Assembly (NCBI GenBank): GCA_038203255.1
Contig: JBBREE010000003.1
Location: forward strand, 1 to 52,961
Length of the DNA: 52,961 nt
Direction of reading: 5' to 3'
Origin: Candidatus Moraniibacteriota bacterium
GTDB lineage: Bacteria > Patescibacteriota > Minisyncoccia > Moranbacterales > UBA2206
Shown: piece by piece, positions 1 through 52,961 of the stretch
Numbering within the stretch: position 1 is the first letter of the stretch
How the letters are laid out: each line of letters opens with the position of its first letter
Translations under genes and position numbers: made by a program
Notes under the pieces: model-generated
Seen by the model: the letters and a program-made list of their open reading frames with translations, nothing else
Told to the model about the DNA's origin: nothing
The model's database searches: none

Positions 1-143
1 GTGAGAATATTTCACCAAACATGGAATTAGAAGAATTTTTCAAACTCATCAAGGAAAAAAGTTTTAATTCTTATTGCGTCGTGGATGACAATGGAGTTTT
101 AATGGGCATTATGACAATAGCAGACGCGATAAAGTTATTATAA
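1..143 (+). CDS. CBS-domain protein, 3' end (partial)
   Basis: Manual translation from nt 3: ENISPNMELEEFFKLIKEKSFNSYCVVDDNGVLMGIMTIADAIKLL*; VVDxxGxLxGIxTxxD is a CBS motif. Confidence 0.8.
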   Translation, partial: ENISPNMELEEFFKLIKEKSFNSYCVVDDNGVLMGIMTIADAIKLL

Positions 144-150
144 AATCAAA

Positions 151-179
151 TTGACAGTCAATCGGTTATAAATTATAAT
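151..179 (+). promoter_or_regulatory. sigma70 promoter for khpA-trmD
   Basis: TTGACA (151-156), 17 bp spacer, TATAAT (174-179): perfect consensus. Confidence 0.85.
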
Positions 180-366
180 ATGAGATGAAAGGCGAGGAAA
201 ACTTGTCTGAATCGTCCGAGAGTTTTCAAGGATGATAAGATAAGGAAAGATGAAGTGGTCGATCTTCTAAATTCTTAGCCCGAATCAGTTCTGCTTGAAA
301 AAGCAGTGTAATAAAAATTTTTCGCCGTAATCGGCGGATTATAATCCTTAAAATCAGATAAAGAAT

Positions 367-684
367 ATGGAAGAAAAAGCAACCGACAGAGATTTTGTTG
401 AATATGTCGTTAAACAAATTGTTAATCATCCTGAAGATGTGAAGGTAGAACGAAAGATTGATGAAATGGGAGTTCTCATAACCTTGGACGTAAATGCTGA
501 GGATATGGGAATGATTATCGGACGAGAGGGTGCAACAGCCAAAGCTCTTCGCACCTTGCTTAGAGTGATTGGAGCGCGTAACAATGCTCGCGTTAATCTT
601 AAAATTAACGAACCGGAAGGCAGTGAAAGAAGAGCTCCGGAAAGAAAGAGTATTGATGAAGTGGTTGGTGATATTAATGTCTAG
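367..684 (+). CDS. khpA: KH-domain RNA-binding protein KhpA/YlqC
   Basis: DMGMIIGREGATAKALRTLL KH GxxG motif; upstream of trmD. Confidence 0.92.
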   Translation: MEEKATDRDFVEYVVKQIVNHPEDVKVERKIDEMGVLITLDVNAEDMGMIIGREGATAKALRTLLRVIGARNNARVNLKINEPEGSERRAPERKSIDEVVGDINV

Positions 685-699
685 TTTTCAAGTTTTTTC

Positions 700-731
700 A
701 AAAAGACTTTGCCTAAAGCGAAGTCTTTTTT
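700..731 (+). terminator. Intrinsic terminator after khpA
   Basis: AAAAAGACTTTGC-ctaaa-GCGAAGTCTTTTT hairpin plus T tract. Confidence 0.7.
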
Positions 732-781
732 GATTATAAATAGTGTGGTATTATTCAAGTTAGAGGGTTAAATGAATTAGG

Positions 782-1576
782 ATGAAATTTAATATCATTA
801 CAATCTTCCCGGCTATTTTCGATGCATATTTTAATGCGTCTATTTTAAAGCGAGCGCAAGAAAAAGAACTTATAAGTATTAATATTTACAATGCAAGAGA
901 TTATGCCACCGATAAACATAGAACGACAGATGACACGCCTTATGGCGGAGGGGCGGGGATGGTGATGAAAGTGGAGCCGATTTATAGAGCCGTTCAAGAT
1001 GTTCTAAATGTTGAAAGTGTTGTAGATGTTCAAAATGTTCAAGATGTTGAAGATATTGAAATCGACAATTACAATAATCGAAGCAATAGAACAATTAAAA
1101 CACCTAGAACATCTAGAACAATTGGAACACCTGGAACTCGCATTGTATTGTTTTCCGCTAAGGGGAAAAAGTATACGCAAAGAGATACAGAAAGATTATC
1201 TAAATATGATAATTTAATTTTAATTTGTGGGAGATATGAAGGAGTGGATGAGAGAGTGGCAGAATATTTGGCAGACGAAGAGATTTCTATCGGAGACTAT
1301 GTCCTGACCGGTGGGGAAATTCCTGCGATGGTTTTAGTGGATAGTATAGCCAGGCTTCTTCCTGGAGTCCTGGGTAATGAAGAAAGTTTTCAAAAAGAAT
1401 CACATGCTATAGATGGATATTTAGAACACGCTCAATATACTAAACCGGAAGAATTTTTCCCTAACGACGGAGGTGTTCCCGAAGAAAGTGGCTGGAAAGT
1501 TCCGGAAGTGCTCTTGAGTGGTCATCATAGTGAGATTGAAAAATGGCGTCATAATAATGCGGGGAAAAATATTTAA
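782..1576 (+). CDS. trmD: tRNA (guanine-N1)-methyltransferase, with ~45-aa low-complexity insertion
   Basis: DDTPYGGGAGMV, CGRYEGVDER, SIGDYVLTGGE, VPEVLLSGHH motifs. Confidence 0.97.
   Translation: MKFNIITIFPAIFDAYFNASILKRAQEKELISINIYNARDYATDKHRTTDDTPYGGGAGMVMKVEPIYRAVQDVLNVESVVDVQNVQDVEDIEIDNYNNRSNRTIKTPRTSRTIGTPGTRIVLFSAKGKKYTQRDTERLSKYDNLILICGRYEGVDERVAEYLADEEISIGDYVLTGGEIPAMVLVDSIARLLPGVLGNEESFQKESHAIDGYLEHAQYTKPEEFFPNDGGVPEESGWKVPEVLLSGHHSEIEKWRHNNAGKNI
992..1137. repeat. In-frame 9-bp-period repeat arrays in inverted orientation inside trmD
   Basis: GTTCAAGAT-like units (992-1063) followed by ATCTAGAAC-like units (to 1137), roughly reverse complements. Confidence 0.8.
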
Positions 1577-1581
1577 AATTC

Positions 1582-2703
1582 ATGGCTAAGACAAAAATAA
1601 TCAATAAAGATGAAACAGTTGACGTTAGGCTCCTTTATGCTCTTTTCACACTGCTTTTTTTTGGTCTTATTATGATTGCTTCGGCTGGGATTTCCTATTC
1701 CCATCTTCGCTTCGATGATCCTTATTATTTTTTCAAACATCAGTTTTTTTACGGGGTCATTCCTGGGCTTATAGTTTTATATATCGTTCAGAAAATAAAT
1801 TATAATTTTTGGAAAAAAATATCACTCCCTTTCTTTCTTTTGAGTCTTATTTTTCTTGTCCTGGTTTTTGTGCCAAATTTTGGATCACGTATTTATGGTG
1901 CTAGTCGTTGGATGCGATTGGGTCCTTTCTCTTTTCAACCTTCGGAAATGTTGAAATTATCAATCATTCTTTACCTATCGGCGTGGCTTGAGAGTCGGAA
2001 AGAAAAAGTGAAAGATTTTTATGAAGGGCTGGTGCCTTTTGGGGCGGTGGTGGCTCTGGTTAGTTTTCTCCTTATTAAACAACCTGATATCGGAACCCTG
2101 GGTATTATTATCGCCATTGCCATTTCTATTTTTTTCGTTTCCGGTGCTAAATTGTCGCATATGGCTATTTTAGGTTTTTCCGGAGTGTTCGCTCTTTGGA
2201 TTTTGGTTAAATTGGAATCTTATCGCATGAGTCGTTTTCTTGTTTTTCTACACCCAGAACTTGATCCGCGCGGAATTGGTTATCAAATCAATCAAGCTCT
2301 CTTGGCTATCGGATCGGGTGGAATTTTCGGGGTGGGACTTGGTCATAGTTTGCAAAAATTCAATTATCTGCCTGAACCGGTAGGTGATTCTATTTTTGCT
2401 ATAATCGGAGAAGAGATAGGCCTTGTGGGGTGCGTCGTCCTGATTGCTATTTTTGTGTATGTGGCTATTTTGGGTTTGCGTATTGCCAAATCTGCTCCAG
2501 ACAGATTTTCTCAACTCGTGGCGGTGGGAATAATTGTTTGGATAATTTTTCAGGCCTTTGTAAACATGGCGGCCATTTCTGGCGTGATGCCTCTGACTGG
2601 CGTGCCGTTACCTTTTATCAGCTATGGCGGAACATCGCTCATATTTTTAATGACCGGTTTTGGAATTTTACTCAATATCTCGAAGTATGCGAAAGTAAGA
2701 TAG
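1582..2703 (+). CDS. ftsW: SEDS family peptidoglycan polymerase FtsW
   Basis: GASRW, FQPSE, QPD, LPEPVGDSIFA, PLTGVPLPFISYGG; adjacent to murG. Confidence 0.93.
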   Translation: MAKTKIINKDETVDVRLLYALFTLLFFGLIMIASAGISYSHLRFDDPYYFFKHQFFYGVIPGLIVLYIVQKINYNFWKKISLPFFLLSLIFLVLVFVPNFGSRIYGASRWMRLGPFSFQPSEMLKLSIILYLSAWLESRKEKVKDFYEGLVPFGAVVALVSFLLIKQPDIGTLGIIIAIAISIFFVSGAKLSHMAILGFSGVFALWILVKLESYRMSRFLVFLHPELDPRGIGYQINQALLAIGSGGIFGVGLGHSLQKFNYLPEPVGDSIFAIIGEEIGLVGCVVLIAIFVYVAILGLRIAKSAPDRFSQLVAVGIIVWIIFQAFVNMAAISGVMPLTGVPLPFISYGGTSLIFLMTGFGILLNISKYAKVR

Positions 2704-2736
2704 GGAGAATTTTAAATATTTAACCATATAATTTTT

Positions 2737-3840
2737 ATGCGTATAGTTCTAACTGGCGGTGTGAGTGGTGGTCATATTATTCCTCTTATCGCCGTGGCTA
2801 AAAAAATCAGAGAAAAAAATCCGGAAGTTGAATTTTTATTCGTCGGTCCACAGGGTGAAATGGAAGAACGCCTTATGTTTGAAGCGCAAATTCCGATTAA
2901 GAAAATCTTAACTGGAAAGATGAGGCGTTATTTTTCTTGGTATAATTTTTCCGATGCGCTGAAAATTCCCCTTGGGACAATTCAATCTCTTTGGGTTTTG
3001 CTTCGATATATGCCCAATGCCATTTTTTCCAAGGGAGGCGCAGCCTCGCTCCCGGTAGTTTTAGCCGGATGGGTGTATCGCATTCCGATTATGATTCACG
3101 AATCTGATGCTAATCCCGGAATGGCTAACTCTATGCTGGCCAAATTTTCCAATCGAGTGGCGGTATCATATTATTCGGCAGAAGAGTATTTCCCTTCCGC
3201 CCAAGTGGTTTTGACCGGTAGTCCACTAAGAGCGGACATTAATCAAGGCACGGCGCTTAGAGCGAGAGAATTATTTCCACTCACTGATTCAAAAAAAACT
3301 ATTTTTGTCTGGGGTGGTTCACAAGGAGCAGGGATTATAAATGAAAAGATTGTGAAAATTTTGCCCGAGTTACTCAGGAAATATCAAATCATTCATCAAA
3401 CTGGAGAAAAAAACCTTGAAGCTGTTAAGCATATGGCGGGTGAATTAGGAATTAAAGCGGGGCACGATGGGTATTACCCAGTAGCTTTTATTGGGGAGGA
3501 ATTAAAAGATGTTATCGCTGTGTCAGATATTATAATTTCTCGTGCGGGAAGCAGTTCAATCGCTGAAATTGCGGCCAATGGCAAGCCCTCTATTATAATT
3601 CCGATCGAGCATTCGGCTAACGGGCATCAGAGAATGAATGCTTATGCGGTGGCTAAAATAGGTGGTTGTATTGTACTCGACGAAGGTAATTTAGGAGATA
3701 ATATGTTGAAAGCCAAAATAGACGAGGTTTTGGGTGACGAAGCATTACAGAAGGAGTTGGGGGAGAAGATTAAGAAATATTTCTATTATCCAGATGCGGC
3801 GGACAGAATCGCGGATGGGATTTTAGGGATGATAAGATAG
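2737..3840 (+). CDS. murG: Undecaprenyl-PP-MurNAc-pentapeptide GlcNAc transferase
   Basis: GGVSGGH, HESDANPG, GGSQGA, SRAG, HQxxNA motifs. Confidence 0.95.
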   Translation: MRIVLTGGVSGGHIIPLIAVAKKIREKNPEVEFLFVGPQGEMEERLMFEAQIPIKKILTGKMRRYFSWYNFSDALKIPLGTIQSLWVLLRYMPNAIFSKGGAASLPVVLAGWVYRIPIMIHESDANPGMANSMLAKFSNRVAVSYYSAEEYFPSAQVVLTGSPLRADINQGTALRARELFPLTDSKKTIFVWGGSQGAGIINEKIVKILPELLRKYQIIHQTGEKNLEAVKHMAGELGIKAGHDGYYPVAFIGEELKDVIAVSDIIISRAGSSSIAEIAANGKPSIIIPIEHSANGHQRMNAYAVAKIGGCIVLDEGNLGDNMLKAKIDEVLGDEALQKELGEKIKKYFYYPDAADRIADGILGMIR

Positions 3841-3870
3841 AGTTTTTAATTTATAAATTTTAAAATCGAT

Positions 3871-5271
3871 ATGGACCTGGAGAAAATAAAAAAAGTTTAT
3901 GTTGTTGGCATCAAGGGTTCTGGCGTAATCGCGGCGGTGGATATTTTGCACGCCATGGGAAAAGAAATCACCGGTTCTGACACGGAAGAAAAATTTTTCA
4001 CTGATGGCATTTTGGATAATTTGGGGATAAGATACTTCGAGAAGTTCTCCGAGTCTAACATACCGCCAGAGACTGATTTGGTAATTTATTCCACGGTTTA
4101 TAACCAAGAGAATAATATCGAGATGAAATATGCAACGGAAAATAAGTTGCCTATGATGAGTTACCCGGAACTTCTAGCCCATCTTTTTAATCAAAAATTC
4201 GGCCTTGCCGTCACAGGGACGCACGGAAAAACGACCACCTCCGCTATACTGGCTAACGTCCTGAAAGATTGCGGAGTTTCTCCAAGCGCTATAATCGGCA
4301 GTCGAGTTTTAAATTGGAAGGGAAGCGCCCTGGCCGGTCAGGGGGAATTTTTTGTGGCAGAGGCGGATGAATATCAAAATAAATTAAGACTGTATGATCC
4401 GAAAGGCGTGATTTTGACCAGTTGTGATTTCGATCACCCGGATTATTTTGAAGATTTTAAAAGTTACAAAAAGGCTTTTAAAGATTTCGTGGCACGTATT
4501 CCGAAAGATGGGTTTTTGGTAACCTGGGGAGACGCGACGGATACTCTGGAAGTAGCGGAAAGTTGTCCGGCGAAATTTTTGACGTATGGATTTTCCAAGG
4601 ATGTGGATTTTAAAATTATAAATTCCAATTTACAAAACTTCGATGATCAAAATTCAAAACCAATGCAAAGCTTTGAAGTTGTCTATAAGGATGAAAGTTT
4701 AGGTGAGTTTCATATACAACTTTCAGGCAAGCATAATATTTTAAATGCCACTGCGGTTATCGCGGTTTGTCATAGATTGAAGATTGATATGGAGAAAGTG
4801 CGCGCATCCATAAAGGATTTTCTGGGAACGGCGCGTCGTTTTGAATATATTGGTGAGCGTAATGGTGCTATTCTTATCGATGACTATGCTCATCATCCGG
4901 AAGAAATCAAGGCGACTCTCTCCGGCGCTCGGGCAAGATTTCCGGAAAAAAACATTTGGGCGGTTTTTCATCCTCACACCTTTACTCGTACCAAAGCGCT
5001 TCTTTCGGAATTTTCGCAAAGTTTTTCTGACGCGGATAAGGTGATTGTGTTGGATATTTATGGCAGTGCCCGTGAAACTCGAGGAGGAGTGCATTCAAAG
5101 GATTTAGTCAAACTAATTGATCAGTTCGGCCGAGGTAAAGCGCAATATTTACCGACAATCTCTGAGGCAGTGGAACACTTAAAGGAAGAAATTGGTTCGG
5201 ACGATGTGGTCATTACCATTGGCGCCGGCAATGTTTGGGAAGTGGCGCAGAAATTGGCAGAGGGGGAATAA
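3871..5271 (+). CDS. murC: UDP-N-acetylmuramate--L-alanine ligase
   Basis: GIKGSG, GTHGKTTT, EADE, DHPD, DDYAHHP, FHPHTFTRT. Confidence 0.95.
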   Translation: MDLEKIKKVYVVGIKGSGVIAAVDILHAMGKEITGSDTEEKFFTDGILDNLGIRYFEKFSESNIPPETDLVIYSTVYNQENNIEMKYATENKLPMMSYPELLAHLFNQKFGLAVTGTHGKTTTSAILANVLKDCGVSPSAIIGSRVLNWKGSALAGQGEFFVAEADEYQNKLRLYDPKGVILTSCDFDHPDYFEDFKSYKKAFKDFVARIPKDGFLVTWGDATDTLEVAESCPAKFLTYGFSKDVDFKIINSNLQNFDDQNSKPMQSFEVVYKDESLGEFHIQLSGKHNILNATAVIAVCHRLKIDMEKVRASIKDFLGTARRFEYIGERNGAILIDDYAHHPEEIKATLSGARARFPEKNIWAVFHPHTFTRTKALLSEFSQSFSDADKVIVLDIYGSARETRGGVHSKDLVKLIDQFGRGKAQYLPTISEAVEHLKEEIGSDDVVITIGAGNVWEVAQKLAEGE

Positions 5272-5274
5272 AAG

Positions 5275-5314
5275 AATTCAGGAATAAATTCAGGAATTAA
5301 TTCAGGAATAAATT
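5275..5314. repeat. 12-bp tandem repeat (AATTCAGGAATW)x3
   Basis: Direct reading; related unit at 44758-44793. Confidence 0.9.
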
Positions 5315-5331
5315 TTTAAGCGATTAATATT

Positions 5332-6321
5332 ATGAATATTCGGCTTCAAGAAAATGTACCGCTGGCCCCTCTAACCAGTTTTAAAATTGGTGGACCGGCT
5401 AGATATTTTGTCGAAGTTTCAACGGAAGATGAAATTTTGGAAGCGGTGAGCTATGCGCAGGAAAATAACTTAGAGATTTTTGTGTTGGCTGGGGGGAGTA
5501 ATATTTTAGTGAGCGACGAAGGATTTAATGGCTTAGTTATTCGAATAAGAAATACGAAATATAAAATACAGGATACTTTTCTTGAGGGTGGTGCCGGACT
5601 TTCTCTTTACTCTGTGGTGCGCGAAGCCAAAGAAAATTCTTTAACTGGTTTGGAATGGGCGACGGGTATTCCAGGGTCAATCGGTGGCGCGGTGCGAGGG
5701 AATGCGGGAGCGTATGGAAGTGAGATTAAGGATAATATTATTAGCGTGAAAGCGCTAGAGATAAATGGGTCACAAAATACAAATAAAATTACAAATTTAA
5801 AATCAAAAATTTTTACGAACGAAGAATGCGAATTTTCCTATAGGGATAGTATTTTTAAGAGAAATAATAATTTGATGATTTTGGATTGCGTTTTGAAGTT
5901 ACAAAAAGGAGACCCGGTGGAAATTAAGGATAAGATGAAAGAAATTATAAGAAAAAGGATAGAAAAAATCCCAAAAGAGCCAAGTCCTGGTAGTTTTTTC
6001 AAAAATCCCGAAACGGATAATAAGGAGTTAATCAGAAGATTTGAAATAGATACAGGCAAAAAAGTTACGGATCACGTGAGCTCTTATCAGTATGTCGATA
6101 ATAGGATAAAAATTCCTGCACCATGGCTTATTGAAGAGGCTGGACTTAAAGGGAAGATAATTGGTGGCGTAATGGTGAGCGAAAAGCATGCCAATTTTGT
6201 AGTAAATTTAGGTAGTGGAAAAGCACAGGATGTGATTATGTTGGCCAGTCTTATCAAGATGAAAGTGCGCAACTTGTGGGGGATACAGCTTCGCGAGGAA
6301 ATCCAATATGTCGGATTCTAG
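5332..6321 (+). CDS. murB: UDP-N-acetylenolpyruvoylglucosamine reductase
   Basis: FKIGGPA, GGSNILV, GIPGSIGGAVRGNAGAYG, FSYRDS, GSFFKNP, SEKHANF. Confidence 0.96.
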   Translation: MNIRLQENVPLAPLTSFKIGGPARYFVEVSTEDEILEAVSYAQENNLEIFVLAGGSNILVSDEGFNGLVIRIRNTKYKIQDTFLEGGAGLSLYSVVREAKENSLTGLEWATGIPGSIGGAVRGNAGAYGSEIKDNIISVKALEINGSQNTNKITNLKSKIFTNEECEFSYRDSIFKRNNNLMILDCVLKLQKGDPVEIKDKMKEIIRKRIEKIPKEPSPGSFFKNPETDNKELIRRFEIDTGKKVTDHVSSYQYVDNRIKIPAPWLIEEAGLKGKIIGGVMVSEKHANFVVNLGSGKAQDVIMLASLIKMKVRNLWGIQLREEIQYVGF

Positions 6322-6351
6322 GATAGTTAATAATATAATAAATAAAAAAAT

Positions 6352-6720
6352 ATGGAAAAAATGCTCAACTTGCGCCTGTTCTGTAAGAACTTGGAATTGG
6401 ATGATCGAACGAAAGACTACATTATAAAAAGAGTTCAAAAAATGGAGAAATTCCTAAAAAGAGCTTTGGAATATGAAGTAGAAGTGTCGATGGATAAATA
6501 TGGAAAATTTTATGTTGAGCTAATGATTCAGACACCGCGGAAATTATACCGGGCCTCTGAAACAAGCGAAAGCGTCGAGGGATCAATTGATATGGTAGCT
6601 GAGCAGATGCAAAATCAAATTATTGACGATGTTGATAGAACGCGTGATTTGCAAAAGCGGGGTGCTAGATCAATCAAGAAAAAGATAGTTTTGGACGCGG
6701 CTGCTAGATTTAAGAAATAG
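6352..6720 (+). CDS. hpf: Ribosome hibernation promoting factor (HPF/RaiA)
   Basis: N-terminal KNLELDDRTKDYIIKRVQKMEK and SIDMVAEQMQNQI pattern; directly upstream of secA. Confidence 0.8.
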   Translation: MEKMLNLRLFCKNLELDDRTKDYIIKRVQKMEKFLKRALEYEVEVSMDKYGKFYVELMIQTPRKLYRASETSESVEGSIDMVAEQMQNQIIDDVDRTRDLQKRGARSIKKKIVLDAAARFKK

Positions 6721-6742
6721 AAAGGGTAATATTTGAAAAAAA

Positions 6743-6770
6743 GAAAAGCGGACTGTCCGCTTTTCATTTT
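6743..6770 (+). terminator. Intrinsic terminator after hpf
   Basis: GAAAAGCGGAC-T-GTCCGCTTTTC palindrome followed by T's. Confidence 0.7.
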
Positions 6771-6877
6771 GTGGACAAAAAGGCTCGGTAGATGTAAAAT
6801 AGATAGGTGAATTAAAATAGCTTTTACCGCACTCGAACCAACTGTCGGAGCGGTTTAAAGGCCATACTTTTGTTTTT

Positions 6878-9538
6878 ATGTCAATACTTAATAAACTTTT
6901 CGGTTCAAACGAAAGAGAGATTGTTAAACTTAATCCCATTGTAGAAAAGATAAATTCTTTTGAAGAACAAATCGTCAAACTTAGCGATGACGAAATTAGA
7001 GGGAAAGCGGAAGAATTTAAGGAAAGAGTGGTAAAAGGAGAGTCGCTAGATGATATCTTGCCGGAGGCTTATGCAGTCGTGCGTGAAGCCGCCAAAAGAG
7101 TGATTGGCGAACGCCATTTTGACACCCAACTCATCGGAGGTATCGTTTTACACCAAGGTAAGATTGCTGAGATGAAAACTGGAGAGGGCAAAACGCTGAC
7201 CTCGACTTTGCCAATTTATCTTAACGCGATAACCGGGCTAGGAGTCCATGTCATTACGGTTAATGACTATTTAGCAAAACGTGACTGTAATTGGATGGGT
7301 TCTATTTTTAGCTTCTTGGGACTTTCCACTGCTTGCATCATTCACGACGCTTCATACATTTATCAAGCCAAGATAGTTGATCCGGATGAAGTTAGTGTGG
7401 AGATGGAAAATTTACAACTGATTTCTCGCCAAGAAGCTTATGCAGCAGACATCACATATGGAACAAACAACGAATTTGGTTTTGATTATTTGCGCGATAA
7501 CATGGTGCAAGATATGAGTCAGATGGCGCAACGTGAACCAAACTTTGCCATTGTGGATGAGGTTGACTCAATCCTTATTGATGAAGCTAGAACTCCACTT
7601 ATCATCAGTGCGCCGGATTCAGAATCAACTAAACAATACCAACAATTTGCGCAACTTGTACCGCGCCTGAAACAAGATAGTGATTTTGCTGTGGATGAAA
7701 AAATGAAAACCGTTTCCATCACGGACACGGGAATTTCTAAGATGGAAAATTGGCTGGGAGTAGGTAATATTTATGAAGCGGGCAAGATAAGTTATGTGCA
7801 TCATTTGGAGCAAGCCTTGAAAGCTCAAGTCATCTTTCAACTTGACCGTGATTATGTCGTGAAAGATGGAGAGGTTATCATTGTGGATGATTTTACAGGT
7901 CGCCTGATGCCAGGAAGAAGGTACAGTGAAGGTTTGCATCAAGCTATTGAAGCGAAAGAGGGTGTGCAGGTGCAAAAAGAATCCCGCACCTTGGCCACTA
8001 TTACTTTTCAAAACTATTTTAGGATGTATAAAAAACTTTCCGGAATGACCGGAACTGCCTCCACTTCAGCGGAAGAATTCCATAAAGTATATGAAATTGA
8101 TGTTATGGAGATTCCAACTAATAAACCGCTAGTAAGAAAGGACTTGCCGGATATTGTTTACAAATCAGAAAAAGGTAAGTTTGATGCAATTTGTGAAAAA
8201 ATCAGAGAAATTAATAAATCAGGACAACCCGTCCTAGTGGGAACTATTGCGATTGAAAAATCAGAATATTTGAGTGCTCTTCTCACTCGTTTTGGGGTAG
8301 AGCATGAAGTTTTAAACGCTAAACAACATGAAAAAGAAGCGCTTATCATTACTAATGCCGGAACAAAAGGTGCGGTAACAATTGCAACTAATATGGCCGG
8401 GCGCGGAACCGATATTAAGCTGGGCGAAGGGGTGAAAGAGGTGGGCGGACTTTTTATTCTTGGAACCGAGCGTCATGAAGCGCGCCGTATCGACAATCAG
8501 TTGCGGGGACGCGCCGGTCGCCAGGGAGATCCGGGAGTGTCGCAGTTTTTTGTTTCGCTGGAAGATGAATTAATGCGTCGTTTTGGTGGGGACAAACTCA
8601 TAAGTATGATGAACACCTTGGGATTACCGGAAGATCAGCCGATTCAAAATGGGATAATTTCTCGTACGATTGAAAACGCCCAATCTAAAATAGAGGGTTT
8701 TAATTTTGACATCAGAAAACATGTTTTGGAATATGACGACGTGATGAATAAACAACGCGAAGTTGTGTATAAAAAAAGGAAAGAAATCTTGAAAGCTAAG
8801 GACGTTAAGAATGAAATTCTGGGTTATATTAAAGATGAAATTGAAAGAACCGTTTCTTTTCATAGCGCGGAAGATCGGGCTAATTGGAACACTCAAGAAA
8901 TTTTTGATGGAGTGAATAAGATTGTTCCTTTGGAAAAAGCGGTTCAGATAAAATTAGATGAAATGAAAAATGATAGCGCTGGATCTACGGCTGAAACAAC
9001 TACGGCTATGGCAGATTATCTGATGGGTTTTGCCAAAGAGGCTTATAACAAAAAAGCTTTGGAAGTTGGAGAAGAAAATATGAGGAGAGTTGAAAGAGCA
9101 ATTATTTTGCAAACAATTGACACAATGTGGATGGATCATTTGGATGAGATTGATTATTTGCGAGACGGGATTGGCCTGCGAGGCTATGGCCAGAGAGATC
9201 CGCTTATTGAATATAAAAGAGAGGCTTATCGGATGTTTTCGGGACTGATGGATAATATCCATTCTACGGTGGTGCATACAATTCTCAAAATCAGCTTGGC
9301 AGTGGCGCCTAATGTTGAAACTGCAATTCAACAGTCGGAAAATTTAAGCTATAGTGGTGGAGAACAAATTGAACAATTCGGAGCAGCCAAAAAAGCGCAA
9401 GATGAAAAAAAAGAATCCGGCGCGGGCGGAGGAGAGAAACAAAAACAATCCCCAATAATTAATAAAGACAAGATTGGAAGAAATGATCCGTGTCCGTGTG
9501 GGAGTGGGAAAAAATACAAGAAGTGTTGTGGGAAATAA
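6878..9538 (+). CDS. secA: Preprotein translocase ATPase SecA
   Basis: [47 protein letters not shown]-terminal SEC-C motif [13 protein letters not shown]. Confidence 0.99.
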
Positions 9539-9602
9539 AATAATTGTGCTATTATATAAAGGCAAAAATAAATTAAAAATTTACTAGACACTGAGAAATT
9601 AT

Positions 9603-10526
9603 ATGAGTTGGTTTTTTATTGCACTTGTCGGTCCTTTTTTGTATGCTCTGACAAATTATTTAGATAAAGTTCTCTTGGAAAAATATTTCAAGGAAAGTGG
9701 GATTGGAACTATTCTAATCTTCTCTTCTCTGGTTTCTGTGTTTGCATTGCCCTTCTTCTTCTTAATGGATAGGGCGGTATTAGATGTAAGTTTTGCAAAT
9801 ATTCTTATTCTCTCACTTAAGGGGGTGCTTGGTGTAGGCGTACTGTGGTGCTATTTGATAGCTCTCAGGGATGAAGAAACCTCTGTAGTGATAGTTTTTT
9901 ATCAACTTGTTCCTGTTTTTGCAAGCATATTGGGATATATTGTCCTTGGAGAAATTTTAACTCGCATGCAACTGATTGCCATGGCGGTCATTATTTTTGG
10001 TACGACAATAATCGCCTTTGAAGTAGATTCGGATAATCACTTTAAGCTTCGAAAAAAAAGCACAATCATACCAATGTTCGCAGCTTCCTTTTTTTGGGCC
10101 TTAGGCGGAACAATTTTTAAAAGGGTGGCGCTTGAGGAAAATTTATGGAGATCTTTGTTTTGGGAAAACTTGATGTTTGTATTGGTAGGTATGAGCATAT
10201 TTATTTTTGCGCGCTCCTATCGCGAAAATTTTATGTCGGCTTTCAGAAGTAATTCCAAAAATATTTTATCGCTGAATTTTTTAAATGAATCCATATATAT
10301 ATCGGGAAATGTGGCTGTTGCTTATTCATACCTTCTTGCTCCTGTCGGACTTGTATTGCTTATGGAATCATTCCAGCCAATTTTCGTTTTGATTATAGGC
10401 TTAGTGTTGACAGTTTTTTTCCCAAAGATAATAGTTGAAAAAATAGAAGCAAAGCATATTTGGCAGAAAATGATTGCAATCAGCTTAACAGGCATTGGCT
10501 CATATCTTTTAATTTTTTATAAATAA
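9603..10526 (+). CDS. EamA/DMT family membrane transporter
   Basis: ~10 TM segments; LYALTNYLDK start; YQLVPVFASILGYIVLGE motif. Confidence 0.8.
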   Translation: MSWFFIALVGPFLYALTNYLDKVLLEKYFKESGIGTILIFSSLVSVFALPFFFLMDRAVLDVSFANILILSLKGVLGVGVLWCYLIALRDEETSVVIVFYQLVPVFASILGYIVLGEILTRMQLIAMAVIIFGTTIIAFEVDSDNHFKLRKKSTIIPMFAASFFWALGGTIFKRVALEENLWRSLFWENLMFVLVGMSIFIFARSYRENFMSAFRSNSKNILSLNFLNESIYISGNVAVAYSYLLAPVGLVLLMESFQPIFVLIIGLVLTVFFPKIIVEKIEAKHIWQKMIAISLTGIGSYLLIFYK

Positions 10527-10607
10527 TATTCAATGATTTGAAATTTTAATATTTTCTAGAAAGAAATAGCTCGATTAAGCTTATTTTAATATATTTAAAT
10601 ATTCTAC

Positions 10608-11537
10608 ATGATACCTGAGTTTCCAAATTTTAAAAAACTTGAATTACTAGACAAAAAAGAAATCGAAGAATTTGTTTCAAAATTCCCCCCGTATTCGGCT
10701 TTTAATTTTACTAATTTATGGGCGTGGGACATAAGTGCTGACCGTGAAATAGTAAAACTGAACGAAAATTTAGTTATACGTTTTACGGACTATAAAACAA
10801 AAGAGCCATTTCTTTCTTTTTTAGGCACTAATAAATGTAAAAAAACTGTACTCGCACTCTTGTCTTTTGCTAATGATTCAAAAATATCTCCAGAGCTCCG
10901 TTTTATAACAGAAGAATCGGCTAAATATTTACAGGCTGTTGATTTGCTTGTGAAAGAGGATAGTGGTAATTTTGATTACTTGTTTTCTCCACATAAGTTA
11001 GCTATGCTCCAGGGAGTAAAATTTAAAGAACTTAGGCAACTTGCTAGGAAATTTTCAGAAAAATATCCAGAAGCTATTTTTAGCGTAGAGGATATAAATG
11101 ATTTATCGATACAAAAAAAGATTTATCTTATGTTGCGACAATGGGAATGTCGAAAAAAAATGCAAAACAAAACATGCAACTTGGCGTTTGAAGAAAAAGC
11201 GCTTTGTCGTTTGTTAAAAAATTCCAAGAATTATAGGTTGATTTTGACATGCGTTTTTTTACATGACATAATGATTGGATTTAGTATTGACGAAGCACTG
11301 CCTAATCGAAATGCGATAGCTCATTTTATTAAAGCTGATAATTCCTTCAGGGGTGTATACGAATTTCTCAACAGAGAATTGGCTGAATATTTAACAACTC
11401 TTGATATTATTTCATGGAATTGGCAACAGGATTTAAATATCAAAAATTTAAGGGAGGCAAAATTGGGTTATCGCCCGGTTGCTTTTCTTAAGAAATATAC
11501 AGTTTCACTTAAAAATATTAGTAGAGATGATTTATAA
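10608..11537 (+). CDS. DUF2156 / phosphatidylglycerol lysyltransferase C-terminal (GNAT-like) domain protein
   Basis: YSAFNFTNLWAW, FDYLF, HFIKAD..GVYEFL, NWQQDLNIKNLREAKLGYRP. Confidence 0.75.
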   Translation: MIPEFPNFKKLELLDKKEIEEFVSKFPPYSAFNFTNLWAWDISADREIVKLNENLVIRFTDYKTKEPFLSFLGTNKCKKTVLALLSFANDSKISPELRFITEESAKYLQAVDLLVKEDSGNFDYLFSPHKLAMLQGVKFKELRQLARKFSEKYPEAIFSVEDINDLSIQKKIYLMLRQWECRKKMQNKTCNLAFEEKALCRLLKNSKNYRLILTCVFLHDIMIGFSIDEALPNRNAIAHFIKADNSFRGVYEFLNRELAEYLTTLDIISWNWQQDLNIKNLREAKLGYRPVAFLKKYTVSLKNISRDDL

Positions 11538-11609
11538 ACGTTATATAAAATAAAGTGTCGATATTTTTTGCGGAATCATTATTATTAATGTATAATATTA
11601 ATATAGTAA

Positions 11610-12008
11610 ATGACCATGGATATTAAACAAAATTTTCGTAATCATTTCTTTTTCTATATCGTTGCAGTTATTATTTTTATGACTGGTGCTTTTTCTTATT
11701 ATCGTTTCATGATTAATCAAGATTATATTATCGGATATGAAGGTGTTTGTGATCCTGCTAAAGATATGAATAAATGCTTCAAGGGTTGTGATAATGACGA
11801 TTGCACGGAAGTACACTACTACTCAAAGATGGTGAAGTATGCACCCGATCTATATAGGGAGTGTGGTGATAACATAATTAACTGCGAATCAGCCAGTTCG
11901 TGCCTCTCGGATGATCGCTATTGTTCCGTAGCGTATTGTAATTCTGAAGTTAATGGCGATACCTGCGCAGAGACGATAGGTTCCGATAATAAGGATAATG
12001 CGGAATAA
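11610..12008 (+). CDS. Single-TM protein with Cys-rich extracellular domain
   Basis: N-terminal TM then ~10 Cys (CDP..CFKGC..C..C..C); directly upstream of the sensor kinase. Confidence 0.7.
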   Translation: MTMDIKQNFRNHFFFYIVAVIIFMTGAFSYYRFMINQDYIIGYEGVCDPAKDMNKCFKGCDNDDCTEVHYYSKMVKYAPDLYRECGDNIINCESASSCLSDDRYCSVAYCNSEVNGDTCAETIGSDNKDNAE

Positions 12009-12045
12009 TAGTCTTTGAAAAATAATGAATAAATAATTCAAATTT

Positions 12046-13833
12046 ATGATCTGCTATTTATTTTCAAATCCTTCATATTTTATATTTTCATCGGATGTTC
12101 CAGCCCTGCTATATTATTCGCATGTTCCAACGGCTATAATTGTATTCATGATTGGCTTTTTTGTTTTTTGGAAAGATAGACAATCCCTGATGAATCAGTT
12201 ATTATTTGCTATTTCTGCCTGCTTTTCTATTTGGGTAATTTCAAATCTTATCCTGTGGACAAATATCCATAGCGACTTTATGTTATTCGTTTGGTCCTTC
12301 CTTCGTGTTTTATCCTCACTCATATCTATTCTTAGTATATATTTTATCTATGTTTTCCTAGAAAAAAAAGACGTATCCCTTTTACTTAAAAGTATTTTTT
12401 TGATACTCATAATTCCTATTATTTTTCTATCCTCTACTTATATAAATCTAAAAGGGTTTAATATAACAAGTTGCGATGCTTTTGCATTTGAAGGAGTCCT
12501 GTTTCAGTTTTCACGTGTTTTTTTTGGAATACTGGCAATGATTTGGATACTTTTTTTGCTTATTCGTAAATATCGCAATGCGGGAGGGAATTTTAGGAAA
12601 CAGATATTGCTCATGGGGGTAGGAATCGAATTATTTCTTTTTTCTTTTTTTATAGTAACATTTTTAGCGGCATATCTTACGGATATGGGCATATTATCAG
12701 ATTCACGACTTGAGTTTTATGGATTGTTCGGTATGGATATATTTATTGGTTTTTTAGCATATCTAATTGTTCGATATAAAGCCTTCAACATTAAACTCCT
12801 TGGCGCTCAGGCTTTAATTTTCAGCTTAGTTATTCTTTTGGGCGCAGAACTACTTTTTGCTCAAAACACTGTGAATCGAATATTGATTCTTTTAACGCTG
12901 GCTATTTCCATCGGTTTTGGATATATGTTAGTTAGATCGGTGAAAGCTGAAATCAGGCACCGAGAAAAGTTGCAAATTGTCAATAAAGAAATTTCTAAGA
13001 AAAAAAATCAGCTGGAAAAAATGGCAAATTCTCTGGAAAGATCCAATGCTAAACTGAAAAAAATTGATGCAACTAAAACTGATTTTATTAATGTGGCCTC
13101 TCATCAACTGCGTAAAATCCCAACACCGATTAAGGGATATTTGTCGCTTCTTTTAGAAGATTCTTATGGGGAAATTCCCAAAGAGCAAAGAGAAATTTTG
13201 GAAAAAATTAATTCTGCCAATGAAAGACAAATCAATTTAGTAAACGACCTACTTGATGTGGCAAGGTTGGAATCTGGCAAGGTTATTTTAAATTTCAAAA
13301 AGCAAGACTTAGCGGATATTTGTCAGGAAGTGTTCTCCTCGCTTTTGCCGGAAGCTGAGAAGAAAGGGCTTATTTTGGAATATAAAAAACCAAAAGATTC
13401 TTTGCCGGAGTTGATTGTGGATAAGGGAAAGATTTTTGAAGCCATTTTCAATTTTGTCGATAATGCGGTAAAATATACACCAGGTGGAAAAGTTGATTTG
13501 CAGATTAAACTTGATGACAAATCCAATTACAAAGCACAATCATTAGACGACGAGAGGAAGGTCCTTTCTGGTTCGGTGATACGTGTCACCGTAGTTGACA
13601 CCGGAGTAGGCATCGCTAAAGAATCTCTTCCATATCTTTTTGCTAAATTTTCGAGAAATGACAAGGCCAAACTTAATGTCGAAGGAACTGGGCTGGGTCT
13701 TTATGTGGTGAAACTTATGATTGAAGCACATGGTGGTCGCACCTGGGTAGAGTCTCCTGGTGAGGGGAAGGGCTCATCCTTTATTATCGAAATCCCGGTT
13801 AAGCAACCAAAAAATATCGTGGCTGAAGATTGA
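12046..13833 (+). CDS. Multi-TM (HisKA_7TM-like) sensor histidine kinase
   Basis: Polytopic N-terminus; H-box SHQLR, N-box NFVDNAVKYT, DTGVG, F-box, GTGLGL. Confidence 0.92.
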   Translation: MICYLFSNPSYFIFSSDVPALLYYSHVPTAIIVFMIGFFVFWKDRQSLMNQLLFAISACFSIWVISNLILWTNIHSDFMLFVWSFLRVLSSLISILSIYFIYVFLEKKDVSLLLKSIFLILIIPIIFLSSTYINLKGFNITSCDAFAFEGVLFQFSRVFFGILAMIWILFLLIRKYRNAGGNFRKQILLMGVGIELFLFSFFIVTFLAAYLTDMGILSDSRLEFYGLFGMDIFIGFLAYLIVRYKAFNIKLLGAQALIFSLVILLGAELLFAQNTVNRILILLTLAISIGFGYMLVRSVKAEIRHREKLQIVNKEISKKKNQLEKMANSLERSNAKLKKIDATKTDFINVASHQLRKIPTPIKGYLSLLLEDSYGEIPKEQREILEKINSANERQINLVNDLLDVARLESGKVILNFKKQDLADICQEVFSSLLPEAEKKGLILEYKKPKDSLPELIVDKGKIFEAIFNFVDNAVKYTPGGKVDLQIKLDDKSNYKAQSLDDERKVLSGSVIRVTVVDTGVGIAKESLPYLFAKFSRNDKAKLNVEGTGLGLYVVKLMIEAHGGRTWVESPGEGKGSSFIIEIPVKQPKNIVAED

Positions 13834-13869
13834 TTTCTTAAAGTCGTTAAATATTTTAAACAAAAAAAT

Positions 13870-14244
13870 ATGACCAAAATCATAATAACAGAAGATGATC
13901 CTATGATGCTGGAGATATATCAGAAAAAATTTTCCGAAGCAGGGTGTGATGCTTTTATGGCGAGAGGTGGTGAAGAAGCATTGGATATTATAAAAAAAGA
14001 AAAGATAAAAATTGTGCTTTCTGATTTAATTATGCCGGGAATGGATGGTTTTGAGTTAGTGATGACTTTAAGAGGTAAGGAGTATGATCCGCAAATTAAG
14101 ATTATTATTCTAAGTAATTTATTCGATAGCAAGGGTAAGATTATGGAGATGGGGGCTGACGGTTTTTTAGCTAAGTATGAACACACTCCAACAGAAGTGG
14201 TCGACGAGGTTAAAAAAATTATCGGAGAAGAAAAAAAGATTTAA
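13870..14244 (+). CDS. Single-domain response regulator (CheY-like)
   Basis: EDD, SDLIMPGMDG, SN, conserved K. Confidence 0.9.
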   Translation: MTKIIITEDDPMMLEIYQKKFSEAGCDAFMARGGEEALDIIKKEKIKIVLSDLIMPGMDGFELVMTLRGKEYDPQIKIIILSNLFDSKGKIMEMGADGFLAKYEHTPTEVVDEVKKIIGEEKKI

Positions 14245-14266
14245 TTATTGTAAAAAGAAAAAAGAT

Positions 14267-14647
14267 ATGTCAAAAATAATGATAGTGGAAGACGATCCGA
14301 TGATGTTGGATATCTACAAAATGAAATTTTCCGAAGCGGGATTCGAGATTTTTCTGGCGGATAATGGTAAACAAGCTTTGGGGGTTATTGAAAGAGAAAA
14401 AATTGAAGTTGTCGTTTCAGATTTAGTTATGTCTGAAATGGATGGATTTGAATTGATTAAAACCTTGAGAAGCGGAAGGTATGATGCGAACATTAAAATC
14501 ATCATTTTGAGTAACCTGTCTGACAGCGAAGGAAAAGTGCTGGAAATGGGCGCCAACGGCTTCATCACCAAATCAACCTATGTCCCGTCGGAGATGGTGA
14601 ATGAGGTGAAGAGGATAATTGGAGAGGGAGATGTTCCTGAAAAATAA
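14267..14647 (+). CDS. Single-domain response regulator (CheY-like), paralog of upstream gene
   Basis: Start moved to ATG 14267 (MSKIMIVEDD); SDLVMSEMDG; strongly similar to 13870..14244. Confidence 0.9.
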   Translation: MSKIMIVEDDPMMLDIYKMKFSEAGFEIFLADNGKQALGVIEREKIEVVVSDLVMSEMDGFELIKTLRSGRYDANIKIIILSNLSDSEGKVLEMGANGFITKSTYVPSEMVNEVKRIIGEGDVPEK

Positions 14648-14650
14648 AAG

Positions 14651-15463
14651 ATGAAACCTTTATATATTCTAAAAATTGGAGGTAGCGTAGCGACTTATAA
14701 AAATCGTCCTGGTTTTTCCGTGCGTCGAACGTTGCTTAAAAAAATAGCAAGGTCAATAAAAATTGCCAAAGAAAAAGAAGGCTTTGATTTGATTTTGATT
14801 CATGGGGCTGGGTCTACCGGACATCAGATAGCGCATGAGTATGGATTAGCCGGTGGGGTTGCTGGCAGTGAAAAAAAATTAGCTGCTTCTTTACGTTTGC
14901 GTATCGCTAATCAAAAATTAAATGGGGAAATTTTAGGGGCATTAGTTGATGGGGGACTTCCGGCAGTTTCTGTTCACACGGCTTCAGTAATCATTCAGAA
15001 AGATAAAAAAATTGAGAAATGTAATCTTGATGTAATTAAAGAAGCTTTAAAGCAAAATTGCATCCCCTTGCTTTATGGAGAAATGGTTTTTGATGAGGAT
15101 CTTAAGATGACAGTTTGTTCCGGGGATATAATTGCGCCTTATTTATCAAAAAAAATGCAGGCGCGAAAGATATTTTTTGCTTCCGATATTAATGGCATTT
15201 ATGACAAGGATCCATATTTACACAAAAACGCTAGATTAATAGAAAATTTAGATTTAGCTGAAATTTTCAAAAATAATAAAATTAAAATTTCTGAATCTCA
15301 CAATATTGACGTTACAGGAGGACTCTTGGGTAAGATAAGAAATTTAGATTTTAAACAAGGAACTTCTTTGCAGTGCGTGGAAATTTTTAACGGGCTAAAG
15401 GAGGAGAATTATAGTTATATTCTTTTGGGAAATGAATTTCCCCACTCCAAATTGTTAATATAA
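14651..15463 (+). CDS. ipk: Isopentenyl phosphate kinase (amino-acid-kinase family)
   Basis: LKIGGS, HGAGSxGH, SGD, DVTGG: the IPK motif set. Confidence 0.8.
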   Translation: MKPLYILKIGGSVATYKNRPGFSVRRTLLKKIARSIKIAKEKEGFDLILIHGAGSTGHQIAHEYGLAGGVAGSEKKLAASLRLRIANQKLNGEILGALVDGGLPAVSVHTASVIIQKDKKIEKCNLDVIKEALKQNCIPLLYGEMVFDEDLKMTVCSGDIIAPYLSKKMQARKIFFASDINGIYDKDPYLHKNARLIENLDLAEIFKNNKIKISESHNIDVTGGLLGKIRNLDFKQGTSLQCVEIFNGLKEENYSYILLGNEFPHSKLLI

Positions 15464-15469
15464 AAAATA

Positions 15470-15492
15470 AGACGGCTCCTCGAGGGCCGTCT
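15470..15492. terminator. Probable bidirectional terminator between ipk and NUDIX gene
   Basis: AGACGGCTC-ctcga-GGGCCGTCT hairpin between convergent stops, A-rich on the left. Confidence 0.65.
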
Positions 15493-15970
15493 AGTTTAAT
15501 TTTCCGAACAGTTGTTCGGAGTGATTATTTTTGAAATGCTCAAGAATGGGACGAACTTCGACGCGTATATATTGCGCCAGTAGTTCTTCCAGTGTTTTCC
15601 ATCCAGCAAATACAATATCAACATCTCCTGGGACAAAAATCTTTCCAGAATTTCCTGAAAATAATCCATAGCCGTAGAAGATATCAATGTCCTCACGTCC
15701 AGGAATAGGGTGAAAGACTTCTTGAGCAATGTCAAAGAAGATAACTTCATTTTCCAAGATTCCCATTTCTTCCCTTAATAATCTCCTGATAGTGCCTTGA
15801 GGGTTGACATCTTTTTCTTCAAATGTCTCAATGGGGAAGGAAACCATTCCACTACATTTACTGTATTGAGGTTTGTCATTTAACTCCTTGATTGTATACA
15901 ATCGAGGAACGCCGTTCTCATCAATGAAAAAGAGCAAAAATCCAACTCCTTTTGGAGCTTTTCTATCCAT
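15491..15970 (-). CDS. NUDIX-fold hydrolase (degenerate Nudix box)
   Basis: SFPIETFEEKD...TIRRLLREEMGI resembles GX5EX7REUXEEXGU; start set at ATG 15970 behind a strong AAAAGGAGGT. Confidence 0.65.
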   Translation of the reverse strand: MDRKAPKGVGFLLFFIDENGVPRLYTIKELNDKPQYSKCSGMVSFPIETFEEKDVNPQGTIRRLLREEMGILENEVIFFDIAQEVFHPIPGREDIDIFYGYGLFSGNSGKIFVPGDVDIVFAGWKTLEELLAQYIRVEVRPILEHFKNNHSEQLFGKLN

Positions 15971-16073
15971 ACGATACCTCCTTTTGACCGTACTTTTGAT
16001 TGTCAGAAATGGTAACATAAAAATTATATAAAAGCAATAGAATTCATAGCTCAATATCAGTATCTCTATGGAC

Positions 16074-16101
16074 TTGCTTTTTTCTTCTTTTAAGCTATAA
16101 T
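16074..16101 (+). promoter_or_regulatory. sigma70 promoter for aspS
   Basis: TTGCTT, 16 bp, TATAAT. Confidence 0.6.
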
Positions 16102-16134
16102 GTGTGGGTAAAAATAATGAGCTTAATTTGACCT

Positions 16135-17457
16135 ATGAAAAGAACATTGATTGCCAAGACGCTAGGATTAGTCGGAGAAAGAGTGCGAATCTCAGGCTGG
16201 GTGAGTGTCAGGCGTGATCATGGCAAGCTTATCTTCATTGATTTGCGTGACCGCAGTGGTCAGGTGCAACTGGTAATCATTCCAGACAAAGCTGAAGCTT
16301 ATACGACCTCCAAGGAGGTGCGTGCTGAATTTATCGTGTCTGCTGTTGGCTTAGTGAAAAACCGTCCAGGCACGCAGGTGAAAGAGGACGATCCGCTAAG
16401 TGCGGTGGAAATTGAAATTGAAACGCTCGAAATTATTTCTCGCGTAGAAGGGGAATTGCCGTTTGATCCGAGCAAGAAAGATTTGGATGTGAACATTGCG
16501 ACTATGCTCGACAATCGCAACTTGGCCATGCGTAACAAAAAAGTAAATGATATTTTCAAGGTTTATGCACAAATCCTTAAGTCGTACGGAGATGCCTTGC
16601 GAGAGAATGGTTTTTTAGAAATAAAAACTCCTAAAATTGTGAACGCGGCCACGGAAGGCGGAGCGAATTTTTTCAAGATAAAATATTTTAAACGTGACGC
16701 TTTTTTAGCCCAGAGTCCTCAGTTTTATAAACAAGCCGGGGTGGGTGCTTTTGAGCGAGTGTTTGAAATCGGGACGGTTTTTCGAGCGGAACCGCATTTC
16801 ACCACGCGTCACGTTAATGAATATACGGGACTGGACGCCGAGATGGGTTTTATCGAAAATATGCGCGATATCATGGATCAATTGCAATCGACTTTGAAAA
16901 GGATAATGCAAGAAGTGCGTGAAAATTGCGCTGACATTTTGACGGAATATGCCAGTGGAGATCTTTTGGTGCCGGAGCAATTTCCACGCATCAAATTGAC
17001 TGAAGCACTGGAAATTCTCAAAAAGGAATATGGTAAAGAAATAGAAGGATTGGATATTGATCCGGAGGGCGAGCGCTTGATTTCGCAATGGGCTAAAAAA
17101 ACCTATAACAGCGATTTCATTTTTCTTACTCATTATCCGGTAACAGTTCGCCCGTTTTATACTATGCCGAGCGCCGATCCGCATTATACTAATAGTTTTG
17201 ATCTGATTTTTCGCGGAGTAGAAATTGCTACTGGTGGTCAAAGGATTCATAATTACCATCAACTGGTGGCTAGCATCAAACGTCACCATTTAGATCCAAA
17301 AGATTTTTCGTCTTATTTGGACATCTTCAAACTGGCTATGCCACCGCACGGTGGTTGGGGGCTGGGAAGTGAACGCATCGTGCAAAAAATCCTTGGCCTT
17401 GATTCCATCAAAGAAGCCATTCTTTTTCCAAGAGATGTTAAGCGGTTGACGCCGTAG
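16135..17457 (+). CDS. aspS: Aspartate--tRNA(Asn) ligase, short archaeal-type non-discriminating AspRS
   Basis: 440 aa, no GAD insert; [40 protein letters not shown]. Confidence 0.9.
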
Positions 17458-17640
17458 GGAAGTTTAATTTTGATTATTTGACAAGATAGCACTGTGGAAG
17501 TAGTGACGACTATTGTAAAATTGTGATTTCCGGTATTTTCAGTATCAGTTTGTTATCATTGCAGCAAAGGAGTTTACACTTTATGGATAAGAAAGTGAGC
17601 TTAAAATATCATCAACTATCAGTAATTTTTGGATAAAAAT

Positions 17641-18402
17641 ATGATAAAAAAAGCATTTTTAAAAGACTTTTTTTTAGTTCTGTTATATCCGGCGGGTATT
17701 TTATTGTTTCTCGTTTTTCTTTTTGCCGTTGCTTACTATACCGATTTCATTCCGCACAACCATTATGTCAAAGGCGATATTAATAACATTGTTTACGCCG
17801 AACCGACTCAGGAAGCGAAGGATTTCGATGTAGAAGGGTTTGTTAATTCTCTTCCGAGCGTAGAATATAAAAAAGTAGATTATCCAATTAAAGAAACACA
17901 CACTTACGAATTCAATGGCTATGTCCTGACAGTGGATATTCCAGAAGGGTTTGATGTGTATGAGCTGGAGCATAAGCCTGAAGTTATTAATTCGACTAGT
18001 ATCGAAGATTCGTGTGAATATATAGGTGGCATGAGTACTTATTGTGATGGGCCAGAAGGAGGTATATTCAAGGGAGCATTTGAGCAATCTGGTAGTATAT
18101 TGTGTATAGATAGCGGAGATAAATCTTGCGGAGCTGATGGCGTTAGAATATGGCCATACAAATCAAAATATAAGGGGATCAGCTTGCGAGATGTATATAT
18201 GCGCAGCTCGGGATATAAACAGACTAAATATGTTTTAAATGATATATTTTTTGCAGGAACCTCTAACGAGTACAACTCTTCCATGGGAGCACTTATCTCA
18301 GATCAGCAAGGAATTGGCGTATCTTCCGGCTTCTATTCCTCTAATTTTTCCAAAGATCTCTACTTTAGCATACTAGATTCCATAAAAATCAGAAAAAAAT
18401 AA
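17641..18402 (+). CDS. Membrane-anchored PsbP/DcrB-like protein (cassette 1 partner)
   Basis: N-terminal TM; TYEFNGYVLTVDIPEGF; C-terminal ILDSIKI; paralog of 20201..20974; fold assignment is inference. Confidence 0.6.
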   Translation: MIKKAFLKDFFLVLLYPAGILLFLVFLFAVAYYTDFIPHNHYVKGDINNIVYAEPTQEAKDFDVEGFVNSLPSVEYKKVDYPIKETHTYEFNGYVLTVDIPEGFDVYELEHKPEVINSTSIEDSCEYIGGMSTYCDGPEGGIFKGAFEQSGSILCIDSGDKSCGADGVRIWPYKSKYKGISLRDVYMRSSGYKQTKYVLNDIFFAGTSNEYNSSMGALISDQQGIGVSSGFYSSNFSKDLYFSILDSIKIRKK

Positions 18403-18475
18403 GCAAAAATATTCTTACTGCAGCACGCAAAATGGTTCGATAATTAAGATAAATTTTTTAAACAACAATGAATTT

Positions 18476-18862
18476 ATGCAAAAAGAAGATATAAAAAAGA
18501 TTAAAAAGAAAACAATAACGCTAGCGGGTATATTTTTAGTGCTGGGTATTTTGGTTGTTTTTGGTCTCGCCTTATATTTATCCTTTGGTTTTATGGCTAG
18601 ATACGGGAACAAAAAAAATATGAGAGATAGACAGACTTATGGTTATTTAATTTCTGGCAGAGGGTGTAATGATATGACAGACGCTTCAGATGGTGAATTA
18701 AGGAAATATATTAAAGAGGATATCCTGAGCGAGATTAGCAAAAAAAAATTCAAGAGCATATTGACAGAAGAAAAAGAAATATATGAAAGGGGAGGAACTG
18801 GTAAAAATGACAGTTGTTATATTATGATTGATCGTGTTAGTAAAATTATTGATGGTATGTAG
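18476..18862 (+). CDS. Single-TM hypothetical protein
   Basis: Basic N-terminus, TM, small domain with two Cys; no counterpart in cassette 2. Confidence 0.65.
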   Translation: MQKEDIKKIKKKTITLAGIFLVLGILVVFGLALYLSFGFMARYGNKKNMRDRQTYGYLISGRGCNDMTDASDGELRKYIKEDILSEISKKKFKSILTEEKEIYERGGTGKNDSCYIMIDRVSKIIDGM

Positions 18863-18903
18863 ACACTTTTAATCGTTGTATATATAGAAAAGTTTGGCAA
18901 GGG

Positions 18904-18928
18904 GATCTTTAACAATTAAATAAAGGAG
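18904..18928 (+). promoter_or_regulatory. boxA-like motif plus Shine-Dalgarno
   Basis: GATCTTTAACAATT (18904-18917) resembles rrn boxA TGCTCTTTAACA; AAGGAG at 18923-18928. Confidence 0.55.
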
Positions 18929-18934
18929 AATGAG

Positions 18935-20158
18935 ATGGCTAAAAAGATGGTGTTTTGGATTGTATTATTTATTGCTTTGGGGACTTTTTCGCGAGTAGCT
19001 TTGGCTGATGTAGGGTCCTGCGTAGAATGCAGCGGCCTGATGGACGGTGCTTGTCTGGCAGAAAAATATCTTCCTTTTAATCAATTTAACACAGACTCGA
19101 GTTCTGAGCGAGAGTGGTCAGCTTTCGAGGGAAATTTTTTTGCCAAAGATAATATGATCGGCGTTCGTTTCAGATTAGACGATGAATCAAAGAGAACGCT
19201 TAATCAAGGAGGGCTTGGATTAGAGGTTGAAATTATTGAAAAAGGCGGGCATAAGTTGAATTGGGGTCTCCTTATTCACAATCTACCTAGCAACGCTAGG
19301 ATTACGGATGATACAAGGGCACTTGATAATGGAGGAGATACCGTAAATGCGGTTTTAATTCGTAACCCGGAGAAGCTTAGTGTGGGAAAGGATTATTATA
19401 TCTGGTTTATTTTTAGGGATTCAATTCCTAAAGAAGGGGTTACAATTCAGCCGAATATAGTTATTGATATTCACACTAGTTGTTCTGATTTTGATTTTAT
19501 TTGTTTAGATGTAAATGATCCAGAAGCATGCGAGTATTTTGAGATGGAGACGGACTCATTTAGGCCGTTCGTCGCTTATCCAGATAGTAGAGAAGGCGTA
19601 ATATGGAATAATAAAAAATCAAGTGAGAAATATACTCCCAACCTTCAAGAAGTTAATGGGTTTTGGTATGTTTCTTATAATATGAATCCATCCAATCTAG
19701 GAGGTATATATTATATTGCAACAAAAGATGAATCGGGTGCTGTTGTGAGCGCATATAACCCTCAAAGTTCCGAAGACTCCGAAACCGACCCCGGAACATC
19801 ATCCGGAGACTATGGCAAAGTAACCATGTCCACACCAAGCAGTTCCTCTTCAAAATCGGAACTCTACGTCAAAGAACTGAAATTCAAAGACGAAAAGACC
19901 AAATATTATGACGATGAAACAGGCCATGCTTATGCCACAGCCAAAAATGTCGGGATAGACGCGCCCGACACGGACATTAAGATTAAACTTTTCCGCTTCA
20001 AAGGTGAAACTGAAAACGGAGACACGAAAGAGGTGGGAAGTGAGAACATTAGAGGAACGAATCTAAAATCTGGCGACAGCAAGGAAGAAGGATTTTCATT
20101 CGGCGCTCCAGATGACACTCGTAAATTTGATGTGTCAGTTGACATTTTCCTGCATTAA
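18935..20158 (+). CDS. Secreted Cys-rich protein with C-terminally truncated CARDB-like constant region
   Basis: Signal peptide (..VALA-DV); unique N-domain; Ser-rich linker and domain nearly identical to 21066..22841, ending ~180 aa earlier. Confidence 0.75.
   Translation: MAKKMVFWIVLFIALGTFSRVALADVGSCVECSGLMDGACLAEKYLPFNQFNTDSSSEREWSAFEGNFFAKDNMIGVRFRLDDESKRTLNQGGLGLEVEIIEKGGHKLNWGLLIHNLPSNARITDDTRALDNGGDTVNAVLIRNPEKLSVGKDYYIWFIFRDSIPKEGVTIQPNIVIDIHTSCSDFDFICLDVNDPEACEYFEMETDSFRPFVAYPDSREGVIWNNKKSSEKYTPNLQEVNGFWYVSYNMNPSNLGGIYYIATKDESGAVVSAYNPQSSEDSETDPGTSSGDYGKVTMSTPSSSSSKSELYVKELKFKDEKTKYYDDETGHAYATAKNVGIDAPDTDIKIKLFRFKGETENGDTKEVGSENIRGTNLKSGDSKEEGFSFGAPDDTRKFDVSVDIFLH
19770..20078 (+). 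repeat. Constant-region direct repeat, copy 1 (partner 21994-22302)
   Basis: Core 19824-20078 vs 22048-22302: 7 mismatches in 255 bp by manual count. Confidence 0.95.
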
Positions 20159-20167
20159 ATCTAAAAT
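20139..20167 (+). promoter_or_regulatory. sigma70 promoter of cassette 2, overlapping the end of the truncated gene
   Basis: TTGACA (20139-20144), 17 bp, TAAAAT (20162-20167). Confidence 0.75.
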
Positions 20168-20200
20168 ATCATCAATGATCAGTAATTTTTGAATAAAACT

Positions 20201-20974
20201 ATGACAAAAAAAGCATTTTTCAAAAGACTTTTTTTGATCCTGTTATACCCAGCAGGCGCTTTACTGTTCCTTGTAGTTCTTTTCGCTATTGCATATTATT
20301 CGGATTTCATCCCGCATAATCACTACGCAAAGGGTGATATTAATGACATTATTTACGCCGAACCGACTCAGGAAGCGAAGGATTTCGATGTGGAAAAATA
20401 CATAGATAGTCTCCCGAGCGTGGAATACAAACATATCGATTACCCTATCAAGGAAACTTATACTTACGAATTTAATAATTATATTTTAACAGTCGATATA
20501 CCGGAAGGGTTTAAAGCTTATGAATTTAAATTGGCAGGTAATCCGAGAGTAATAGACTCTACGAATATTGAGGATTCGTGTGACAGGCCTGGCGCAAGAA
20601 GTTTATGTACTGGGCCGAAAGACGGGATATTCAAGGGCTCTACAGTGTTTCCGGATAAGCTTCTTTGTATCGGTAAAAATAATAATATAGGAAATAATTG
20701 CAATGGTGATAGTATAAAGATAAGTCCGTATAAATCTCAGTATAAAGGCATTAGTTTGCGCGATATATATGTGAATATGCTAAGATATAATGAAGATAAA
20801 TATATTGTAAGGGGGGTGTTTTTTTCTGGATATTGCAATAATTATAATTTTTCATTGGGAACATTGCTTTCTGATCAACAAGGCCTAGGAATTTCTACAG
20901 CATCTTTTTCATCTTCATTTTCAAGAGATTTACACTTGAGCATTCTAGATTCCATCAAAATCAGAAAAAAATAA
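20201..20974 (+). CDS. Membrane-anchored PsbP/DcrB-like protein (cassette 2 partner)
   Basis: Paralog of 17641..18402 (DFIPHNHY, YAEPTQEAKDFDVE, ILDSIKIRKK identical); central loops diverged. Confidence 0.6.
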   Translation: MTKKAFFKRLFLILLYPAGALLFLVVLFAIAYYSDFIPHNHYAKGDINDIIYAEPTQEAKDFDVEKYIDSLPSVEYKHIDYPIKETYTYEFNNYILTVDIPEGFKAYEFKLAGNPRVIDSTNIEDSCDRPGARSLCTGPKDGIFKGSTVFPDKLLCIGKNNNIGNNCNGDSIKISPYKSQYKGISLRDIYVNMLRYNEDKYIVRGVFFSGYCNNYNFSLGTLLSDQQGLGISTASFSSSFSRDLHLSILDSIKIRKK

Positions 20975-21065
20975 GCAAAAAATATTTTTACTGCAGCACA
21001 CAAAATGGTTGTGTATTGCATGAGAATGTCTTTAGTCCATTAAAAACAGAATAAGGAGGCAGCAA

Positions 21066-22841
21066 ATGAAAGTGAGAATTTTGACTAGTATTTCTTTTGT
21101 AATGATATTTATGTTTTTGGCAAATATCGTTACCTACGCATCTAACCCTTCTGATTGTAGCAGTATCGATGTTAAATGTGTCAAAGATCAATTTGGTCTT
21201 AGTACGATTAATAAGGCTATTGATCCTTGGACTCCCGAAAAAGGCGCTGTTCTTTTTTACGGAGAAAGCAGAATATTTACGGCTTATCTATATTTTGATG
21301 GAACAGCTAAAACATTCTACGAAAACAATCCTTGGGCTGGTTTTGAGATTGATATCAATTTCCAAGGCATTAATAACTACACTATTCCCAGAATTGACCC
21401 GGATTCCGTAGCTGGCCCATCAGGAACAGATCCTTTGAGGGATACGATTATCGGAGACTGGAGCACCGCTACACGCGGGATAACCGTCACGCACCCATCT
21501 TCCCTGAAAGAGGGTTGGAATGTTTTTAGTTTCCAGTTGAAAGATGATTTCTTTGTTGATTTGGGCAATAATGTTCCCATTAAGGCTAACATCCAATTGG
21601 TTGCTAATGTTGCCAGTTCAAGTTTTATAAACACATTAACAGAAAGGAATGATTTTAGTTGGGTCGCCGAGTGGCTTTATAGATGGATTGTCATTGGTGA
21701 AATTGGAAACGTAGGGTCGCTTAGAGGCGAAGTATTTCGGTATTTTACGATGGATAATTTTCAGCAGGCATTGAGCGGAGATAATCCAGTTAATATTACC
21801 TCGTCTGACCAATGGCAGGGTCTCTGCTGGAATAGCTCTGATCCGGATATCTCCGCAAAAGAATGTGACTCGTCAAACTTTGTAGCTTTGATGAACGCGT
21901 CTTCTCAACCTCAAGACAACTCTCAAAAGCAGAATCTAGAGGGATTTATTGGACCGGTTCTAAATACCGGCGGAGGATATAATCCTCCTAATCCCGAAGC
22001 CTCCGAAACTGACCCTGGACAAACTAGTGGGGACTACGGCAAAGTCACCATGTCCACACCAAGCAGTTCCTCTTCAAAACCGGAACTCTACGTCAAAGAA
22101 CTGAAATTCAAAGACGAAAAGACCAAATATTATGACGATGAAACCGGCCATGCTTATGCCACAGCGAAAAACGTCGGGATAGACGCGCCTGACACGGACA
22201 TTAAGATTAAACTTTTCCGCTTCAAAGGTGAAACTGAAAACGGAGACACGAAAGAAGTGGGAAGTGAGAACATCAGAGGAACGAATCTAAAATCTGGCGA
22301 CACTAAACAAGAAGAATTTGATTTCAGTATTCCGGATGACGAAGGAGTCTATCCATACTACGCGGTCATTGATACAAGTGGTGCAGTTTCTGAAGCCAAT
22401 GAAAACAATAATCGCTTGGGCAATATCCGTCTCAGGGTGCATCATCGGCCAGACATCCATGTTAGTGAATTGACTTTAGATGACGGGCGAGCTCAATTTG
22501 ATCAACAAGAATTTGTCAAAGGCAAAGTAACAGTCACTAATACCGGTGGAGAACCCTTTATTGATGTGCCGGTTCATTGGTATCTCGACGGCAAGCATAT
22601 CGGAGACGATAATATGCGACACTGGAACATTGAGAATGGAGACGAAAAACACGAAGATATTTACGTTCTCATTCCAATTGTCATCGGAACTCACACATTT
22701 AAAGCCTGTGCCGAACTGGACGCTGATCGTGATCAAAGGGATAATTGTAAGCAAATTACTTTTCAGGTTGTTGAATCTTCACCAGCTCCAAGTTCTCAAA
22801 TGAGCTTAATAGCTCCTGTCGATTTCAAGATTGTTGAATGA
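21066..22841 (+). CDS. Secreted protein: variable N-domain + Ser-rich linker + two CARDB/Ig-like domains (full-length member)
   Basis: Signal peptide; AVIDTSGAVSEANENNN and RPDIHV..VTNTG..GTHTFKACA..DNC CARDB-type motifs; SD AAGGAGG at 21053-21059. Confidence 0.8.
   Translation: MKVRILTSISFVMIFMFLANIVTYASNPSDCSSIDVKCVKDQFGLSTINKAIDPWTPEKGAVLFYGESRIFTAYLYFDGTAKTFYENNPWAGFEIDINFQGINNYTIPRIDPDSVAGPSGTDPLRDTIIGDWSTATRGITVTHPSSLKEGWNVFSFQLKDDFFVDLGNNVPIKANIQLVANVASSSFINTLTERNDFSWVAEWLYRWIVIGEIGNVGSLRGEVFRYFTMDNFQQALSGDNPVNITSSDQWQGLCWNSSDPDISAKECDSSNFVALMNASSQPQDNSQKQNLEGFIGPVLNTGGGYNPPNPEASETDPGQTSGDYGKVTMSTPSSSSSKPELYVKELKFKDEKTKYYDDETGHAYATAKNVGIDAPDTDIKIKLFRFKGETENGDTKEVGSENIRGTNLKSGDTKQEEFDFSIPDDEGVYPYYAVIDTSGAVSEANENNNRLGNIRLRVHHRPDIHVSELTLDDGRAQFDQQEFVKGKVTVTNTGGEPFIDVPVHWYLDGKHIGDDNMRHWNIENGDEKHEDIYVLIPIVIGTHTFKACAELDADRDQRDNCKQITFQVVESSPAPSSQMSLIAPVDFKIVE
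21994..22302 (+). repeat. Constant-region direct repeat, copy 2
   Basis: Offset 2224 bp from copy 1. Confidence 0.95.
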
Positions 22842-22855
22842 AACCTTTTTTCAAG

Positions 22856-22893
22856 AAACGCTCCTGCCTGAATAAGCTGGAGTGTTTTTATTT
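22856..22893 (+). terminator. Intrinsic terminator closing island 1
   Basis: AAACGCTCCTGC...GCTGGAGTGTTT followed by T tract. Confidence 0.6.
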
Positions 22894-22909
22894 TGTAAAA
22901 ATCATGATC

Positions 22910-22938
22910 TTGGAAAAAGATTGTAGTTGTGCTATTAT
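22910..22938 (+). promoter_or_regulatory. sigma70 promoter for scpAB
   Basis: TTGGAA, 17 bp, extended TGcTATTAT. Confidence 0.6.
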
Positions 22939-22967
22939 ATGGGGAGTAAAATAAATTCTACCCGGAT

Positions 22968-23675
22968 ATGGCTTATAACGTGAAATTGGAAAAATTTGAG
23001 GGCCCGATGGAGCTTCTTTTGGAGTTGATTAATAAGGAAAAATTAGATATCACGGAACTCAGTCTTTCCAAAGTGACGGATGAATTCTTGGAACATATTA
23101 GAAACAATGAAAACATCCATTTGGAACATCTAGCTGATTTTTTGACAGTGGCGGCGCGCCTCATTCTTATCAAATCCAAAGCTATTTTACCGATGCTCAA
23201 ATTCAGTGAAGAAGAAGAGGAGGAAATTAAGGATTTAACATATCAATTAGCAGAATATAAAAAATTCAAAGAAGCCTCTTTAAAGTTGGGCGCGATGGCG
23301 GAAGAGCGTCATATTTGTTATTCGAGGGAAGGTTTTATCGGTGTTGCGCCGGTTTTCTATCCGCCGGAAGATTTGAATGCGTATGATCTTAAAAAATATT
23401 TCTTATCCGTACTTTCTGAGATTCCGATTGTCGAAAGATTGGAAGAAGAAATTGTTTCCGAAGTGATAACCTTGGAAGAGCGTATTAATGATTTAGAGAC
23501 AATGCTGAGGGAAAAAGTTCAATCATCCTTTTCCTCTTTAGTGGAAAAAGCGAAGGATAAGGTGGACGTGATCATCTCTTTTTTGGCGATGTTGGAAATG
23601 GTAAAGCAAAGGATTATAATGGTAGATCAAAAAGAATTATTTGAAGAAATACAATTAAGTATGAAAAATCAATAA
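22968..23675 (+). CDS. scpA: Segregation and condensation protein A (kleisin)
   Basis: FEGPMELLLELI, IKSKAILP, SFLAMLEMVK. Confidence 0.95.
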   Translation: MAYNVKLEKFEGPMELLLELINKEKLDITELSLSKVTDEFLEHIRNNENIHLEHLADFLTVAARLILIKSKAILPMLKFSEEEEEEIKDLTYQLAEYKKFKEASLKLGAMAEERHICYSREGFIGVAPVFYPPEDLNAYDLKKYFLSVLSEIPIVERLEEEIVSEVITLEERINDLETMLREKVQSSFSSLVEKAKDKVDVIISFLAMLEMVKQRIIMVDQKELFEEIQLSMKNQ

Positions 23676-23684
23676 TTATATTTT

Positions 23685-24227
23685 ATGGATCAAGAAAAAC
23701 TCAAATCAATAATCGAAAGCATCCTGTTTATTAGCGGAGAACCGGTAGAAATCGCCCGGATAGTTAAGGTGGCCGGAGTGGAAAATGAAGAGGTGGAGCA
23801 GGCTCTTTTGATTTTGCAAGAAGAATACTCCCATGGGAGAGGTCTCACTATTATCAGAAAAGAAGATTCGGCTCAAATGACCACTAGCGCAGAAAATGCT
23901 GATATCATTTCCGAGTTAGTAAAAAGTGGTATCCAAGATGGACTGAGCAAAGCTGCTCTAGAAACGCTTTCCATTGTGGCTTATCGCGGTCCAATTTCTC
24001 GAGTCAGTATGGAGGCTATTCGCGGAGTGAATTGCAGTTTTACTTTACGCGCTCTTTTGCTTCGTGGACTCCTGGAGCGAATGGACGACCCGAATGGTGG
24101 ACGCTCATACCTTTACAAGATCTCTTTTGATTTTTTGAAAAAAATGGGATTGGAGAGAATCGAAAGCCTGCCGGACTATGAAACTCTTTCGCAAGACAGT
24201 CGCATAGAGAGTGTCTTGGAAGGATAA
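23685..24227 (+). CDS. scpB: Segregation and condensation protein B
   Basis: IESILFISGEP, LSKAALETLSIVAYRGPISR, IRGVN. Confidence 0.95.
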   Translation: MDQEKLKSIIESILFISGEPVEIARIVKVAGVENEEVEQALLILQEEYSHGRGLTIIRKEDSAQMTTSAENADIISELVKSGIQDGLSKAALETLSIVAYRGPISRVSMEAIRGVNCSFTLRALLLRGLLERMDDPNGGRSYLYKISFDFLKKMGLERIESLPDYETLSQDSRIESVLEG

Positions 24228-24243
24228 TTTAAAATTTTTTCAG

Positions 24244-25281
24244 ATGTTAAATATAATTTTTTCCATTTTAATAATGCCTTTTCTACCGATTTTTATGTAT
24301 GGTGGATTGGGAACGTCAGCTAATCAGCCCATGGCCAAATCGGCTGAGGTGTTGGGGGAAATCAGTCAGAAAAATCCCGACGGGACTCTTTGTGCGCCGG
24401 ATGATTCACAAAGTATCCAAAGTCGTAATCTTTTTCCACTCAGTCAATCACCTACATCGCTCATTCCTACTCGGAAGGCGGATTACGCGGATATAAAAAT
24501 TTGGGCTGGTTCGACGGCAGTAGTTGATGTGGACAGCGGAACACTTTTGGAATATTCCAATGGCCGCAAAGAAACTCAAATTGCCTCGCTCACTAAAATT
24601 ATGACAGCTGTTCTCACTGTGGAAAAAGTGAAGAATCTAGATGAGGCCGTGACCATCACTCAGACCGCTTTGAATGTTGATGGCACGACAGTTGGTTGCC
24701 CGACCAGCGTTTTTTGCAATGGTCCACGGATGAAAGCAGGGGAGCAAATGACTGTGCGTAGTTTGCTCACGGCTATGCTTTTAAATAGTGCCAACGACGC
24801 GGCGACAGCCCTGGGTATCCACATTGGAGGTTCTAAAGAGGATTTTGTGAAGATGATGAATGATAAGGCACAGAGTCTTGGACTCAAAGACACTCACTTT
24901 TGTACGCCTTCGGGACTGGAGATTGATGGCCATGAAGACGAATGTTACTCGTCCGCCTATGACATTGCGCGCATTGCTTCCTACTCATTGCAACATGAAT
25001 TGGTTTGGGACATAATGAAGATAGAGGAAACTTCCGTAACTTCGCTGGACGGAAAATATATTCATCAACTGAAAAATACCGACAGACTTTTAGGAGAGAT
25101 GCCTGATTGTATTGGTGGGAAAACCGGATTTACACCTTTGGCTGGTAAATCTTTGCTTTTGGCTGCCAATGATCCTACTGGTAAACACAGAATAGTGGCG
25201 GTAATTTTAAATGATGAAGATCGTTGGACGGATATGCGGAAGTTAGTCAGTTGGGTTTTTGATAATTATGAATGGAAATAA
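24244..25281 (+). CDS. dacA: D-alanyl-D-alanine carboxypeptidase (peptidase S11)
   Basis: IASLTKIMT (SxxK), SAND (SxN), GGKTGFT; start moved to ATG 24244. Confidence 0.88.
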   Translation: MLNIIFSILIMPFLPIFMYGGLGTSANQPMAKSAEVLGEISQKNPDGTLCAPDDSQSIQSRNLFPLSQSPTSLIPTRKADYADIKIWAGSTAVVDVDSGTLLEYSNGRKETQIASLTKIMTAVLTVEKVKNLDEAVTITQTALNVDGTTVGCPTSVFCNGPRMKAGEQMTVRSLLTAMLLNSANDAATALGIHIGGSKEDFVKMMNDKAQSLGLKDTHFCTPSGLEIDGHEDECYSSAYDIARIASYSLQHELVWDIMKIEETSVTSLDGKYIHQLKNTDRLLGEMPDCIGGKTGFTPLAGKSLLLAANDPTGKHRIVAVILNDEDRWTDMRKLVSWVFDNYEWK

Positions 25282-25285
25282 TTTT

Positions 25286-26386
25286 ATGGATATTTCTCAA
25301 GTACAAGACATCCCGGATGTGGTTAACGTGCTCAAGATTCTAGTCACGGGTTTTTTGGCTTTCATTCTAGCCTTTGCCCTGACACCACTCTGGACACATT
25401 TGTTGTATAAATATAAATTGGGTATTAAGATAAAAGAAAAGGCTGTGTCGGGAGAGAAATTGACCTATGTTAATGCTATGCATAAACACAAATCAGGCAC
25501 GCCGACCATGGGGGGTGTTTTGGTTTGGTTTCCTGTTTTAATCTTAGTTTTTGTTTCTCACTATCTTTTTCCACTGATTTCCTGTTGGTTGGGAATTCGT
25601 TTTCTTGCCAGGTTGGATTTTTTGAGTCATTCCCAAGTGTGGTTGCCACTTTTCGCCCTGGTCTCAGCTGGAATCTTGGGACTGGCTGATGATTGGATGA
25701 GCATTAAAGGTATTGGGAAAAATAAAGGCGGAGGAATGAGATTTTTGGCTCGCTTTGGTTGGCTTATTGTAATTTCGGCTCTGGGTGCTTGGTGGTTCTA
25801 TTACAAACTTGGTTGGGACAAGATTCATGTTCCGGCGATGGGAGATTTTTCTATCGGACTTTGGTATATTCCTGTTTTTCTTTTCATTCTTCTTTTTACC
25901 GCTATCTCTTCTAATGAAACGGATGGTCTGGACGGTTTAAATGGGGGAGTTTTGCTCATCGCTTTCACATCATTTGGGCTCATTTCTTTTTTGCAAAACA
26001 AAATAGATTTAGCGGCTTTTTGTGCGGCTTTGGCCGGAGCGCTCTTAGCCTTCCTTTGGTTTAATATTTATCCGGCGCGCTTTTTTATGGGAGACACTGG
26101 AGCAGTTTCTTTAGGGCTCACACTTGGGATTGTGGCGATGCTAACTAATTCCGCCCTGGTGCTTCTCATTATTGTTTTTCTTTATGTCATCGAGTCAGGT
26201 TCGGCCGCTATTCAGCTAACGAGTAAAAGATTTTTTCACCGTAAAGTTTTTTTAGCTGCGCCCATCCATCACCATTTTGAAGCCAAGGGTTGGCCGGAAA
26301 CAAAAGTGACAATGCGCGCCTGGATTTTCACAATGGTGACCGCCATTTTGGGGCTCATTGTGGGGATTTTGGGAGCGGGACACTAA
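25286..26386 (+). CDS. mraY: Phospho-N-acetylmuramoyl-pentapeptide transferase
   Basis: KSGTPTMGG, GLADD, NETDGLDGL, FMGDTG, APIHHHFE; start moved to ATG 25286. Confidence 0.95.
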   Translation: MDISQVQDIPDVVNVLKILVTGFLAFILAFALTPLWTHLLYKYKLGIKIKEKAVSGEKLTYVNAMHKHKSGTPTMGGVLVWFPVLILVFVSHYLFPLISCWLGIRFLARLDFLSHSQVWLPLFALVSAGILGLADDWMSIKGIGKNKGGGMRFLARFGWLIVISALGAWWFYYKLGWDKIHVPAMGDFSIGLWYIPVFLFILLFTAISSNETDGLDGLNGGVLLIAFTSFGLISFLQNKIDLAAFCAALAGALLAFLWFNIYPARFFMGDTGAVSLGLTLGIVAMLTNSALVLLIIVFLYVIESGSAAIQLTSKRFFHRKVFLAAPIHHHFEAKGWPETKVTMRAWIFTMVTAILGLIVGILGAGH

Positions 26387-26389
26387 ATA

Positions 26390-26419
26390 GGTAAAAGGTA
26401 AAAGGCAAAAGGTAAAAGG
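26390..26419. repeat. 7-bp tandem repeat (GGYAAAA)x4
   Basis: GGTAAAA GGTAAAA GGCAAAA GGTAAAA; two further units at 41936-41949. Confidence 0.85.
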
Positions 26420-26447
26420 ATTATAATAAATTCAAATTATAAAAAAT

Positions 26448-27494
26448 ATGGAGATAAGAAAAATACAAGAAGCGAATATTGAGAATAAAAAAGTTTTATT
26501 GCGGGTGGATTTTAATGTGTCTCTAGAGGACGGACACGTGAAAGAATCCTTTAAGATATCTGCTGCCAAAGAGACTCTGGATTATTTATTGTCAAAAAAT
26601 TGTAAAGTGGCGATGATTTCACACCTAGGAAGACCAGATGGTAAAGTTAATCCTGAATTTTCCTTAGAACAGGTGGTGGTGGATGCGGATATCATTCTGG
26701 GGAAAGAGATAACTTTTGTGCCGGATTGCATCGGAGAAAAAGTCTCGGCGGCTTTGGAAAATTTAACCGATGGAGTTTTACTTTTGGAAAATGTTAGATT
26801 CTACGAAGGAGACGAAAAAAATGATGCAGATTTTACCAAGAAATTAGCAGAAAATTTTGATTTTTTTGTTAACGATGCTTTTAGCGCGTCTCACCGGGAT
26901 CATGCCTCTGTTTCCGGATTGGCTAAACTTTTGCCTAGCGCTGCCGGAATGAGACTCCTTGAGGAAATTCATGAAATGACCATTGTCAAAGATCACCCAA
27001 TCGCTCCAGCTGTGGCCATTATTGGTGGGGCTAAAATTGAAACTAAACTCCCGGTTATTAAATTTTTTGAAGAAAAATATGATTATATTTTAGTAGGTGG
27101 AAAAATTGCGAACGAAGCTATTGAAGAGAAAATGAAATTCAGCGACAAAGTCATCTTACCAATTGATTTTGTGGACGGCGGAATGGACATTGGACCTAGA
27201 ACCTTAGAACGCTTCAAATCAATCATCGCTACTGCTAAAACAATTGTTTGGAACGGACCGACTGGAAAATTCGAAGAAGAAAAATATGCTGTCAGTTCCA
27301 ATGAAATTTTAGAAGCGGTCGTTTCAAGCGGAGCCTTCGTACTTATTGGTGGTGGGGAAACCTTAGAAATCTTAGAAAAAAATCACGCCATGGACAAAGT
27401 TTCTTTCGTTTCCACCGGTGGCGGAGCAATGCTGGATTATCTGGGAGGCGCCCCGATGCCGGGAATAGAGGCGCTTGTAAAAACCACTGATTAA
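26448..27494 (+). CDS. pgk: Phosphoglycerate kinase (short form)
   Basis: RVDFNV, SHLGRP, LENVRF, NDAFSASHR, GGAK, WNGP, STGGGA. Confidence 0.93.
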   Translation: MEIRKIQEANIENKKVLLRVDFNVSLEDGHVKESFKISAAKETLDYLLSKNCKVAMISHLGRPDGKVNPEFSLEQVVVDADIILGKEITFVPDCIGEKVSAALENLTDGVLLLENVRFYEGDEKNDADFTKKLAENFDFFVNDAFSASHRDHASVSGLAKLLPSAAGMRLLEEIHEMTIVKDHPIAPAVAIIGGAKIETKLPVIKFFEEKYDYILVGGKIANEAIEEKMKFSDKVILPIDFVDGGMDIGPRTLERFKSIIATAKTIVWNGPTGKFEEEKYAVSSNEILEAVVSSGAFVLIGGGETLEILEKNHAMDKVSFVSTGGGAMLDYLGGAPMPGIEALVKTTD

Positions 27495-27526
27495 CACTAA
27501 TTTACGCATGATTTCACATGAATTTT

Positions 27527-27574
27527 TAGAGGACTCTATAGAGGACTCTATGGTACGTACCTCGGTACGTACTT
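27527..27574. repeat. 12-bp-period repeats: TAGAGGACTCTA x2 then YGGTACGTACYT x2
   Basis: Direct reading; units are self-complementary. Confidence 0.85.
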
Positions 27575-27666
27575 TTTCCGAAGGTTTTTTGTTTTGGGAG
27601 ATTGTGATATAATTAGAAAAGTATGGAGGTTGGAAAGAATAATAAATAAGAAATAAAGAAAAAAAT

Positions 27667-28926
27667 ATGTCTAAAATCAAAAAAATATTTGCGAGGGAAA
27701 TTTTGGATTCGAGAGGGAATCCGACGGTGGAGGTGGAAATTGAATTGGAATCAGGGATAAAAACCAGTGCGGCGGTGCCAAGTGGGGCGTCCACTGGAAC
27801 CTACGAGGCTTTGGAGTTGCGCGATAATGATCAAAATCGCTATGGGGGCTTGGGCGTTTTAACGGCGGTGGAAAATATAAACACGAAAATTGCGGAAATG
27901 GTAGTTGGGATGGAAGTGAGTGAACAAGAGAAAATCGATAAAGCGATGATTAAATTAGATGGAACGGAGAATAAATCCAGTCTTGGAGCGAATGCTATTT
28001 TGGGTGTGTCTCTTGCCACCGCGCGTTCAGCTGCATTGGATGAAAATATACCACTCTACGCCTACATTAAAAAGACCTTTAAATTCTCCGGCAATAAATT
28101 TACTTTGCCGATGCCGATGTTTAATATTGTGAATGGAGGAAAACACAGTGACTCCGGACTTTCTATTCAGGAGTATAAGCTAGTGCCCAATGGCATTAAG
28201 ACCTTTAAAGAACAATTGCGCGCCGGGAGTGAAATTTTTCATGCTCTAGCTAAAATTTTGGAAAGTGAAGGCTATAGCGTTTCCGTAGGAGATGAAGGCG
28301 GTTTTGCACCTAAACTGGAAAGCAATGCTCAGGCACTGGAAGTGATTAATGCGGCGATTGTTAAGGCTGGGTATAAAAAAGGAGAGGAAGCTTCAATTGG
28401 AATCGACGCGGCGGCTAATTCTTTCTATGAAAAAGAAGAAGATCGCTATGTCTTTAAGCCGGAGAATTCTACGCTCACGCGCGAAATGTTGGTTAATATT
28501 TATAATGAATGGATTGCCAAATATAACGTGATTTCAATGGAAGATGGGCTGAACGAGGAAGACTGGGAAGGTTGGCGCAATATGAATGAAAAAATCGGTG
28601 GGAAAATTATGACTATTGGTGACGATTTGCTCGTGACTAACGTCAAACGTCTCAAAAAAGCCATTGCCGAAAAAGCGTGTAACTCGGTGCTCATTAAGGT
28701 CAATCAGATTGGGAGTCTCACTGAAACAATTGAATGCATCAAATTAGCTAAAAAGAATAAGATGAAAATTGTCATTTCACATCGCTCAGGTGAAACAACG
28801 GATGATTTCATTTCGGACTTGGCGGTGGGCGTGGGCGCGGAATATATGAAGTCGGGTTCGCTGTCGCGAGGAGAGCGGATTTGTAAATATAATAGATTGC
28901 TGAGGATTGAGGAAGAGCTAAGATAA
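27667..28926 (+). CDS. eno: Enolase
   Basis: DSRGNPTVE, PSGASTG, GDEGG, KVNQIG, SHRSGET. Confidence 0.98.
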   Translation: MSKIKKIFAREILDSRGNPTVEVEIELESGIKTSAAVPSGASTGTYEALELRDNDQNRYGGLGVLTAVENINTKIAEMVVGMEVSEQEKIDKAMIKLDGTENKSSLGANAILGVSLATARSAALDENIPLYAYIKKTFKFSGNKFTLPMPMFNIVNGGKHSDSGLSIQEYKLVPNGIKTFKEQLRAGSEIFHALAKILESEGYSVSVGDEGGFAPKLESNAQALEVINAAIVKAGYKKGEEASIGIDAAANSFYEKEEDRYVFKPENSTLTREMLVNIYNEWIAKYNVISMEDGLNEEDWEGWRNMNEKIGGKIMTIGDDLLVTNVKRLKKAIAEKACNSVLIKVNQIGSLTETIECIKLAKKNKMKIVISHRSGETTDDFISDLAVGVGAEYMKSGSLSRGERICKYNRLLRIEEELR

Positions 28927-28958
28927 TTTAAAATTTAGCCTTTTAAACTATTTTTCTA

Positions 28959-30515
28959 ATGTCTAAGATAAAATCACCAACACTTCTTGTAATATTAGAT
29001 GGTTACGGTATTGCGCCTCCGTCGAAATATAACGCGATTACTCTTTCCAAACGTCCGACATTGGATCGGCTTTTTGAGCTTTATCCGCATACTGAATTGG
29101 GAGCGACCGGTCAAGATGTGGGATTGGAGGATAATAAGATGAGTGGTTCAGAAGCTGGACATATGAATATCGGAGCTGGTCGAATCGTGCCTCAGGATTC
29201 CTACTATATTACTGAGAGCATCGAAAACGGTAGCTTTTTTACTAACCCAGTTCTTATCGGTGCCGTGCATCAAGCGCGAGATTTCGGGAGTAATTTACAT
29301 TTGATGGGACTTATGAGTGATGCAGACAGCCCTCACAGCGACCCGGATCATTTTAGGGCGATTTTGAAATTGGCGAAAAAAAATTCCGCAAAAGAAGTTT
29401 TCTGTCATCTTTTTACTGATGGACGAGATTCCTATCCAAGAAGCGCACAGATTCATCTCAAACGTTTCCAGAACATAATGAAGGAGGAAGGTATCGGCCG
29501 TATCGCAACACTCGCTGGACGTTTTTATGCTATGGATCGGTCTAAAAATTGGGATAGGCTTACTCGTGCTTACGAGGCCATCGCATATTCCAAGGGAGAA
29601 AAAGCTAATAGCCCAGAAGAGGCGATTGAAAAAGCGTATGCGACGGGACTTACTGACGAGTATCTGACGCCGACTGTTATTTATGATGGCAATGCTCCTA
29701 TGGCTAAATTAGGAGACAATGATAGTGTTATTTTTTTCAATTTACGGAGCGATAGAGCCAGGCAATTTACCAAACTCTTCGTAGCTTGTAGCAAAAACTG
29801 TCTTTTATTGGATGATATGCCTACCATTTCTCGAGTAGAAAATTTATACTTCGCAGCTCTTACTGACTTTGGACCGGACTTGGATGTGCATACTGTTTGG
29901 CGCGGGCACACCCTGGAAGGAACGTTGCCGATGGCAGTTGGGAAAATGAAACAGCTTTATATTGCTGAAACGGAAAAATTTGCTCACATTACATATTTTT
30001 TAAACGGAGGATATGCTGATCCGGTGGACGATGAGGAACGAGTGATGATTTCTTCACCCAAAATTGATTCTTATGCCAAAATTCCACAGATGGCGGCGGC
30101 GAAAATTACGAAACATTTAATGAATAGTTTACAAAAAGAAGCTTATGATTTTTACGCTGTGAATTTTGCTAATGCTGATATGGTGGGGCATACTGGAGAT
30201 TTAGCTGCTACAGTGAAAGCTTGTGGAATCTTAGATGATCAGATTAACATTTTAACCAAGGAAGTTTTGAATCGTGGAGGAAATTTACTCATCACGGCTG
30301 ATCATGGTAATGCAGAGGTAATGTTTGACGAAGTGGTGGGACAGGCCAACACGTTTCACACGAAAAATCCGGTGCCATTTCTTCTAGTGGGAGATAAATT
30401 TAAAAACAAGAAATTTTCTACTGGGGGAGTATTGGGCAATATTGCGCCGACTATTTTGGAAATATTGGAAATTGAAAAACCACAAGTGATGAAAAGTGAT
30501 TCGTTATTAAAATAA
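28959..30515 (+). CDS. gpmI: 2,3-BPG-independent phosphoglycerate mutase
   Basis: ILDGYG, SEAGH, DGRD, GRFYAMDR, ETEKFAH, NADMVGH, ADHGN. Confidence 0.96.
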   Translation: MSKIKSPTLLVILDGYGIAPPSKYNAITLSKRPTLDRLFELYPHTELGATGQDVGLEDNKMSGSEAGHMNIGAGRIVPQDSYYITESIENGSFFTNPVLIGAVHQARDFGSNLHLMGLMSDADSPHSDPDHFRAILKLAKKNSAKEVFCHLFTDGRDSYPRSAQIHLKRFQNIMKEEGIGRIATLAGRFYAMDRSKNWDRLTRAYEAIAYSKGEKANSPEEAIEKAYATGLTDEYLTPTVIYDGNAPMAKLGDNDSVIFFNLRSDRARQFTKLFVACSKNCLLLDDMPTISRVENLYFAALTDFGPDLDVHTVWRGHTLEGTLPMAVGKMKQLYIAETEKFAHITYFLNGGYADPVDDEERVMISSPKIDSYAKIPQMAAAKITKHLMNSLQKEAYDFYAVNFANADMVGHTGDLAATVKACGILDDQINILTKEVLNRGGNLLITADHGNAEVMFDEVVGQANTFHTKNPVPFLLVGDKFKNKKFSTGGVLGNIAPTILEILEIEKPQVMKSDSLLK

Positions 30516-30526
30516 TTTTAAAAAAA

Positions 30527-31567
30527 ATGAATAAAGTTATATGTTTTGGATCGGCCGGAAAGGATATGTTTTTTCCGACCACTGAAGGAGAAATAATTAA
30601 AACACCAAAAGATGTTTTGAGTCAAAGTAAAATAGCTTTCGAATTAGGAGCTAAAGTTAGAGTCAAAGAAAGAGAAGAATCTCTTGGTGGATGCGCAGCG
30701 AATGTAGCCGTCGGCCTTTCTCGCTTGGGATTAGAGGCTTTATGCGCTTCTAGCGTGGGTGATGATTCTATCGGAAATTGGATTAAGGAGGAATTGAAAA
30801 AAAATCTGGTGGACATAGATCTTATTTCGGTGTCCATAGGGAAGAGAAGTGATTTTTCAGCTATTGTGGTGGATGAAGGGACAGCTGATCGGGTTATTTT
30901 TACTAATTATACTTCTAGTGGAGAACTTAATTTGAAAAATCAAAAAATTTCCGAGGCCGACTGGTTTTTTGTTAGTGATTTACATGGTAAGTGGGAAGAT
31001 CAATTAGAAGCTATTTTTGAAAAGGCTAAGGCTGAAAATAAGAAAGTAGCTTTTAATCCGCGTGAAGCAGCTATACGTGAAGATTCAGCAGAGATCATTG
31101 AAGCTATCGGTCTTTGTGAAATTATTTTTGTGAATAAAGATGAAGCGATTGAAATTGTAGCCAACATGCAAGTCGGAGCTGATCCGGAAAATGTGAATAA
31201 CGAACAATTTCTTTTGCAAAAACTTAAAGGCTTAGATCCAAAGGTTGTAGTTTTAACAGATGGCACGCGGGGCGCTTGGGTGAGTAATGGAGAAAAAACC
31301 TTTCATGCTGAGGCGCAAAAAGTGGTGGCATTGGATTCTACCGGAGGCGGAGATTCTTTTGCGAGTGGTTTTTTAGCCGCTTATATTAAAGGTCATGACT
31401 TGAGTGAATGTTTAAAATGGGGCATTGCCAATAGCGCTTCGGAAGTGCAATTCTATGGTGCTATTGAGGGGTTACTTATGGAGGATGAAATGGTTAAAAA
31501 AAGTGGAGAAGTAGACACAAAAGAAATTATAATTAATATTTCCGATACTTCTGCTAAAGCAAAATAA
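30527..31567 (+). CDS. PfkB family carbohydrate kinase
   Basis: GGCAANVAVGLSRLG; DSTGGGDSFASG. Confidence 0.9.
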   Translation: MNKVICFGSAGKDMFFPTTEGEIIKTPKDVLSQSKIAFELGAKVRVKEREESLGGCAANVAVGLSRLGLEALCASSVGDDSIGNWIKEELKKNLVDIDLISVSIGKRSDFSAIVVDEGTADRVIFTNYTSSGELNLKNQKISEADWFFVSDLHGKWEDQLEAIFEKAKAENKKVAFNPREAAIREDSAEIIEAIGLCEIIFVNKDEAIEIVANMQVGADPENVNNEQFLLQKLKGLDPKVVVLTDGTRGAWVSNGEKTFHAEAQKVVALDSTGGGDSFASGFLAAYIKGHDLSECLKWGIANSASEVQFYGAIEGLLMEDEMVKKSGEVDTKEIIINISDTSAKAK

Positions 31568-31572
31568 AAAAT

Positions 31573-33669
31573 ATGAAAAAAGATTTAGAAAAACTTTTTA
31601 ACCCTAAAACAATCGCTGTGGTTGGCGCATCAGAAGAAATTGGTAAAGTGGGGGGTGTTATCGCGAAAAACCTACTTAATCTTGAATATGCCGGGGAAGT
31701 TTTTTTGGTCAATCCTAAGCACGCGAAAATCCTAGGTCAAAAAAGTTATTCGAGCTTAGCTGAAATAGAAAAAACAGTTGATTTGGCTATTTTAGCCATC
31801 CCGGCTAAGTTTGTGAACTCAGAGATTGAAAAAAATTCCGGAAAGATTAAAAATTATGTGGTCATTTCAGCCGGATTTGCTGAAACTGACGCGGAGGGCA
31901 AGGCGCGTGAAAAAGAATTGGTGAAGATTGCTGAAAAAAATAAGTTGAATATTTTGGGGCCGAATTGTTTGGGCTTTATTGTGCCAAGTTTAAAATTGAA
32001 TGCTTCTTTCGCTGGTGGGTTGCCTGAACCTGGAAATGTGGCTTTTGTTTCACAATCAGGCGCCCTAGCGGTGGCGCTTATGGATATCGCAGAGAAAGAG
32101 GGTATCGGATTTTCCAGTATAATTTCAGTTGGCAATAAAATGCAACTCGACGAATCAGAAATTTTAGAATATTTAGTGCGAGACGAAAAGACTAAGGTGA
32201 TCGGGATGTATTTGGAAGGAATAAAAAATGGTGAAAGATTCAAGGAAATTTCGCGTGTTGTTTCCTCGAAAAAGCCGGTCATTATTTTAAAAGCCGGGAA
32301 AAATGCGAAGACGCAACAGGCCATTTCTTCTCATACCGGAGCTTTAGCCGGAGATGATGAAATTATTTCGGCGGTTTTTAAAAAAAATGGAGTGATGCGA
32401 GCCAACGATTTGGAAGAATTTTTTAACCTGTTTAATCTTATCAGATACTCATCTGCGCCGGAAAAAAAAGGAGTGGTGGTAGTAACTAATGCCGGTGGGA
32501 TAGGCGTATTGACGGCGGATGCTTTTTCTAAAAAAAGTATAGATTTAGTAGAAATACCCGACACTGTTAAAAGAAAACTGCGGTCATTTTTGCCCGCAGA
32601 ATCTTCAGTGGAAAACCCAATAGACCTTTTAGGCGACGCTCAGGAAGACCGATATCAGAAAACATTGGAAATTGTTTCTAAGATAGAGTCTGTGGGAGCG
32701 ATTATCTGCGTGTTAACGCCACAAGATCAAACTCCAGTTATGGAAATTGCGCGTTCACTTATCGCTCTCAAGGATAAGACGAAAAAAACAATCGTCACTG
32801 TTTTTTTGGGCGGAACGAGAGTAGACGCGGCTCTAATCGAATTGAAAGAGCAAGGAATTTGTAACTTTAATTTCCCGGATCAGGCAGTCAACGCCCTAGA
32901 GGATTATTTTAATTGGAATGAATTCAGGAAAAGAAAGATGAGAAAAACTCAGCAATTGATTAATGCTAAAAGAAAAAGGAGAACGCTTTCTATCATCGAA
33001 AAAACATTATTAGAAAAGCGAACAGCTTTATATTTTTCGGAAAGTGCACGCGTAATGGAAATGTATGGTGTAAACACTGTCCCGTACCAGGAAATTTTTG
33101 AAGGAGACGATGCGAGCACTAAAAAACTAAGTAAGCTTAAAAATCCGGGATGTTCTTTTCCTGTAGTTTTAAAAGTTGACAGTGACAAGGTTTTGCATAA
33201 GACGGATAAAGCCGGAATTATTTTAGGAATTGAAAATGAAAATGATTTACAAACAGCACTAGAAAAGATGAAGTTTAATTTTCCCGGCGAGCGATTGATT
33301 ATTCAGCCGATGGTTCCTCGCGGAATGGAACTTATCATCGGGATAAAGCGCGATCCAAATTTTGGTCCGGTGGTGGTGTATGGGCTGGGAGGAATTTATA
33401 CGGAATTTTTGCGCCAAGTGGATTATCTAGTCCCCCCACTCTCGATAGTGCAGATTGAGGAATCTCTTAAGAAAGGGAAATTGGGATTTCTTTTCTCGGG
33501 AGCGCGCGGTCAGAAAAGTTATAATATCGAGGAATTGGCCAAAATTTTAGAAGGAATTATTCTTTTGGCTGCAGAGGTGCCTGAGGTTAGGGAGTTTGAT
33601 ATAAATCCGATAATTATGTATAATGATGGAAATAATACCTTGGCAGTAGACGTGAAAATAATGATATAA
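31573..33669 (+). CDS. Acetate--CoA ligase (ADP-forming), fused alpha/beta
   Basis: AVVGAS, GPNCLG, SQSGA, SHTGALAG, NPIDL, HKTDKAG, DPNFGP, DINP. Confidence 0.92.
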   Translation: MKKDLEKLFNPKTIAVVGASEEIGKVGGVIAKNLLNLEYAGEVFLVNPKHAKILGQKSYSSLAEIEKTVDLAILAIPAKFVNSEIEKNSGKIKNYVVISAGFAETDAEGKAREKELVKIAEKNKLNILGPNCLGFIVPSLKLNASFAGGLPEPGNVAFVSQSGALAVALMDIAEKEGIGFSSIISVGNKMQLDESEILEYLVRDEKTKVIGMYLEGIKNGERFKEISRVVSSKKPVIILKAGKNAKTQQAISSHTGALAGDDEIISAVFKKNGVMRANDLEEFFNLFNLIRYSSAPEKKGVVVVTNAGGIGVLTADAFSKKSIDLVEIPDTVKRKLRSFLPAESSVENPIDLLGDAQEDRYQKTLEIVSKIESVGAIICVLTPQDQTPVMEIARSLIALKDKTKKTIVTVFLGGTRVDAALIELKEQGICNFNFPDQAVNALEDYFNWNEFRKRKMRKTQQLINAKRKRRTLSIIEKTLLEKRTALYFSESARVMEMYGVNTVPYQEIFEGDDASTKKLSKLKNPGCSFPVVLKVDSDKVLHKTDKAGIILGIENENDLQTALEKMKFNFPGERLIIQPMVPRGMELIIGIKRDPNFGPVVVYGLGGIYTEFLRQVDYLVPPLSIVQIEESLKKGKLGFLFSGARGQKSYNIEELAKILEGIILLAAEVPEVREFDINPIIMYNDGNNTLAVDVKIMI

Positions 33670-33720
33670 ATTATCATAATATATAGATCCAATGACTCGT
33701 AGGCACGTGTCACAAAATCT

Positions 33721-34293
33721 ATGGATAAAAAGTCTATGGATAGAAAAATAAAAGTTTTAGTGGTAGATGACGATGACCCTATTCGGATGAACTATGCGGA
33801 TATTTTTAAATCAGGAGGCTTTGAAGTGATTGAAGCCTTAGATGGCTTGGATGGTTTGAATAAGGCGAGTACCGAAGCGCCTGATGTTATCTTTACCGGA
33901 ATTATTATGCCTAAATTGGATGGATTTTCCATGAAAGACGCTTTAGCAAAGAATGTGGCTACAGCTAACATCCCAGTTATGATGTTGTCGCATATGGGCC
34001 GTGAGGAGGATCGCAAGAAAGCTATTGAAATGGGAGTGAAAGAATTCTTTGTGCTGGGTATGATAACACCAAATGATTTATTAGAGAAAATTAATGCCCT
34101 ATTCAATTCTAGAAAGTATAATTTAAATTTTAATCCAGAGGCTCTGGATGCACAAAAAATAGTGGATGATTTCCATTTAAAACCAGGTTTCCAATGCGAA
34201 AAATGTGGAAAGCAGAAAGTTCTTTCCCTTGAATCTTCCGATGTGATAAATAATGAATTTAAGGCTCGTTTCGTTTGTCCTAATTGCAAATAA
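33721..34293 (+). CDS. Atypical receiver-domain protein with C-terminal zinc ribbon
   Basis: VLVVDDD receiver fold but IFTGIIMP (phospho-acceptor Asp replaced by Gly); CEKC...CPNC. Confidence 0.8.
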   Translation: MDKKSMDRKIKVLVVDDDDPIRMNYADIFKSGGFEVIEALDGLDGLNKASTEAPDVIFTGIIMPKLDGFSMKDALAKNVATANIPVMMLSHMGREEDRKKAIEMGVKEFFVLGMITPNDLLEKINALFNSRKYNLNFNPEALDAQKIVDDFHLKPGFQCEKCGKQKVLSLESSDVINNEFKARFVCPNCK

Positions 34294-34350
34294 TTCCCAC
34301 GAAATACGAATGTCTAGATTGCGAAATTTTTGAAAATAAAAATAATTACC

Positions 34351-34372
34351 AAAACAGGCCCAGCCTGTTTTT
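34351..34372 (+). terminator. Intrinsic terminator
   Basis: AAAACAGGC-cca-GCCTGTTTTT. Confidence 0.65.
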
Positions 34373-34393
34373 CGTAGTTTTATTTAGTTGCTT

Positions 34394-36106
34394 ATGAAAT
34401 GGTTGATTAAAAGTGAAAAAAAAGACGTAGGAAATTTTAAAGCTGGGAGATATCATTCGCTTATTTTGCAACTCTTGGCTAACCGAGGTATTTTAGAGGA
34501 GGATGAAATTGAGAATTATTTTAACTTTGATTATGAAAAATGCTTGGGAAATCCTTTCGAGATTATGGATATGGAAAAGACAGTGGCACGCATCGCAGAA
34601 GCTCTAGAAAAAAAAGAAAGAGTGGCGATTTATGGGGATTATGACGCAGATGGGGTGACAGCTACGGCGGTGCTGACGGAAACTTTGGCTGAATTGGGAT
34701 TTGAGGATGTTATTTATTATTTCCCCGATCGCCAGACCGAAGGGTATGGTCTAAATGAAAAAGCCGTGGAAATTTTGCATCAAAAAGGAGCTAACTTAAT
34801 TATTACGGTTGATTGTGGGATAACTAATGTAGCGGAAGTGGCCAAGGCAAAAAGTTTAGGGATGGAAGTGATTATAACGGATCACCACATCGCTCCTGAT
34901 AAGCTTCCGGCCGCTTATACGCTCATCAATCCTAATATCCCTGAGAGTGGATTCGAATTTAAATTTTTCGCCGGAGTCGGTGTGGCTTTTAAATTAGCCG
35001 TGGGTCTATATCAAAAAATGGCACCGGAAAAAATTGAACAGTTGAAATGGGTTTTAGATTTAGTGGCGATTGGGACAGTGGCTGATTGCGTGCCATTGCT
35101 ATCTGAAAATAGAACACTAGTGAAATATGGATTAGTGGTCCTTTCCAAGACTCGTCGGCCCGGACTTTTGGAAATTTTTAAAGTCGGGAAGATTAACATT
35201 TCAGAAGAAAAGATTCCAGACACGCACCAACTAGCTTTTCAAGTTGTGCCTCGTATCAACGCAGCCGGACGTATCGATCATGCTAGCGCTTCCTATGAAG
35301 TTCTGGTCGGGAACGACCCGGTTTCGGCGCGTATTTTGGCACTGGAATTGGAGGATAAGAATAAACAAAGACAAAAAATTACAGCTGAGATATTTCGTGA
35401 AGTACAAGTGTTGGCAGATAATTCTTTTAAGGATAGGAAATTTATTTTTGCTGAAAATGCTCATTGGCCGATAGGAGTCTTGGGATTAGTGGCTGGAAAG
35501 ATAACCTCGGAAACGGGCAAGCCTTCAATGATTTTGCAACGCCAAGAAGGAATTTATGCTGGGTCGCTTCGGAGTGTGCCGGAAGTTAACATTATGGAGG
35601 TTATGAAACGTTGCACCGATTTGACTGAAAGATTTGGCGGGCATTCTCAGGCGGCCGGAGTGCGGGTGCTTCCAGAAAATCTACAAGCTTTTTGTGAAAA
35701 GATGTCTAGAGAAGTGGAAAAAGAATTTGAAGGCAAAGAGGCAGTTAAGGAAATTGAAATTGACTGTGAAATTTCACCGGAAGAAATTGATTGGGAATTT
35801 ATTGGCGAACTTAAAAAAATGGAACCTTTCGGGCAAGGCAATCCCCAACCAATTTTTTGTGCCAGGCGGATGGTGGTGTGTGATTTGAAAATCGTGGGCA
35901 ATGGTCAAAAACATTTGAAACTCTCTTTGCGTGGGGAAGCTGGTTCGCCTAAAATTTTTGATGCTATTGGATTTTCAATGGCACAAAAATTTCCGGATCT
36001 TAAAAAAGATGATAAGATAGAGATAGTTTTCAATTTGGAAGAAGATGAGTGGAACGGAAACAAAAAGATGCAATTCAGACTGATTGATCTCAAAATAGTA
36101 AACTAA
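34394..36106 (+). CDS. recJ: ssDNA-specific exonuclease RecJ
   Basis: GDYDADG, EGYG, TVDCG, TDHH, GTVAD, PRINAAGR, GGH, EPFGQGN. Confidence 0.97.
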   Translation: MKWLIKSEKKDVGNFKAGRYHSLILQLLANRGILEEDEIENYFNFDYEKCLGNPFEIMDMEKTVARIAEALEKKERVAIYGDYDADGVTATAVLTETLAELGFEDVIYYFPDRQTEGYGLNEKAVEILHQKGANLIITVDCGITNVAEVAKAKSLGMEVIITDHHIAPDKLPAAYTLINPNIPESGFEFKFFAGVGVAFKLAVGLYQKMAPEKIEQLKWVLDLVAIGTVADCVPLLSENRTLVKYGLVVLSKTRRPGLLEIFKVGKINISEEKIPDTHQLAFQVVPRINAAGRIDHASASYEVLVGNDPVSARILALELEDKNKQRQKITAEIFREVQVLADNSFKDRKFIFAENAHWPIGVLGLVAGKITSETGKPSMILQRQEGIYAGSLRSVPEVNIMEVMKRCTDLTERFGGHSQAAGVRVLPENLQAFCEKMSREVEKEFEGKEAVKEIEIDCEISPEEIDWEFIGELKKMEPFGQGNPQPIFCARRMVVCDLKIVGNGQKHLKLSLRGEAGSPKIFDAIGFSMAQKFPDLKKDDKIEIVFNLEEDEWNGNKKMQFRLIDLKIVN

Positions 36107-36111
36107 TATTT

Positions 36112-36744
36112 ATGACCAATGCGAAAAACAAATGTATAATCTTTGATTTCGACGGCACTGTAGCCGATTCAAAAAAAGTTGTTTTTGGTATTGTTAATGT
36201 TTTGCTACAGCAAGAAGGAAGACTTAATTTGGATGAGGAATCTTTTAATAAATTAAGGGATATGTCTTCTTTGGACATTCTTAAGAGTTTCAATGTTCCT
36301 TGGTGGAAGTTGCCTTTTTTGATACGAAAAGCCAGACGCATGATGCGCGAGAAAATGGCGGATGTCTTTTTAATAGCGGGAATGGATTTGGTTTTGCACA
36401 CACTCAAAGAAAGGGGCTATGTATTGATACTCCTAACGTCGAATGCTAAGGAAAATACGCGGTCTTTTTTAGAACGACATGAGCTTTTGGTTTTCGATGG
36501 GCTCTATTGTGGTGTCGGTCTTTTCGGAAAAGCACGCGTGTTTAAAAAAGTCATTAAAAAATATAATTTAGTAGCTGAGGAGGTTTATTCCGTTGGCGAT
36601 GAGACACGCGATATTGAGGCAGCTAAAGAAGTTGGGTTTAAGAGTGTGGGAGTGACTTGGGGATTGGCTTCGAAAAATATCTTGGAAAAATTTAAGCCTG
36701 ATTATGTAGTGGAAAAACCGGAAGAATTATTAAAAATTTTTTAA
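36112..36744 (+). CDS. HAD-superfamily hydrolase (Gph-like)
   Basis: FDFDGT, TSN, VGDETRD, VTWG. Confidence 0.9.
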   Translation: MTNAKNKCIIFDFDGTVADSKKVVFGIVNVLLQQEGRLNLDEESFNKLRDMSSLDILKSFNVPWWKLPFLIRKARRMMREKMADVFLIAGMDLVLHTLKERGYVLILLTSNAKENTRSFLERHELLVFDGLYCGVGLFGKARVFKKVIKKYNLVAEEVYSVGDETRDIEAAKEVGFKSVGVTWGLASKNILEKFKPDYVVEKPEELLKIF

Positions 36745-36750
36745 ATAGTT

Positions 36751-37179
36751 ATGGAAAAGATTATAATGTACACAGACGGTGGGTCGCGCGGAAATCCCGG
36801 GCCGGCCGGGATTGGAGTTTATTTCGAAACGCTCGACAAAAAATATGGTGAGTGTATCGGAGAAGCGACTAATAATGTGGCGGAATATGCCGCGCTTATA
36901 AGCGGACTTAAAAAATTAAAGCAACTCTTAGGAAAAGAGAAAACTAAACAGTCTGAAATTGAATGCCGGTTAGACAGTGAATTAGTGGTTAAACAACTTA
37001 ATCACGAATATAAATTGAAAGAAGAGTATATTCAGAAAAACTTTATTGAGATTTGGAATTTGATGTTGGAGTTTAAAAGTGTTATATTTAAACATATACC
37101 GAGAGAAGAAAACAAAATTGCGGATGCGATGGTGAATGAAGCCCTTGACAATGAATGCAAACAAAAAAATTTATTTTAA
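36751..37179 (+). CDS. rnhA: Ribonuclease HI
   Basis: TDGGSRGNPG, TNNVAEY, DSELVVKQ, HIPREENKIAD. Confidence 0.93.
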   Translation: MEKIIMYTDGGSRGNPGPAGIGVYFETLDKKYGECIGEATNNVAEYAALISGLKKLKQLLGKEKTKQSEIECRLDSELVVKQLNHEYKLKEEYIQKNFIEIWNLMLEFKSVIFKHIPREENKIADAMVNEALDNECKQKNLF

Positions 37180-37188
37180 AAACAATTT

Positions 37189-38199
37189 ATGTTCAAAAAG
37201 AAAAAAACATACGTCATAATAATTTTGGTTTTGTCTATTATCTGGGGAGTATATTATTTCAAAAATAAAAAACCAGTTGTGAGTTACACGACGCAAAAAG
37301 CTGAGAAGGGAAATTTACTCAGGACAGTTTCAGTCACTGGGGAGATTATTGCGCCGGTGGAAGCGGACTTGTCATTTAAATTAAGCGGACAAATTGAAAC
37401 TTTGATGGCGGAGCTGGGCGATCGCATCGAGGTAGGACAAAAGATTGCTACGATTGATAAGGGTACGCTTCCTTCTCAATTAGCGGCCGCCAAGCAGGAA
37501 GTGACGGCGCAAAAGCAAACTTTAATCAATATGGAAAGGCGTAAGGATATTTATAATCACTTTCAGAAAGAAGCCCAAACAGCGGCTATTAAGGCGGCTG
37601 AGGAAAGAGTCTCTCAAGTGCAAACTAATATTGATGAGACTACTTTGTATTCGCCGATTGCCGGAACAGTGATTAAGAAAAATGTGGAAGTGGGCGAGAC
37701 GACTGTGGCTAATGCTGTGACATCTAATACATCCGTGGTGACCATCGCGTCTGATGGAGATTTTTTGACTGAAGTATCGGTGCCCGAGTCTGATATTGTG
37801 GACGTGGCTATTGGTCAAAAGGCTGAAGTGTCGTTGGATGCTTTACCATCTTCGGAAAAATTGTCCGCCATTGTATCGAAAATTGAACCGGCCTCGACTG
37901 TTATTCAAGATGTTGTTTATTATAAAATTAAGTTGCAGTTTAATCAGTCTGATGCGCGGCTCAAAGTGGGCATGAGTACAGACGTGAATATCAATACAGC
38001 TGAAAAAGATAATGTGATTATGATTCCGATGAGAGCGGTGAAAAACGATGGTGGAAATGACTATGTGGAAATTTTGAATGCAGATGGAATAACGACGAAA
38101 AAAGTGGATGTGAAGATTGGTATGAATGGGGACGATGGGATGGTGGAAGTTGCATCAGGACTAACCGGCGGAGAGAACGTGGTGATTTTGACAAATTAA
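37189..38199 (+). CDS. MacA-like periplasmic adaptor (membrane fusion protein)
   Basis: N-terminal TM, lipoyl-like LSFKLSG..VGQ, YSPIAGTV, LKVGMS, GLTGGE. Confidence 0.88.
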   Translation: MFKKKKTYVIIILVLSIIWGVYYFKNKKPVVSYTTQKAEKGNLLRTVSVTGEIIAPVEADLSFKLSGQIETLMAELGDRIEVGQKIATIDKGTLPSQLAAAKQEVTAQKQTLINMERRKDIYNHFQKEAQTAAIKAAEERVSQVQTNIDETTLYSPIAGTVIKKNVEVGETTVANAVTSNTSVVTIASDGDFLTEVSVPESDIVDVAIGQKAEVSLDALPSSEKLSAIVSKIEPASTVIQDVVYYKIKLQFNQSDARLKVGMSTDVNINTAEKDNVIMIPMRAVKNDGGNDYVEILNADGITTKKVDVKIGMNGDDGMVEVASGLTGGENVVILTN

Positions 38200-38210
38200 T
38201 CAGAACCACT

Positions 38211-38235
38211 GACCTGCCTCGCCGGCAGGCGGGTC
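38211..38235. repeat. GC-rich short palindrome (CCTGCCTGCCGGCAGGCAGG-like)
   Basis: GACCTGCCTCGCCGGCAGGCGGGTC in an AT-rich intergenic spacer. Confidence 0.7.
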
Positions 38236-38296
38236 TTCATTCGATTTTCCTGATTACACTGAAGTGAGAATAAAATCACTAATTCTTACCACTAAT

Positions 38297-39025
38297 ATGA
38301 AACTTATTATCCAAGCTCAAGGTTTGAGCAAGACTTATAAAAATGAAGGAGTAGAAACTAAAGCGCTTAGCAGTGCTTCTTTTTCCGTTGAAAAAGGTGA
38401 ATTTCTTTCTATTATGGGTCCGAGTGGTAGCGGTAAATCAACCTTGATGCAAATTCTTGGTATGCTGGACCGTTCTACTGAGGGGGAATATCTTTTTGAA
38501 GGGCGTGATGTAACAAAATTCTCTGAAGATGAATTGGCTAAGATTCGTAATCAAAAAATTGGCTTTGTCTTTCAATCATTTAATCTCTTGCCGAGAACTA
38601 GTGTTTACGAAAATGTAGAGATGCCACTTCTTTATGATACAGATGAGTCGAACAAAAATAATCGGCAAAAAGTTTTGAGCGCTCTTCGAGCAGTGGGGAT
38701 GGAACATCGGGAAAAATATCTTTCCAATCAACTTTCCGGTGGAGAAAAACAAAGAGTGGCGATCGCGCGCGCTTTGGTTAATGATCCGGAGATAATTTTT
38801 GCCGATGAGCCGACCGGTAATCTTGATTCCAAGTCCGGTCTACAAGTAATGAGAATATTGCAGGGACTCAATGATCGTGGACGCACCGTTATTCTCGTGA
38901 CACATGAAACTTATACAGCGGAACATGCCAAACGAATCATTTATGTTAAAGACGGAGAAGTTGTGGCGGATGATCCGGTGAAGCATAGAAGAATTGCGGA
39001 AGGAGAGAAGGAACTTTTGAAATAA
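38297..39025 (+). CDS. ABC transporter ATP-binding protein (MacB/LolD family)
   Basis: [31 protein letters not shown]; start moved to ATG 38297. Confidence 0.95.
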
Positions 39026-39032
39026 TTTTTTT

Positions 39033-40280
39033 ATGAATATCCTTTCCCCTATAAAAATTTCCCTTAAATATCTTCTGGCGGCGAAACTGCGCTCTTTTTT
39101 GACGATGCTAGGAGTGATTATTGGGGTGGCTTCGGTGATTATTATTATGGCGATTGGGCAATCGGCCCAAGCACTCATTCTTGATCAGATTGCGGGAGTC
39201 GGCTCGAACCTGATTGGTGTTTTGCCGGGAGCTTCTTCGGATAACGGTCCGCCAGCTGCGGCTATGGGGGTTGTTACCACGACACTTAAATATGATGATC
39301 TTGAAGCACTTTTGAATAAAAAAAATGTGCCGGAAGTCGAAGCTGGCACCGGGTATGTTTTGGGAACGCAAACGGCCGAGTATAAAGGAATTAGTCTGAG
39401 TACCTCTTTTTCCGGCGTAACTTCTGAGTATATTGAAGTGGAAAATACGGAAATAATGTCCGGTCGGTTTTTTACTCAAGATGAAGAGTCCAGTATGAAT
39501 CGCATTGCAGTGCTCGGAAATACCGTCGCTAAGGATTTATTTGGATCGGCCTCACCACTTGGGAAAACTTTCAAGCTTAAAGATCAGAACTTCACAGTCA
39601 TTGGGATTTTGAAAGAGCGTGGTTCTTCCGGTTTTGGTACCTCCAGTCAAGATGATTCGATTTATGTGCCATTAAAAACTGCCCAAAAAATTCTCTTAGG
39701 GATTGACCATTTAGGATTTATCAGGCTCAAAGTCAGAGATGCCGACTCGGTTTCTTCAGCGATTGCTAATGTCAAAACCACGCTTCGTGAACGTCATAAT
39801 ATCGATGATCCGGCTAATGATGATTTTTCTGTGCGTGACCAAGCTTCGGCCATGGAAACAATCAAAAAAGTAACGGATGTTTTGCGTTATTTTCTTTTAG
39901 CCATCGGAACTATTTCCCTTATTGTGGGCGGGGTGGGGATTATGAATATTATGCTTATTGCCGTGACACAAAGAATTCGTGAAGTGGGACTTAGAAAGGC
40001 AGTCGGAGCGAAAAATAGTGATGTGCAGTTTCAATTTTTGGTAGAATCGGTTTTCATTTCTCTTTTGGGAGGATTGGCGGGCATAGTTCTTGGAATTTCA
40101 TTTTCATTTTTGGTTTCAGTGGTTATCAATCTTTTGAGTTATTCTTGGCCATTTATTATTTCCTGGCAATCGGTTTTTGTGGCGACGGCAGTTTCAGTGG
40201 TAATCGGTATTATTTTTGGATTGTACCCTGCTAGGAAAGCTGCCAAGATAAGCCCGATGGAAGCACTACGATACGAATAA
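39033..40280 (+). CDS. ABC permease (MacB/FtsX family)
   Basis: LTMLGVIIGV, GGVGIMNIM, REVGLRKAVGA, YPARKAA. Confidence 0.93.
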   Translation: MNILSPIKISLKYLLAAKLRSFLTMLGVIIGVASVIIIMAIGQSAQALILDQIAGVGSNLIGVLPGASSDNGPPAAAMGVVTTTLKYDDLEALLNKKNVPEVEAGTGYVLGTQTAEYKGISLSTSFSGVTSEYIEVENTEIMSGRFFTQDEESSMNRIAVLGNTVAKDLFGSASPLGKTFKLKDQNFTVIGILKERGSSGFGTSSQDDSIYVPLKTAQKILLGIDHLGFIRLKVRDADSVSSAIANVKTTLRERHNIDDPANDDFSVRDQASAMETIKKVTDVLRYFLLAIGTISLIVGGVGIMNIMLIAVTQRIREVGLRKAVGAKNSDVQFQFLVESVFISLLGGLAGIVLGISFSFLVSVVINLLSYSWPFIISWQSVFVATAVSVVIGIIFGLYPARKAAKISPMEALRYE

Positions 40281-40310
40281 ATTCTGCGATTTGCTCGCAA
40301 TGACAAAAAT

Positions 40311-41564
40311 ATGTTTAATTTTATCATTCCCTTAAAACTCGCCGTAAGAAGTTTGCGTTCCAATATTGGTCGCACGGTTGTTTCGCTTTTGGGTATTGTT
40401 ATTGGCGTGGCCAGTGTAATTTTAGTTTTGTCTTTTGGGGCGGGCGTTAAAGATTTCGTCGTCGAGCAAGTTTCGGCTTTCGGAACTAATATTATGGAAA
40501 TTGAAGTGAAGGTGCCGAAAGTTTCCAAAACTTCTACGGCTAACGCGGTGGGACAAGCGGGTGGGACACAAATCACTACTTTTAAACTCAAGGACGCTCA
40601 AAAAGTGGCGGAACTCAAAAATGTTGAAGCTTGGTACGCGATGATTATGAGTCAACAGGTGGTCAGCTACGGAGGCGAGAATAAACAGGCCATGATTATG
40701 GGGGTAACGTCCGGTGTCACCGAGGTGGACAAGAAAACAGAGGTGGAAAAGGGGGTTATGTTTAGCGCAGATGATGATGACAGCTTGCGCCAAGTGGCCG
40801 TCCTGGGCTCAGAAGTAAAAGATGATTTCTTCGGGAGCGCCGAAGCGGTCGGGCAAAATGTGAAAATTAAAGGACAGACTTATCAGGTGGTGGGGGTTTT
40901 GAAAAAAAGAGGCGCCTCCGGACTTTTCAATTTTGACAACACGATTTATCTGCCATTACAAACCGTGCAAAAGAAACTTACTGGTACTGACTATATCCAA
41001 GCCGCTATTTTCACCCTGAAAGATATGAAAATTCTGGAACTTTCTCTTCTTCAAGCCACAGATGTTATGCGTGATCAGCATAACATTGATAAACCAGATG
41101 ACGATGATTTCGCAGTCAACTCCATTCAGGAGGTTTTGGCTATTTTGGATAATGTTTTTCTTTATATAAATATTTTGCTTATTGCCCTTACCTCCATTTC
41201 GCTTATTGTGGGCGGAGTGGGAATTATGAATGTAATGTATGTGACAGTGACGGAGCGAACGTTTGAGATTGGTCTCAAAAAATCTTTGGGGGCACTCCGC
41301 AATAGTATCCTCTTACAATTTTTGTTCGAAGCAATTTTTATGACAATTCTAGGTGGAATAATCGGACTTATTATCGGTTTTTCTCTTTCTAAATTGGGAG
41401 AAATCATTGCTGCCAATTTCGGCTTCTCGTTGCATTTCCCCGTCACCTGGTTTTCCGCTCTTGTCGGGATTGGTTTTTCCGCCGGCACGGGTATTGTCTT
41501 TGGGTATTTCCCGGCAAGAAAGGCTTCGCTCCTCACTCCGATGGAAGCGCTGAGGAAAGAATAG
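40311..41564 (+). CDS. ABC permease (MacB/FtsX family), second subunit
   Basis: LGIVIGV, GGVGIMNVM, EIGLKKSLGA, FPARKAS. Confidence 0.93.
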   Translation: MFNFIIPLKLAVRSLRSNIGRTVVSLLGIVIGVASVILVLSFGAGVKDFVVEQVSAFGTNIMEIEVKVPKVSKTSTANAVGQAGGTQITTFKLKDAQKVAELKNVEAWYAMIMSQQVVSYGGENKQAMIMGVTSGVTEVDKKTEVEKGVMFSADDDDSLRQVAVLGSEVKDDFFGSAEAVGQNVKIKGQTYQVVGVLKKRGASGLFNFDNTIYLPLQTVQKKLTGTDYIQAAIFTLKDMKILELSLLQATDVMRDQHNIDKPDDDDFAVNSIQEVLAILDNVFLYINILLIALTSISLIVGGVGIMNVMYVTVTERTFEIGLKKSLGALRNSILLQFLFEAIFMTILGGIIGLIIGFSLSKLGEIIAANFGFSLHFPVTWFSALVGIGFSAGTGIVFGYFPARKASLLTPMEALRKE

Positions 41565-41573
41565 CATCTTCTT

Positions 41574-41609
41574 TTGTTACGTAGCATGCTACGTAACAAG
41601 CTACGTAAT
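41574..41609. repeat. 26-bp perfect palindrome within 12-bp-period repeat
   Basis: TTGTTACGTAGCATGCTACGTAACAA (41574-41599) plus a third unit AAGCTACGTAAT. Confidence 0.9.
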
Positions 41610-41621
41610 AAATAAAAATTA

Positions 41622-41662
41622 ACCCCACTTGAATAATGCAAAATACTGCGATTCAATGGGGC
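41622..41662. repeat. MITE-like inverted repeat (ACCCCACTTGAAT...ATTCAATGGGG)
   Basis: Termini resemble those at 41706-41744 and 51037-51130. Confidence 0.6.
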
Positions 41663-41674
41663 GAGTAAAAAGAT

Positions 41675-41797
41675 ATGGCCAAAACAGAAAAGTACGTGCG
41701 AAAAGTTTACCCTGTTAAGTAACCAAAAAACTTAATAGGGCAAAAGTTGGTAATCACCCTAAAAAACAAAAAAATCGAGATTGTGGATTGGAGATGA
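41675..41797 (+). pseudogene. Remnant of a small AbrB/MazE-like DNA-binding gene interrupted by a palindromic element
   Basis: Single frame reads MAKTEKYVRKVYPVK*PKNLIGQKLVITLKNKKIEIVDWR*; the stop lies in the palindrome 41706-41744. Confidence 0.55.
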
Positions 41798-41838
41798 TTT
41801 ACCGCGTGCTGAGTGAATTTCAATTGAATAATCTTATC

Positions 41839-41870
41839 AGGCGGTCTTACTTAAAGCAAGGCCGTTTTTC
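41839..41870 (+). terminator. Intrinsic terminator
   Basis: AGGCGGTCTT-acttaaagc-AAGGCCGTTTTT. Confidence 0.55.
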
Positions 41871-41962
41871 TTTATTCACAGTTAGGCTTATAAAAGCCCT
41901 TGCGAGATGTGGGTCGTGTGTTATGCTGTAGATAAGGTAAAAGGTAAAAATTAAAAATAAAA

Positions 41963-42011
41963 AACCCACTAGCGCAAAAAATTTTCAACAAAAATTTTGC
42001 GGGGTTGGGTT
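41963..42011. repeat. Imperfect inverted repeat
   Basis: AACCCACTAGCGCAAAAAATTTT ... AAAATTTTGCGGGGTTGGGTT. Confidence 0.65.
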
Positions 42012-42020
42012 GATAAGCTG

Positions 42021-42273
42021 TATGGGAGGAGTTAACGGATTTTTTGCGCCTTATGCGTATTTGGGGATGATATATCTTTCAATACTTTTATTAATGAGTT
42101 TGAGTGCGGGCATGTTATTGGGAAAAATCATTAATAAAAAATGGACAGCTCCTTTAGTTGTTATGGCGAGTTGTGTAATTATTTATATTTTTGATTTAAA
42201 TGTTAGTTCTTCGGTGATTACAGCATTTGTTGTTTCCGTCGCGTACTTCTATTTTTTCAGGAAAAAAAGGTAA
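42021..42273 (+). CDS. Small membrane protein (~3 TM), start uncertain
   Basis: Hydrophobic ORF 42010..42273, probable ATG near 42022; 18 bp before the hydrolase gene. Confidence 0.55.
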
Positions 42274-42291
42274 TAATTAATAATTAAAAAA

Positions 42292-44790
42292 ATGAAAGAA
42301 AATAAAATATCACACCAATATTTATATATTCTAGTAATTTTTATTGCACTCGTTGCGTCCATAATCCCAATAGATTTTCAAGGCATAGAAAATTATTCCA
42401 AAGCCGAAGAAATATCTAATCTAGAAATAGCTAAAGACAGCACTGTTGTATGGGATAGCAACCAAAACATCAATGGAACAGTTACAATTAAATATGGAGG
42501 TACACTTATCATTAAAAACGGAGTAACTATAAGCTTTGGTCAACTCTCCCACATTGTTGTTAATGGCAAACTCTTTGTTAATGGCACAGTAAAAAACCCA
42601 ATTTATTTCAAGCGCGCCGACCCTAATTTTGGATATTCCATTTGGATTAATCAAGGGGGAAAGGCGCTTATAAAAAATGCCGATGTCAGTGGAGCAGGAA
42701 CGCAGATTTATCAAGTCAGATCTAATGTACCTTTTGTAAATACAGCTTATGCCGGAACTTATCATGGAGGCTTCTCAGTTAACGGCGGAGAATTGGAAAT
42801 TCAGGGTTCGAAAATTCACAACAGTAAATATGGGATAGGAATTGAATATGGCGCAGATCCGGAAAAGGTGATTGTGCAAAGATCTTCCTTTATTAACAAT
42901 GAAACAAATGTCTACAATGACAGCATAGAGATTCAATATGCTGATAAATATGCCAACTTTAAATATAATTGGTGGGAAAGCGCCGATGGACCAACGCATA
43001 CTTGCGAGGGTAGTTATTGCTATTATGAAAAGATGTATGGGAAAATAGATTTTTCCAATTGGCGAGTAACAGAAGATTTTCATGACCCGGTGATTATTGT
43101 GCCGGGAATTTTAGGATCATGGAAATTAACAGATAACGGAGATTGGAAGATGGATCCAATTTTTAAAGCATACGATTCTTTAATAAATACGTTTAAGGAT
43201 AATGGATACGAAGAGGGCAAGGATTTATTCCTTCTCCCTTATCAATGGAGAGCTGACAACATAGATACGGCTGGTATACTGCAAGAAAAAATTCGAAAAA
43301 TTAAAGAAGATAATAATTGGCCGAAAGTTGACGTCGTGGCTCATTCAATGGGTGGATTAGTGGCGAGGCAATATATTGAATCCAATGATTATCAAAATGA
43401 CATTGACCAATTGATAATGCTTGGGACACCTAATGAAGGATCTCCTGAAAATTATTTAACGTGGGCGGGTGGAGAATTGTCCGCCAGTAAGTTTGATGTT
43501 GTTGGAATAATATTAAATAAGATTTTCAAACAAGAAGCCAAAGAAAATGGTTCTGACAATATCTTTGAGTATCTTCATAACAAACCAATTAAATCAATCC
43601 AAGAATTACTCGCCACTTCTAATTATCTTTATGACACAAATTCTAACAAAGTGCGTTCCTATCAAGAGGGGGATTTTTATCCAAAAAATGATTTTATTGA
43701 CAATCTTAATCTTTCTGAAAATTTACAGAAACTAAATAAGGTTTCTTTGATAAATATAGTTGGCAAGCTAGATAAAAGCACGACGATAAATGAAATAAAA
43801 GTTGGCAAACCTTCAATAGATGCAACTTCACAATGGGCTTACGGAGAACCAATTAAAAATGGATTGACATATTCCGAAGGAGATGGCACTGTTCCTTTAA
43901 ATTCTGCTGAAGGAGTGTCCTCTGACGAGCAGATAGAAATAAATTCTGCCCATATGCAATTACCAGGAGAGGCTCAAGACATTGTGTATAAATCTATAAC
44001 AGGATATCTTCCGCAGAAAAAAATTCCTCTTGCTGGAATTAACCAAAGACTTTTCTTTTTTGCTCTTTCTCTCATCGATATCCAAATCATCGCGCCAGAT
44101 GGAGTACATTGGATTGGGAAGAATATTAAAAATCTGAAAGACGAAGATCAAATTGAAGGAGCATTTTACACCGGAAGTGAAACTGAAAATGAATTTGTTA
44201 GTATTCCCAATCCAGAGCCGGGAGAATATACGGTTGTGAGGCAGGGCACGGGAAATGGAGAATATACGGTTGAGATGAGTAATATCCAAGAGGCGCAAGA
44301 TGGCTCTGGGCAAGCGTCCGAATCCACCACAGCCATCACAGGAAACACTTCCGAGGGAAAAGAAGAAGAATCAAATGTAAAAGTTAGTAGTCTGATTATG
44401 AATGATGAAAACACTGCTGGGACAAACGATGACAGTAGCGATGACGACAGTGAGCATAGTAATAAAAGTAAGAAGAAAAAAAGCACCTCATCATCAGATA
44501 TTTCATCAGCTTCCGGAACAACTGAAAATTCCCTGATCCTGGAAAAATGGAACATTGATCAAAAACTTTTTCCCAATAAAAACGTGAGTAATTTTAATAT
44601 AAATAAGGAGGATGAGAAGGGAGAAACGCTTGACGCAAAAAATCCAATCGATCAAAATGGAAGAGGGAATACTTTTTTCTGGCGCATTACTGTTGGTTTT
44701 TTAGTTGTACTGGCAGTACTTTTAGGCAGAAGGATATATCTTCGACGACGCAAAAATAATTCAGCATTTAATTCAGGAATTAATTCATGA
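42292..44790 (+). CDS. Surface-anchored alpha/beta hydrolase (LCAT/PGAP1-like lipase/acyltransferase) with N-terminal beta-helix-like region
   Basis: N-terminal signal/TM; PVIIVPGILGS, YQWR, VAHSMGG, LGTPNEGS, GDGTVP, later His; Ser/Asp/Lys linker; C-terminal TM + RRRK. Confidence 0.82.
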   Translation: MKENKISHQYLYILVIFIALVASIIPIDFQGIENYSKAEEISNLEIAKDSTVVWDSNQNINGTVTIKYGGTLIIKNGVTISFGQLSHIVVNGKLFVNGTVKNPIYFKRADPNFGYSIWINQGGKALIKNADVSGAGTQIYQVRSNVPFVNTAYAGTYHGGFSVNGGELEIQGSKIHNSKYGIGIEYGADPEKVIVQRSSFINNETNVYNDSIEIQYADKYANFKYNWWESADGPTHTCEGSYCYYEKMYGKIDFSNWRVTEDFHDPVIIVPGILGSWKLTDNGDWKMDPIFKAYDSLINTFKDNGYEEGKDLFLLPYQWRADNIDTAGILQEKIRKIKEDNNWPKVDVVAHSMGGLVARQYIESNDYQNDIDQLIMLGTPNEGSPENYLTWAGGELSASKFDVVGIILNKIFKQEAKENGSDNIFEYLHNKPIKSIQELLATSNYLYDTNSNKVRSYQEGDFYPKNDFIDNLNLSENLQKLNKVSLINIVGKLDKSTTINEIKVGKPSIDATSQWAYGEPIKNGLTYSEGDGTVPLNSAEGVSSDEQIEINSAHMQLPGEAQDIVYKSITGYLPQKKIPLAGINQRLFFFALSLIDIQIIAPDGVHWIGKNIKNLKDEDQIEGAFYTGSETENEFVSIPNPEPGEYTVVRQGTGNGEYTVEMSNIQEAQDGSGQASESTTAITGNTSEGKEEESNVKVSSLIMNDENTAGTNDDSSDDDSEHSNKSKKKKSTSSSDISSASGTTENSLILEKWNIDQKLFPNKNVSNFNINKEDEKGETLDAKNPIDQNGRGNTFFWRITVGFLVVLAVLLGRRIYLRRRKNNSAFNSGINS

Positions 44791-44793
44791 ATT
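44758..44793. repeat. 12-bp tandem repeat (AATTCAGGAATT-like)x3 spanning the stop codon
   Basis: AATTCAGCATTT AATTCAGGAATT AATTCATGAATT. Confidence 0.8.
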
Positions 44794-44855
44794 AAAATAT
44801 TAAAAACAAAAACCCCATCGGCAAAAAAGTTCCTCAAACAAGAAAAAAGCCGGTT

Positions 44856-44896
44856 TTAGCTCAGGCATTGACAAACCTGAGTTAATCATATAACAT
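44856..44896 (+). promoter_or_regulatory. rpsP promoter with inverted repeat around the -35 box
   Basis: TTGACA (44868-44873), 17 bp, TAACAT; arms TTAGCTCAGG / CCTGAGTTAA. Confidence 0.65.
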
Positions 44897-44945
44897 AGAT
44901 GAGTAACTGATTTTATCCGAGTTAGCTTGGATTTTTATTAATATT

Positions 44946-45380
44946 ATGTTGACTATTAGATTTGCGAGAGTTGGTAAGAAGAATAAGGCACAATACAAAA
45001 TTGCCTTGCAAGAAAAAACAGCGGCTCCAGGAGGAAGACACGTGGAAATTTTGGGTTCTCATGACCCACACCTTAAAGCTACCGTTTTGAAAGAGGATCG
45101 CATTAAATATTGGCTTTCTAAGGGAGCGCAGGCATCTGATACCGTGCATAATCTTTTAGTGAGCAAAGGGCTTATCACTGACAAAAAGCGAGTAGTTAAG
45201 GTTCCGGCTAAGAAAGTAGAGGAAGTACCAGTCGAGGCTGTAACAGCTGAAGTTAAACCTGAGGCGGAAGTTAAGGTTGAAGAAAAGGTTGAAGAAAAAA
45301 AAGAAGAAGCTCCTAAAGAAGAAGTTAAGACCGAAGAAAAGAAAGAAGAAGCTCCTAAAGAAGAAATTAAAGCAGAATAA
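44946..45380 (+). CDS. rpsP: 30S ribosomal protein S16 with long Glu/Lys-rich C-terminal tail
   Basis: MLTIRFARVGKK, EILGSHDP, IKYWLSKGAQASDTV; 42-bp duplication 45291-45374. Confidence 0.95.
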   Translation: MLTIRFARVGKKNKAQYKIALQEKTAAPGGRHVEILGSHDPHLKATVLKEDRIKYWLSKGAQASDTVHNLLVSKGLITDKKRVVKVPAKKVEEVPVEAVTAEVKPEAEVKVEEKVEEKKEEAPKEEVKTEEKKEEAPKEEIKAE

Positions 45381-45403
45381 TTGAAAATTTTATAGATAAT
45401 ATT

Positions 45404-45502
45404 TTCCGCAGAAAGTGAGCATAAAAGTAAGCCTCACCTAGGAAATGAAAAAGTTTAAAACTTTTCATTTTGGTCGACTGCGGAAACGCAGTTTTTATTT
45501 TT
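45404..45502 (+). promoter_or_regulatory. Putative L10 leader / attenuator of rplJL
   Basis: TTCCGCAG (45404-45411) pairs with CTGCGGAA (45478-45485); overlapping terminator ACTGCG-GAAA-CGCAGT-TTTT. Confidence 0.7.
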
Positions 45503-45515
45503 ATCAAATAAATTT

Positions 45516-46034
45516 ATGCAGACAAAAGCACAGAAAAAAGAATTAGTAAAAAATCTCACCGAAAGTCTGAAAAATTCGAAAGCCGTGGTGTTTTCCGATT
45601 TTAAAGGACTGAAAGTGAAAGATATGACCGAGCTTCGCAGTCAATTGCGAGAAAAAGGTGTCGATATGAAAGTGTTTAAGAAAACTCTTTTGACCATCGC
45701 CCTAAAAGACGCCGGCGTGGAATTGGACGCGAACAAGTTTAAGGGTCAAATCGCAGTAGCAGTGGCTCGTGAAGATGAGGTGGAGGCAGCCAAGATCATT
45801 GCGAAGATGGCTAAAGCCAATGACAATCTGAAAATCGTGGGAGGTCTTATTGGAAAAAATATTTTGTCAGACGAAGAAGTGAAGGCTTTGGCAAAACTAC
45901 CAAGCAAGGAAGAAATGTTGGCCAAGTTGGTCGGAACCTTGAATGCTCCAATTTCCGGATTTGTCAATGTGCTGGCTGGAAATTTGCGCGGATTGGTGCA
46001 GGTTTTAAAAGCAGTAGCAGAATCAAAAAATTAA
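45516..46034 (+). CDS. rplJ: 50S ribosomal protein L10
   Basis: DFKGLKV, LRSQLR, KVFKKTL, LAKLPSKEEMLAKL. Confidence 0.97.
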   Translation: MQTKAQKKELVKNLTESLKNSKAVVFSDFKGLKVKDMTELRSQLREKGVDMKVFKKTLLTIALKDAGVELDANKFKGQIAVAVAREDEVEAAKIIAKMAKANDNLKIVGGLIGKNILSDEEVKALAKLPSKEEMLAKLVGTLNAPISGFVNVLAGNLRGLVQVLKAVAESKN

Positions 46035-46065
46035 GTAATAAGTAAATAAGTAATAAATCAAACAT

Positions 46066-46473
46066 ATGGCAGAAGAAAAAAAAGAAGCAGTAGAAGTACC
46101 GGAAAAATTTAAGAAACTAGTGGAAGAAGTGGAAAAAATGAGCGTTTTGGATTTATCCGAGCTCGTGAAAGTGCTTGAAGAAAAATTTGGTGTTTCCGCC
46201 GCCGCCCCAATGATGATGGGAGCTGCTCCTGCTGCTGAAGCTGGTGCCGCCGTGGAGGAAAAGAGCGAATTTGATGTGGAAGTGACCGCTTGTGGTGCTT
46301 CTAAAATCAATGTTATTAAAGCTGTGCGAGAAATTACCGGACTTGGCTTGAAAGATGCTAAAGATCTAGTAGACGCCGCTCCAAAGGTTATCAAAGAAAA
46401 GGTTTCTAAGGAAGAAGCTGATACTATGAAAAAGAAATTGGAAGAAGCTGGTGCAACTGTAACTTTGAAATAA
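46066..46473 (+). CDS. rplL: 50S ribosomal protein L7/L12
   Basis: [50 protein letters not shown]. Confidence 0.98.
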
Positions 46474-46496
46474 TTTTTTTTGAGAAGAAGTTCACG

Positions 46497-46524
46497 AAAA
46501 AACCGCCTGAGGGCGGTTTTTTTT
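46497..46524 (+). terminator. Intrinsic (bidirectional) terminator after rplL
   Basis: AAAAAACCGCC-tgag-GGCGGTTTTTTTT. Confidence 0.85.
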
Positions 46525-46577
46525 GTTCTGAAGATGATCGTCAAAAATTCTAAGCGAGCGCGTAAGCCCCAATCTCT

Positions 46578-46826
46578 TTACGCTAAATCTTTCTTCATTC
46601 TCTCAAAATCTTCTTTGGTGATTTCGCCTTTGGCGTAGCGTTCTTTGAGGATGGACATAGAGTCGTCTTCCTTGTTATTATGGTGGCATCCTCCCGGGCC
46701 ACAATTGTGCCAGGTGCGACCACGCATAACGGCGACAATGAGCCAAATGATGACCACCCAAAAAATTATATTCAATATCCAACCAAAACCAAACATTCCG
46801 CCATAACCATAATATTGTCCCATCAT
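46578..46826 (-). CDS. SHOCT-domain membrane protein
   Basis: MMGQYYGYGGMFGFGW-TM; ILKERYAKGEITKEDFERMKKDL; start moved to ATG 46826. Confidence 0.88.
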   Translation of the reverse strand: MMGQYYGYGGMFGFGWILNIIFWVVIIWLIVAVMRGRTWHNCGPGGCHHNNKEDDSMSILKERYAKGEITKEDFERMKKDLA

Positions 46827-46890
46827 ATTTTTGAAGTTAGTTATTATTATACTATACGTAATACTGATATCGGGGATAAAAATTTCCATG

Positions 46891-46937
46891 ATAAAAATAC
46901 CTATGTCCGTACCTACGCACGTAGGTACGAGTGTAAT
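46891..46937. repeat. 47-bp direct repeat, left copy (island 2 boundary)
   Basis: ATAAAAATACCTATGTCCGTACCTACGCACGTAGGTACGAGTGTAAT; 1 mismatch to 50000-50046. Confidence 0.95.
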
Positions 46938-46957
46938 TTTCTAAGAGGAATTATTGG

Positions 46958-47004
46958 TTTGACCTTTATTCAAGCCTGTGATAATATGTGGTAGGCTCGA
47001 ATAA
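46958..47004 (+). promoter_or_regulatory. Cassette-head promoter/palindrome, copy a
   Basis: TTGACC, 17 bp, TGaTAATAT; arms TTATTCAAGCCT / AGGCTCGAATAA enclose the -10; repeated at 48012-48058. Confidence 0.75.
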
Positions 47005-47025
47005 AAGTAAAATTTATAAGAGAAA

Positions 47026-47664
47026 ATGAGCAAAAAAAGAACGATTGTTATTATTGCAGTCATAGTCATGGTTGTTATAACTATAGGTATTTTTGTGTTG
47101 CAAAAAAGATCAAAAATTACCGTTAATCAAAATAAAGCGCGACAATTAATTAAATTGGGCGATGAAAATGCGGACTGGCAGTTATTTAGTGATGATAGTA
47201 TTGGAATTAGTGTAAAAATTCCAATGAACTGGGAGAGAAAAATATCAAGCAGTAGTGATAAGAGTATTATTGGGGGATTTATTGCTGATAGAAAAGGAGC
47301 TCTCCCGATTAGTGATGAATATACTCCACATGGTGTTGCTGGTGGAGATTATAGTTTTACTGTTATGGCCCGTGATAACAAATCTGATGAGGCTAAAAAT
47401 TTTGAAAACTACCTAAATAATCCAGATAAATATTTGTCTAAAGTTTCCTTTGGCAACAAGGTTATTCTTCAAGATGGGACCGTAGCACTTAGGAATGTCA
47501 TAGAGGGTCCTGGAAAAACTTTTAATGAACAAAGAGGCAATAATATAACCTATGCTTTTGAAAAGAATAATAAATATTATGAAGTTTATATTGTGTATGA
47601 TGGAAATGGAATGTCTAGTGGGATGGGAGAAGAAATTCTTTCAACTTTGAAATTCACAAAGTAA
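47026..47664 (+). CDS. Membrane-anchored PsbP-like protein
   Basis: N-terminal TM; DWQLFSDDSIGISVKIPMNW; C-terminal EEILSTLKF. Confidence 0.7.
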   Translation: MSKKRTIVIIAVIVMVVITIGIFVLQKRSKITVNQNKARQLIKLGDENADWQLFSDDSIGISVKIPMNWERKISSSSDKSIIGGFIADRKGALPISDEYTPHGVAGGDYSFTVMARDNKSDEAKNFENYLNNPDKYLSKVSFGNKVILQDGTVALRNVIEGPGKTFNEQRGNNITYAFEKNNKYYEVYIVYDGNGMSSGMGEEILSTLKFTK

Positions 47665-47766
47665 TTTAGATTCAAGATTGAATGTCTATTTCTATTTTTT
47701 CAAACAGGATGATCTGAAAGAAATCAGTATTTGCAAATAAAACCAAAGAATCAATAGGAGGTCAAA

Positions 47767-48045
47767 ATGAAGTTTCTCAAGATTGGTATTCTAGCGATTT
47801 TTCTCAGTCTTTCAGCTTTGGCAAGTTTTGCCTTAGCCGGAGGATGTGGAAGTCTAATTTACATCGACGATGGCAGTGGAGGTAGTAGTTCCGGAAGCAG
47901 TTCCGACACTTGGAAAAACGAACCTGCCTATGTCCCAATCACAGACAGCACAAGTAGTTCCGGCGGCAAACCGGATTTTATTGTGAAAGAAATATGCATC
48001 AAGCACAAAAATTTGACCTTTATTCAAGCCTATGATATTATATGA
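47767..48045 (+). pseudogene. Secreted CARDB-family gene truncated at the start of the constant domain
   Basis: SD, signal peptide; homology to 49536..50000 ends at KPDFIV (47985); the rest reads through the next cassette promoter. Confidence 0.7.
47887..47985 (+). repeat. 99-bp linker/constant repeat (partner 49659-49757)
   Basis: Encodes SSGSSSDTWKNEPAYVP-x5-SSSGGKPDFIV; nearly identical except a ~15-bp patch. Confidence 0.92.
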
Positions 48046-48058
48046 TAGGCTAGAATAA
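48012..48058 (+). promoter_or_regulatory. Cassette-head promoter/palindrome, copy b
   Basis: TTGACC, 17 bp, TGaTATTAT; arms TTATTCAAGCCTAT / ATAGGCTAGAATAA. Confidence 0.75.
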
Positions 48059-48068
48059 GAGCTAATTA

Positions 48069-48665
48069 ATGTTAAGAAATATGAACAAGAAAAAAATTAT
48101 TATTATTTCAGTTGTTGTTTTGGCTGTACTCGCTATCGGAGCGGGATTTTTGGGGTGGAAGAAAAGTGAGATTAAGAAGCAGGAAGCGGTTAGAATGCAA
48201 CAAGAACAGGTAAAGAAACAACAGGATGAATTAGGAAAGCAGATGGTAGAAGTTGATACGAGTGATTGGAAGACGTATAGGAATTATGAGCATGGGTTTA
48301 AGATAAGATATCCGAAAAATATTGCTGTTACTGATTTTACTACAGAGAGTATCGTTTTTAAGGACAAAGAAATCGGTCATTGGGCATATGGATTGGATAT
48401 TGTTCCGAATAAAAATAATATAACTCTAGATGATATTGATGACATAAAAAAAGAATTTAAGATTCAGGGTGATGTAAACATTGACGATATTGTGATTGAT
48501 GGTGTTTCAGCTAAAAAATTTCTATTTAAAGACTATAATGACTATGGTAATTCTAATATATTTTTGATATATAAAAATTTTATTATACGTATCGCGGGAG
48601 ATGAGGCGCATGGAAATGATAAGGAATATTATGCTTTCGTGAATAGTTTAAAATTCGACAAATAG
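48069..48665 (+). CDS. Membrane-anchored PsbP-like protein
   Basis: N-terminal TM, coiled-coil, VDTSDWKTYRNYEHGFKIRYP, IDGVSA, C-terminal FVNSLKF; start may be 48081. Confidence 0.75.
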   Translation: MLRNMNKKKIIIISVVVLAVLAIGAGFLGWKKSEIKKQEAVRMQQEQVKKQQDELGKQMVEVDTSDWKTYRNYEHGFKIRYPKNIAVTDFTTESIVFKDKEIGHWAYGLDIVPNKNNITLDDIDDIKKEFKIQGDVNIDDIVIDGVSAKKFLFKDYNDYGNSNIFLIYKNFIIRIAGDEAHGNDKEYYAFVNSLKFDK

Positions 48666-48686
48666 AATTTAATATATAGTAATATT

Positions 48687-48736
48687 GGCTCTTTAACAAT
48701 AAAATATAAAAGGAGGTGATAAGTATGTCAGAATAG
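48687..48736 (+). promoter_or_regulatory. boxA-like motif, perfect SD and 3-codon mini-ORF
   Basis: GGCTCTTTAACAAT (48687-48700); AGGAGGTGAT (48711-48720); ATG TCA GAA TAG (48725-48736). Confidence 0.6.
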
Positions 48737-48804
48737 AAAGTACGCAGTTAATTGGCTAGTGTGTGGATGTAAGTAATCTTAAATTTTTCTGAGGAGGACA
48801 TAAA

Positions 48805-49509
48805 ATGACTTGCTTTAAGCGATTAATGGGTATAATGTCAATTGTTATACTTATACTTGTTTCATTCTCCAATCTTGCAGTATCTGCGCAGACATTCACA
48901 TGCACTAAAGGAGTATTTCGTGATAGCATAGGAAAAAACAAAGGAGATGTTGATGGTCAGTGTGTTATGTATGTTAGATATGAAACAGGCATATTATCTA
49001 GCGGATGTAATGGTGAGGCTTGGAGATGTTATCAGGAGGCTATTACTGCTGGATATACCGTAGGGCAAAAACCAAGAAAATCAGCAATTGTTGTTTTCAA
49101 TAAGGTAGGTACTGGCGCTCTCTCTGTTGGGCACGTCGGTATTGTTAAATCGGTTGATGGTAATAAAATACTTATTAGGGATTCCAATTGGGTTGCTCCT
49201 TACACTGTCGGAGAACATCAGGAGGATATTACCGAGCGTGATATTTTAGGCTATATCTACTGCGACGGGAAATCAGAAGAAAGTCAAACTGAAAAAATCC
49301 CTTTCCGTCTCTTGTTCAACTTGGCCTGGTACCCAGCAGATAAGACGTGCGTCAATGCAGAGAAGTGGATCCTGTCAGGTTCGAATGGACCGGAAACTTT
49401 CACTTCAAACGGCGTATGCTACTCTCAGTTCAGCAGTTTGGATTATGCATGGTGGTGGGATATTGTTTTCGGCTCAGGAGATCTTACCGAAATTAACGTT
49501 TGTAAGTAG
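48805..49509 (+). CDS. Secreted CHAP-domain (Cys/His amidase) protein with additional C-terminal domain
   Basis: Signal peptide; GQCVMYVR, GYTVGQKP..AIVVF, GHVGIV, DSNW. Confidence 0.85.
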   Translation: MTCFKRLMGIMSIVILILVSFSNLAVSAQTFTCTKGVFRDSIGKNKGDVDGQCVMYVRYETGILSSGCNGEAWRCYQEAITAGYTVGQKPRKSAIVVFNKVGTGALSVGHVGIVKSVDGNKILIRDSNWVAPYTVGEHQEDITERDILGYIYCDGKSEESQTEKIPFRLLFNLAWYPADKTCVNAEKWILSGSNGPETFTSNGVCYSQFSSLDYAWWWDIVFGSGDLTEINVCK

Positions 49510-49535
49510 GATAAACTATCAAGCAGGAGGTTAAT

Positions 49536-50000
49536 ATGGGATTAGCAAGGATAGGAATTCTCGCAGCTTTTCTAGTTTTTGTTTCTATGCAAGAACTCTC
49601 TCACGCAGGAGATTGCGGAAGCATAATCTATATGGATGTCGGCAGTAATGGAAATAGCAGTTCCGGAAGCAGTTCTGACACTTGGAAAAACGAACCTGCC
49701 TATGTCCCTCCATCCGATGGGTCAAGTAGTTCCGGCGGCAAACCGGATTTTATTGTGCCCGAACTCTACGTCAAGAATCATAAAGCGGTTTTTCGTCCCG
49801 GTGAAGATATGAAAATAATGGTCCGGGTCAAAAATATCGGTAATGCGACGCCCAATCATGACGTAAAGATAAAATATTGGCGGTCGGACGGATATCAAAT
49901 TGATCCTAAAGATGATCGCAAAAAAATCGATACGGACAACATTAAAAGTAGCAATCTTGACCCTGGGGGAGTTTTTATTTTTCTCATAAATTGGCTATAA
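49536..50000 (+). pseudogene. Secreted CARDB-family gene truncated at the island boundary
   Basis: SD, signal peptide, KPDFIV..VKNIG..IKYWRS..NLDPGG then unrelated VFIFLINWL* ending at the 47-bp repeat. Confidence 0.65.
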
Positions 50001-50046
50001 TAAAAATACCTATGTCCGTACCTACGCGCGTAGGTACGAGTGTAAT
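50000..50046. repeat. 47-bp direct repeat, right copy, with perfect 22-bp palindrome
   Basis: CGTACCTACGCGCGTAGGTACG; immediately after TATAAT (49996-50001). Confidence 0.95.
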
Positions 50047-50106
50047 GATTAATCAAAACAAATTGGAACTCTTTACATCACTTTATTATAAAGCTATTAT
50101 TTAAAT

Positions 50107-51036
50107 ATGAAAAAAAATACTATCATTCTTCTTGTAGGAATATTTTTAGTTGGGCTGGTTTTTGCCTTGGCGTATAAAAATAAAGGGCAAAAAAATACTT
50201 CTCCCACTGATGGAAAATTATCAGTGGTGGCCAGTTTTTATCCGCTCTATTTTTTCGCCTCGAGTATTGGAGGGGATAAGGTGGTGGTGACCAATATTAC
50301 TCCATCAGGCGCGGAACCGCACGACTTCGAACCGACGGCGCAAGACGTGGCCAAAATGGAAAACAGCCAACTTATCATTTTAAACGGCGGGGGATTGGAG
50401 ACGTGGCAAGCTAATATTGAGAAAAATATTGATAGCCAAAAAACTAAAATTGTCATAGCGGGAGAAGGTCTAATTAATCTTCAAATGTCGGAAGATGGTA
50501 AGGGCACGAGTGATCCGCATATTTGGCTTTCGCCAATTCTAGCCAAGCAAATGGCGGACAGAATTTTAGCAGGATTTGTTTTGATTGATCCGCAAAACGA
50601 AAATTATTATCAGTCTAACGCGGACGCGCTGAAAAATAAATTGGATGATTTGGACGCGCAGTACAAGGCGGGCTTGAAAAATTGCGCTAAAAAGGATATC
50701 ATTACTTCTCACAGTGCTTTTGGCTATCTGGCGGAGGCCTATGGTTTGAATCAACTTTCCATTGCCGGACTTTCTCCGGACGCTGAGCCATCACCTTCGC
50801 AATTAGCTGAGACGGCTAAATTTGCCAAAGAGAATGATATTAAGTATATTTTTTTTGAAAGCCTGGCCAGTCCGAAACTTTCTAGTACTCTGGCCAACGA
50901 AATTGGGGCCAAGACATTAGTTCTTAATCCGCTAGAAGGTTTAACTAGAGAAGAAGAGACGCAAGGAGAGAATTATCTGACGGTTATGCAAAATAATTTA
51001 ACTAATTTAGAAACGGCCCTTGAATGCGTAAACTAG
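50107..51036 (+). CDS. znuA: Zn/Mn ABC transporter substrate-binding protein
   Basis: ASFYP, EPHDFEP, DPHIWLSP, HSAFGYL. Confidence 0.92.
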   Translation: MKKNTIILLVGIFLVGLVFALAYKNKGQKNTSPTDGKLSVVASFYPLYFFASSIGGDKVVVTNITPSGAEPHDFEPTAQDVAKMENSQLIILNGGGLETWQANIEKNIDSQKTKIVIAGEGLINLQMSEDGKGTSDPHIWLSPILAKQMADRILAGFVLIDPQNENYYQSNADALKNKLDDLDAQYKAGLKNCAKKDIITSHSAFGYLAEAYGLNQLSIAGLSPDAEPSPSQLAETAKFAKENDIKYIFFESLASPKLSSTLANEIGAKTLVLNPLEGLTREEETQGENYLTVMQNNLTNLETALECVN

Positions 51037-51130
51037 ACCCCGTTAAATAATGAATAAAAAAATAATGGGCGATAGAAGAAAATATTAAAAAATGTATGCT
51101 TGAGGAAAAAAAAGGAAAATTTAACAGGGT
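51037..51130. mobile_element. MITE-like element with 12-bp terminal inverted repeats at the znuA/znuC junction
   Basis: ACCCCGTTAAAT ... ATTTAACAGGGT. Confidence 0.7.
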
Positions 51131-51893
51131 AAACCACCACAAAAACATCATTGAAGTAGAAAACATTTCTTTCAGCTATCCCGGAGGGGAGAATGTTTTA
51201 GAGGACATCACTTTAGCGATTCATCAAGGTGACTACATTGGATTTGTTGGCCCTAATGGAGCTGGGAAAACCACTTTGCTCAAGGTGATGTTAAACTTAC
51301 TCACTCCGCAAAGTGGGAAAGTAAAACTTTTTGGAGTGGAGACGCGAGATTTTCGCGATTGGCGTCGTATTGGATATGTTCCGCAAAAAGCAGTGAACTT
51401 CGAAGCTAATTTCCCAGCTAATGTCTATGAGGTGGTTTTGATGGGGCGTTATTCCGCTAAAAAAATACTGCAAAGAACTTCCAAGGAAGACAAAGAAGCG
51501 GTCAAAGAAGCCTTGCAAAAAGTTGAAATGTGGGAATTTAAAGATACTCTAATTGGGGAGCTATCCGGCGGACAGCAACAAAGAGTTTTCATTGCTCGAG
51601 CTTTGGTTAATAATCCTGAAGTTTTGTTTTTAGATGAACCGACTACCGGAGTGGATAAGAAGACGCAAGATTATTTTTATACGCTCTTGCAAAAAATCAA
51701 CCGTGAACTGGGCATTACCCTTATTTTAGTTTCGCATGATATTGAAAGATTGACCCAAGAAGTGATGCACATTGCTTGCGTAGACAAAACTCTGACGTGC
51801 CATCTTTCGCCGGAAGAATATCTGTCCGAAAGTCAGTCGCTTCATTTGCACGGAAAAGACGTTAGGGTTATAACTCATCATCATCATAACTAA
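51096..51893 (+). CDS. znuC: Metal ABC transporter ATP-binding protein
   Basis: GPNGAGKTT, IGYVPQ, LSGGQQQR, DEPT, His-rich C-terminus. Confidence 0.93.
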   Translation: MLEEKKGKFNRVNHHKNIIEVENISFSYPGGENVLEDITLAIHQGDYIGFVGPNGAGKTTLLKVMLNLLTPQSGKVKLFGVETRDFRDWRRIGYVPQKAVNFEANFPANVYEVVLMGRYSAKKILQRTSKEDKEAVKEALQKVEMWEFKDTLIGELSGGQQQRVFIARALVNNPEVLFLDEPTTGVDKKTQDYFYTLLQKINRELGITLILVSHDIERLTQEVMHIACVDKTLTCHLSPEEYLSESQSLHLHGKDVRVITHHHHN

Positions 51894-52700
51894 ATGATTA
51901 CTCAAATTTTCCAATATGGTTTTATGGTGCGCGGACTCGAAGCGGGGATTATCGTGGCGATTGTTGCTCCAATCATCGGCATCTTTTTGGTCCTCAGGCG
52001 TTATTCTCTGATTGCTGACACGCTCGCTCACGTCTCTTTGGCCGGGATAGCCATCGGACTCCTACTGGGCGTCAATCCAGTTTTGACTGCCCTAGGTACA
52101 GCCGTAGTAGCTTCCTTGGGCATTGAACGCCTCAGAAATTCTAAAAAAGTCTATGGAGAATCGGCCTTGGCCCTTTTTCTTTCCGGTTCATTGGCCTTGG
52201 CGGTGGTGATTTTGAGTTTGGCGCATGGATTTAACGCTAATCTATTTAGTTATCTTTTTGGCAGTATTATTACTGTGACGTCTGGAGATGTGTGGGTAAT
52301 TTTAATTTTAGCTGTTATTGTTATTTCAACGCTCAGCGTTTTTTATAAACCCCTGCTTTATGTAACGTTTGATGAAGAAGCGGCCAAGGTGAGTGGCGTG
52401 CCGGTGCGTCTAGTGAACACAGTGCTCATCCTTTTGGCGGCTATGACAGTTGCCTTGGCCATCCCGATTGTTGGGGTGCTTCTTATTTCGGCGCTCATCG
52501 TTATTCCGGTTCTAAGCGCAATGCAACTTAAAAAAAGTTTTTTAGCAACTATAATCTATGCAGAAATTTTTTCCCTGGTTTCTGTTATTTCCGGAATTAT
52601 ATTTTCTTTCTATCTTAATCTTTCTACCGGAGGGACGATTGTCTTAATTATGCTTACGATCTTTTCAGGTATCTTTTTTGTAAAATCATTGGAGGGATGA
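51894..52700 (+). CDS. znuB: Metal ABC transporter permease
   Basis: DTLAHVSLAG, YLFGSI, FDEEAAKVSG, VGVLLISAL. Confidence 0.93.
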   Translation: MITQIFQYGFMVRGLEAGIIVAIVAPIIGIFLVLRRYSLIADTLAHVSLAGIAIGLLLGVNPVLTALGTAVVASLGIERLRNSKKVYGESALALFLSGSLALAVVILSLAHGFNANLFSYLFGSIITVTSGDVWVILILAVIVISTLSVFYKPLLYVTFDEEAAKVSGVPVRLVNTVLILLAAMTVALAIPIVGVLLISALIVIPVLSAMQLKKSFLATIIYAEIFSLVSVISGIIFSFYLNLSTGGTIVLIMLTIFSGIFFVKSLEG

Positions 52701-52816
52701 AGATTGTGAGTGGATATCTAATTGGGCAGAAAATCTTTTTTGTGGTATGATTATTTATATGAAAAAAGAATACTCTTGATTGTTTTTATATAAATCATTT
52801 TAAATAGGGGACAAAA

Positions 52817-52961
52817 ATGAAAAATAAAAAATCACTCGACACGGCCTATTTTTCTATGGAGGTCGCGTTCAAAAGCGAAGTGCCAAATTATGCCGGTGGT
52901 CTGGGAGTTTTAGCGGCAGACATATTATACTCCTCAGCTGACTTAGGTCTTTCGATGGCCG
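52817..52961 (+). CDS. glgP: Alpha-glucan phosphorylase, 5' end (partial)
   Basis: Manual translation MKNKKSLDTAYFSMEVAFKSEVPNYAGGLGVLAADILYSSADLG; AYFSME and YxGGLGVLA motifs. Confidence 0.9.
   Translation, partial: MKNKKSLDTAYFSMEVAFKSEVPNYAGGLGVLAADILYSSADLGLSMA

Follow-up and report, generated by a model that had tools for sequence, protein, structure and literature searches.

The window, by which is meant the whole stretch of 52,961 nucleotides analysed from a Candidatus Moraniibacteriota bacterium, holds two islands in which four cassettes follow one gene order, as the original prediction had claimed and as the open reading frames and repeats confirm: first a promoter-like repeat, then the gene of an extracytoplasmic protein anchored by its N-terminus, and last that of a Sec-secreted protein. 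All features of island 1 (17602–22841) lie on the forward strand. Unit 1 begins with a short upstream repeat, recognized by repeat comparison, that carries a TAAAAT −10-like box (17602–17628; the 37 nt at this unit start are 92% identical to 20162–20198). It is followed by A1 (17629–18402), encoding an N-terminal transmembrane (TM) helix and an extracytoplasmic domain of predicted PsbP/Mog1-like fold, by sm1 (18476–18862), an open reading frame for a small TM-anchored protein present in this unit only, and by S1 (18935–20158), encoding a signal peptide, an S1-type β-sandwich head, a Ser-rich linker and part of a first CARDB domain, the last strand of which is missing. Unit 2 comprises A2 (20189–20974), a paralogue of A1 and the partner of S2, and S2 itself (21066–22841), whose secreted product is full-length and combines an S2-type head, a Ser-rich linker and two CARDB domains. 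Two repeat pairs of this island, like those of island 2, were far above chance, 19753–20052 with 21977–22276 (92% over 300 nt) and 17602–17901 with 20162–20461 (78%), and no further copy of the repeats of either island was found in the 1.08-Mb assembly. The sm1 product matched nothing in Pfam, had no paralogue in a search of the genome and showed no significant similarity to C19_194 (z −0.1).

Island 2 (46879–50046) is flanked on both sides by a 59-nt direct repeat, unique to the island within the assembly and not present in the relatives compared, whose left copy (46879–46937) is 90% identical to the right one (49988–50046, from repeat comparison) and holds a 22-nt palindrome, a hairpin at 46908–46929. 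To its left, on the reverse strand and as part of the insertion that separates rplL from znuA, an open reading frame (46578–46889) encodes a membrane protein that we take to have a SHOCT domain, from our reading of the sequence and the label given in the original prediction. The remaining genes are on the forward strand. A3 (47026–47664) and A4 (48069–48665) encode TM-anchored PsbP_2-like proteins, the former just below threshold (PF18933, 26.4 bits, cut-off 27) and the latter a weak match (15.5 bits, E 0.018). S3 (47767–48045, from its reading frame and the repeats) encodes a signal peptide, a Ser-rich linker and the first CARDB residues, and S4 (49536–50000) a signal peptide, a linker and some 85 CARDB residues (13.6 bits only); neither has any N-domain, and a search for a longer homologue of S4 found none, a weak indication. 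Between A4 and S4 lies the gene for a secreted CHAP-domain peptidoglycan hydrolase (48805–49509; PF05257, 48 bits, cut-off 26), in which Cys and His motifs are visible, presumably the catalytic ones of the family. The island has no full-length scaffold gene.

Promoter consensus matches on the forward strand were found before A2 (20139–20167, TTGACA-17-TAAAAT, 11 of 12, with the −35 box in the last codons of S1), A3 (promoter-like repeat 1, 46958–47007, TTGACC-17-TAATAT with TG) and A4 (repeat 2, 48012–48061, also seen by repeat comparison). The two 50-mers of island 2 are 88% identical, with TTGACC-17 plus an extended −10 at 46959–46987 and 48013–48041. The promoter-like element predicted for each cassette was recovered as individual matches before three of the anchor genes and as the −10-like box of unit 1, although the overall number of such sites was no higher than in shuffled sequences.

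The prediction that 21066 alone carries the complete constant region was borne out, since a complete CARDB protein occurs nowhere else in the window (PF07705 in S2, 45.4 bits over two stretches, cut-off 22.7). The modelled head of S2 (pLDDT 87, pTM 0.83) is a generic pilin/adhesin-like β-sandwich (best Z 6.2). The N-domains of S1 and S2, previously held to be unrelated, are on profile–profile comparison remote homologues (hhalign, 92% probability, E 6e-7, 181 columns), and the S1 head is also 30% identical to that of a 706-residue protein on contig C19 (C19_706; E 7e-20). The S2-type head family is rare and patchy, with 78 representative clusters in 1.84 billion and none in 400 other genomes of the class. 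The constant-region stub of S1 (linker and CARDB start, 19751–20116, forward strand), a tract of recombination or conversion, is 88.5% identical in amino acids and 89% in nucleotides to 21975–22340 of S2, reaching about 97% of nucleotides in a core (19831–20078) with perfect runs of 65 and 64 nt. The near-identity claimed for linker and CARDB start within each island therefore applies to island 1, whereas S3 and S4 share 55% of their amino acids (83% of nucleotides over 127 nt).

A1 and A2 are 62% identical in amino acids, gave no match in a Pfam scan and belong to a rare family of eight proteins, themselves included. The PsbP-like label of A1 comes from its predicted fold (AF2 model, pLDDT 79.4), which matched BT_1490 (Z 8.6), TplEi (8.5), PsbP (7.2) and Tsi3 (7.2), as well as Mog1, LpqN and DcrB; it thus resembles the T6SS immunity proteins TplEi and Tsi3, with the limit that Z values of 7 to 8.6 lie in the range that the tool calls common and that a common fold says nothing on function. 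A4 is similar to C8_230 (E 4e-14) and C46_197 (E 7e-11), and its paralogues adjoin hydrolases on contigs C8, C46 and C5. The anchors of the two islands are different families that have in common the PsbP/Mog1-like fold class and short motifs only, and all PsbP_2 matches in this genome are under the Pfam cut-off.

The predicted design, a variable N-module and an upstream partner set on a constant linker and CARDB scaffold, was found again at three more loci of this 58-contig draft assembly, in which arrays may be incomplete, and in relatives, with a CHAP, M23 or β-sandwich head. On C19 and C46, the proteins C19_706 and C46_673 are 91% identical across 393 C-terminal residues (91% across 1235 nt, terminator included), whereas their N-domains are an S1-type head and an M23 domain, respectively, and their upstream partners a 194-aa TM protein and a PsbP_2-like protein. 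On C52, a gene for a 118-aa N-terminal fragment (C52_118), without a constant-region stub, lies upstream of a 723-aa gene (C52_723) whose product ends in a dockerin (PF00404, 35.6 bits), with a multi-TM paralogue before each; the identical 112 nt at both ends of this contig mean that it could be a 4.35-kb circle or an insertion between repeats. Among relatives, a PsbP_2-like gene in G019 precedes one for an M23 protein of 850 aa that matches CARDB weakly, in G008 a CHAP and CARDB protein of 741 aa comes after a DKNYY TM protein, and G005 has a 610-aa CHAP and CARDB protein with a constant region 45% identical to that of S2.

When the aspS–scpA and SHOCT–znuA intervals were compared across relatives, gene content differed at both. 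The former ranged from 718 to 5510 bp with differing contents in six genomes, and rplL and znuA were adjacent in G001 and G002. Cargo at the two sites included a 1229-aa surface protein, an MFS transporter and an uncharacterised 276-aa protein, and S2 as query had no match in the three same-genus genomes searched. The two islands are insertions specific to this strain, at sites that vary.

The constant regions of S1 and S2 differ by a dS of 0.30, compared to about 2.0 (saturated) for A1 and A2, and those of C19_706 and C46_673 by 0.41, compared to 2.4 for the flanking genes of 167 and 171 aa. With constant regions so much younger than the partner or flank genes next to them, a recombination breakpoint is placed at the linker. 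These comparisons show that the linker and CARDB region recombined or was converted between paralogues far later than the neighbouring genes diverged, although at dS 0.3–0.4 the exchanges are not very recent, except in the core of about 250 nt. In island 1, sm1 and the S1 head together stand in the place of the S2 head region, with the linker as right border and, as left border, the common end of the A genes plus the adjoining intergenic stretch (18393–18437 matching 20966–21010). At the C19/C46 pair, the left-flank genes are 66% identical in amino acids and 72% in nucleotides, and the exchanged blocks measure 1840 and 1673 nt. Whole segments of partner plus N-domain have thus been exchanged en bloc, with conserved flanks on either side.

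The end of each truncated copy coincides exactly with the start of the following unit, as is characteristic of duplicative insertion: S1 stops 3 nt ahead of the unit-2 repeat, the S3 frame enters promoter-like repeat 2 and stops inside it, and S4 is cut off at the start of the right 59-nt repeat. The junction of the S1 stop with the A2 unit is spanned without mismatches by a contig that was assembled independently from a public run (20034–20290; the run may be the source sample).

As predicted, partner and secreted genes co-occur elsewhere, both here and in relatives, and partner family tracks N-domain family. Nine A1-family loci were found outside this genome, three of which end too early to score; an S2-type head gene came next in five of the six with downstream DNA, a count that tests one direction only because the loci were found by partner query. 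This pairing is kept on distant metagenomic contigs at only 35–45% identity. As the A1 family pairs with S2-type heads elsewhere, A1 is probably not the cognate partner of S1 but an orphan, contrary to what had been proposed for unit 1. Four of the five PsbP_2-like genes of this genome lie beside a secreted CHAP or M23 gene, and the housekeeping-type hydrolases C1_240 and C6_385 have no PsbP_2-like neighbour. In 40 relatives, which are non-independent samples, 6 of 32 PsbP_2 matches lay less than 1 kb from a CHAP or M23 match (read by eye, with four of the six loci inspected), the other 26 having no detected hydrolase neighbour. Several pairs are convergent and not co-transcribed (C8, C5, G002, G014 and G034).

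The predicted mechanism was a programmed switch, in which upstream cassettes are stored and frequent recombination between stubs transfers an N-module, together with its partner, to the one scaffold that is full-length. If true, attachment or attack specificity would vary within a population, but we consider it very unlikely. Exchange in the constant region did occur, as the dS contrast shows, and the stubs are direct repeats whose core would be enough for RecA-type recombination; island 1 is also complete in its last gene only, and the ends of C52 would suit a circle or a repeat-flanked insertion. However, recombination between direct repeats would irreversibly delete A2 and the S2 head, a one-way event and no reversible switch, and the joint expected from it (19753–20052 to 21977–22276) was not seen in contigs of three runs, weak evidence at low depth and with rare variants dropped. 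Furthermore, S3 and S4 have no N-domain to load, island 2 and the truncated C52 copy lack scaffold and stub, respectively, and the stubs outside the core have diverged to dS 0.3. The cassettes are not silent stores, because none lacks a promoter-like site, a start codon or a signal peptide of its own, and the truncations fit junction remnants of duplicative or Campbell-type insertion better than loadable stores.

Two further explanations involve no switch. The islands may hold ordinary fast-evolving surface-protein paralogues with pseudogene debris, produced by duplication, deletion and gene conversion, beside unrelated membrane proteins with no specific interaction. Both sites are general hotspots with unrelated cargo in relatives, S3, S4 and C52_118 resemble decayed genes, the head family is patchy and most PsbP_2 matches of the relatives lack a neighbouring hydrolase; even so, this reading appears quite improbable, since chance adjacency would be about 1% per gene (our estimate, not computed, from some 1–3 PsbP_2 and 3–4 hydrolase genes per 1-Mb genome), well below the counts here and in relatives, and since the A1 family has kept its S2-type heads over long distances and partner and N-domain moved jointly in the C19/C46 replacement. 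Alternatively, the tethered partner could be a docking anchor that grips the N-domain without inhibition, so that the CARDB or dockerin end projects outward, with pairs co-varying as in cohesin–dockerin systems. The lack of a C-terminal membrane or wall anchor in the sequences of the secreted proteins, the weak matches of the S2 head to cohesins and pilin domains, the dockerin of C52_723 and the joint presence of partner and head at the outside loci would all suit it. A CHAP or M23 domain facing the producer's own membrane would be an odd display, though, pairs that converge and are transcribed separately are less easily reconciled with a stoichiometric anchor than with a protective factor, and several immunity proteins are among the best fold matches of the partner, which leaves docking an unlikely explanation.

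The explanation that we favour, at about even odds, is that the islands are accessory modules of an effector or adhesin and its cognate partner, which would be immunity-like where a hydrolase is concerned, and that they evolve through replacement of cassettes. New units would come by duplicative insertion, through tandem duplication or Campbell-type integration of a stub-bearing circle, which would cut the upstream gene at the junction and leave the last gene whole, the truncated genes being displaced remnants; these resemble the orphan modules of polymorphic toxin loci, with reversed polarity. The first gene of a module encodes a small protein tethered at the outer membrane face, of the A1 family in island 1 and PsbP_2-like in island 2, and the second a Sec-secreted protein whose N-terminal working domain (a β-sandwich head, a CHAP amidase/peptidase or an M23 peptidase) is carried through a Ser-rich linker on a scaffold of Ig-like CARDB domains. 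Outside the membrane, the partner would bind the N-domain that is cognate to it. For the adhesin/pilin-like sandwich of the S2-type head, whose model gives no enzymatic hint, an immunity partner is not obviously needed, and with non-enzymatic heads the partner may hold or mask the head. With CHAP and M23 modules, it would most likely be an immunity-type inhibitor that shields the wall of the producer from a hydrolase putatively aimed at a host or a competitor.

The assembly (1.08 Mb) comprises 58 contigs, the window being contig C3. Island 1 (17602-22841) encodes in its first unit the membrane-anchored partner A1 (257 aa, one N-terminal TM helix), the TM-anchored protein sm1 (128 aa) and the secreted protein S1 (407 aa, with a signal peptide), and in its second unit the partner A2 (261 aa) and the secreted protein S2 (591 aa). 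Island 2 (46879-50046) encodes the partner A3 (212 aa), the secreted protein S3 (92 aa), the partner A4 (198 aa), a secreted protein of 234 aa (48805-49509) and the secreted protein S4 (154 aa). Start codons and signal peptides were present in the cassettes of both islands. When the products were compared with Pfam, CARDB (PF07705) was matched by S2 at 45.4 bits, above the gathering cut-off of 22.7, by S4 at 13.6 bits, below it, and not by S1 or S3, whose CARDB status rests on their identity to S2 and S4. The product of 48805-49509 matched CHAP (PF05257) at 48 bits, above the cut-off of 26, and its sequence contains the Cys and His motifs, which we take to be catalytic; Pfam recognised no targeting domain in this protein and found nothing in A1, A2, sm1 or S3.

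The direct repeats described in the original prediction proved to be real: S1 and S2 have 300 nt in common at 92% identity, and the unit starts at 17602 and 20162 match. Two promoter-like 50-mers are located 5' of A3 and A4, and island 2 is bracketed by a 59-nt repeat containing a 22-nt palindrome; none of the island repeats has a copy elsewhere in the 1.08-Mb assembly. Consensus promoter-like sites precede A2, A3 and A4, and a weak 9-of-12 match precedes A1. The palindrome (46908-46929 and 50017-50038) is near-perfect, reads CGTACCTACGC(A/G)CGTAGGTACG, is unique in the genome and absent from the relatives, and may be a terminator hairpin, an operator or a recombination site. A scan for structured RNAs gave no Rfam family at gathering score in the window. 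Composition did not mark the islands as foreign, their GC of 0.31-0.43 falling inside the range of the window.

Both islands are accessory DNA. The aspS-scpA interval, occupied by island 1, differed in length and content in every genome examined, as the original prediction would have it: it spans 5510 bp in this genome, 1888 bp in G001 (with an uncharacterised 276-aa ORF), 3815 bp in G002 (with a 1229-aa surface protein) and 718 bp in G003, where it is empty, with lengths of 1265 bp in G008 and 2106 bp in G005, holding an MFS transporter. The 1229-aa protein of G002 (L009, G002:C15, 1442-5131) is secreted, has three long internal repeats and is a different surface protein occupying the same hotspot as island 1. 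At the site of island 2, rplL and znuA are adjacent in G001 and G002, so that the SHOCT gene and island 2 (~3.5 kb) represent an insertion in this genome. The 59-nt repeat, of which the relatives contain no copy, was rejected as an att site, since no empty site was seen in them and the insertion extends leftwards beyond the repeat to include the SHOCT gene. In the same-genus genome G003 (L015, G003:C66), a duplicated rplL 3' end was observed just 5' of znuA, with rplJ/rplL on another short contig, an arrangement suggestive of insertion between rplL and znuA in that genome too, the gene end being duplicated in the process. No match to S2 was found in three genomes of the same genus, and matches were found in 4 of 41 genomes, this one counted.

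All the truncated copies end at a unit boundary. The stop codon of S1 lies 3 nt before the unit-2 repeat, with the -35 box of the A2 promoter-like site inside its last codons; the S3 frame enters promoter repeat 2; the end of S4 is the start of the right 59-nt repeat; and C52_118, a 118-aa head fragment on contig C52, lies 5' of the next partner gene, C52_146. Of the constant region (linker plus CARDB), 122 residues survive in S1 at 88.5% identity, and the linker and the start of CARDB survive in S3; C52_118 has no such stub. A tandem duplication, or the Campbell-type integration of a circle that bears promoter, partner, head and stub, would truncate the upstream gene at the junction and keep the last one intact, and we infer that the truncations follow the pattern expected from one or other of these events. 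An assembly chimera at the end of S1 is argued against by a contig of public run X1 (which may be the source sample, depth 3-7) that bridges the S1/A2 junction without mismatch.

The history of these loci is mosaic, as confirmed by synonymous divergence in two pairs. The last 393 residues of C19_706, a protein with an S1-type head, and C46_673, an M23 protein, are 91% identical and their N-domains are unrelated. At the DNA level, the two loci share a left flank (72% nucleotide identity over 633 nt) and a right flank (91% over 1235 nt, through the terminator), and the blocks in between, of 1840 and 1673 nt and each comprising the partner gene and the N-domain, have nothing in common. The dS of the constant region was 0.41 versus 2.4 in the flanking 167/171-aa genes, and in island 1 it was 0.30 for S1/S2 versus about 2.0 for A1/A2. 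Between S1 and S2, positions 19831-20078 form a core of about 97% identity that includes perfect runs of 65 and 64 nt, and divergence is high again in the last 11 aligned codons of S1, which lie beyond the constant-region tract. Exchange, with a breakpoint at the linker, thus took place long after the units had diverged. The differing segment of island 1 runs from just after the stop of the A gene, where a 45-mer is shared (18393 and 20966), to the linker, unit 1 having sm1 plus an S1-type head where unit 2 has an S2-type head. Grouping sm1 with C19_194, the TM protein encoded on C19, as a single partner family was rejected, their local alignment score being equal to the shuffle mean (z -0.1).

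The same design was detected at other loci of the genome by tblastn and ORF listing, with domains assigned by Pfam. C52 encodes a 128-aa multi-TM protein, the 118-aa N-terminal fragment, a 146-aa multi-TM paralogue and a 723-aa protein with head, Ser-rich linker, CARDB and dockerin. C46 encodes a 171-aa cytoplasmic protein, a 197-aa A4-like anchor and the 673-aa M23+CARDB protein, and C19 a 167-aa paralogue of the 171-aa protein, the 194-aa TM protein and the 706-aa protein with S1-type head and CARDB. On C8 a 418-aa CHAP protein is convergent with a 230-aa PsbP_2-like anchor, and the 225-aa PsbP_2-like anchor of C5 is likewise convergent, its neighbour being an M23 protein located where the contig ends. 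The same 112 nt were observed at both ends of C52, at the end of C12 and at the start of C46, the regions concerned being C12 24578-24989, C52 1-297 and 4048-4459, and C46 1-298; two copies of a yqeY-like gene, and a repeat of ~0.5 kb, are implied there. C52 is either a 4.35-kb circle or a segment joining C12 to C46 with a direct repeat on each side.

The original prediction supposed that partner and secreted genes would occur together elsewhere, and this was borne out for both families of partners. The A1 family is rare, with eight proteins found, A1 and A2 counted. Related loci were fetched from public contigs titled Patescibacteria, those from metagenomes with the partner alignment, as the head alignment has no sufficiently conserved stretch. 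Nine A1-family loci lie outside this genome, six of them with enough downstream DNA to judge, and in five of these six (L017, L018, L019, L029 and L031) the next gene encodes an S2-type head protein; in L020 it does not. The partner in L029 is a lipoprotein and not TM-anchored, confirming the partner as lying outside the membrane.

The model of A1 (pLDDT 79.4) superposed on a series of PsbP/Mog1-type and related envelope proteins, which make up most of the upper matches, at middling Z-scores: BT_1490 (Z 8.6), TplEi (Z 8.5, rmsd 3.1, 119 residues), cyanobacterial PsbP (2xb3; Z 7.2, rmsd 3.4, 122 residues), Tsi3 (Z 7.2, rmsd 3.7, 108 residues), LpqN (Z 6.8), Mog1 (5yfg; Z 5.7), DcrB (Z 4.8) and SciW (Z 4.0). 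Because these scores are middling, the fold class predicted for the A1 family is likely, not certainly, PsbP/Mog1-like. A search of the Atlas with A2 returned mostly unnamed clusters, with a Mog1p-type family at rank 22 as a lead only. Sequence homology of the A1 family to A3/A4 was rejected, the pairwise z values (-0.4 to 2.2) being within the shuffle range, and hhalign of the A1 family against the PsbP_2-like anchors (58%, 78 columns) covered the TM helix and first strands only. The short motifs that had been read as common to both anchor families are visible, namely TY..F/N...(I/Y)P near the first strands and a C-terminal hydrophobic-x-S-x-K-F/I. Prediction of a complex between the S2 head (26-292) and the A2 ectodomain (42-257), run without controls, gave a score of 0.01 and a mark of 0.32 and is uninformative either way.

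Against PsbP_2 (PF18933, cut-off 27 bits), A3 scored 26.4 and A4 15.5 bits, with no match for A1 and A2. All four Pfam matches to this family in the genome are sub-threshold; the cut-off is exceeded in some relatives, for example at 46.7 bits in G020. Four of the five PsbP_2-like genes of this genome adjoin a CHAP or M23 gene: A4 the CHAP gene of island 2, C46_197 the M23+CARDB gene, C8_230 the CHAP gene on C8 and C5_225 the M23 gene on C5. No PsbP_2-like neighbour was found for the TM-anchored M23 protein C1_240 or the CHAP protein C6_385, the latter read by eye from its sequence as LysM-bearing. Of the 32 PsbP_2 matches in 40 relatives, six were judged by eye to have a CHAP or M23 match less than 1 kb away (G002:C11, G034:C15, G014:C1, G020:C9, G019:C5 and G009:C36). 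After the anchor, G019 encodes an M23 protein of 850 aa that matches CARDB weakly, and G020 and G009 each encode a CHAP protein; the G002 locus is the orthologue of the C8 pair. Related arrangements are a TM-anchored DKNYY protein followed by a 741-aa CHAP+CARDB protein in G008, and a 610-aa CHAP+CARDB protein in G005 with a constant region 45% identical to that of S2. The G009 pair (L037, G009:C36, 1-1122) adjoins two opposite-strand ORFs that by eye look like a large serine recombinase split in two, a hint that the context of the pair is mobile.

The N-domains of island 1, originally claimed to be unrelated, turned out to be remote homologues (hhalign 92%, E 6e-7, 181 columns), and S1-type and S2-type heads are one rare family. 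Their profile retrieved 78 representative clusters at E up to 1e-3 from 1.84 billion proteins, the best-scoring stretch mostly starting near the protein N-terminus, and matched none of a sample of 400 other genomes of the class. In a scan of 72 head sequences, three of them head-only pieces added to the set, CARDB was detected in 27, PKD in three, fn3 in two and a dockerin in one. The S2 head was modelled confidently (pLDDT 87, pTM 0.83) and matched generic pilin, adhesin and cohesin-like sandwiches only (Foldseek best E 1.1e-3, to SpaA; best Z 6.2), from which we infer a putative binding head; a specific function was not assignable, these matches being generic and the ESM Atlas giving no usable one. 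The C52-type head was rejected as the same domain, hhalign being weak (E 0.003 at 10.6% and E 0.054 at 1.0% probability). A search for longer relatives of S4 found none, which is weak evidence. At its C-terminus, C52_723 (L023, G000:C52 1825-3996) carries a type I dockerin (PF00404, 35.6 bits), on which the weak matches of the S2 head to cohesin-like folds may have a bearing. Heads from other Patescibacteria share a C-terminal tail (for example ...PCPGLDYDTCMAAIMVILD, ...AAIMHYYF; L029 1091-1783 and 4743-6338, L017 754-2520, P0010 and P0011), which S2 lacks and which may be a sorting or partner signal. After the head proteins, L017 and L029 encode a small secreted protein, about 107-128 aa long.

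Among known systems, the loci appear closest in concept to polymorphic toxin loci with orphan modules (CdiA, Rhs, MafB), of which they would be a mirrored version. As outlined in parts of Zhang et al. (2012; PMC3482391), such systems also have a secreted multidomain protein with a constant and an exchangeable part, a small adjacent gene that co-varies with the latter, and displaced partial copies that keep a constant stub, with recombination creating diversity; PsbP/MOG1-like proteins are described there beside T6SS toxin genes. The stub of the orphan modules is present in mirrored form in S1 and S3. In contrast, the variable domain is N-terminal here and the constant region C-terminal, and the co-varying partner is upstream, or convergent in some pairs, whereas the immunity gene of polymorphic toxins is downstream. 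Secretion relies on Sec signal peptides instead of T5, T6 or T7 systems, the constant part is an Ig-like CARDB and not a trafficking region of the filament, Rhs or LXG kind, the variable domains include non-enzymatic heads and the partner is tethered outside the membrane. As both the C-terminal variable tip and the downstream immunity gene are absent, the loci are not members of these systems.

Bacteriolysins are class III bacteriocins, such as lysostaphin and zoocin A, which are Sec-secreted with an N-terminal catalytic domain of M23 or CHAP type and a C-terminal targeting domain, and are encoded beside an immunity gene whose product, in the known cases, is a cytoplasmic FemABX-like enzyme altering the cross-bridge. 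A similar layout may be present in C46_673, the 850-aa protein of G019 and the island-2 CHAP gene, and the domain order is matched by the M23+CARDB (C46_673) and CHAP+CARDB (G005, G008) proteins, with putative targeting by CARDB. The hydrolase modules resemble bacteriolysins with a candidate protector of a different kind, the neighbour being an extracytoplasmic PsbP-like protein and not a FemABX-like enzyme; no FemAB-type family was among the Pfam matches listed for the adjacent partner genes. They also differ in having CARDB and not SH3b as the putative targeting part, and in forming arrays with truncated copies. In wall-targeting T6SS/T7SS pairs (Tse3-Tsi3, TplE-TplEi, TelC-TipC) an effector that degrades the wall or envelope is neutralised by its cognate immunity protein, periplasmic or membrane-tethered, which binds it outside the cytoplasmic membrane; the counterpart here is putative, and the likeness comes from the A1 model, which aligns to TplEi and Tsi3. 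Unlike those pairs, the loci have no T6SS or T7SS context, the Z-scores are middling with no sequence similarity detected, and A1 is paired with a non-enzymatic head instead of a hydrolase.

The VARTIG loci of Thermococcales, as summarised in the abstract of Makarova et al. (2021; PMC8416519), encode a hypervariable Ig-domain surface protein with co-varying neighbour genes, have between-genome recombination as the source of variability, and are of unknown function and likened to polymorphic toxin systems; unlike here, they are archaeal and the variable part is a C-terminal Ig domain with variable genes downstream, and that abstract describes no peptidoglycan hydrolase heads or PsbP-like partners. 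They are a conceptual parallel in archaea. In full-text searches of the literature, subscription journals and supplementary files aside, no description of the present layout was found.

Thus, much of what was originally observed stands with corrections, and its interpretation stands in part: the loci are a real, recombining family of partner plus N-domain modules on a CARDB scaffold, probably involved in interaction with hosts or competitors. Programmed switching is the part with less behind it. In silent-cassette antigenic variation one complete expression gene also stands beside partial copies with constant stubs; however, the stored copies of pilE/pilS and vlsE lack promoter and start codon and exchange by non-reciprocal conversion, whereas every copy here has a promoter-like site (weak before A1), a start codon and a signal peptide. 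Moreover, no joint between the S1 and S2 stubs was seen in the Logan contigs of three runs of one study, at a depth of about 3-7 where rare forms would be missed. A candidate joint (18173 -> 20976) was discarded as unreliable, one side being 21 nt, with 23 foreign letters. On present evidence, programmed switching is the less likely reading compared to the recombining module family.

A bolder and, in our judgement, rather improbable extension of the module-family reading is a mirror-image polymorphic effector system of Patescibacteria, in which small circles or duplicated segments integrate and excise by homologous recombination. Each would carry promoter, partner (immunity) gene, N-terminal effector or head and homology stub, and the sites of recombination would be either the constant part of CARDB or housekeeping genes with duplicated ends, namely yqeY at C12/C52/C46 and the rplL end in G003. 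If this were true, the ultra-small episymbionts would exchange host-attack hydrolases and attachment heads together with self-protection, with no need for a dedicated recombinase or secretion system.

Patescibacteria known from culture live attached to other microbial cells and, to our knowledge, how they breach or remodel the host wall without self-lysis, and how they change host specificity, is poorly understood. If the module-family reading is right, the loci offer candidates both for secreted effectors that cut the wall (CHAP, M23) and for variable binding heads sharing a CARDB scaffold. The PsbP-like proteins outside the membrane would be a candidate class of self-protection factors, the loci would give evidence of partner and working domain moving as one block, and their reversed polarity would widen the known designs of recombination-diversified effector-immunity loci.

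Follow-up and report, generated by a model that had tools for sequence, protein, structure and literature searches.

A near-identical 255 bp tract shared by two neighbouring genes for secreted proteins in a Moranbacteria (CPR) genome (1.08 Mb, 58-contig draft) was likely left behind when diverged tandem cassette units recently underwent homologous recombination of the RecA type, as judged from the sequence. The two copies lie at 19824–20078 and 22048–22302 of the window (the whole analysed stretch of 52 961 nucleotides) with a spacing of 2224 bp, and they differ at seven of 255 positions. Of these sites six are synonymous, whereas at 19856/22080 a TCG (Ser) codon faces CCG (Pro); both copies begin at ORF phase 1 and so are in the same codon phase. 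The initial annotation had described the repeat and its common codon register in these terms, and both were confirmed. The genome contains exactly two DNA copies of the tract and the longest exact run common to them is 65 bp.

The genes belong to two tandem units, each composed of a membrane-protein gene followed by the gene of a secreted head–CARDB protein with a Ser/Pro/Asp-rich linker. Unit 1 extends over about 17602–20144 and unit 2 starts at 20162, where homology to 17602 begins. The features are as follows.

17602–18437, + strand: left part of unit 1, the anchor-1 gene with conserved noncoding stretches on either side; aligns to 20162–21010.
17629–18402, + strand: anchor-1 ORF, 257 amino acids, an N-terminal membrane helix followed by an ectodomain.
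18476–18862, + strand: small membrane-protein ORF of 128 amino acids from the ORF list, in unit 1 only.
18935–20158, + strand: gene A, 407 amino acids; signal peptide, head N1, linker and CARDB1 without its last strands.
19753–19823, + strand: left flank of the patch (linker), a diverged homologue of 21977–22047.
19824–20078, + strand: patch copy A, near-identical to 22048–22302.
20079–20144, + strand: right flank of the patch (gene A tail), a diverged homologue of the gene B sequence after 22302.
20139–20167, + strand: best promoter-like site in the region (TTGACA, 17 nt, TAAAAT), a consensus match only (11/12).
20145–20161, + strand: unit junction of about 17 nt with a counterpart in neither copy; contains the last codons and the stop of gene A.
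20162–21010, + strand: left part of unit 2, the anchor-2 gene (ORF 20189–20974, 261 amino acids).
21066–22841, + strand: gene B, 591 amino acids, the full-length copy; signal peptide, head N2, linker, CARDB1 and CARDB2.
22048–22302, + strand: patch copy B, near-identical to copy A.

The junction falls inside CARDB1 of the upstream gene; gene A is therefore truncated and the full two-CARDB module is kept only by gene B. In the Pfam search gene B matched CARDB (PF07705) in two stretches (45.4 bits against a gathering cutoff of 22.7, E = 1e-11), and gene A, in which the domain is cut short, for that reason gave no CARDB match at E ≤ 0.1. The promoter-like site overlaps the gene A tail upstream of anchor 2; 23 such consensus sites were found against 18.3 expected from shuffles.

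On both sides of the patch the units remain homologous but diverged: 31 of 109 flanking bases differ, against 7/255 inside (Fisher p = 3.9e-12). The left flank contributes 18/71 mismatches and the right flank 13/38, the latter counted over 20079–20116, with a weaker gapped likeness reaching about 20144. The values of dS are 0.119 for the patch, 0.86 for the linker flank, 1.96 for the tail flank and about 2.0 for the anchor genes (dN 0.26), and dN is 0.005 in the patch and 0.22 in the left flank. The 6:1 ratio of synonymous to nonsynonymous differences indicates constraint at the protein level, so that at nonsynonymous sites selection, rather than copying, accounts for part of the likeness. The anchor genes share 70.7% nucleotide identity over 859 aligned nucleotides and 63% amino-acid identity, and the repeat is thus far more alike than the anchor paralogues, as had been claimed. 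The recent conversion or exchange proposed in the initial annotation is well supported by the unequal ages of the segments: the heads are remote homologues, the anchors and flanks have dS of about 0.9–2 and the patch has dS of 0.12.

The family alignment used for derived states comprised 20 members including copies A and B. The A and B patches have derived characters in common that are missing from the other 18 members, among them a two-residue deletion and two motifs, GETENGD and IRGTNL; just past the patch, gene A is as distant from gene B (35% alike, 26 residues) as from other members (27–50%). A sharp identity patch, low dS and derived states shared by the copies alone are all hallmarks of a conversion or recombination tract between paralogues, and all are seen here. 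The excess of C-ending codons noted earlier is real (C3 of 0.32–0.33 in the patch against a genome mean of 0.18, s.d. 0.067, which is the 96th–97th percentile), but it is no sign of exchange, since the CARDB1 segment is richer in C3 than the remainder of the gene in all seven family genes examined, including five single-copy genes from other genomes.

Gene conversion between bacterial paralogues leads to concerted evolution and leaves RecA-dependent patches of near-identity that include synonymous sites; arrays of T7SS immunity genes are reportedly a related case. RecA (PF00154) is encoded on contig C1 of the genome (E = 8.5e-139). The genome offers a second case on contig C52, where a truncated head copy upstream of the full gene has an 89 bp patch that is 96.6% identical to it, between flanks of 77% identity. 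The patch at the present locus would stem either from gene conversion or from heteroduplex repair after a crossover, and copying could have proceeded in either direction. The array may have begun with a tandem duplication in situ, after which a head was replaced and conversion came later. Alternatively, a circular foreign unit may have integrated in the Campbell manner at the linker–CARDB1 homology, and the patch would then mark the heteroduplex zone. Both routes give one topology; the history would take no fewer than three steps, namely duplication or integration, replacement of a head, and conversion.

The two heads had been described as unrelated. BLASTP detected no similarity between N1 and N2, but profile comparison with hhalign gave a probability of 92.4% (E = 5e-7, 191 columns), and one database protein (P0097) had BLASTP matches to both heads. 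On these comparisons they are remote homologues and the earlier description is refuted. The predicted model of N2 (pLDDT 83, pTM 0.81) is a β-sandwich with helices. The heads are only about 21% alike and each has orthologues elsewhere at 46–61% identity, so that at least one of them has been brought in. This figure, together with the patchy anchor (5/300) and module (7/318) families, which fit horizontal spread, speaks for a single recent copying instead of conversion between old paralogues, in which a foreign head-1 gene or head-2 unit would have entered via one CARDB1 crossover and the patch would be native on both sides. Such a history is nevertheless unlikely: diverged homologous sequence bounds the patch on both sides and one crossover leaves one boundary only, so that it would still take a double event or the repair of a heteroduplex. 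With a double event added, it becomes the preferred explanation, recombination between diverged units, with the events in another order.

Relatives that carry N-domain 1 on full CARDBs, the search for which had been suggested, do exist. Head N1 is joined to a full two-CARDB module in three of the four head-1 relatives found (P0002, 598 amino acids; P0003, 533; P0009, 756), in which the two CARDBs extend past the stop of gene A. These proteins are orthologues (50–61% identity) in other organisms and represent the ancestral form of gene A, not recombinant alleles of the present locus. The CARDB module of gene B is missing in all 16 N2-bearing representatives from a library of 1.84 billion proteins, the CARDBs of which reach at best 24–26% likeness to it. 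Among the representatives from this library, head 2 is thus never found on the two-CARDB module. By these sequence comparisons gene A is a truncated copy and gene B is a chimera. At one of the seven differing sites gene A has Ser where the family has an invariant Pro, which looks like relaxed constraint on gene A and not like upkeep.

It is very improbable that the arrangement is an artefact of metagenome assembly, whether through joining of unrelated pieces into a chimeric contig or through collapse or duplication of the repeat. The assembly is a draft of 58 contigs and repeats are typical misassembly points; against this, the 65 bp longest exact run is resolvable by reads and seven copy-specific letters separate the copies. 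Contigs from public runs (three low-depth runs from one study, which may include the source sample and are thus possibly not independent of the assembly) bridge heads and copies: from head 1 into copy A over 19696–20021 with 0 mismatches, out of the last part of copy A into anchor 2 over 20034–20290 with 0 mismatches and from head 2 through copy B over 21770–22427 with 1 mismatch. In run X1 one contig has the gene A letter at 22080 in the context of gene B, which could be a real polymorphism or the result of bubble-popping between the copies during contig building.

The repeat would be a substrate for unequal crossing-over. Joining the genes anywhere within it yields an open frame of 560 codons with a terminal stop only, and the resulting deletion would place head 1 on the full module with the loss of anchor 2 and head 2. 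Of the claims that a 2224 bp deletion fuses N-domain 1 to the module and that the repeat is able to swap N-terminal domains, what holds is the possibility: an in-frame product of 560 amino acids could be formed and RecA is present, but the deletion would be a one-way event and no switch is demonstrated. No joint skipping the 2224 bp was seen in the contigs of the three runs, which is a weak test because the depth is about 3–7 and rare variants are dropped from contigs.

A selected cassette switch, with gene A and anchor 1 as a reserve head that is recombined onto the full CARDB stalk at a maintained constant tract, is improbable, and so is its consequence by analogy with the activation of Rhs/CDI orphans or with the Staphylococcus aureus lpl cluster, namely altered surface specificity in a subpopulation. 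It would accord with the in-frame fusion, with anchor 1 and head 1 remaining one unit after the deletion, with the family-wide shuffling of heads on the module, with the variable islet in which the locus lies and with the second truncated upstream copy and its high-identity patch on contig C52; the known precedents (PMC3967940, PMC2568036) operate in this manner. Against it, neither a deleted nor an expanded form occurs in the low-depth contigs of the three runs, the one-way deletion draws on no stock of further cassettes, and the genome has two copies only, with no further tandem array found among 318 other genomes of the order when searched with the module. Gene A is furthermore no silent cassette, since a ribosome-binding site (AAGGAG, 7 nt upstream of the ATG), a start codon and a signal peptide of its own are present, and its Pro-to-Ser change is unlike upkeep. 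Programmed switching is unsupported, and we infer that the capacity for crossing-over is a by-product of the architecture.

Diversity-generating retroelements reportedly occur widely among CPR genomes, and a reverse-transcriptase ORF is present in this genome; its RVT_1 match, the only one, is on contig C16. That the tract is the template/variable repeat pair of such an element, or belongs to another site-specific system, is nonetheless hardly credible. Adenine occurs in either copy at just two of the seven differing sites and six of the seven are synonymous, a mismatch pattern that refutes a retroelement; the repeat lies away from the 3′ end of its target gene, there was no Rfam match at E ≤ 0.1 within 17400–23000, and no reverse transcriptase, integrase or resolvase was found on this contig (C54 and C6 carry integrases, C33 a resolvase). 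Site-specific inversion of the shufflon type was rejected, as no meaningful inverted repeats were found at the locus (the longest pair is 28 nt, 71%) and neither an integrase nor a resolvase was found on the contig.

Together with its Ser-rich linker, the two-CARDB module forms a narrow subfamily with 15 clusters outside this genome (among 5.8 billion), found in seven of 318 other genomes of the order; the anchor family was found in five of 300. No fewer than seven head types occur on the module (N1, N2, N3, N4, N5, CHAP and M23) and two members carry no head. Mapped onto the module tree, head type changes 12 times against a mean of 11.4 when shuffled, and within starred clades M23 occurs alongside N5, and N3 alongside N4 and headless members. 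From this tree the phylogenies of heads and module are incongruent at the level of the family, not within this species. In CPR bacteria the family probably serves as a modular system, secreted or at the cell surface, with heads on a common two-CARDB stalk, the heads probably being adhesin-like β-sandwiches, or CHAP or M23 peptidoglycan hydrolases. The aspS–scpA gap that holds the locus measures 5.5 kb here and 0.7, 1.9 and 3.8 kb in three same-genus genomes, with unrelated content; the locus itself was found in none of the three. By this comparison it is a hypervariable islet, the content of which differs in every same-genus genome searched.

In four of five other anchor loci an N2-type head is encoded next after the anchor homologue. 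No Pfam or NCBIfam family matched the anchor-1 gene. In a structural comparison for likeness to PsbP, MTC28 or TplEi-type domains, the modelled anchor ectodomain (pLDDT 72.5) reached a best Foldseek E of 4.6e-3 with TM ≤ 0.41, and one of 30 Atlas neighbours carries PF27181 (YvcA_Mog1p); a Mog1/PsbP-like fold is a lead only. The 128-residue ORF matched no family, and its likeness to the 198-residue membrane protein whose gene precedes the head-1-like gene on C19 is not significant.

Attachment to other cells is the way of life of ultra-small CPR bacteria and, to our knowledge, almost nothing is known of how their surface proteins diversify. The locus points to ordinary homologous recombination between paralogous surface-protein genes in a 1.08 Mb genome, and to one narrow two-CARDB stalk combined with many heads, from adhesin-like β-sandwiches to CHAP and M23 cell-wall hydrolases. 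The outcome is a concrete, testable family consisting of an anchor protein, a head superfamily (N1–N4) and a stalk. It is quite doubtful that the units (anchor promoter, anchor, head, linker and partial CARDB1) move as cassettes that lack their own recombinase; circles would then form by recombination between CARDB1 tracts and re-enter via host RecA at the CARDB1 of any resident module, with the 255 bp patch as the attachment site of exchange. If this were true, episymbiotic CPR bacteria would exchange and switch heads on one stalk and hence host or substrate specificity.

In the S. aureus lpl cluster, according to Tsuru & Kobayashi (2008; PMC2568036), tandem surface-protein genes of a host-interaction type lie in a genomic island, a highly conserved nucleotide stretch within each ORF is the site of homologous recombination and the variable parts flanking it are incongruent in their histories. 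Tandem surface-protein genes and a conserved recombination stretch inside the ORFs are shared with the present locus, which differs in having two units only, a truncated upstream ORF and a membrane-protein gene in each unit; the lpl rearrangements are documented, whereas those proposed here are inferred. For the Rhs/CDI orphans, Koskiniemi et al. (2014; PMC3967940) describe a fragment beside the full gene, recombination that fuses a variable to the constant part and a small partner gene travelling with each variable domain. The adjoining fragment, the homology stretch and the partner gene for each variable domain recur here. The polarity is mirrored, with an N-terminal variable head and the fragment upstream, and the fragment is not silent, having its own start and signal peptide; the orphans are toxin–immunity cassettes, a function not assigned here to the heads or anchors, and no recombinants were observed in the contigs of the three runs. 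From gene conversion between paralogues nothing essential differs and the patch is classed there: a new mechanism is not established, and the repeat is a textbook conversion tract.

The genome carrying the window, which is the entire contig C3, was a 1.08-Mb draft in 58 contigs, 94.6% complete. The interval between aspS (16135–17457) and scpA (22968–23675) contained five ORFs, all on the + strand:

17458–22967, variable islet in the window, the aspS–scpA interval
17629–18402, + strand, anchor 1, 257 aa, membrane helix at the N-terminus
18476–18862, + strand, small membrane ORF, from the ORF list
18935–20158, + strand, gene A, 407 aa
20189–20974, + strand, anchor 2, 261 aa
21066–22841, + strand, gene B, 591 aa

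Genes A and B encode secreted proteins with an N-terminal head (N1 in gene A, N2 in gene B) followed by all or part of a module (a Ser-rich linker plus the domains CARDB1 and CARDB2); both have an AAGGAG-type ribosome-binding site and a signal peptide. Pfam CARDB was matched in gene B (45.4 bits, two stretches), and searches of Pfam and NCBIfam returned no family for gene A or for the anchors, membrane proteins with an ectodomain for which a fold search gave no structural match at E ≤ 0.001. The best promoter-like site in this region, a consensus match only, lay at 20139–20167 (TTGACA, 17 nt, TAAAAT), over the tail of gene A and before anchor 2. The aspS–scpA site was classed as a variable islet because the gaps in three same-genus genomes differed in size and had unrelated content: 1.9 kb with an HAD-type and another ORF (G001, contig C18), 3.8 kb with one 1230-aa secreted protein (G002, C15) and 0.7 kb with no long ORF (G003, C13). 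Neither a gene A/B-type nor an anchor gene was found in a search of these three genomes.

The near-identical patch recognized in the initial annotation was recovered as described there: 19824–20078 and 22048–22302 differed at 7 of 255 bases (six synonymous, one Ser/Pro) at an offset of 2224 bp, and both copies began in phase 1 of their genes. It lay within a wider homology (19753–20116 versus 21977–22340, 89.6% over 364 nt), in which differing bases numbered 18 of 71 in the left flank and 13 of 38 in the right (Fisher p = 3.9e-12 for the patch and its flanks). Nei–Gojobori estimates for the patch were dS 0.119 and dN 0.005, against dS 0.86 for the linker flank, about 2.0 for the tail flank and about 2.0 (dN 0.26) for the anchors, whose stretches 17602–18437 and 20162–21010 were 70.7% identical in nucleotides and whose proteins were 63% identical; the suggestion of a recent conversion or exchange is borne out by these values. 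Only two DNA copies of the patch were present in the whole genome. The family alignment contained derived characters shared by the two copies; the Ser/Pro difference is a family-invariant Pro changed to Ser in gene A only, which hints at relaxed constraint on a cut gene.

Reads were represented by Logan contigs of three public runs, all belonging to the same study and perhaps with the source sample among them. Run contigs bridged head 1 to the first patch copy, the first copy to anchor 2, and head 2 through the second copy, with 0–1 mismatches. Because these contigs bridge each copy and the longest exact run common to both is only 65 bp, a collapsed or chimeric assembly at the repeat is unlikely. 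At window position 22080 a contig of one run had T (the gene A letter, encoding Ser) in gene B context, either a real variant or the result of bubble-popping between the copies during contig building.

The C-ending codons pointed out earlier are indeed enriched in the patch (C3 0.32–0.33 against a genome mean of 0.180, 96–97th percentile; GC3 0.47–0.48 against 0.377, 89–92nd percentile). The segment homologous to the patch was richer in C3 than the remaining gene in 7/7 family genes examined, five of them single-copy from other genomes or contigs. The bias therefore belongs to the segment and did not come from exchange, and GC3 was rejected as a sign of foreign origin or biased conversion.

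The likeness of the second unit to the first started at 20162 (equivalent to 17602), three bases past the stop codon of gene A; the weak likeness of gene A to gene B ended at about 20144, and the junction of roughly 17 nt between (20145–20161) matched neither unit. The array thus has the shape of tandem units, each running from the upstream region of an anchor to a point inside CARDB1, with the upstream gene A cut and the downstream gene B alone whole. Since the unit boundary falls inside CARDB1, gene A lacks the last CARDB1 strands and CARDB2. At 19700–19756 (residues 256–274) gene A had an insert of 18–20 residues relative to head-1 orthologs, with protein-level likeness to the last CARDB1 strands; an origin from CARDB1 DNA was considered and dropped (DNA score 20, where shuffles averaged 18.4 and 166 of 500 scored as high).

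Four relatives of head N1 (gene A residues 25–275) were found. Three of these, P0002 (598 aa, 61%), P0003 (533 aa, 53%) and P0009 (756 aa), had the arrangement that the initial annotation proposed to look for in relatives, with N1 leading into the same linker and a pair of CARDB domains; in P0004 N1 was combined with PKD domains. As the three have the full module, gene A is a truncated derivative of the usual N1 form. Searches with the head-1 alignment gave no related loci among genome contigs and two CHAP-module loci among metagenome contigs. On contig C19 of the same genome (133–2283, − strand) a 717-aa paralog carried an N1-like head (35%) on three different CARDB-like domains; it was preceded by a 198-aa membrane protein, a pair also present in an other-genus genome (G012, contig C13). 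The small membrane ORF at 18476–18862 had no real likeness to that membrane protein.

Head N2 occurred in another setting. All 16 N2-bearing representatives found (counted by BLASTP among 1.84 billion library proteins) were without the module, their CARDB-like parts being 24–26% identical to it, and the gene downstream of the anchor homolog had an N2 head in four of five other anchor loci. Anchors were present in 5/300 other genomes of the order; none of the 70 from the same family had one. These contexts indicate that anchor plus N2 forms a conserved pair and N1 plus module a conserved fusion; since the usual contexts of the two heads differ, gene B (N2 plus module) is a chimera.

The two heads had been called unrelated, which did not hold: a profile–profile comparison of N1 and N2 gave 92.4% probability (E = 5e-7, 191 columns), and the database protein P0097 matched both by BLASTP (N1, E = 1e-23; N2, E = 4e-6). 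The corresponding probabilities were 92.9% for N1–N3 and 93.7% for N3–N4, and ≤4% for N5, an internal negative control, against any other head. The fold predicted for N2 was a β-sandwich with helices (pLDDT 83). Its likeness to adhesin, pilin, cohesin and CBM-type sandwiches was generic only (best Foldseek match, collagen-adhesin N2 domain, E = 9.5e-4, TMq 0.21; best VIA Z 5.1, CBM3b, pilins and Bap), and no family was assigned to N2 by fold.

Outside this genome the module formed 15 clusters and was present in 7/318 other genomes of the order, with N1, N2, N3, N4, N5, CHAP or M23 heads or with no head. Head type was not clustered on the module tree (12 changes, shuffled mean 11.4), and well-supported clades contained mixed head types. 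A literature search found nothing linking CARDB with the Candidate Phyla Radiation. At 48802–49997 of the window a CHAP-type ORF (235 aa) was directly followed by a second ORF (161 aa), which encodes a signal peptide and an incomplete CARDB; the pair looks like a split CHAP-plus-module fusion, which is whole in metagenome locus L043. The C-termini of P0002, P0010, P0012 and P0018 had a Gly/Ser-rich stretch and then a 'GCF[IA]' type motif, followed in P0018 by a hydrophobic tail; this ending, absent from genes A and B, may be a sorting or lipidation signal.

A second case was seen on contig C52 (4459 bp), whose ends (1–112 and 4348–4459) overlap by 112 bp at 100%, which makes it a circle or, alternatively, a collapsed tandem. 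The contig carried the third module gene of the genome (1825–3993; head N4, two CARDB domains, dockerin-like tail) and, upstream, a truncated head copy (813–1208) and a second small membrane-protein ORF. The truncated copy and the full gene had in common a patch of 89 bp (1101–1189 versus 2113–2201, 96.6%) between flanks of 77% identity. Partial tandem duplication with patchy conversion seems habitual in the module family.

Segment ages at the gene A/B locus were mixed: the heads are old, the anchors and flanks intermediate and the patch young. This mosaic, together with the shared derived characters, suggests that one unit underwent homologous recombination with the other; RecA is encoded in the genome. 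Retroelement-driven diversification and inversion systems were excluded: no integrase, resolvase or reverse transcriptase was found on the contig and no significant inverted repeats at the locus, and the patch mismatches were not adenine-specific. An Rfam search of the locus returned no family. The only RVT_1 match of the genome (contig C16, 1714–2289, − strand, in a 505-aa open frame) was unrelated to the locus.

The repeat is probably the tract left by gene conversion or by a crossover between the tandem paralogs, a known kind of event. A tandem duplication in situ could have come first, with one head then replaced and conversion occurring afterwards; alternatively, a circular foreign unit could have entered by Campbell-type integration at the linker–CARDB1 homology, the patch being repaired heteroduplex. 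Both histories yield the same picture. The single crossover proposed in the initial annotation would be the reverse of the second: the 2224-bp deletion is possible and in frame, and would restore an N1-plus-module protein (560 aa) at the loss of anchor 2 and head 2. That part of the proposal stands only as a possibility; a joint skipping the 2224 bp was not seen in the contigs of the three runs, a weak test in which uncovered stretches carry no meaning. An apparent joint from 18173 to 20976 (side 21, with 23 foreign letters in the gap) consisted of two tiny matches only and was discarded.

Whether the locus is a selected head-switching or cassette-exchange system was judged against two described cases. 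In the Staphylococcus aureus lpl cluster each tandem ORF contains a conserved central tract at which recombination shuffles the variable halves (PMC2568036), and in Rhs loci an orphan is activated through recombination with the main gene (PMC3967940). Switching of this type would call for a silent fragment, whereas gene A, with its own ribosome-binding site and signal peptide, is not silent; the run contigs, in that weak test, gave no sign of the deletion occurring or being selected. Such a system is improbable here. The lpl cluster and Rhs orphan activation are nevertheless the closest working analogues of the locus, which is structurally like both in its shared tract, in-frame fusion and shuffled histories.
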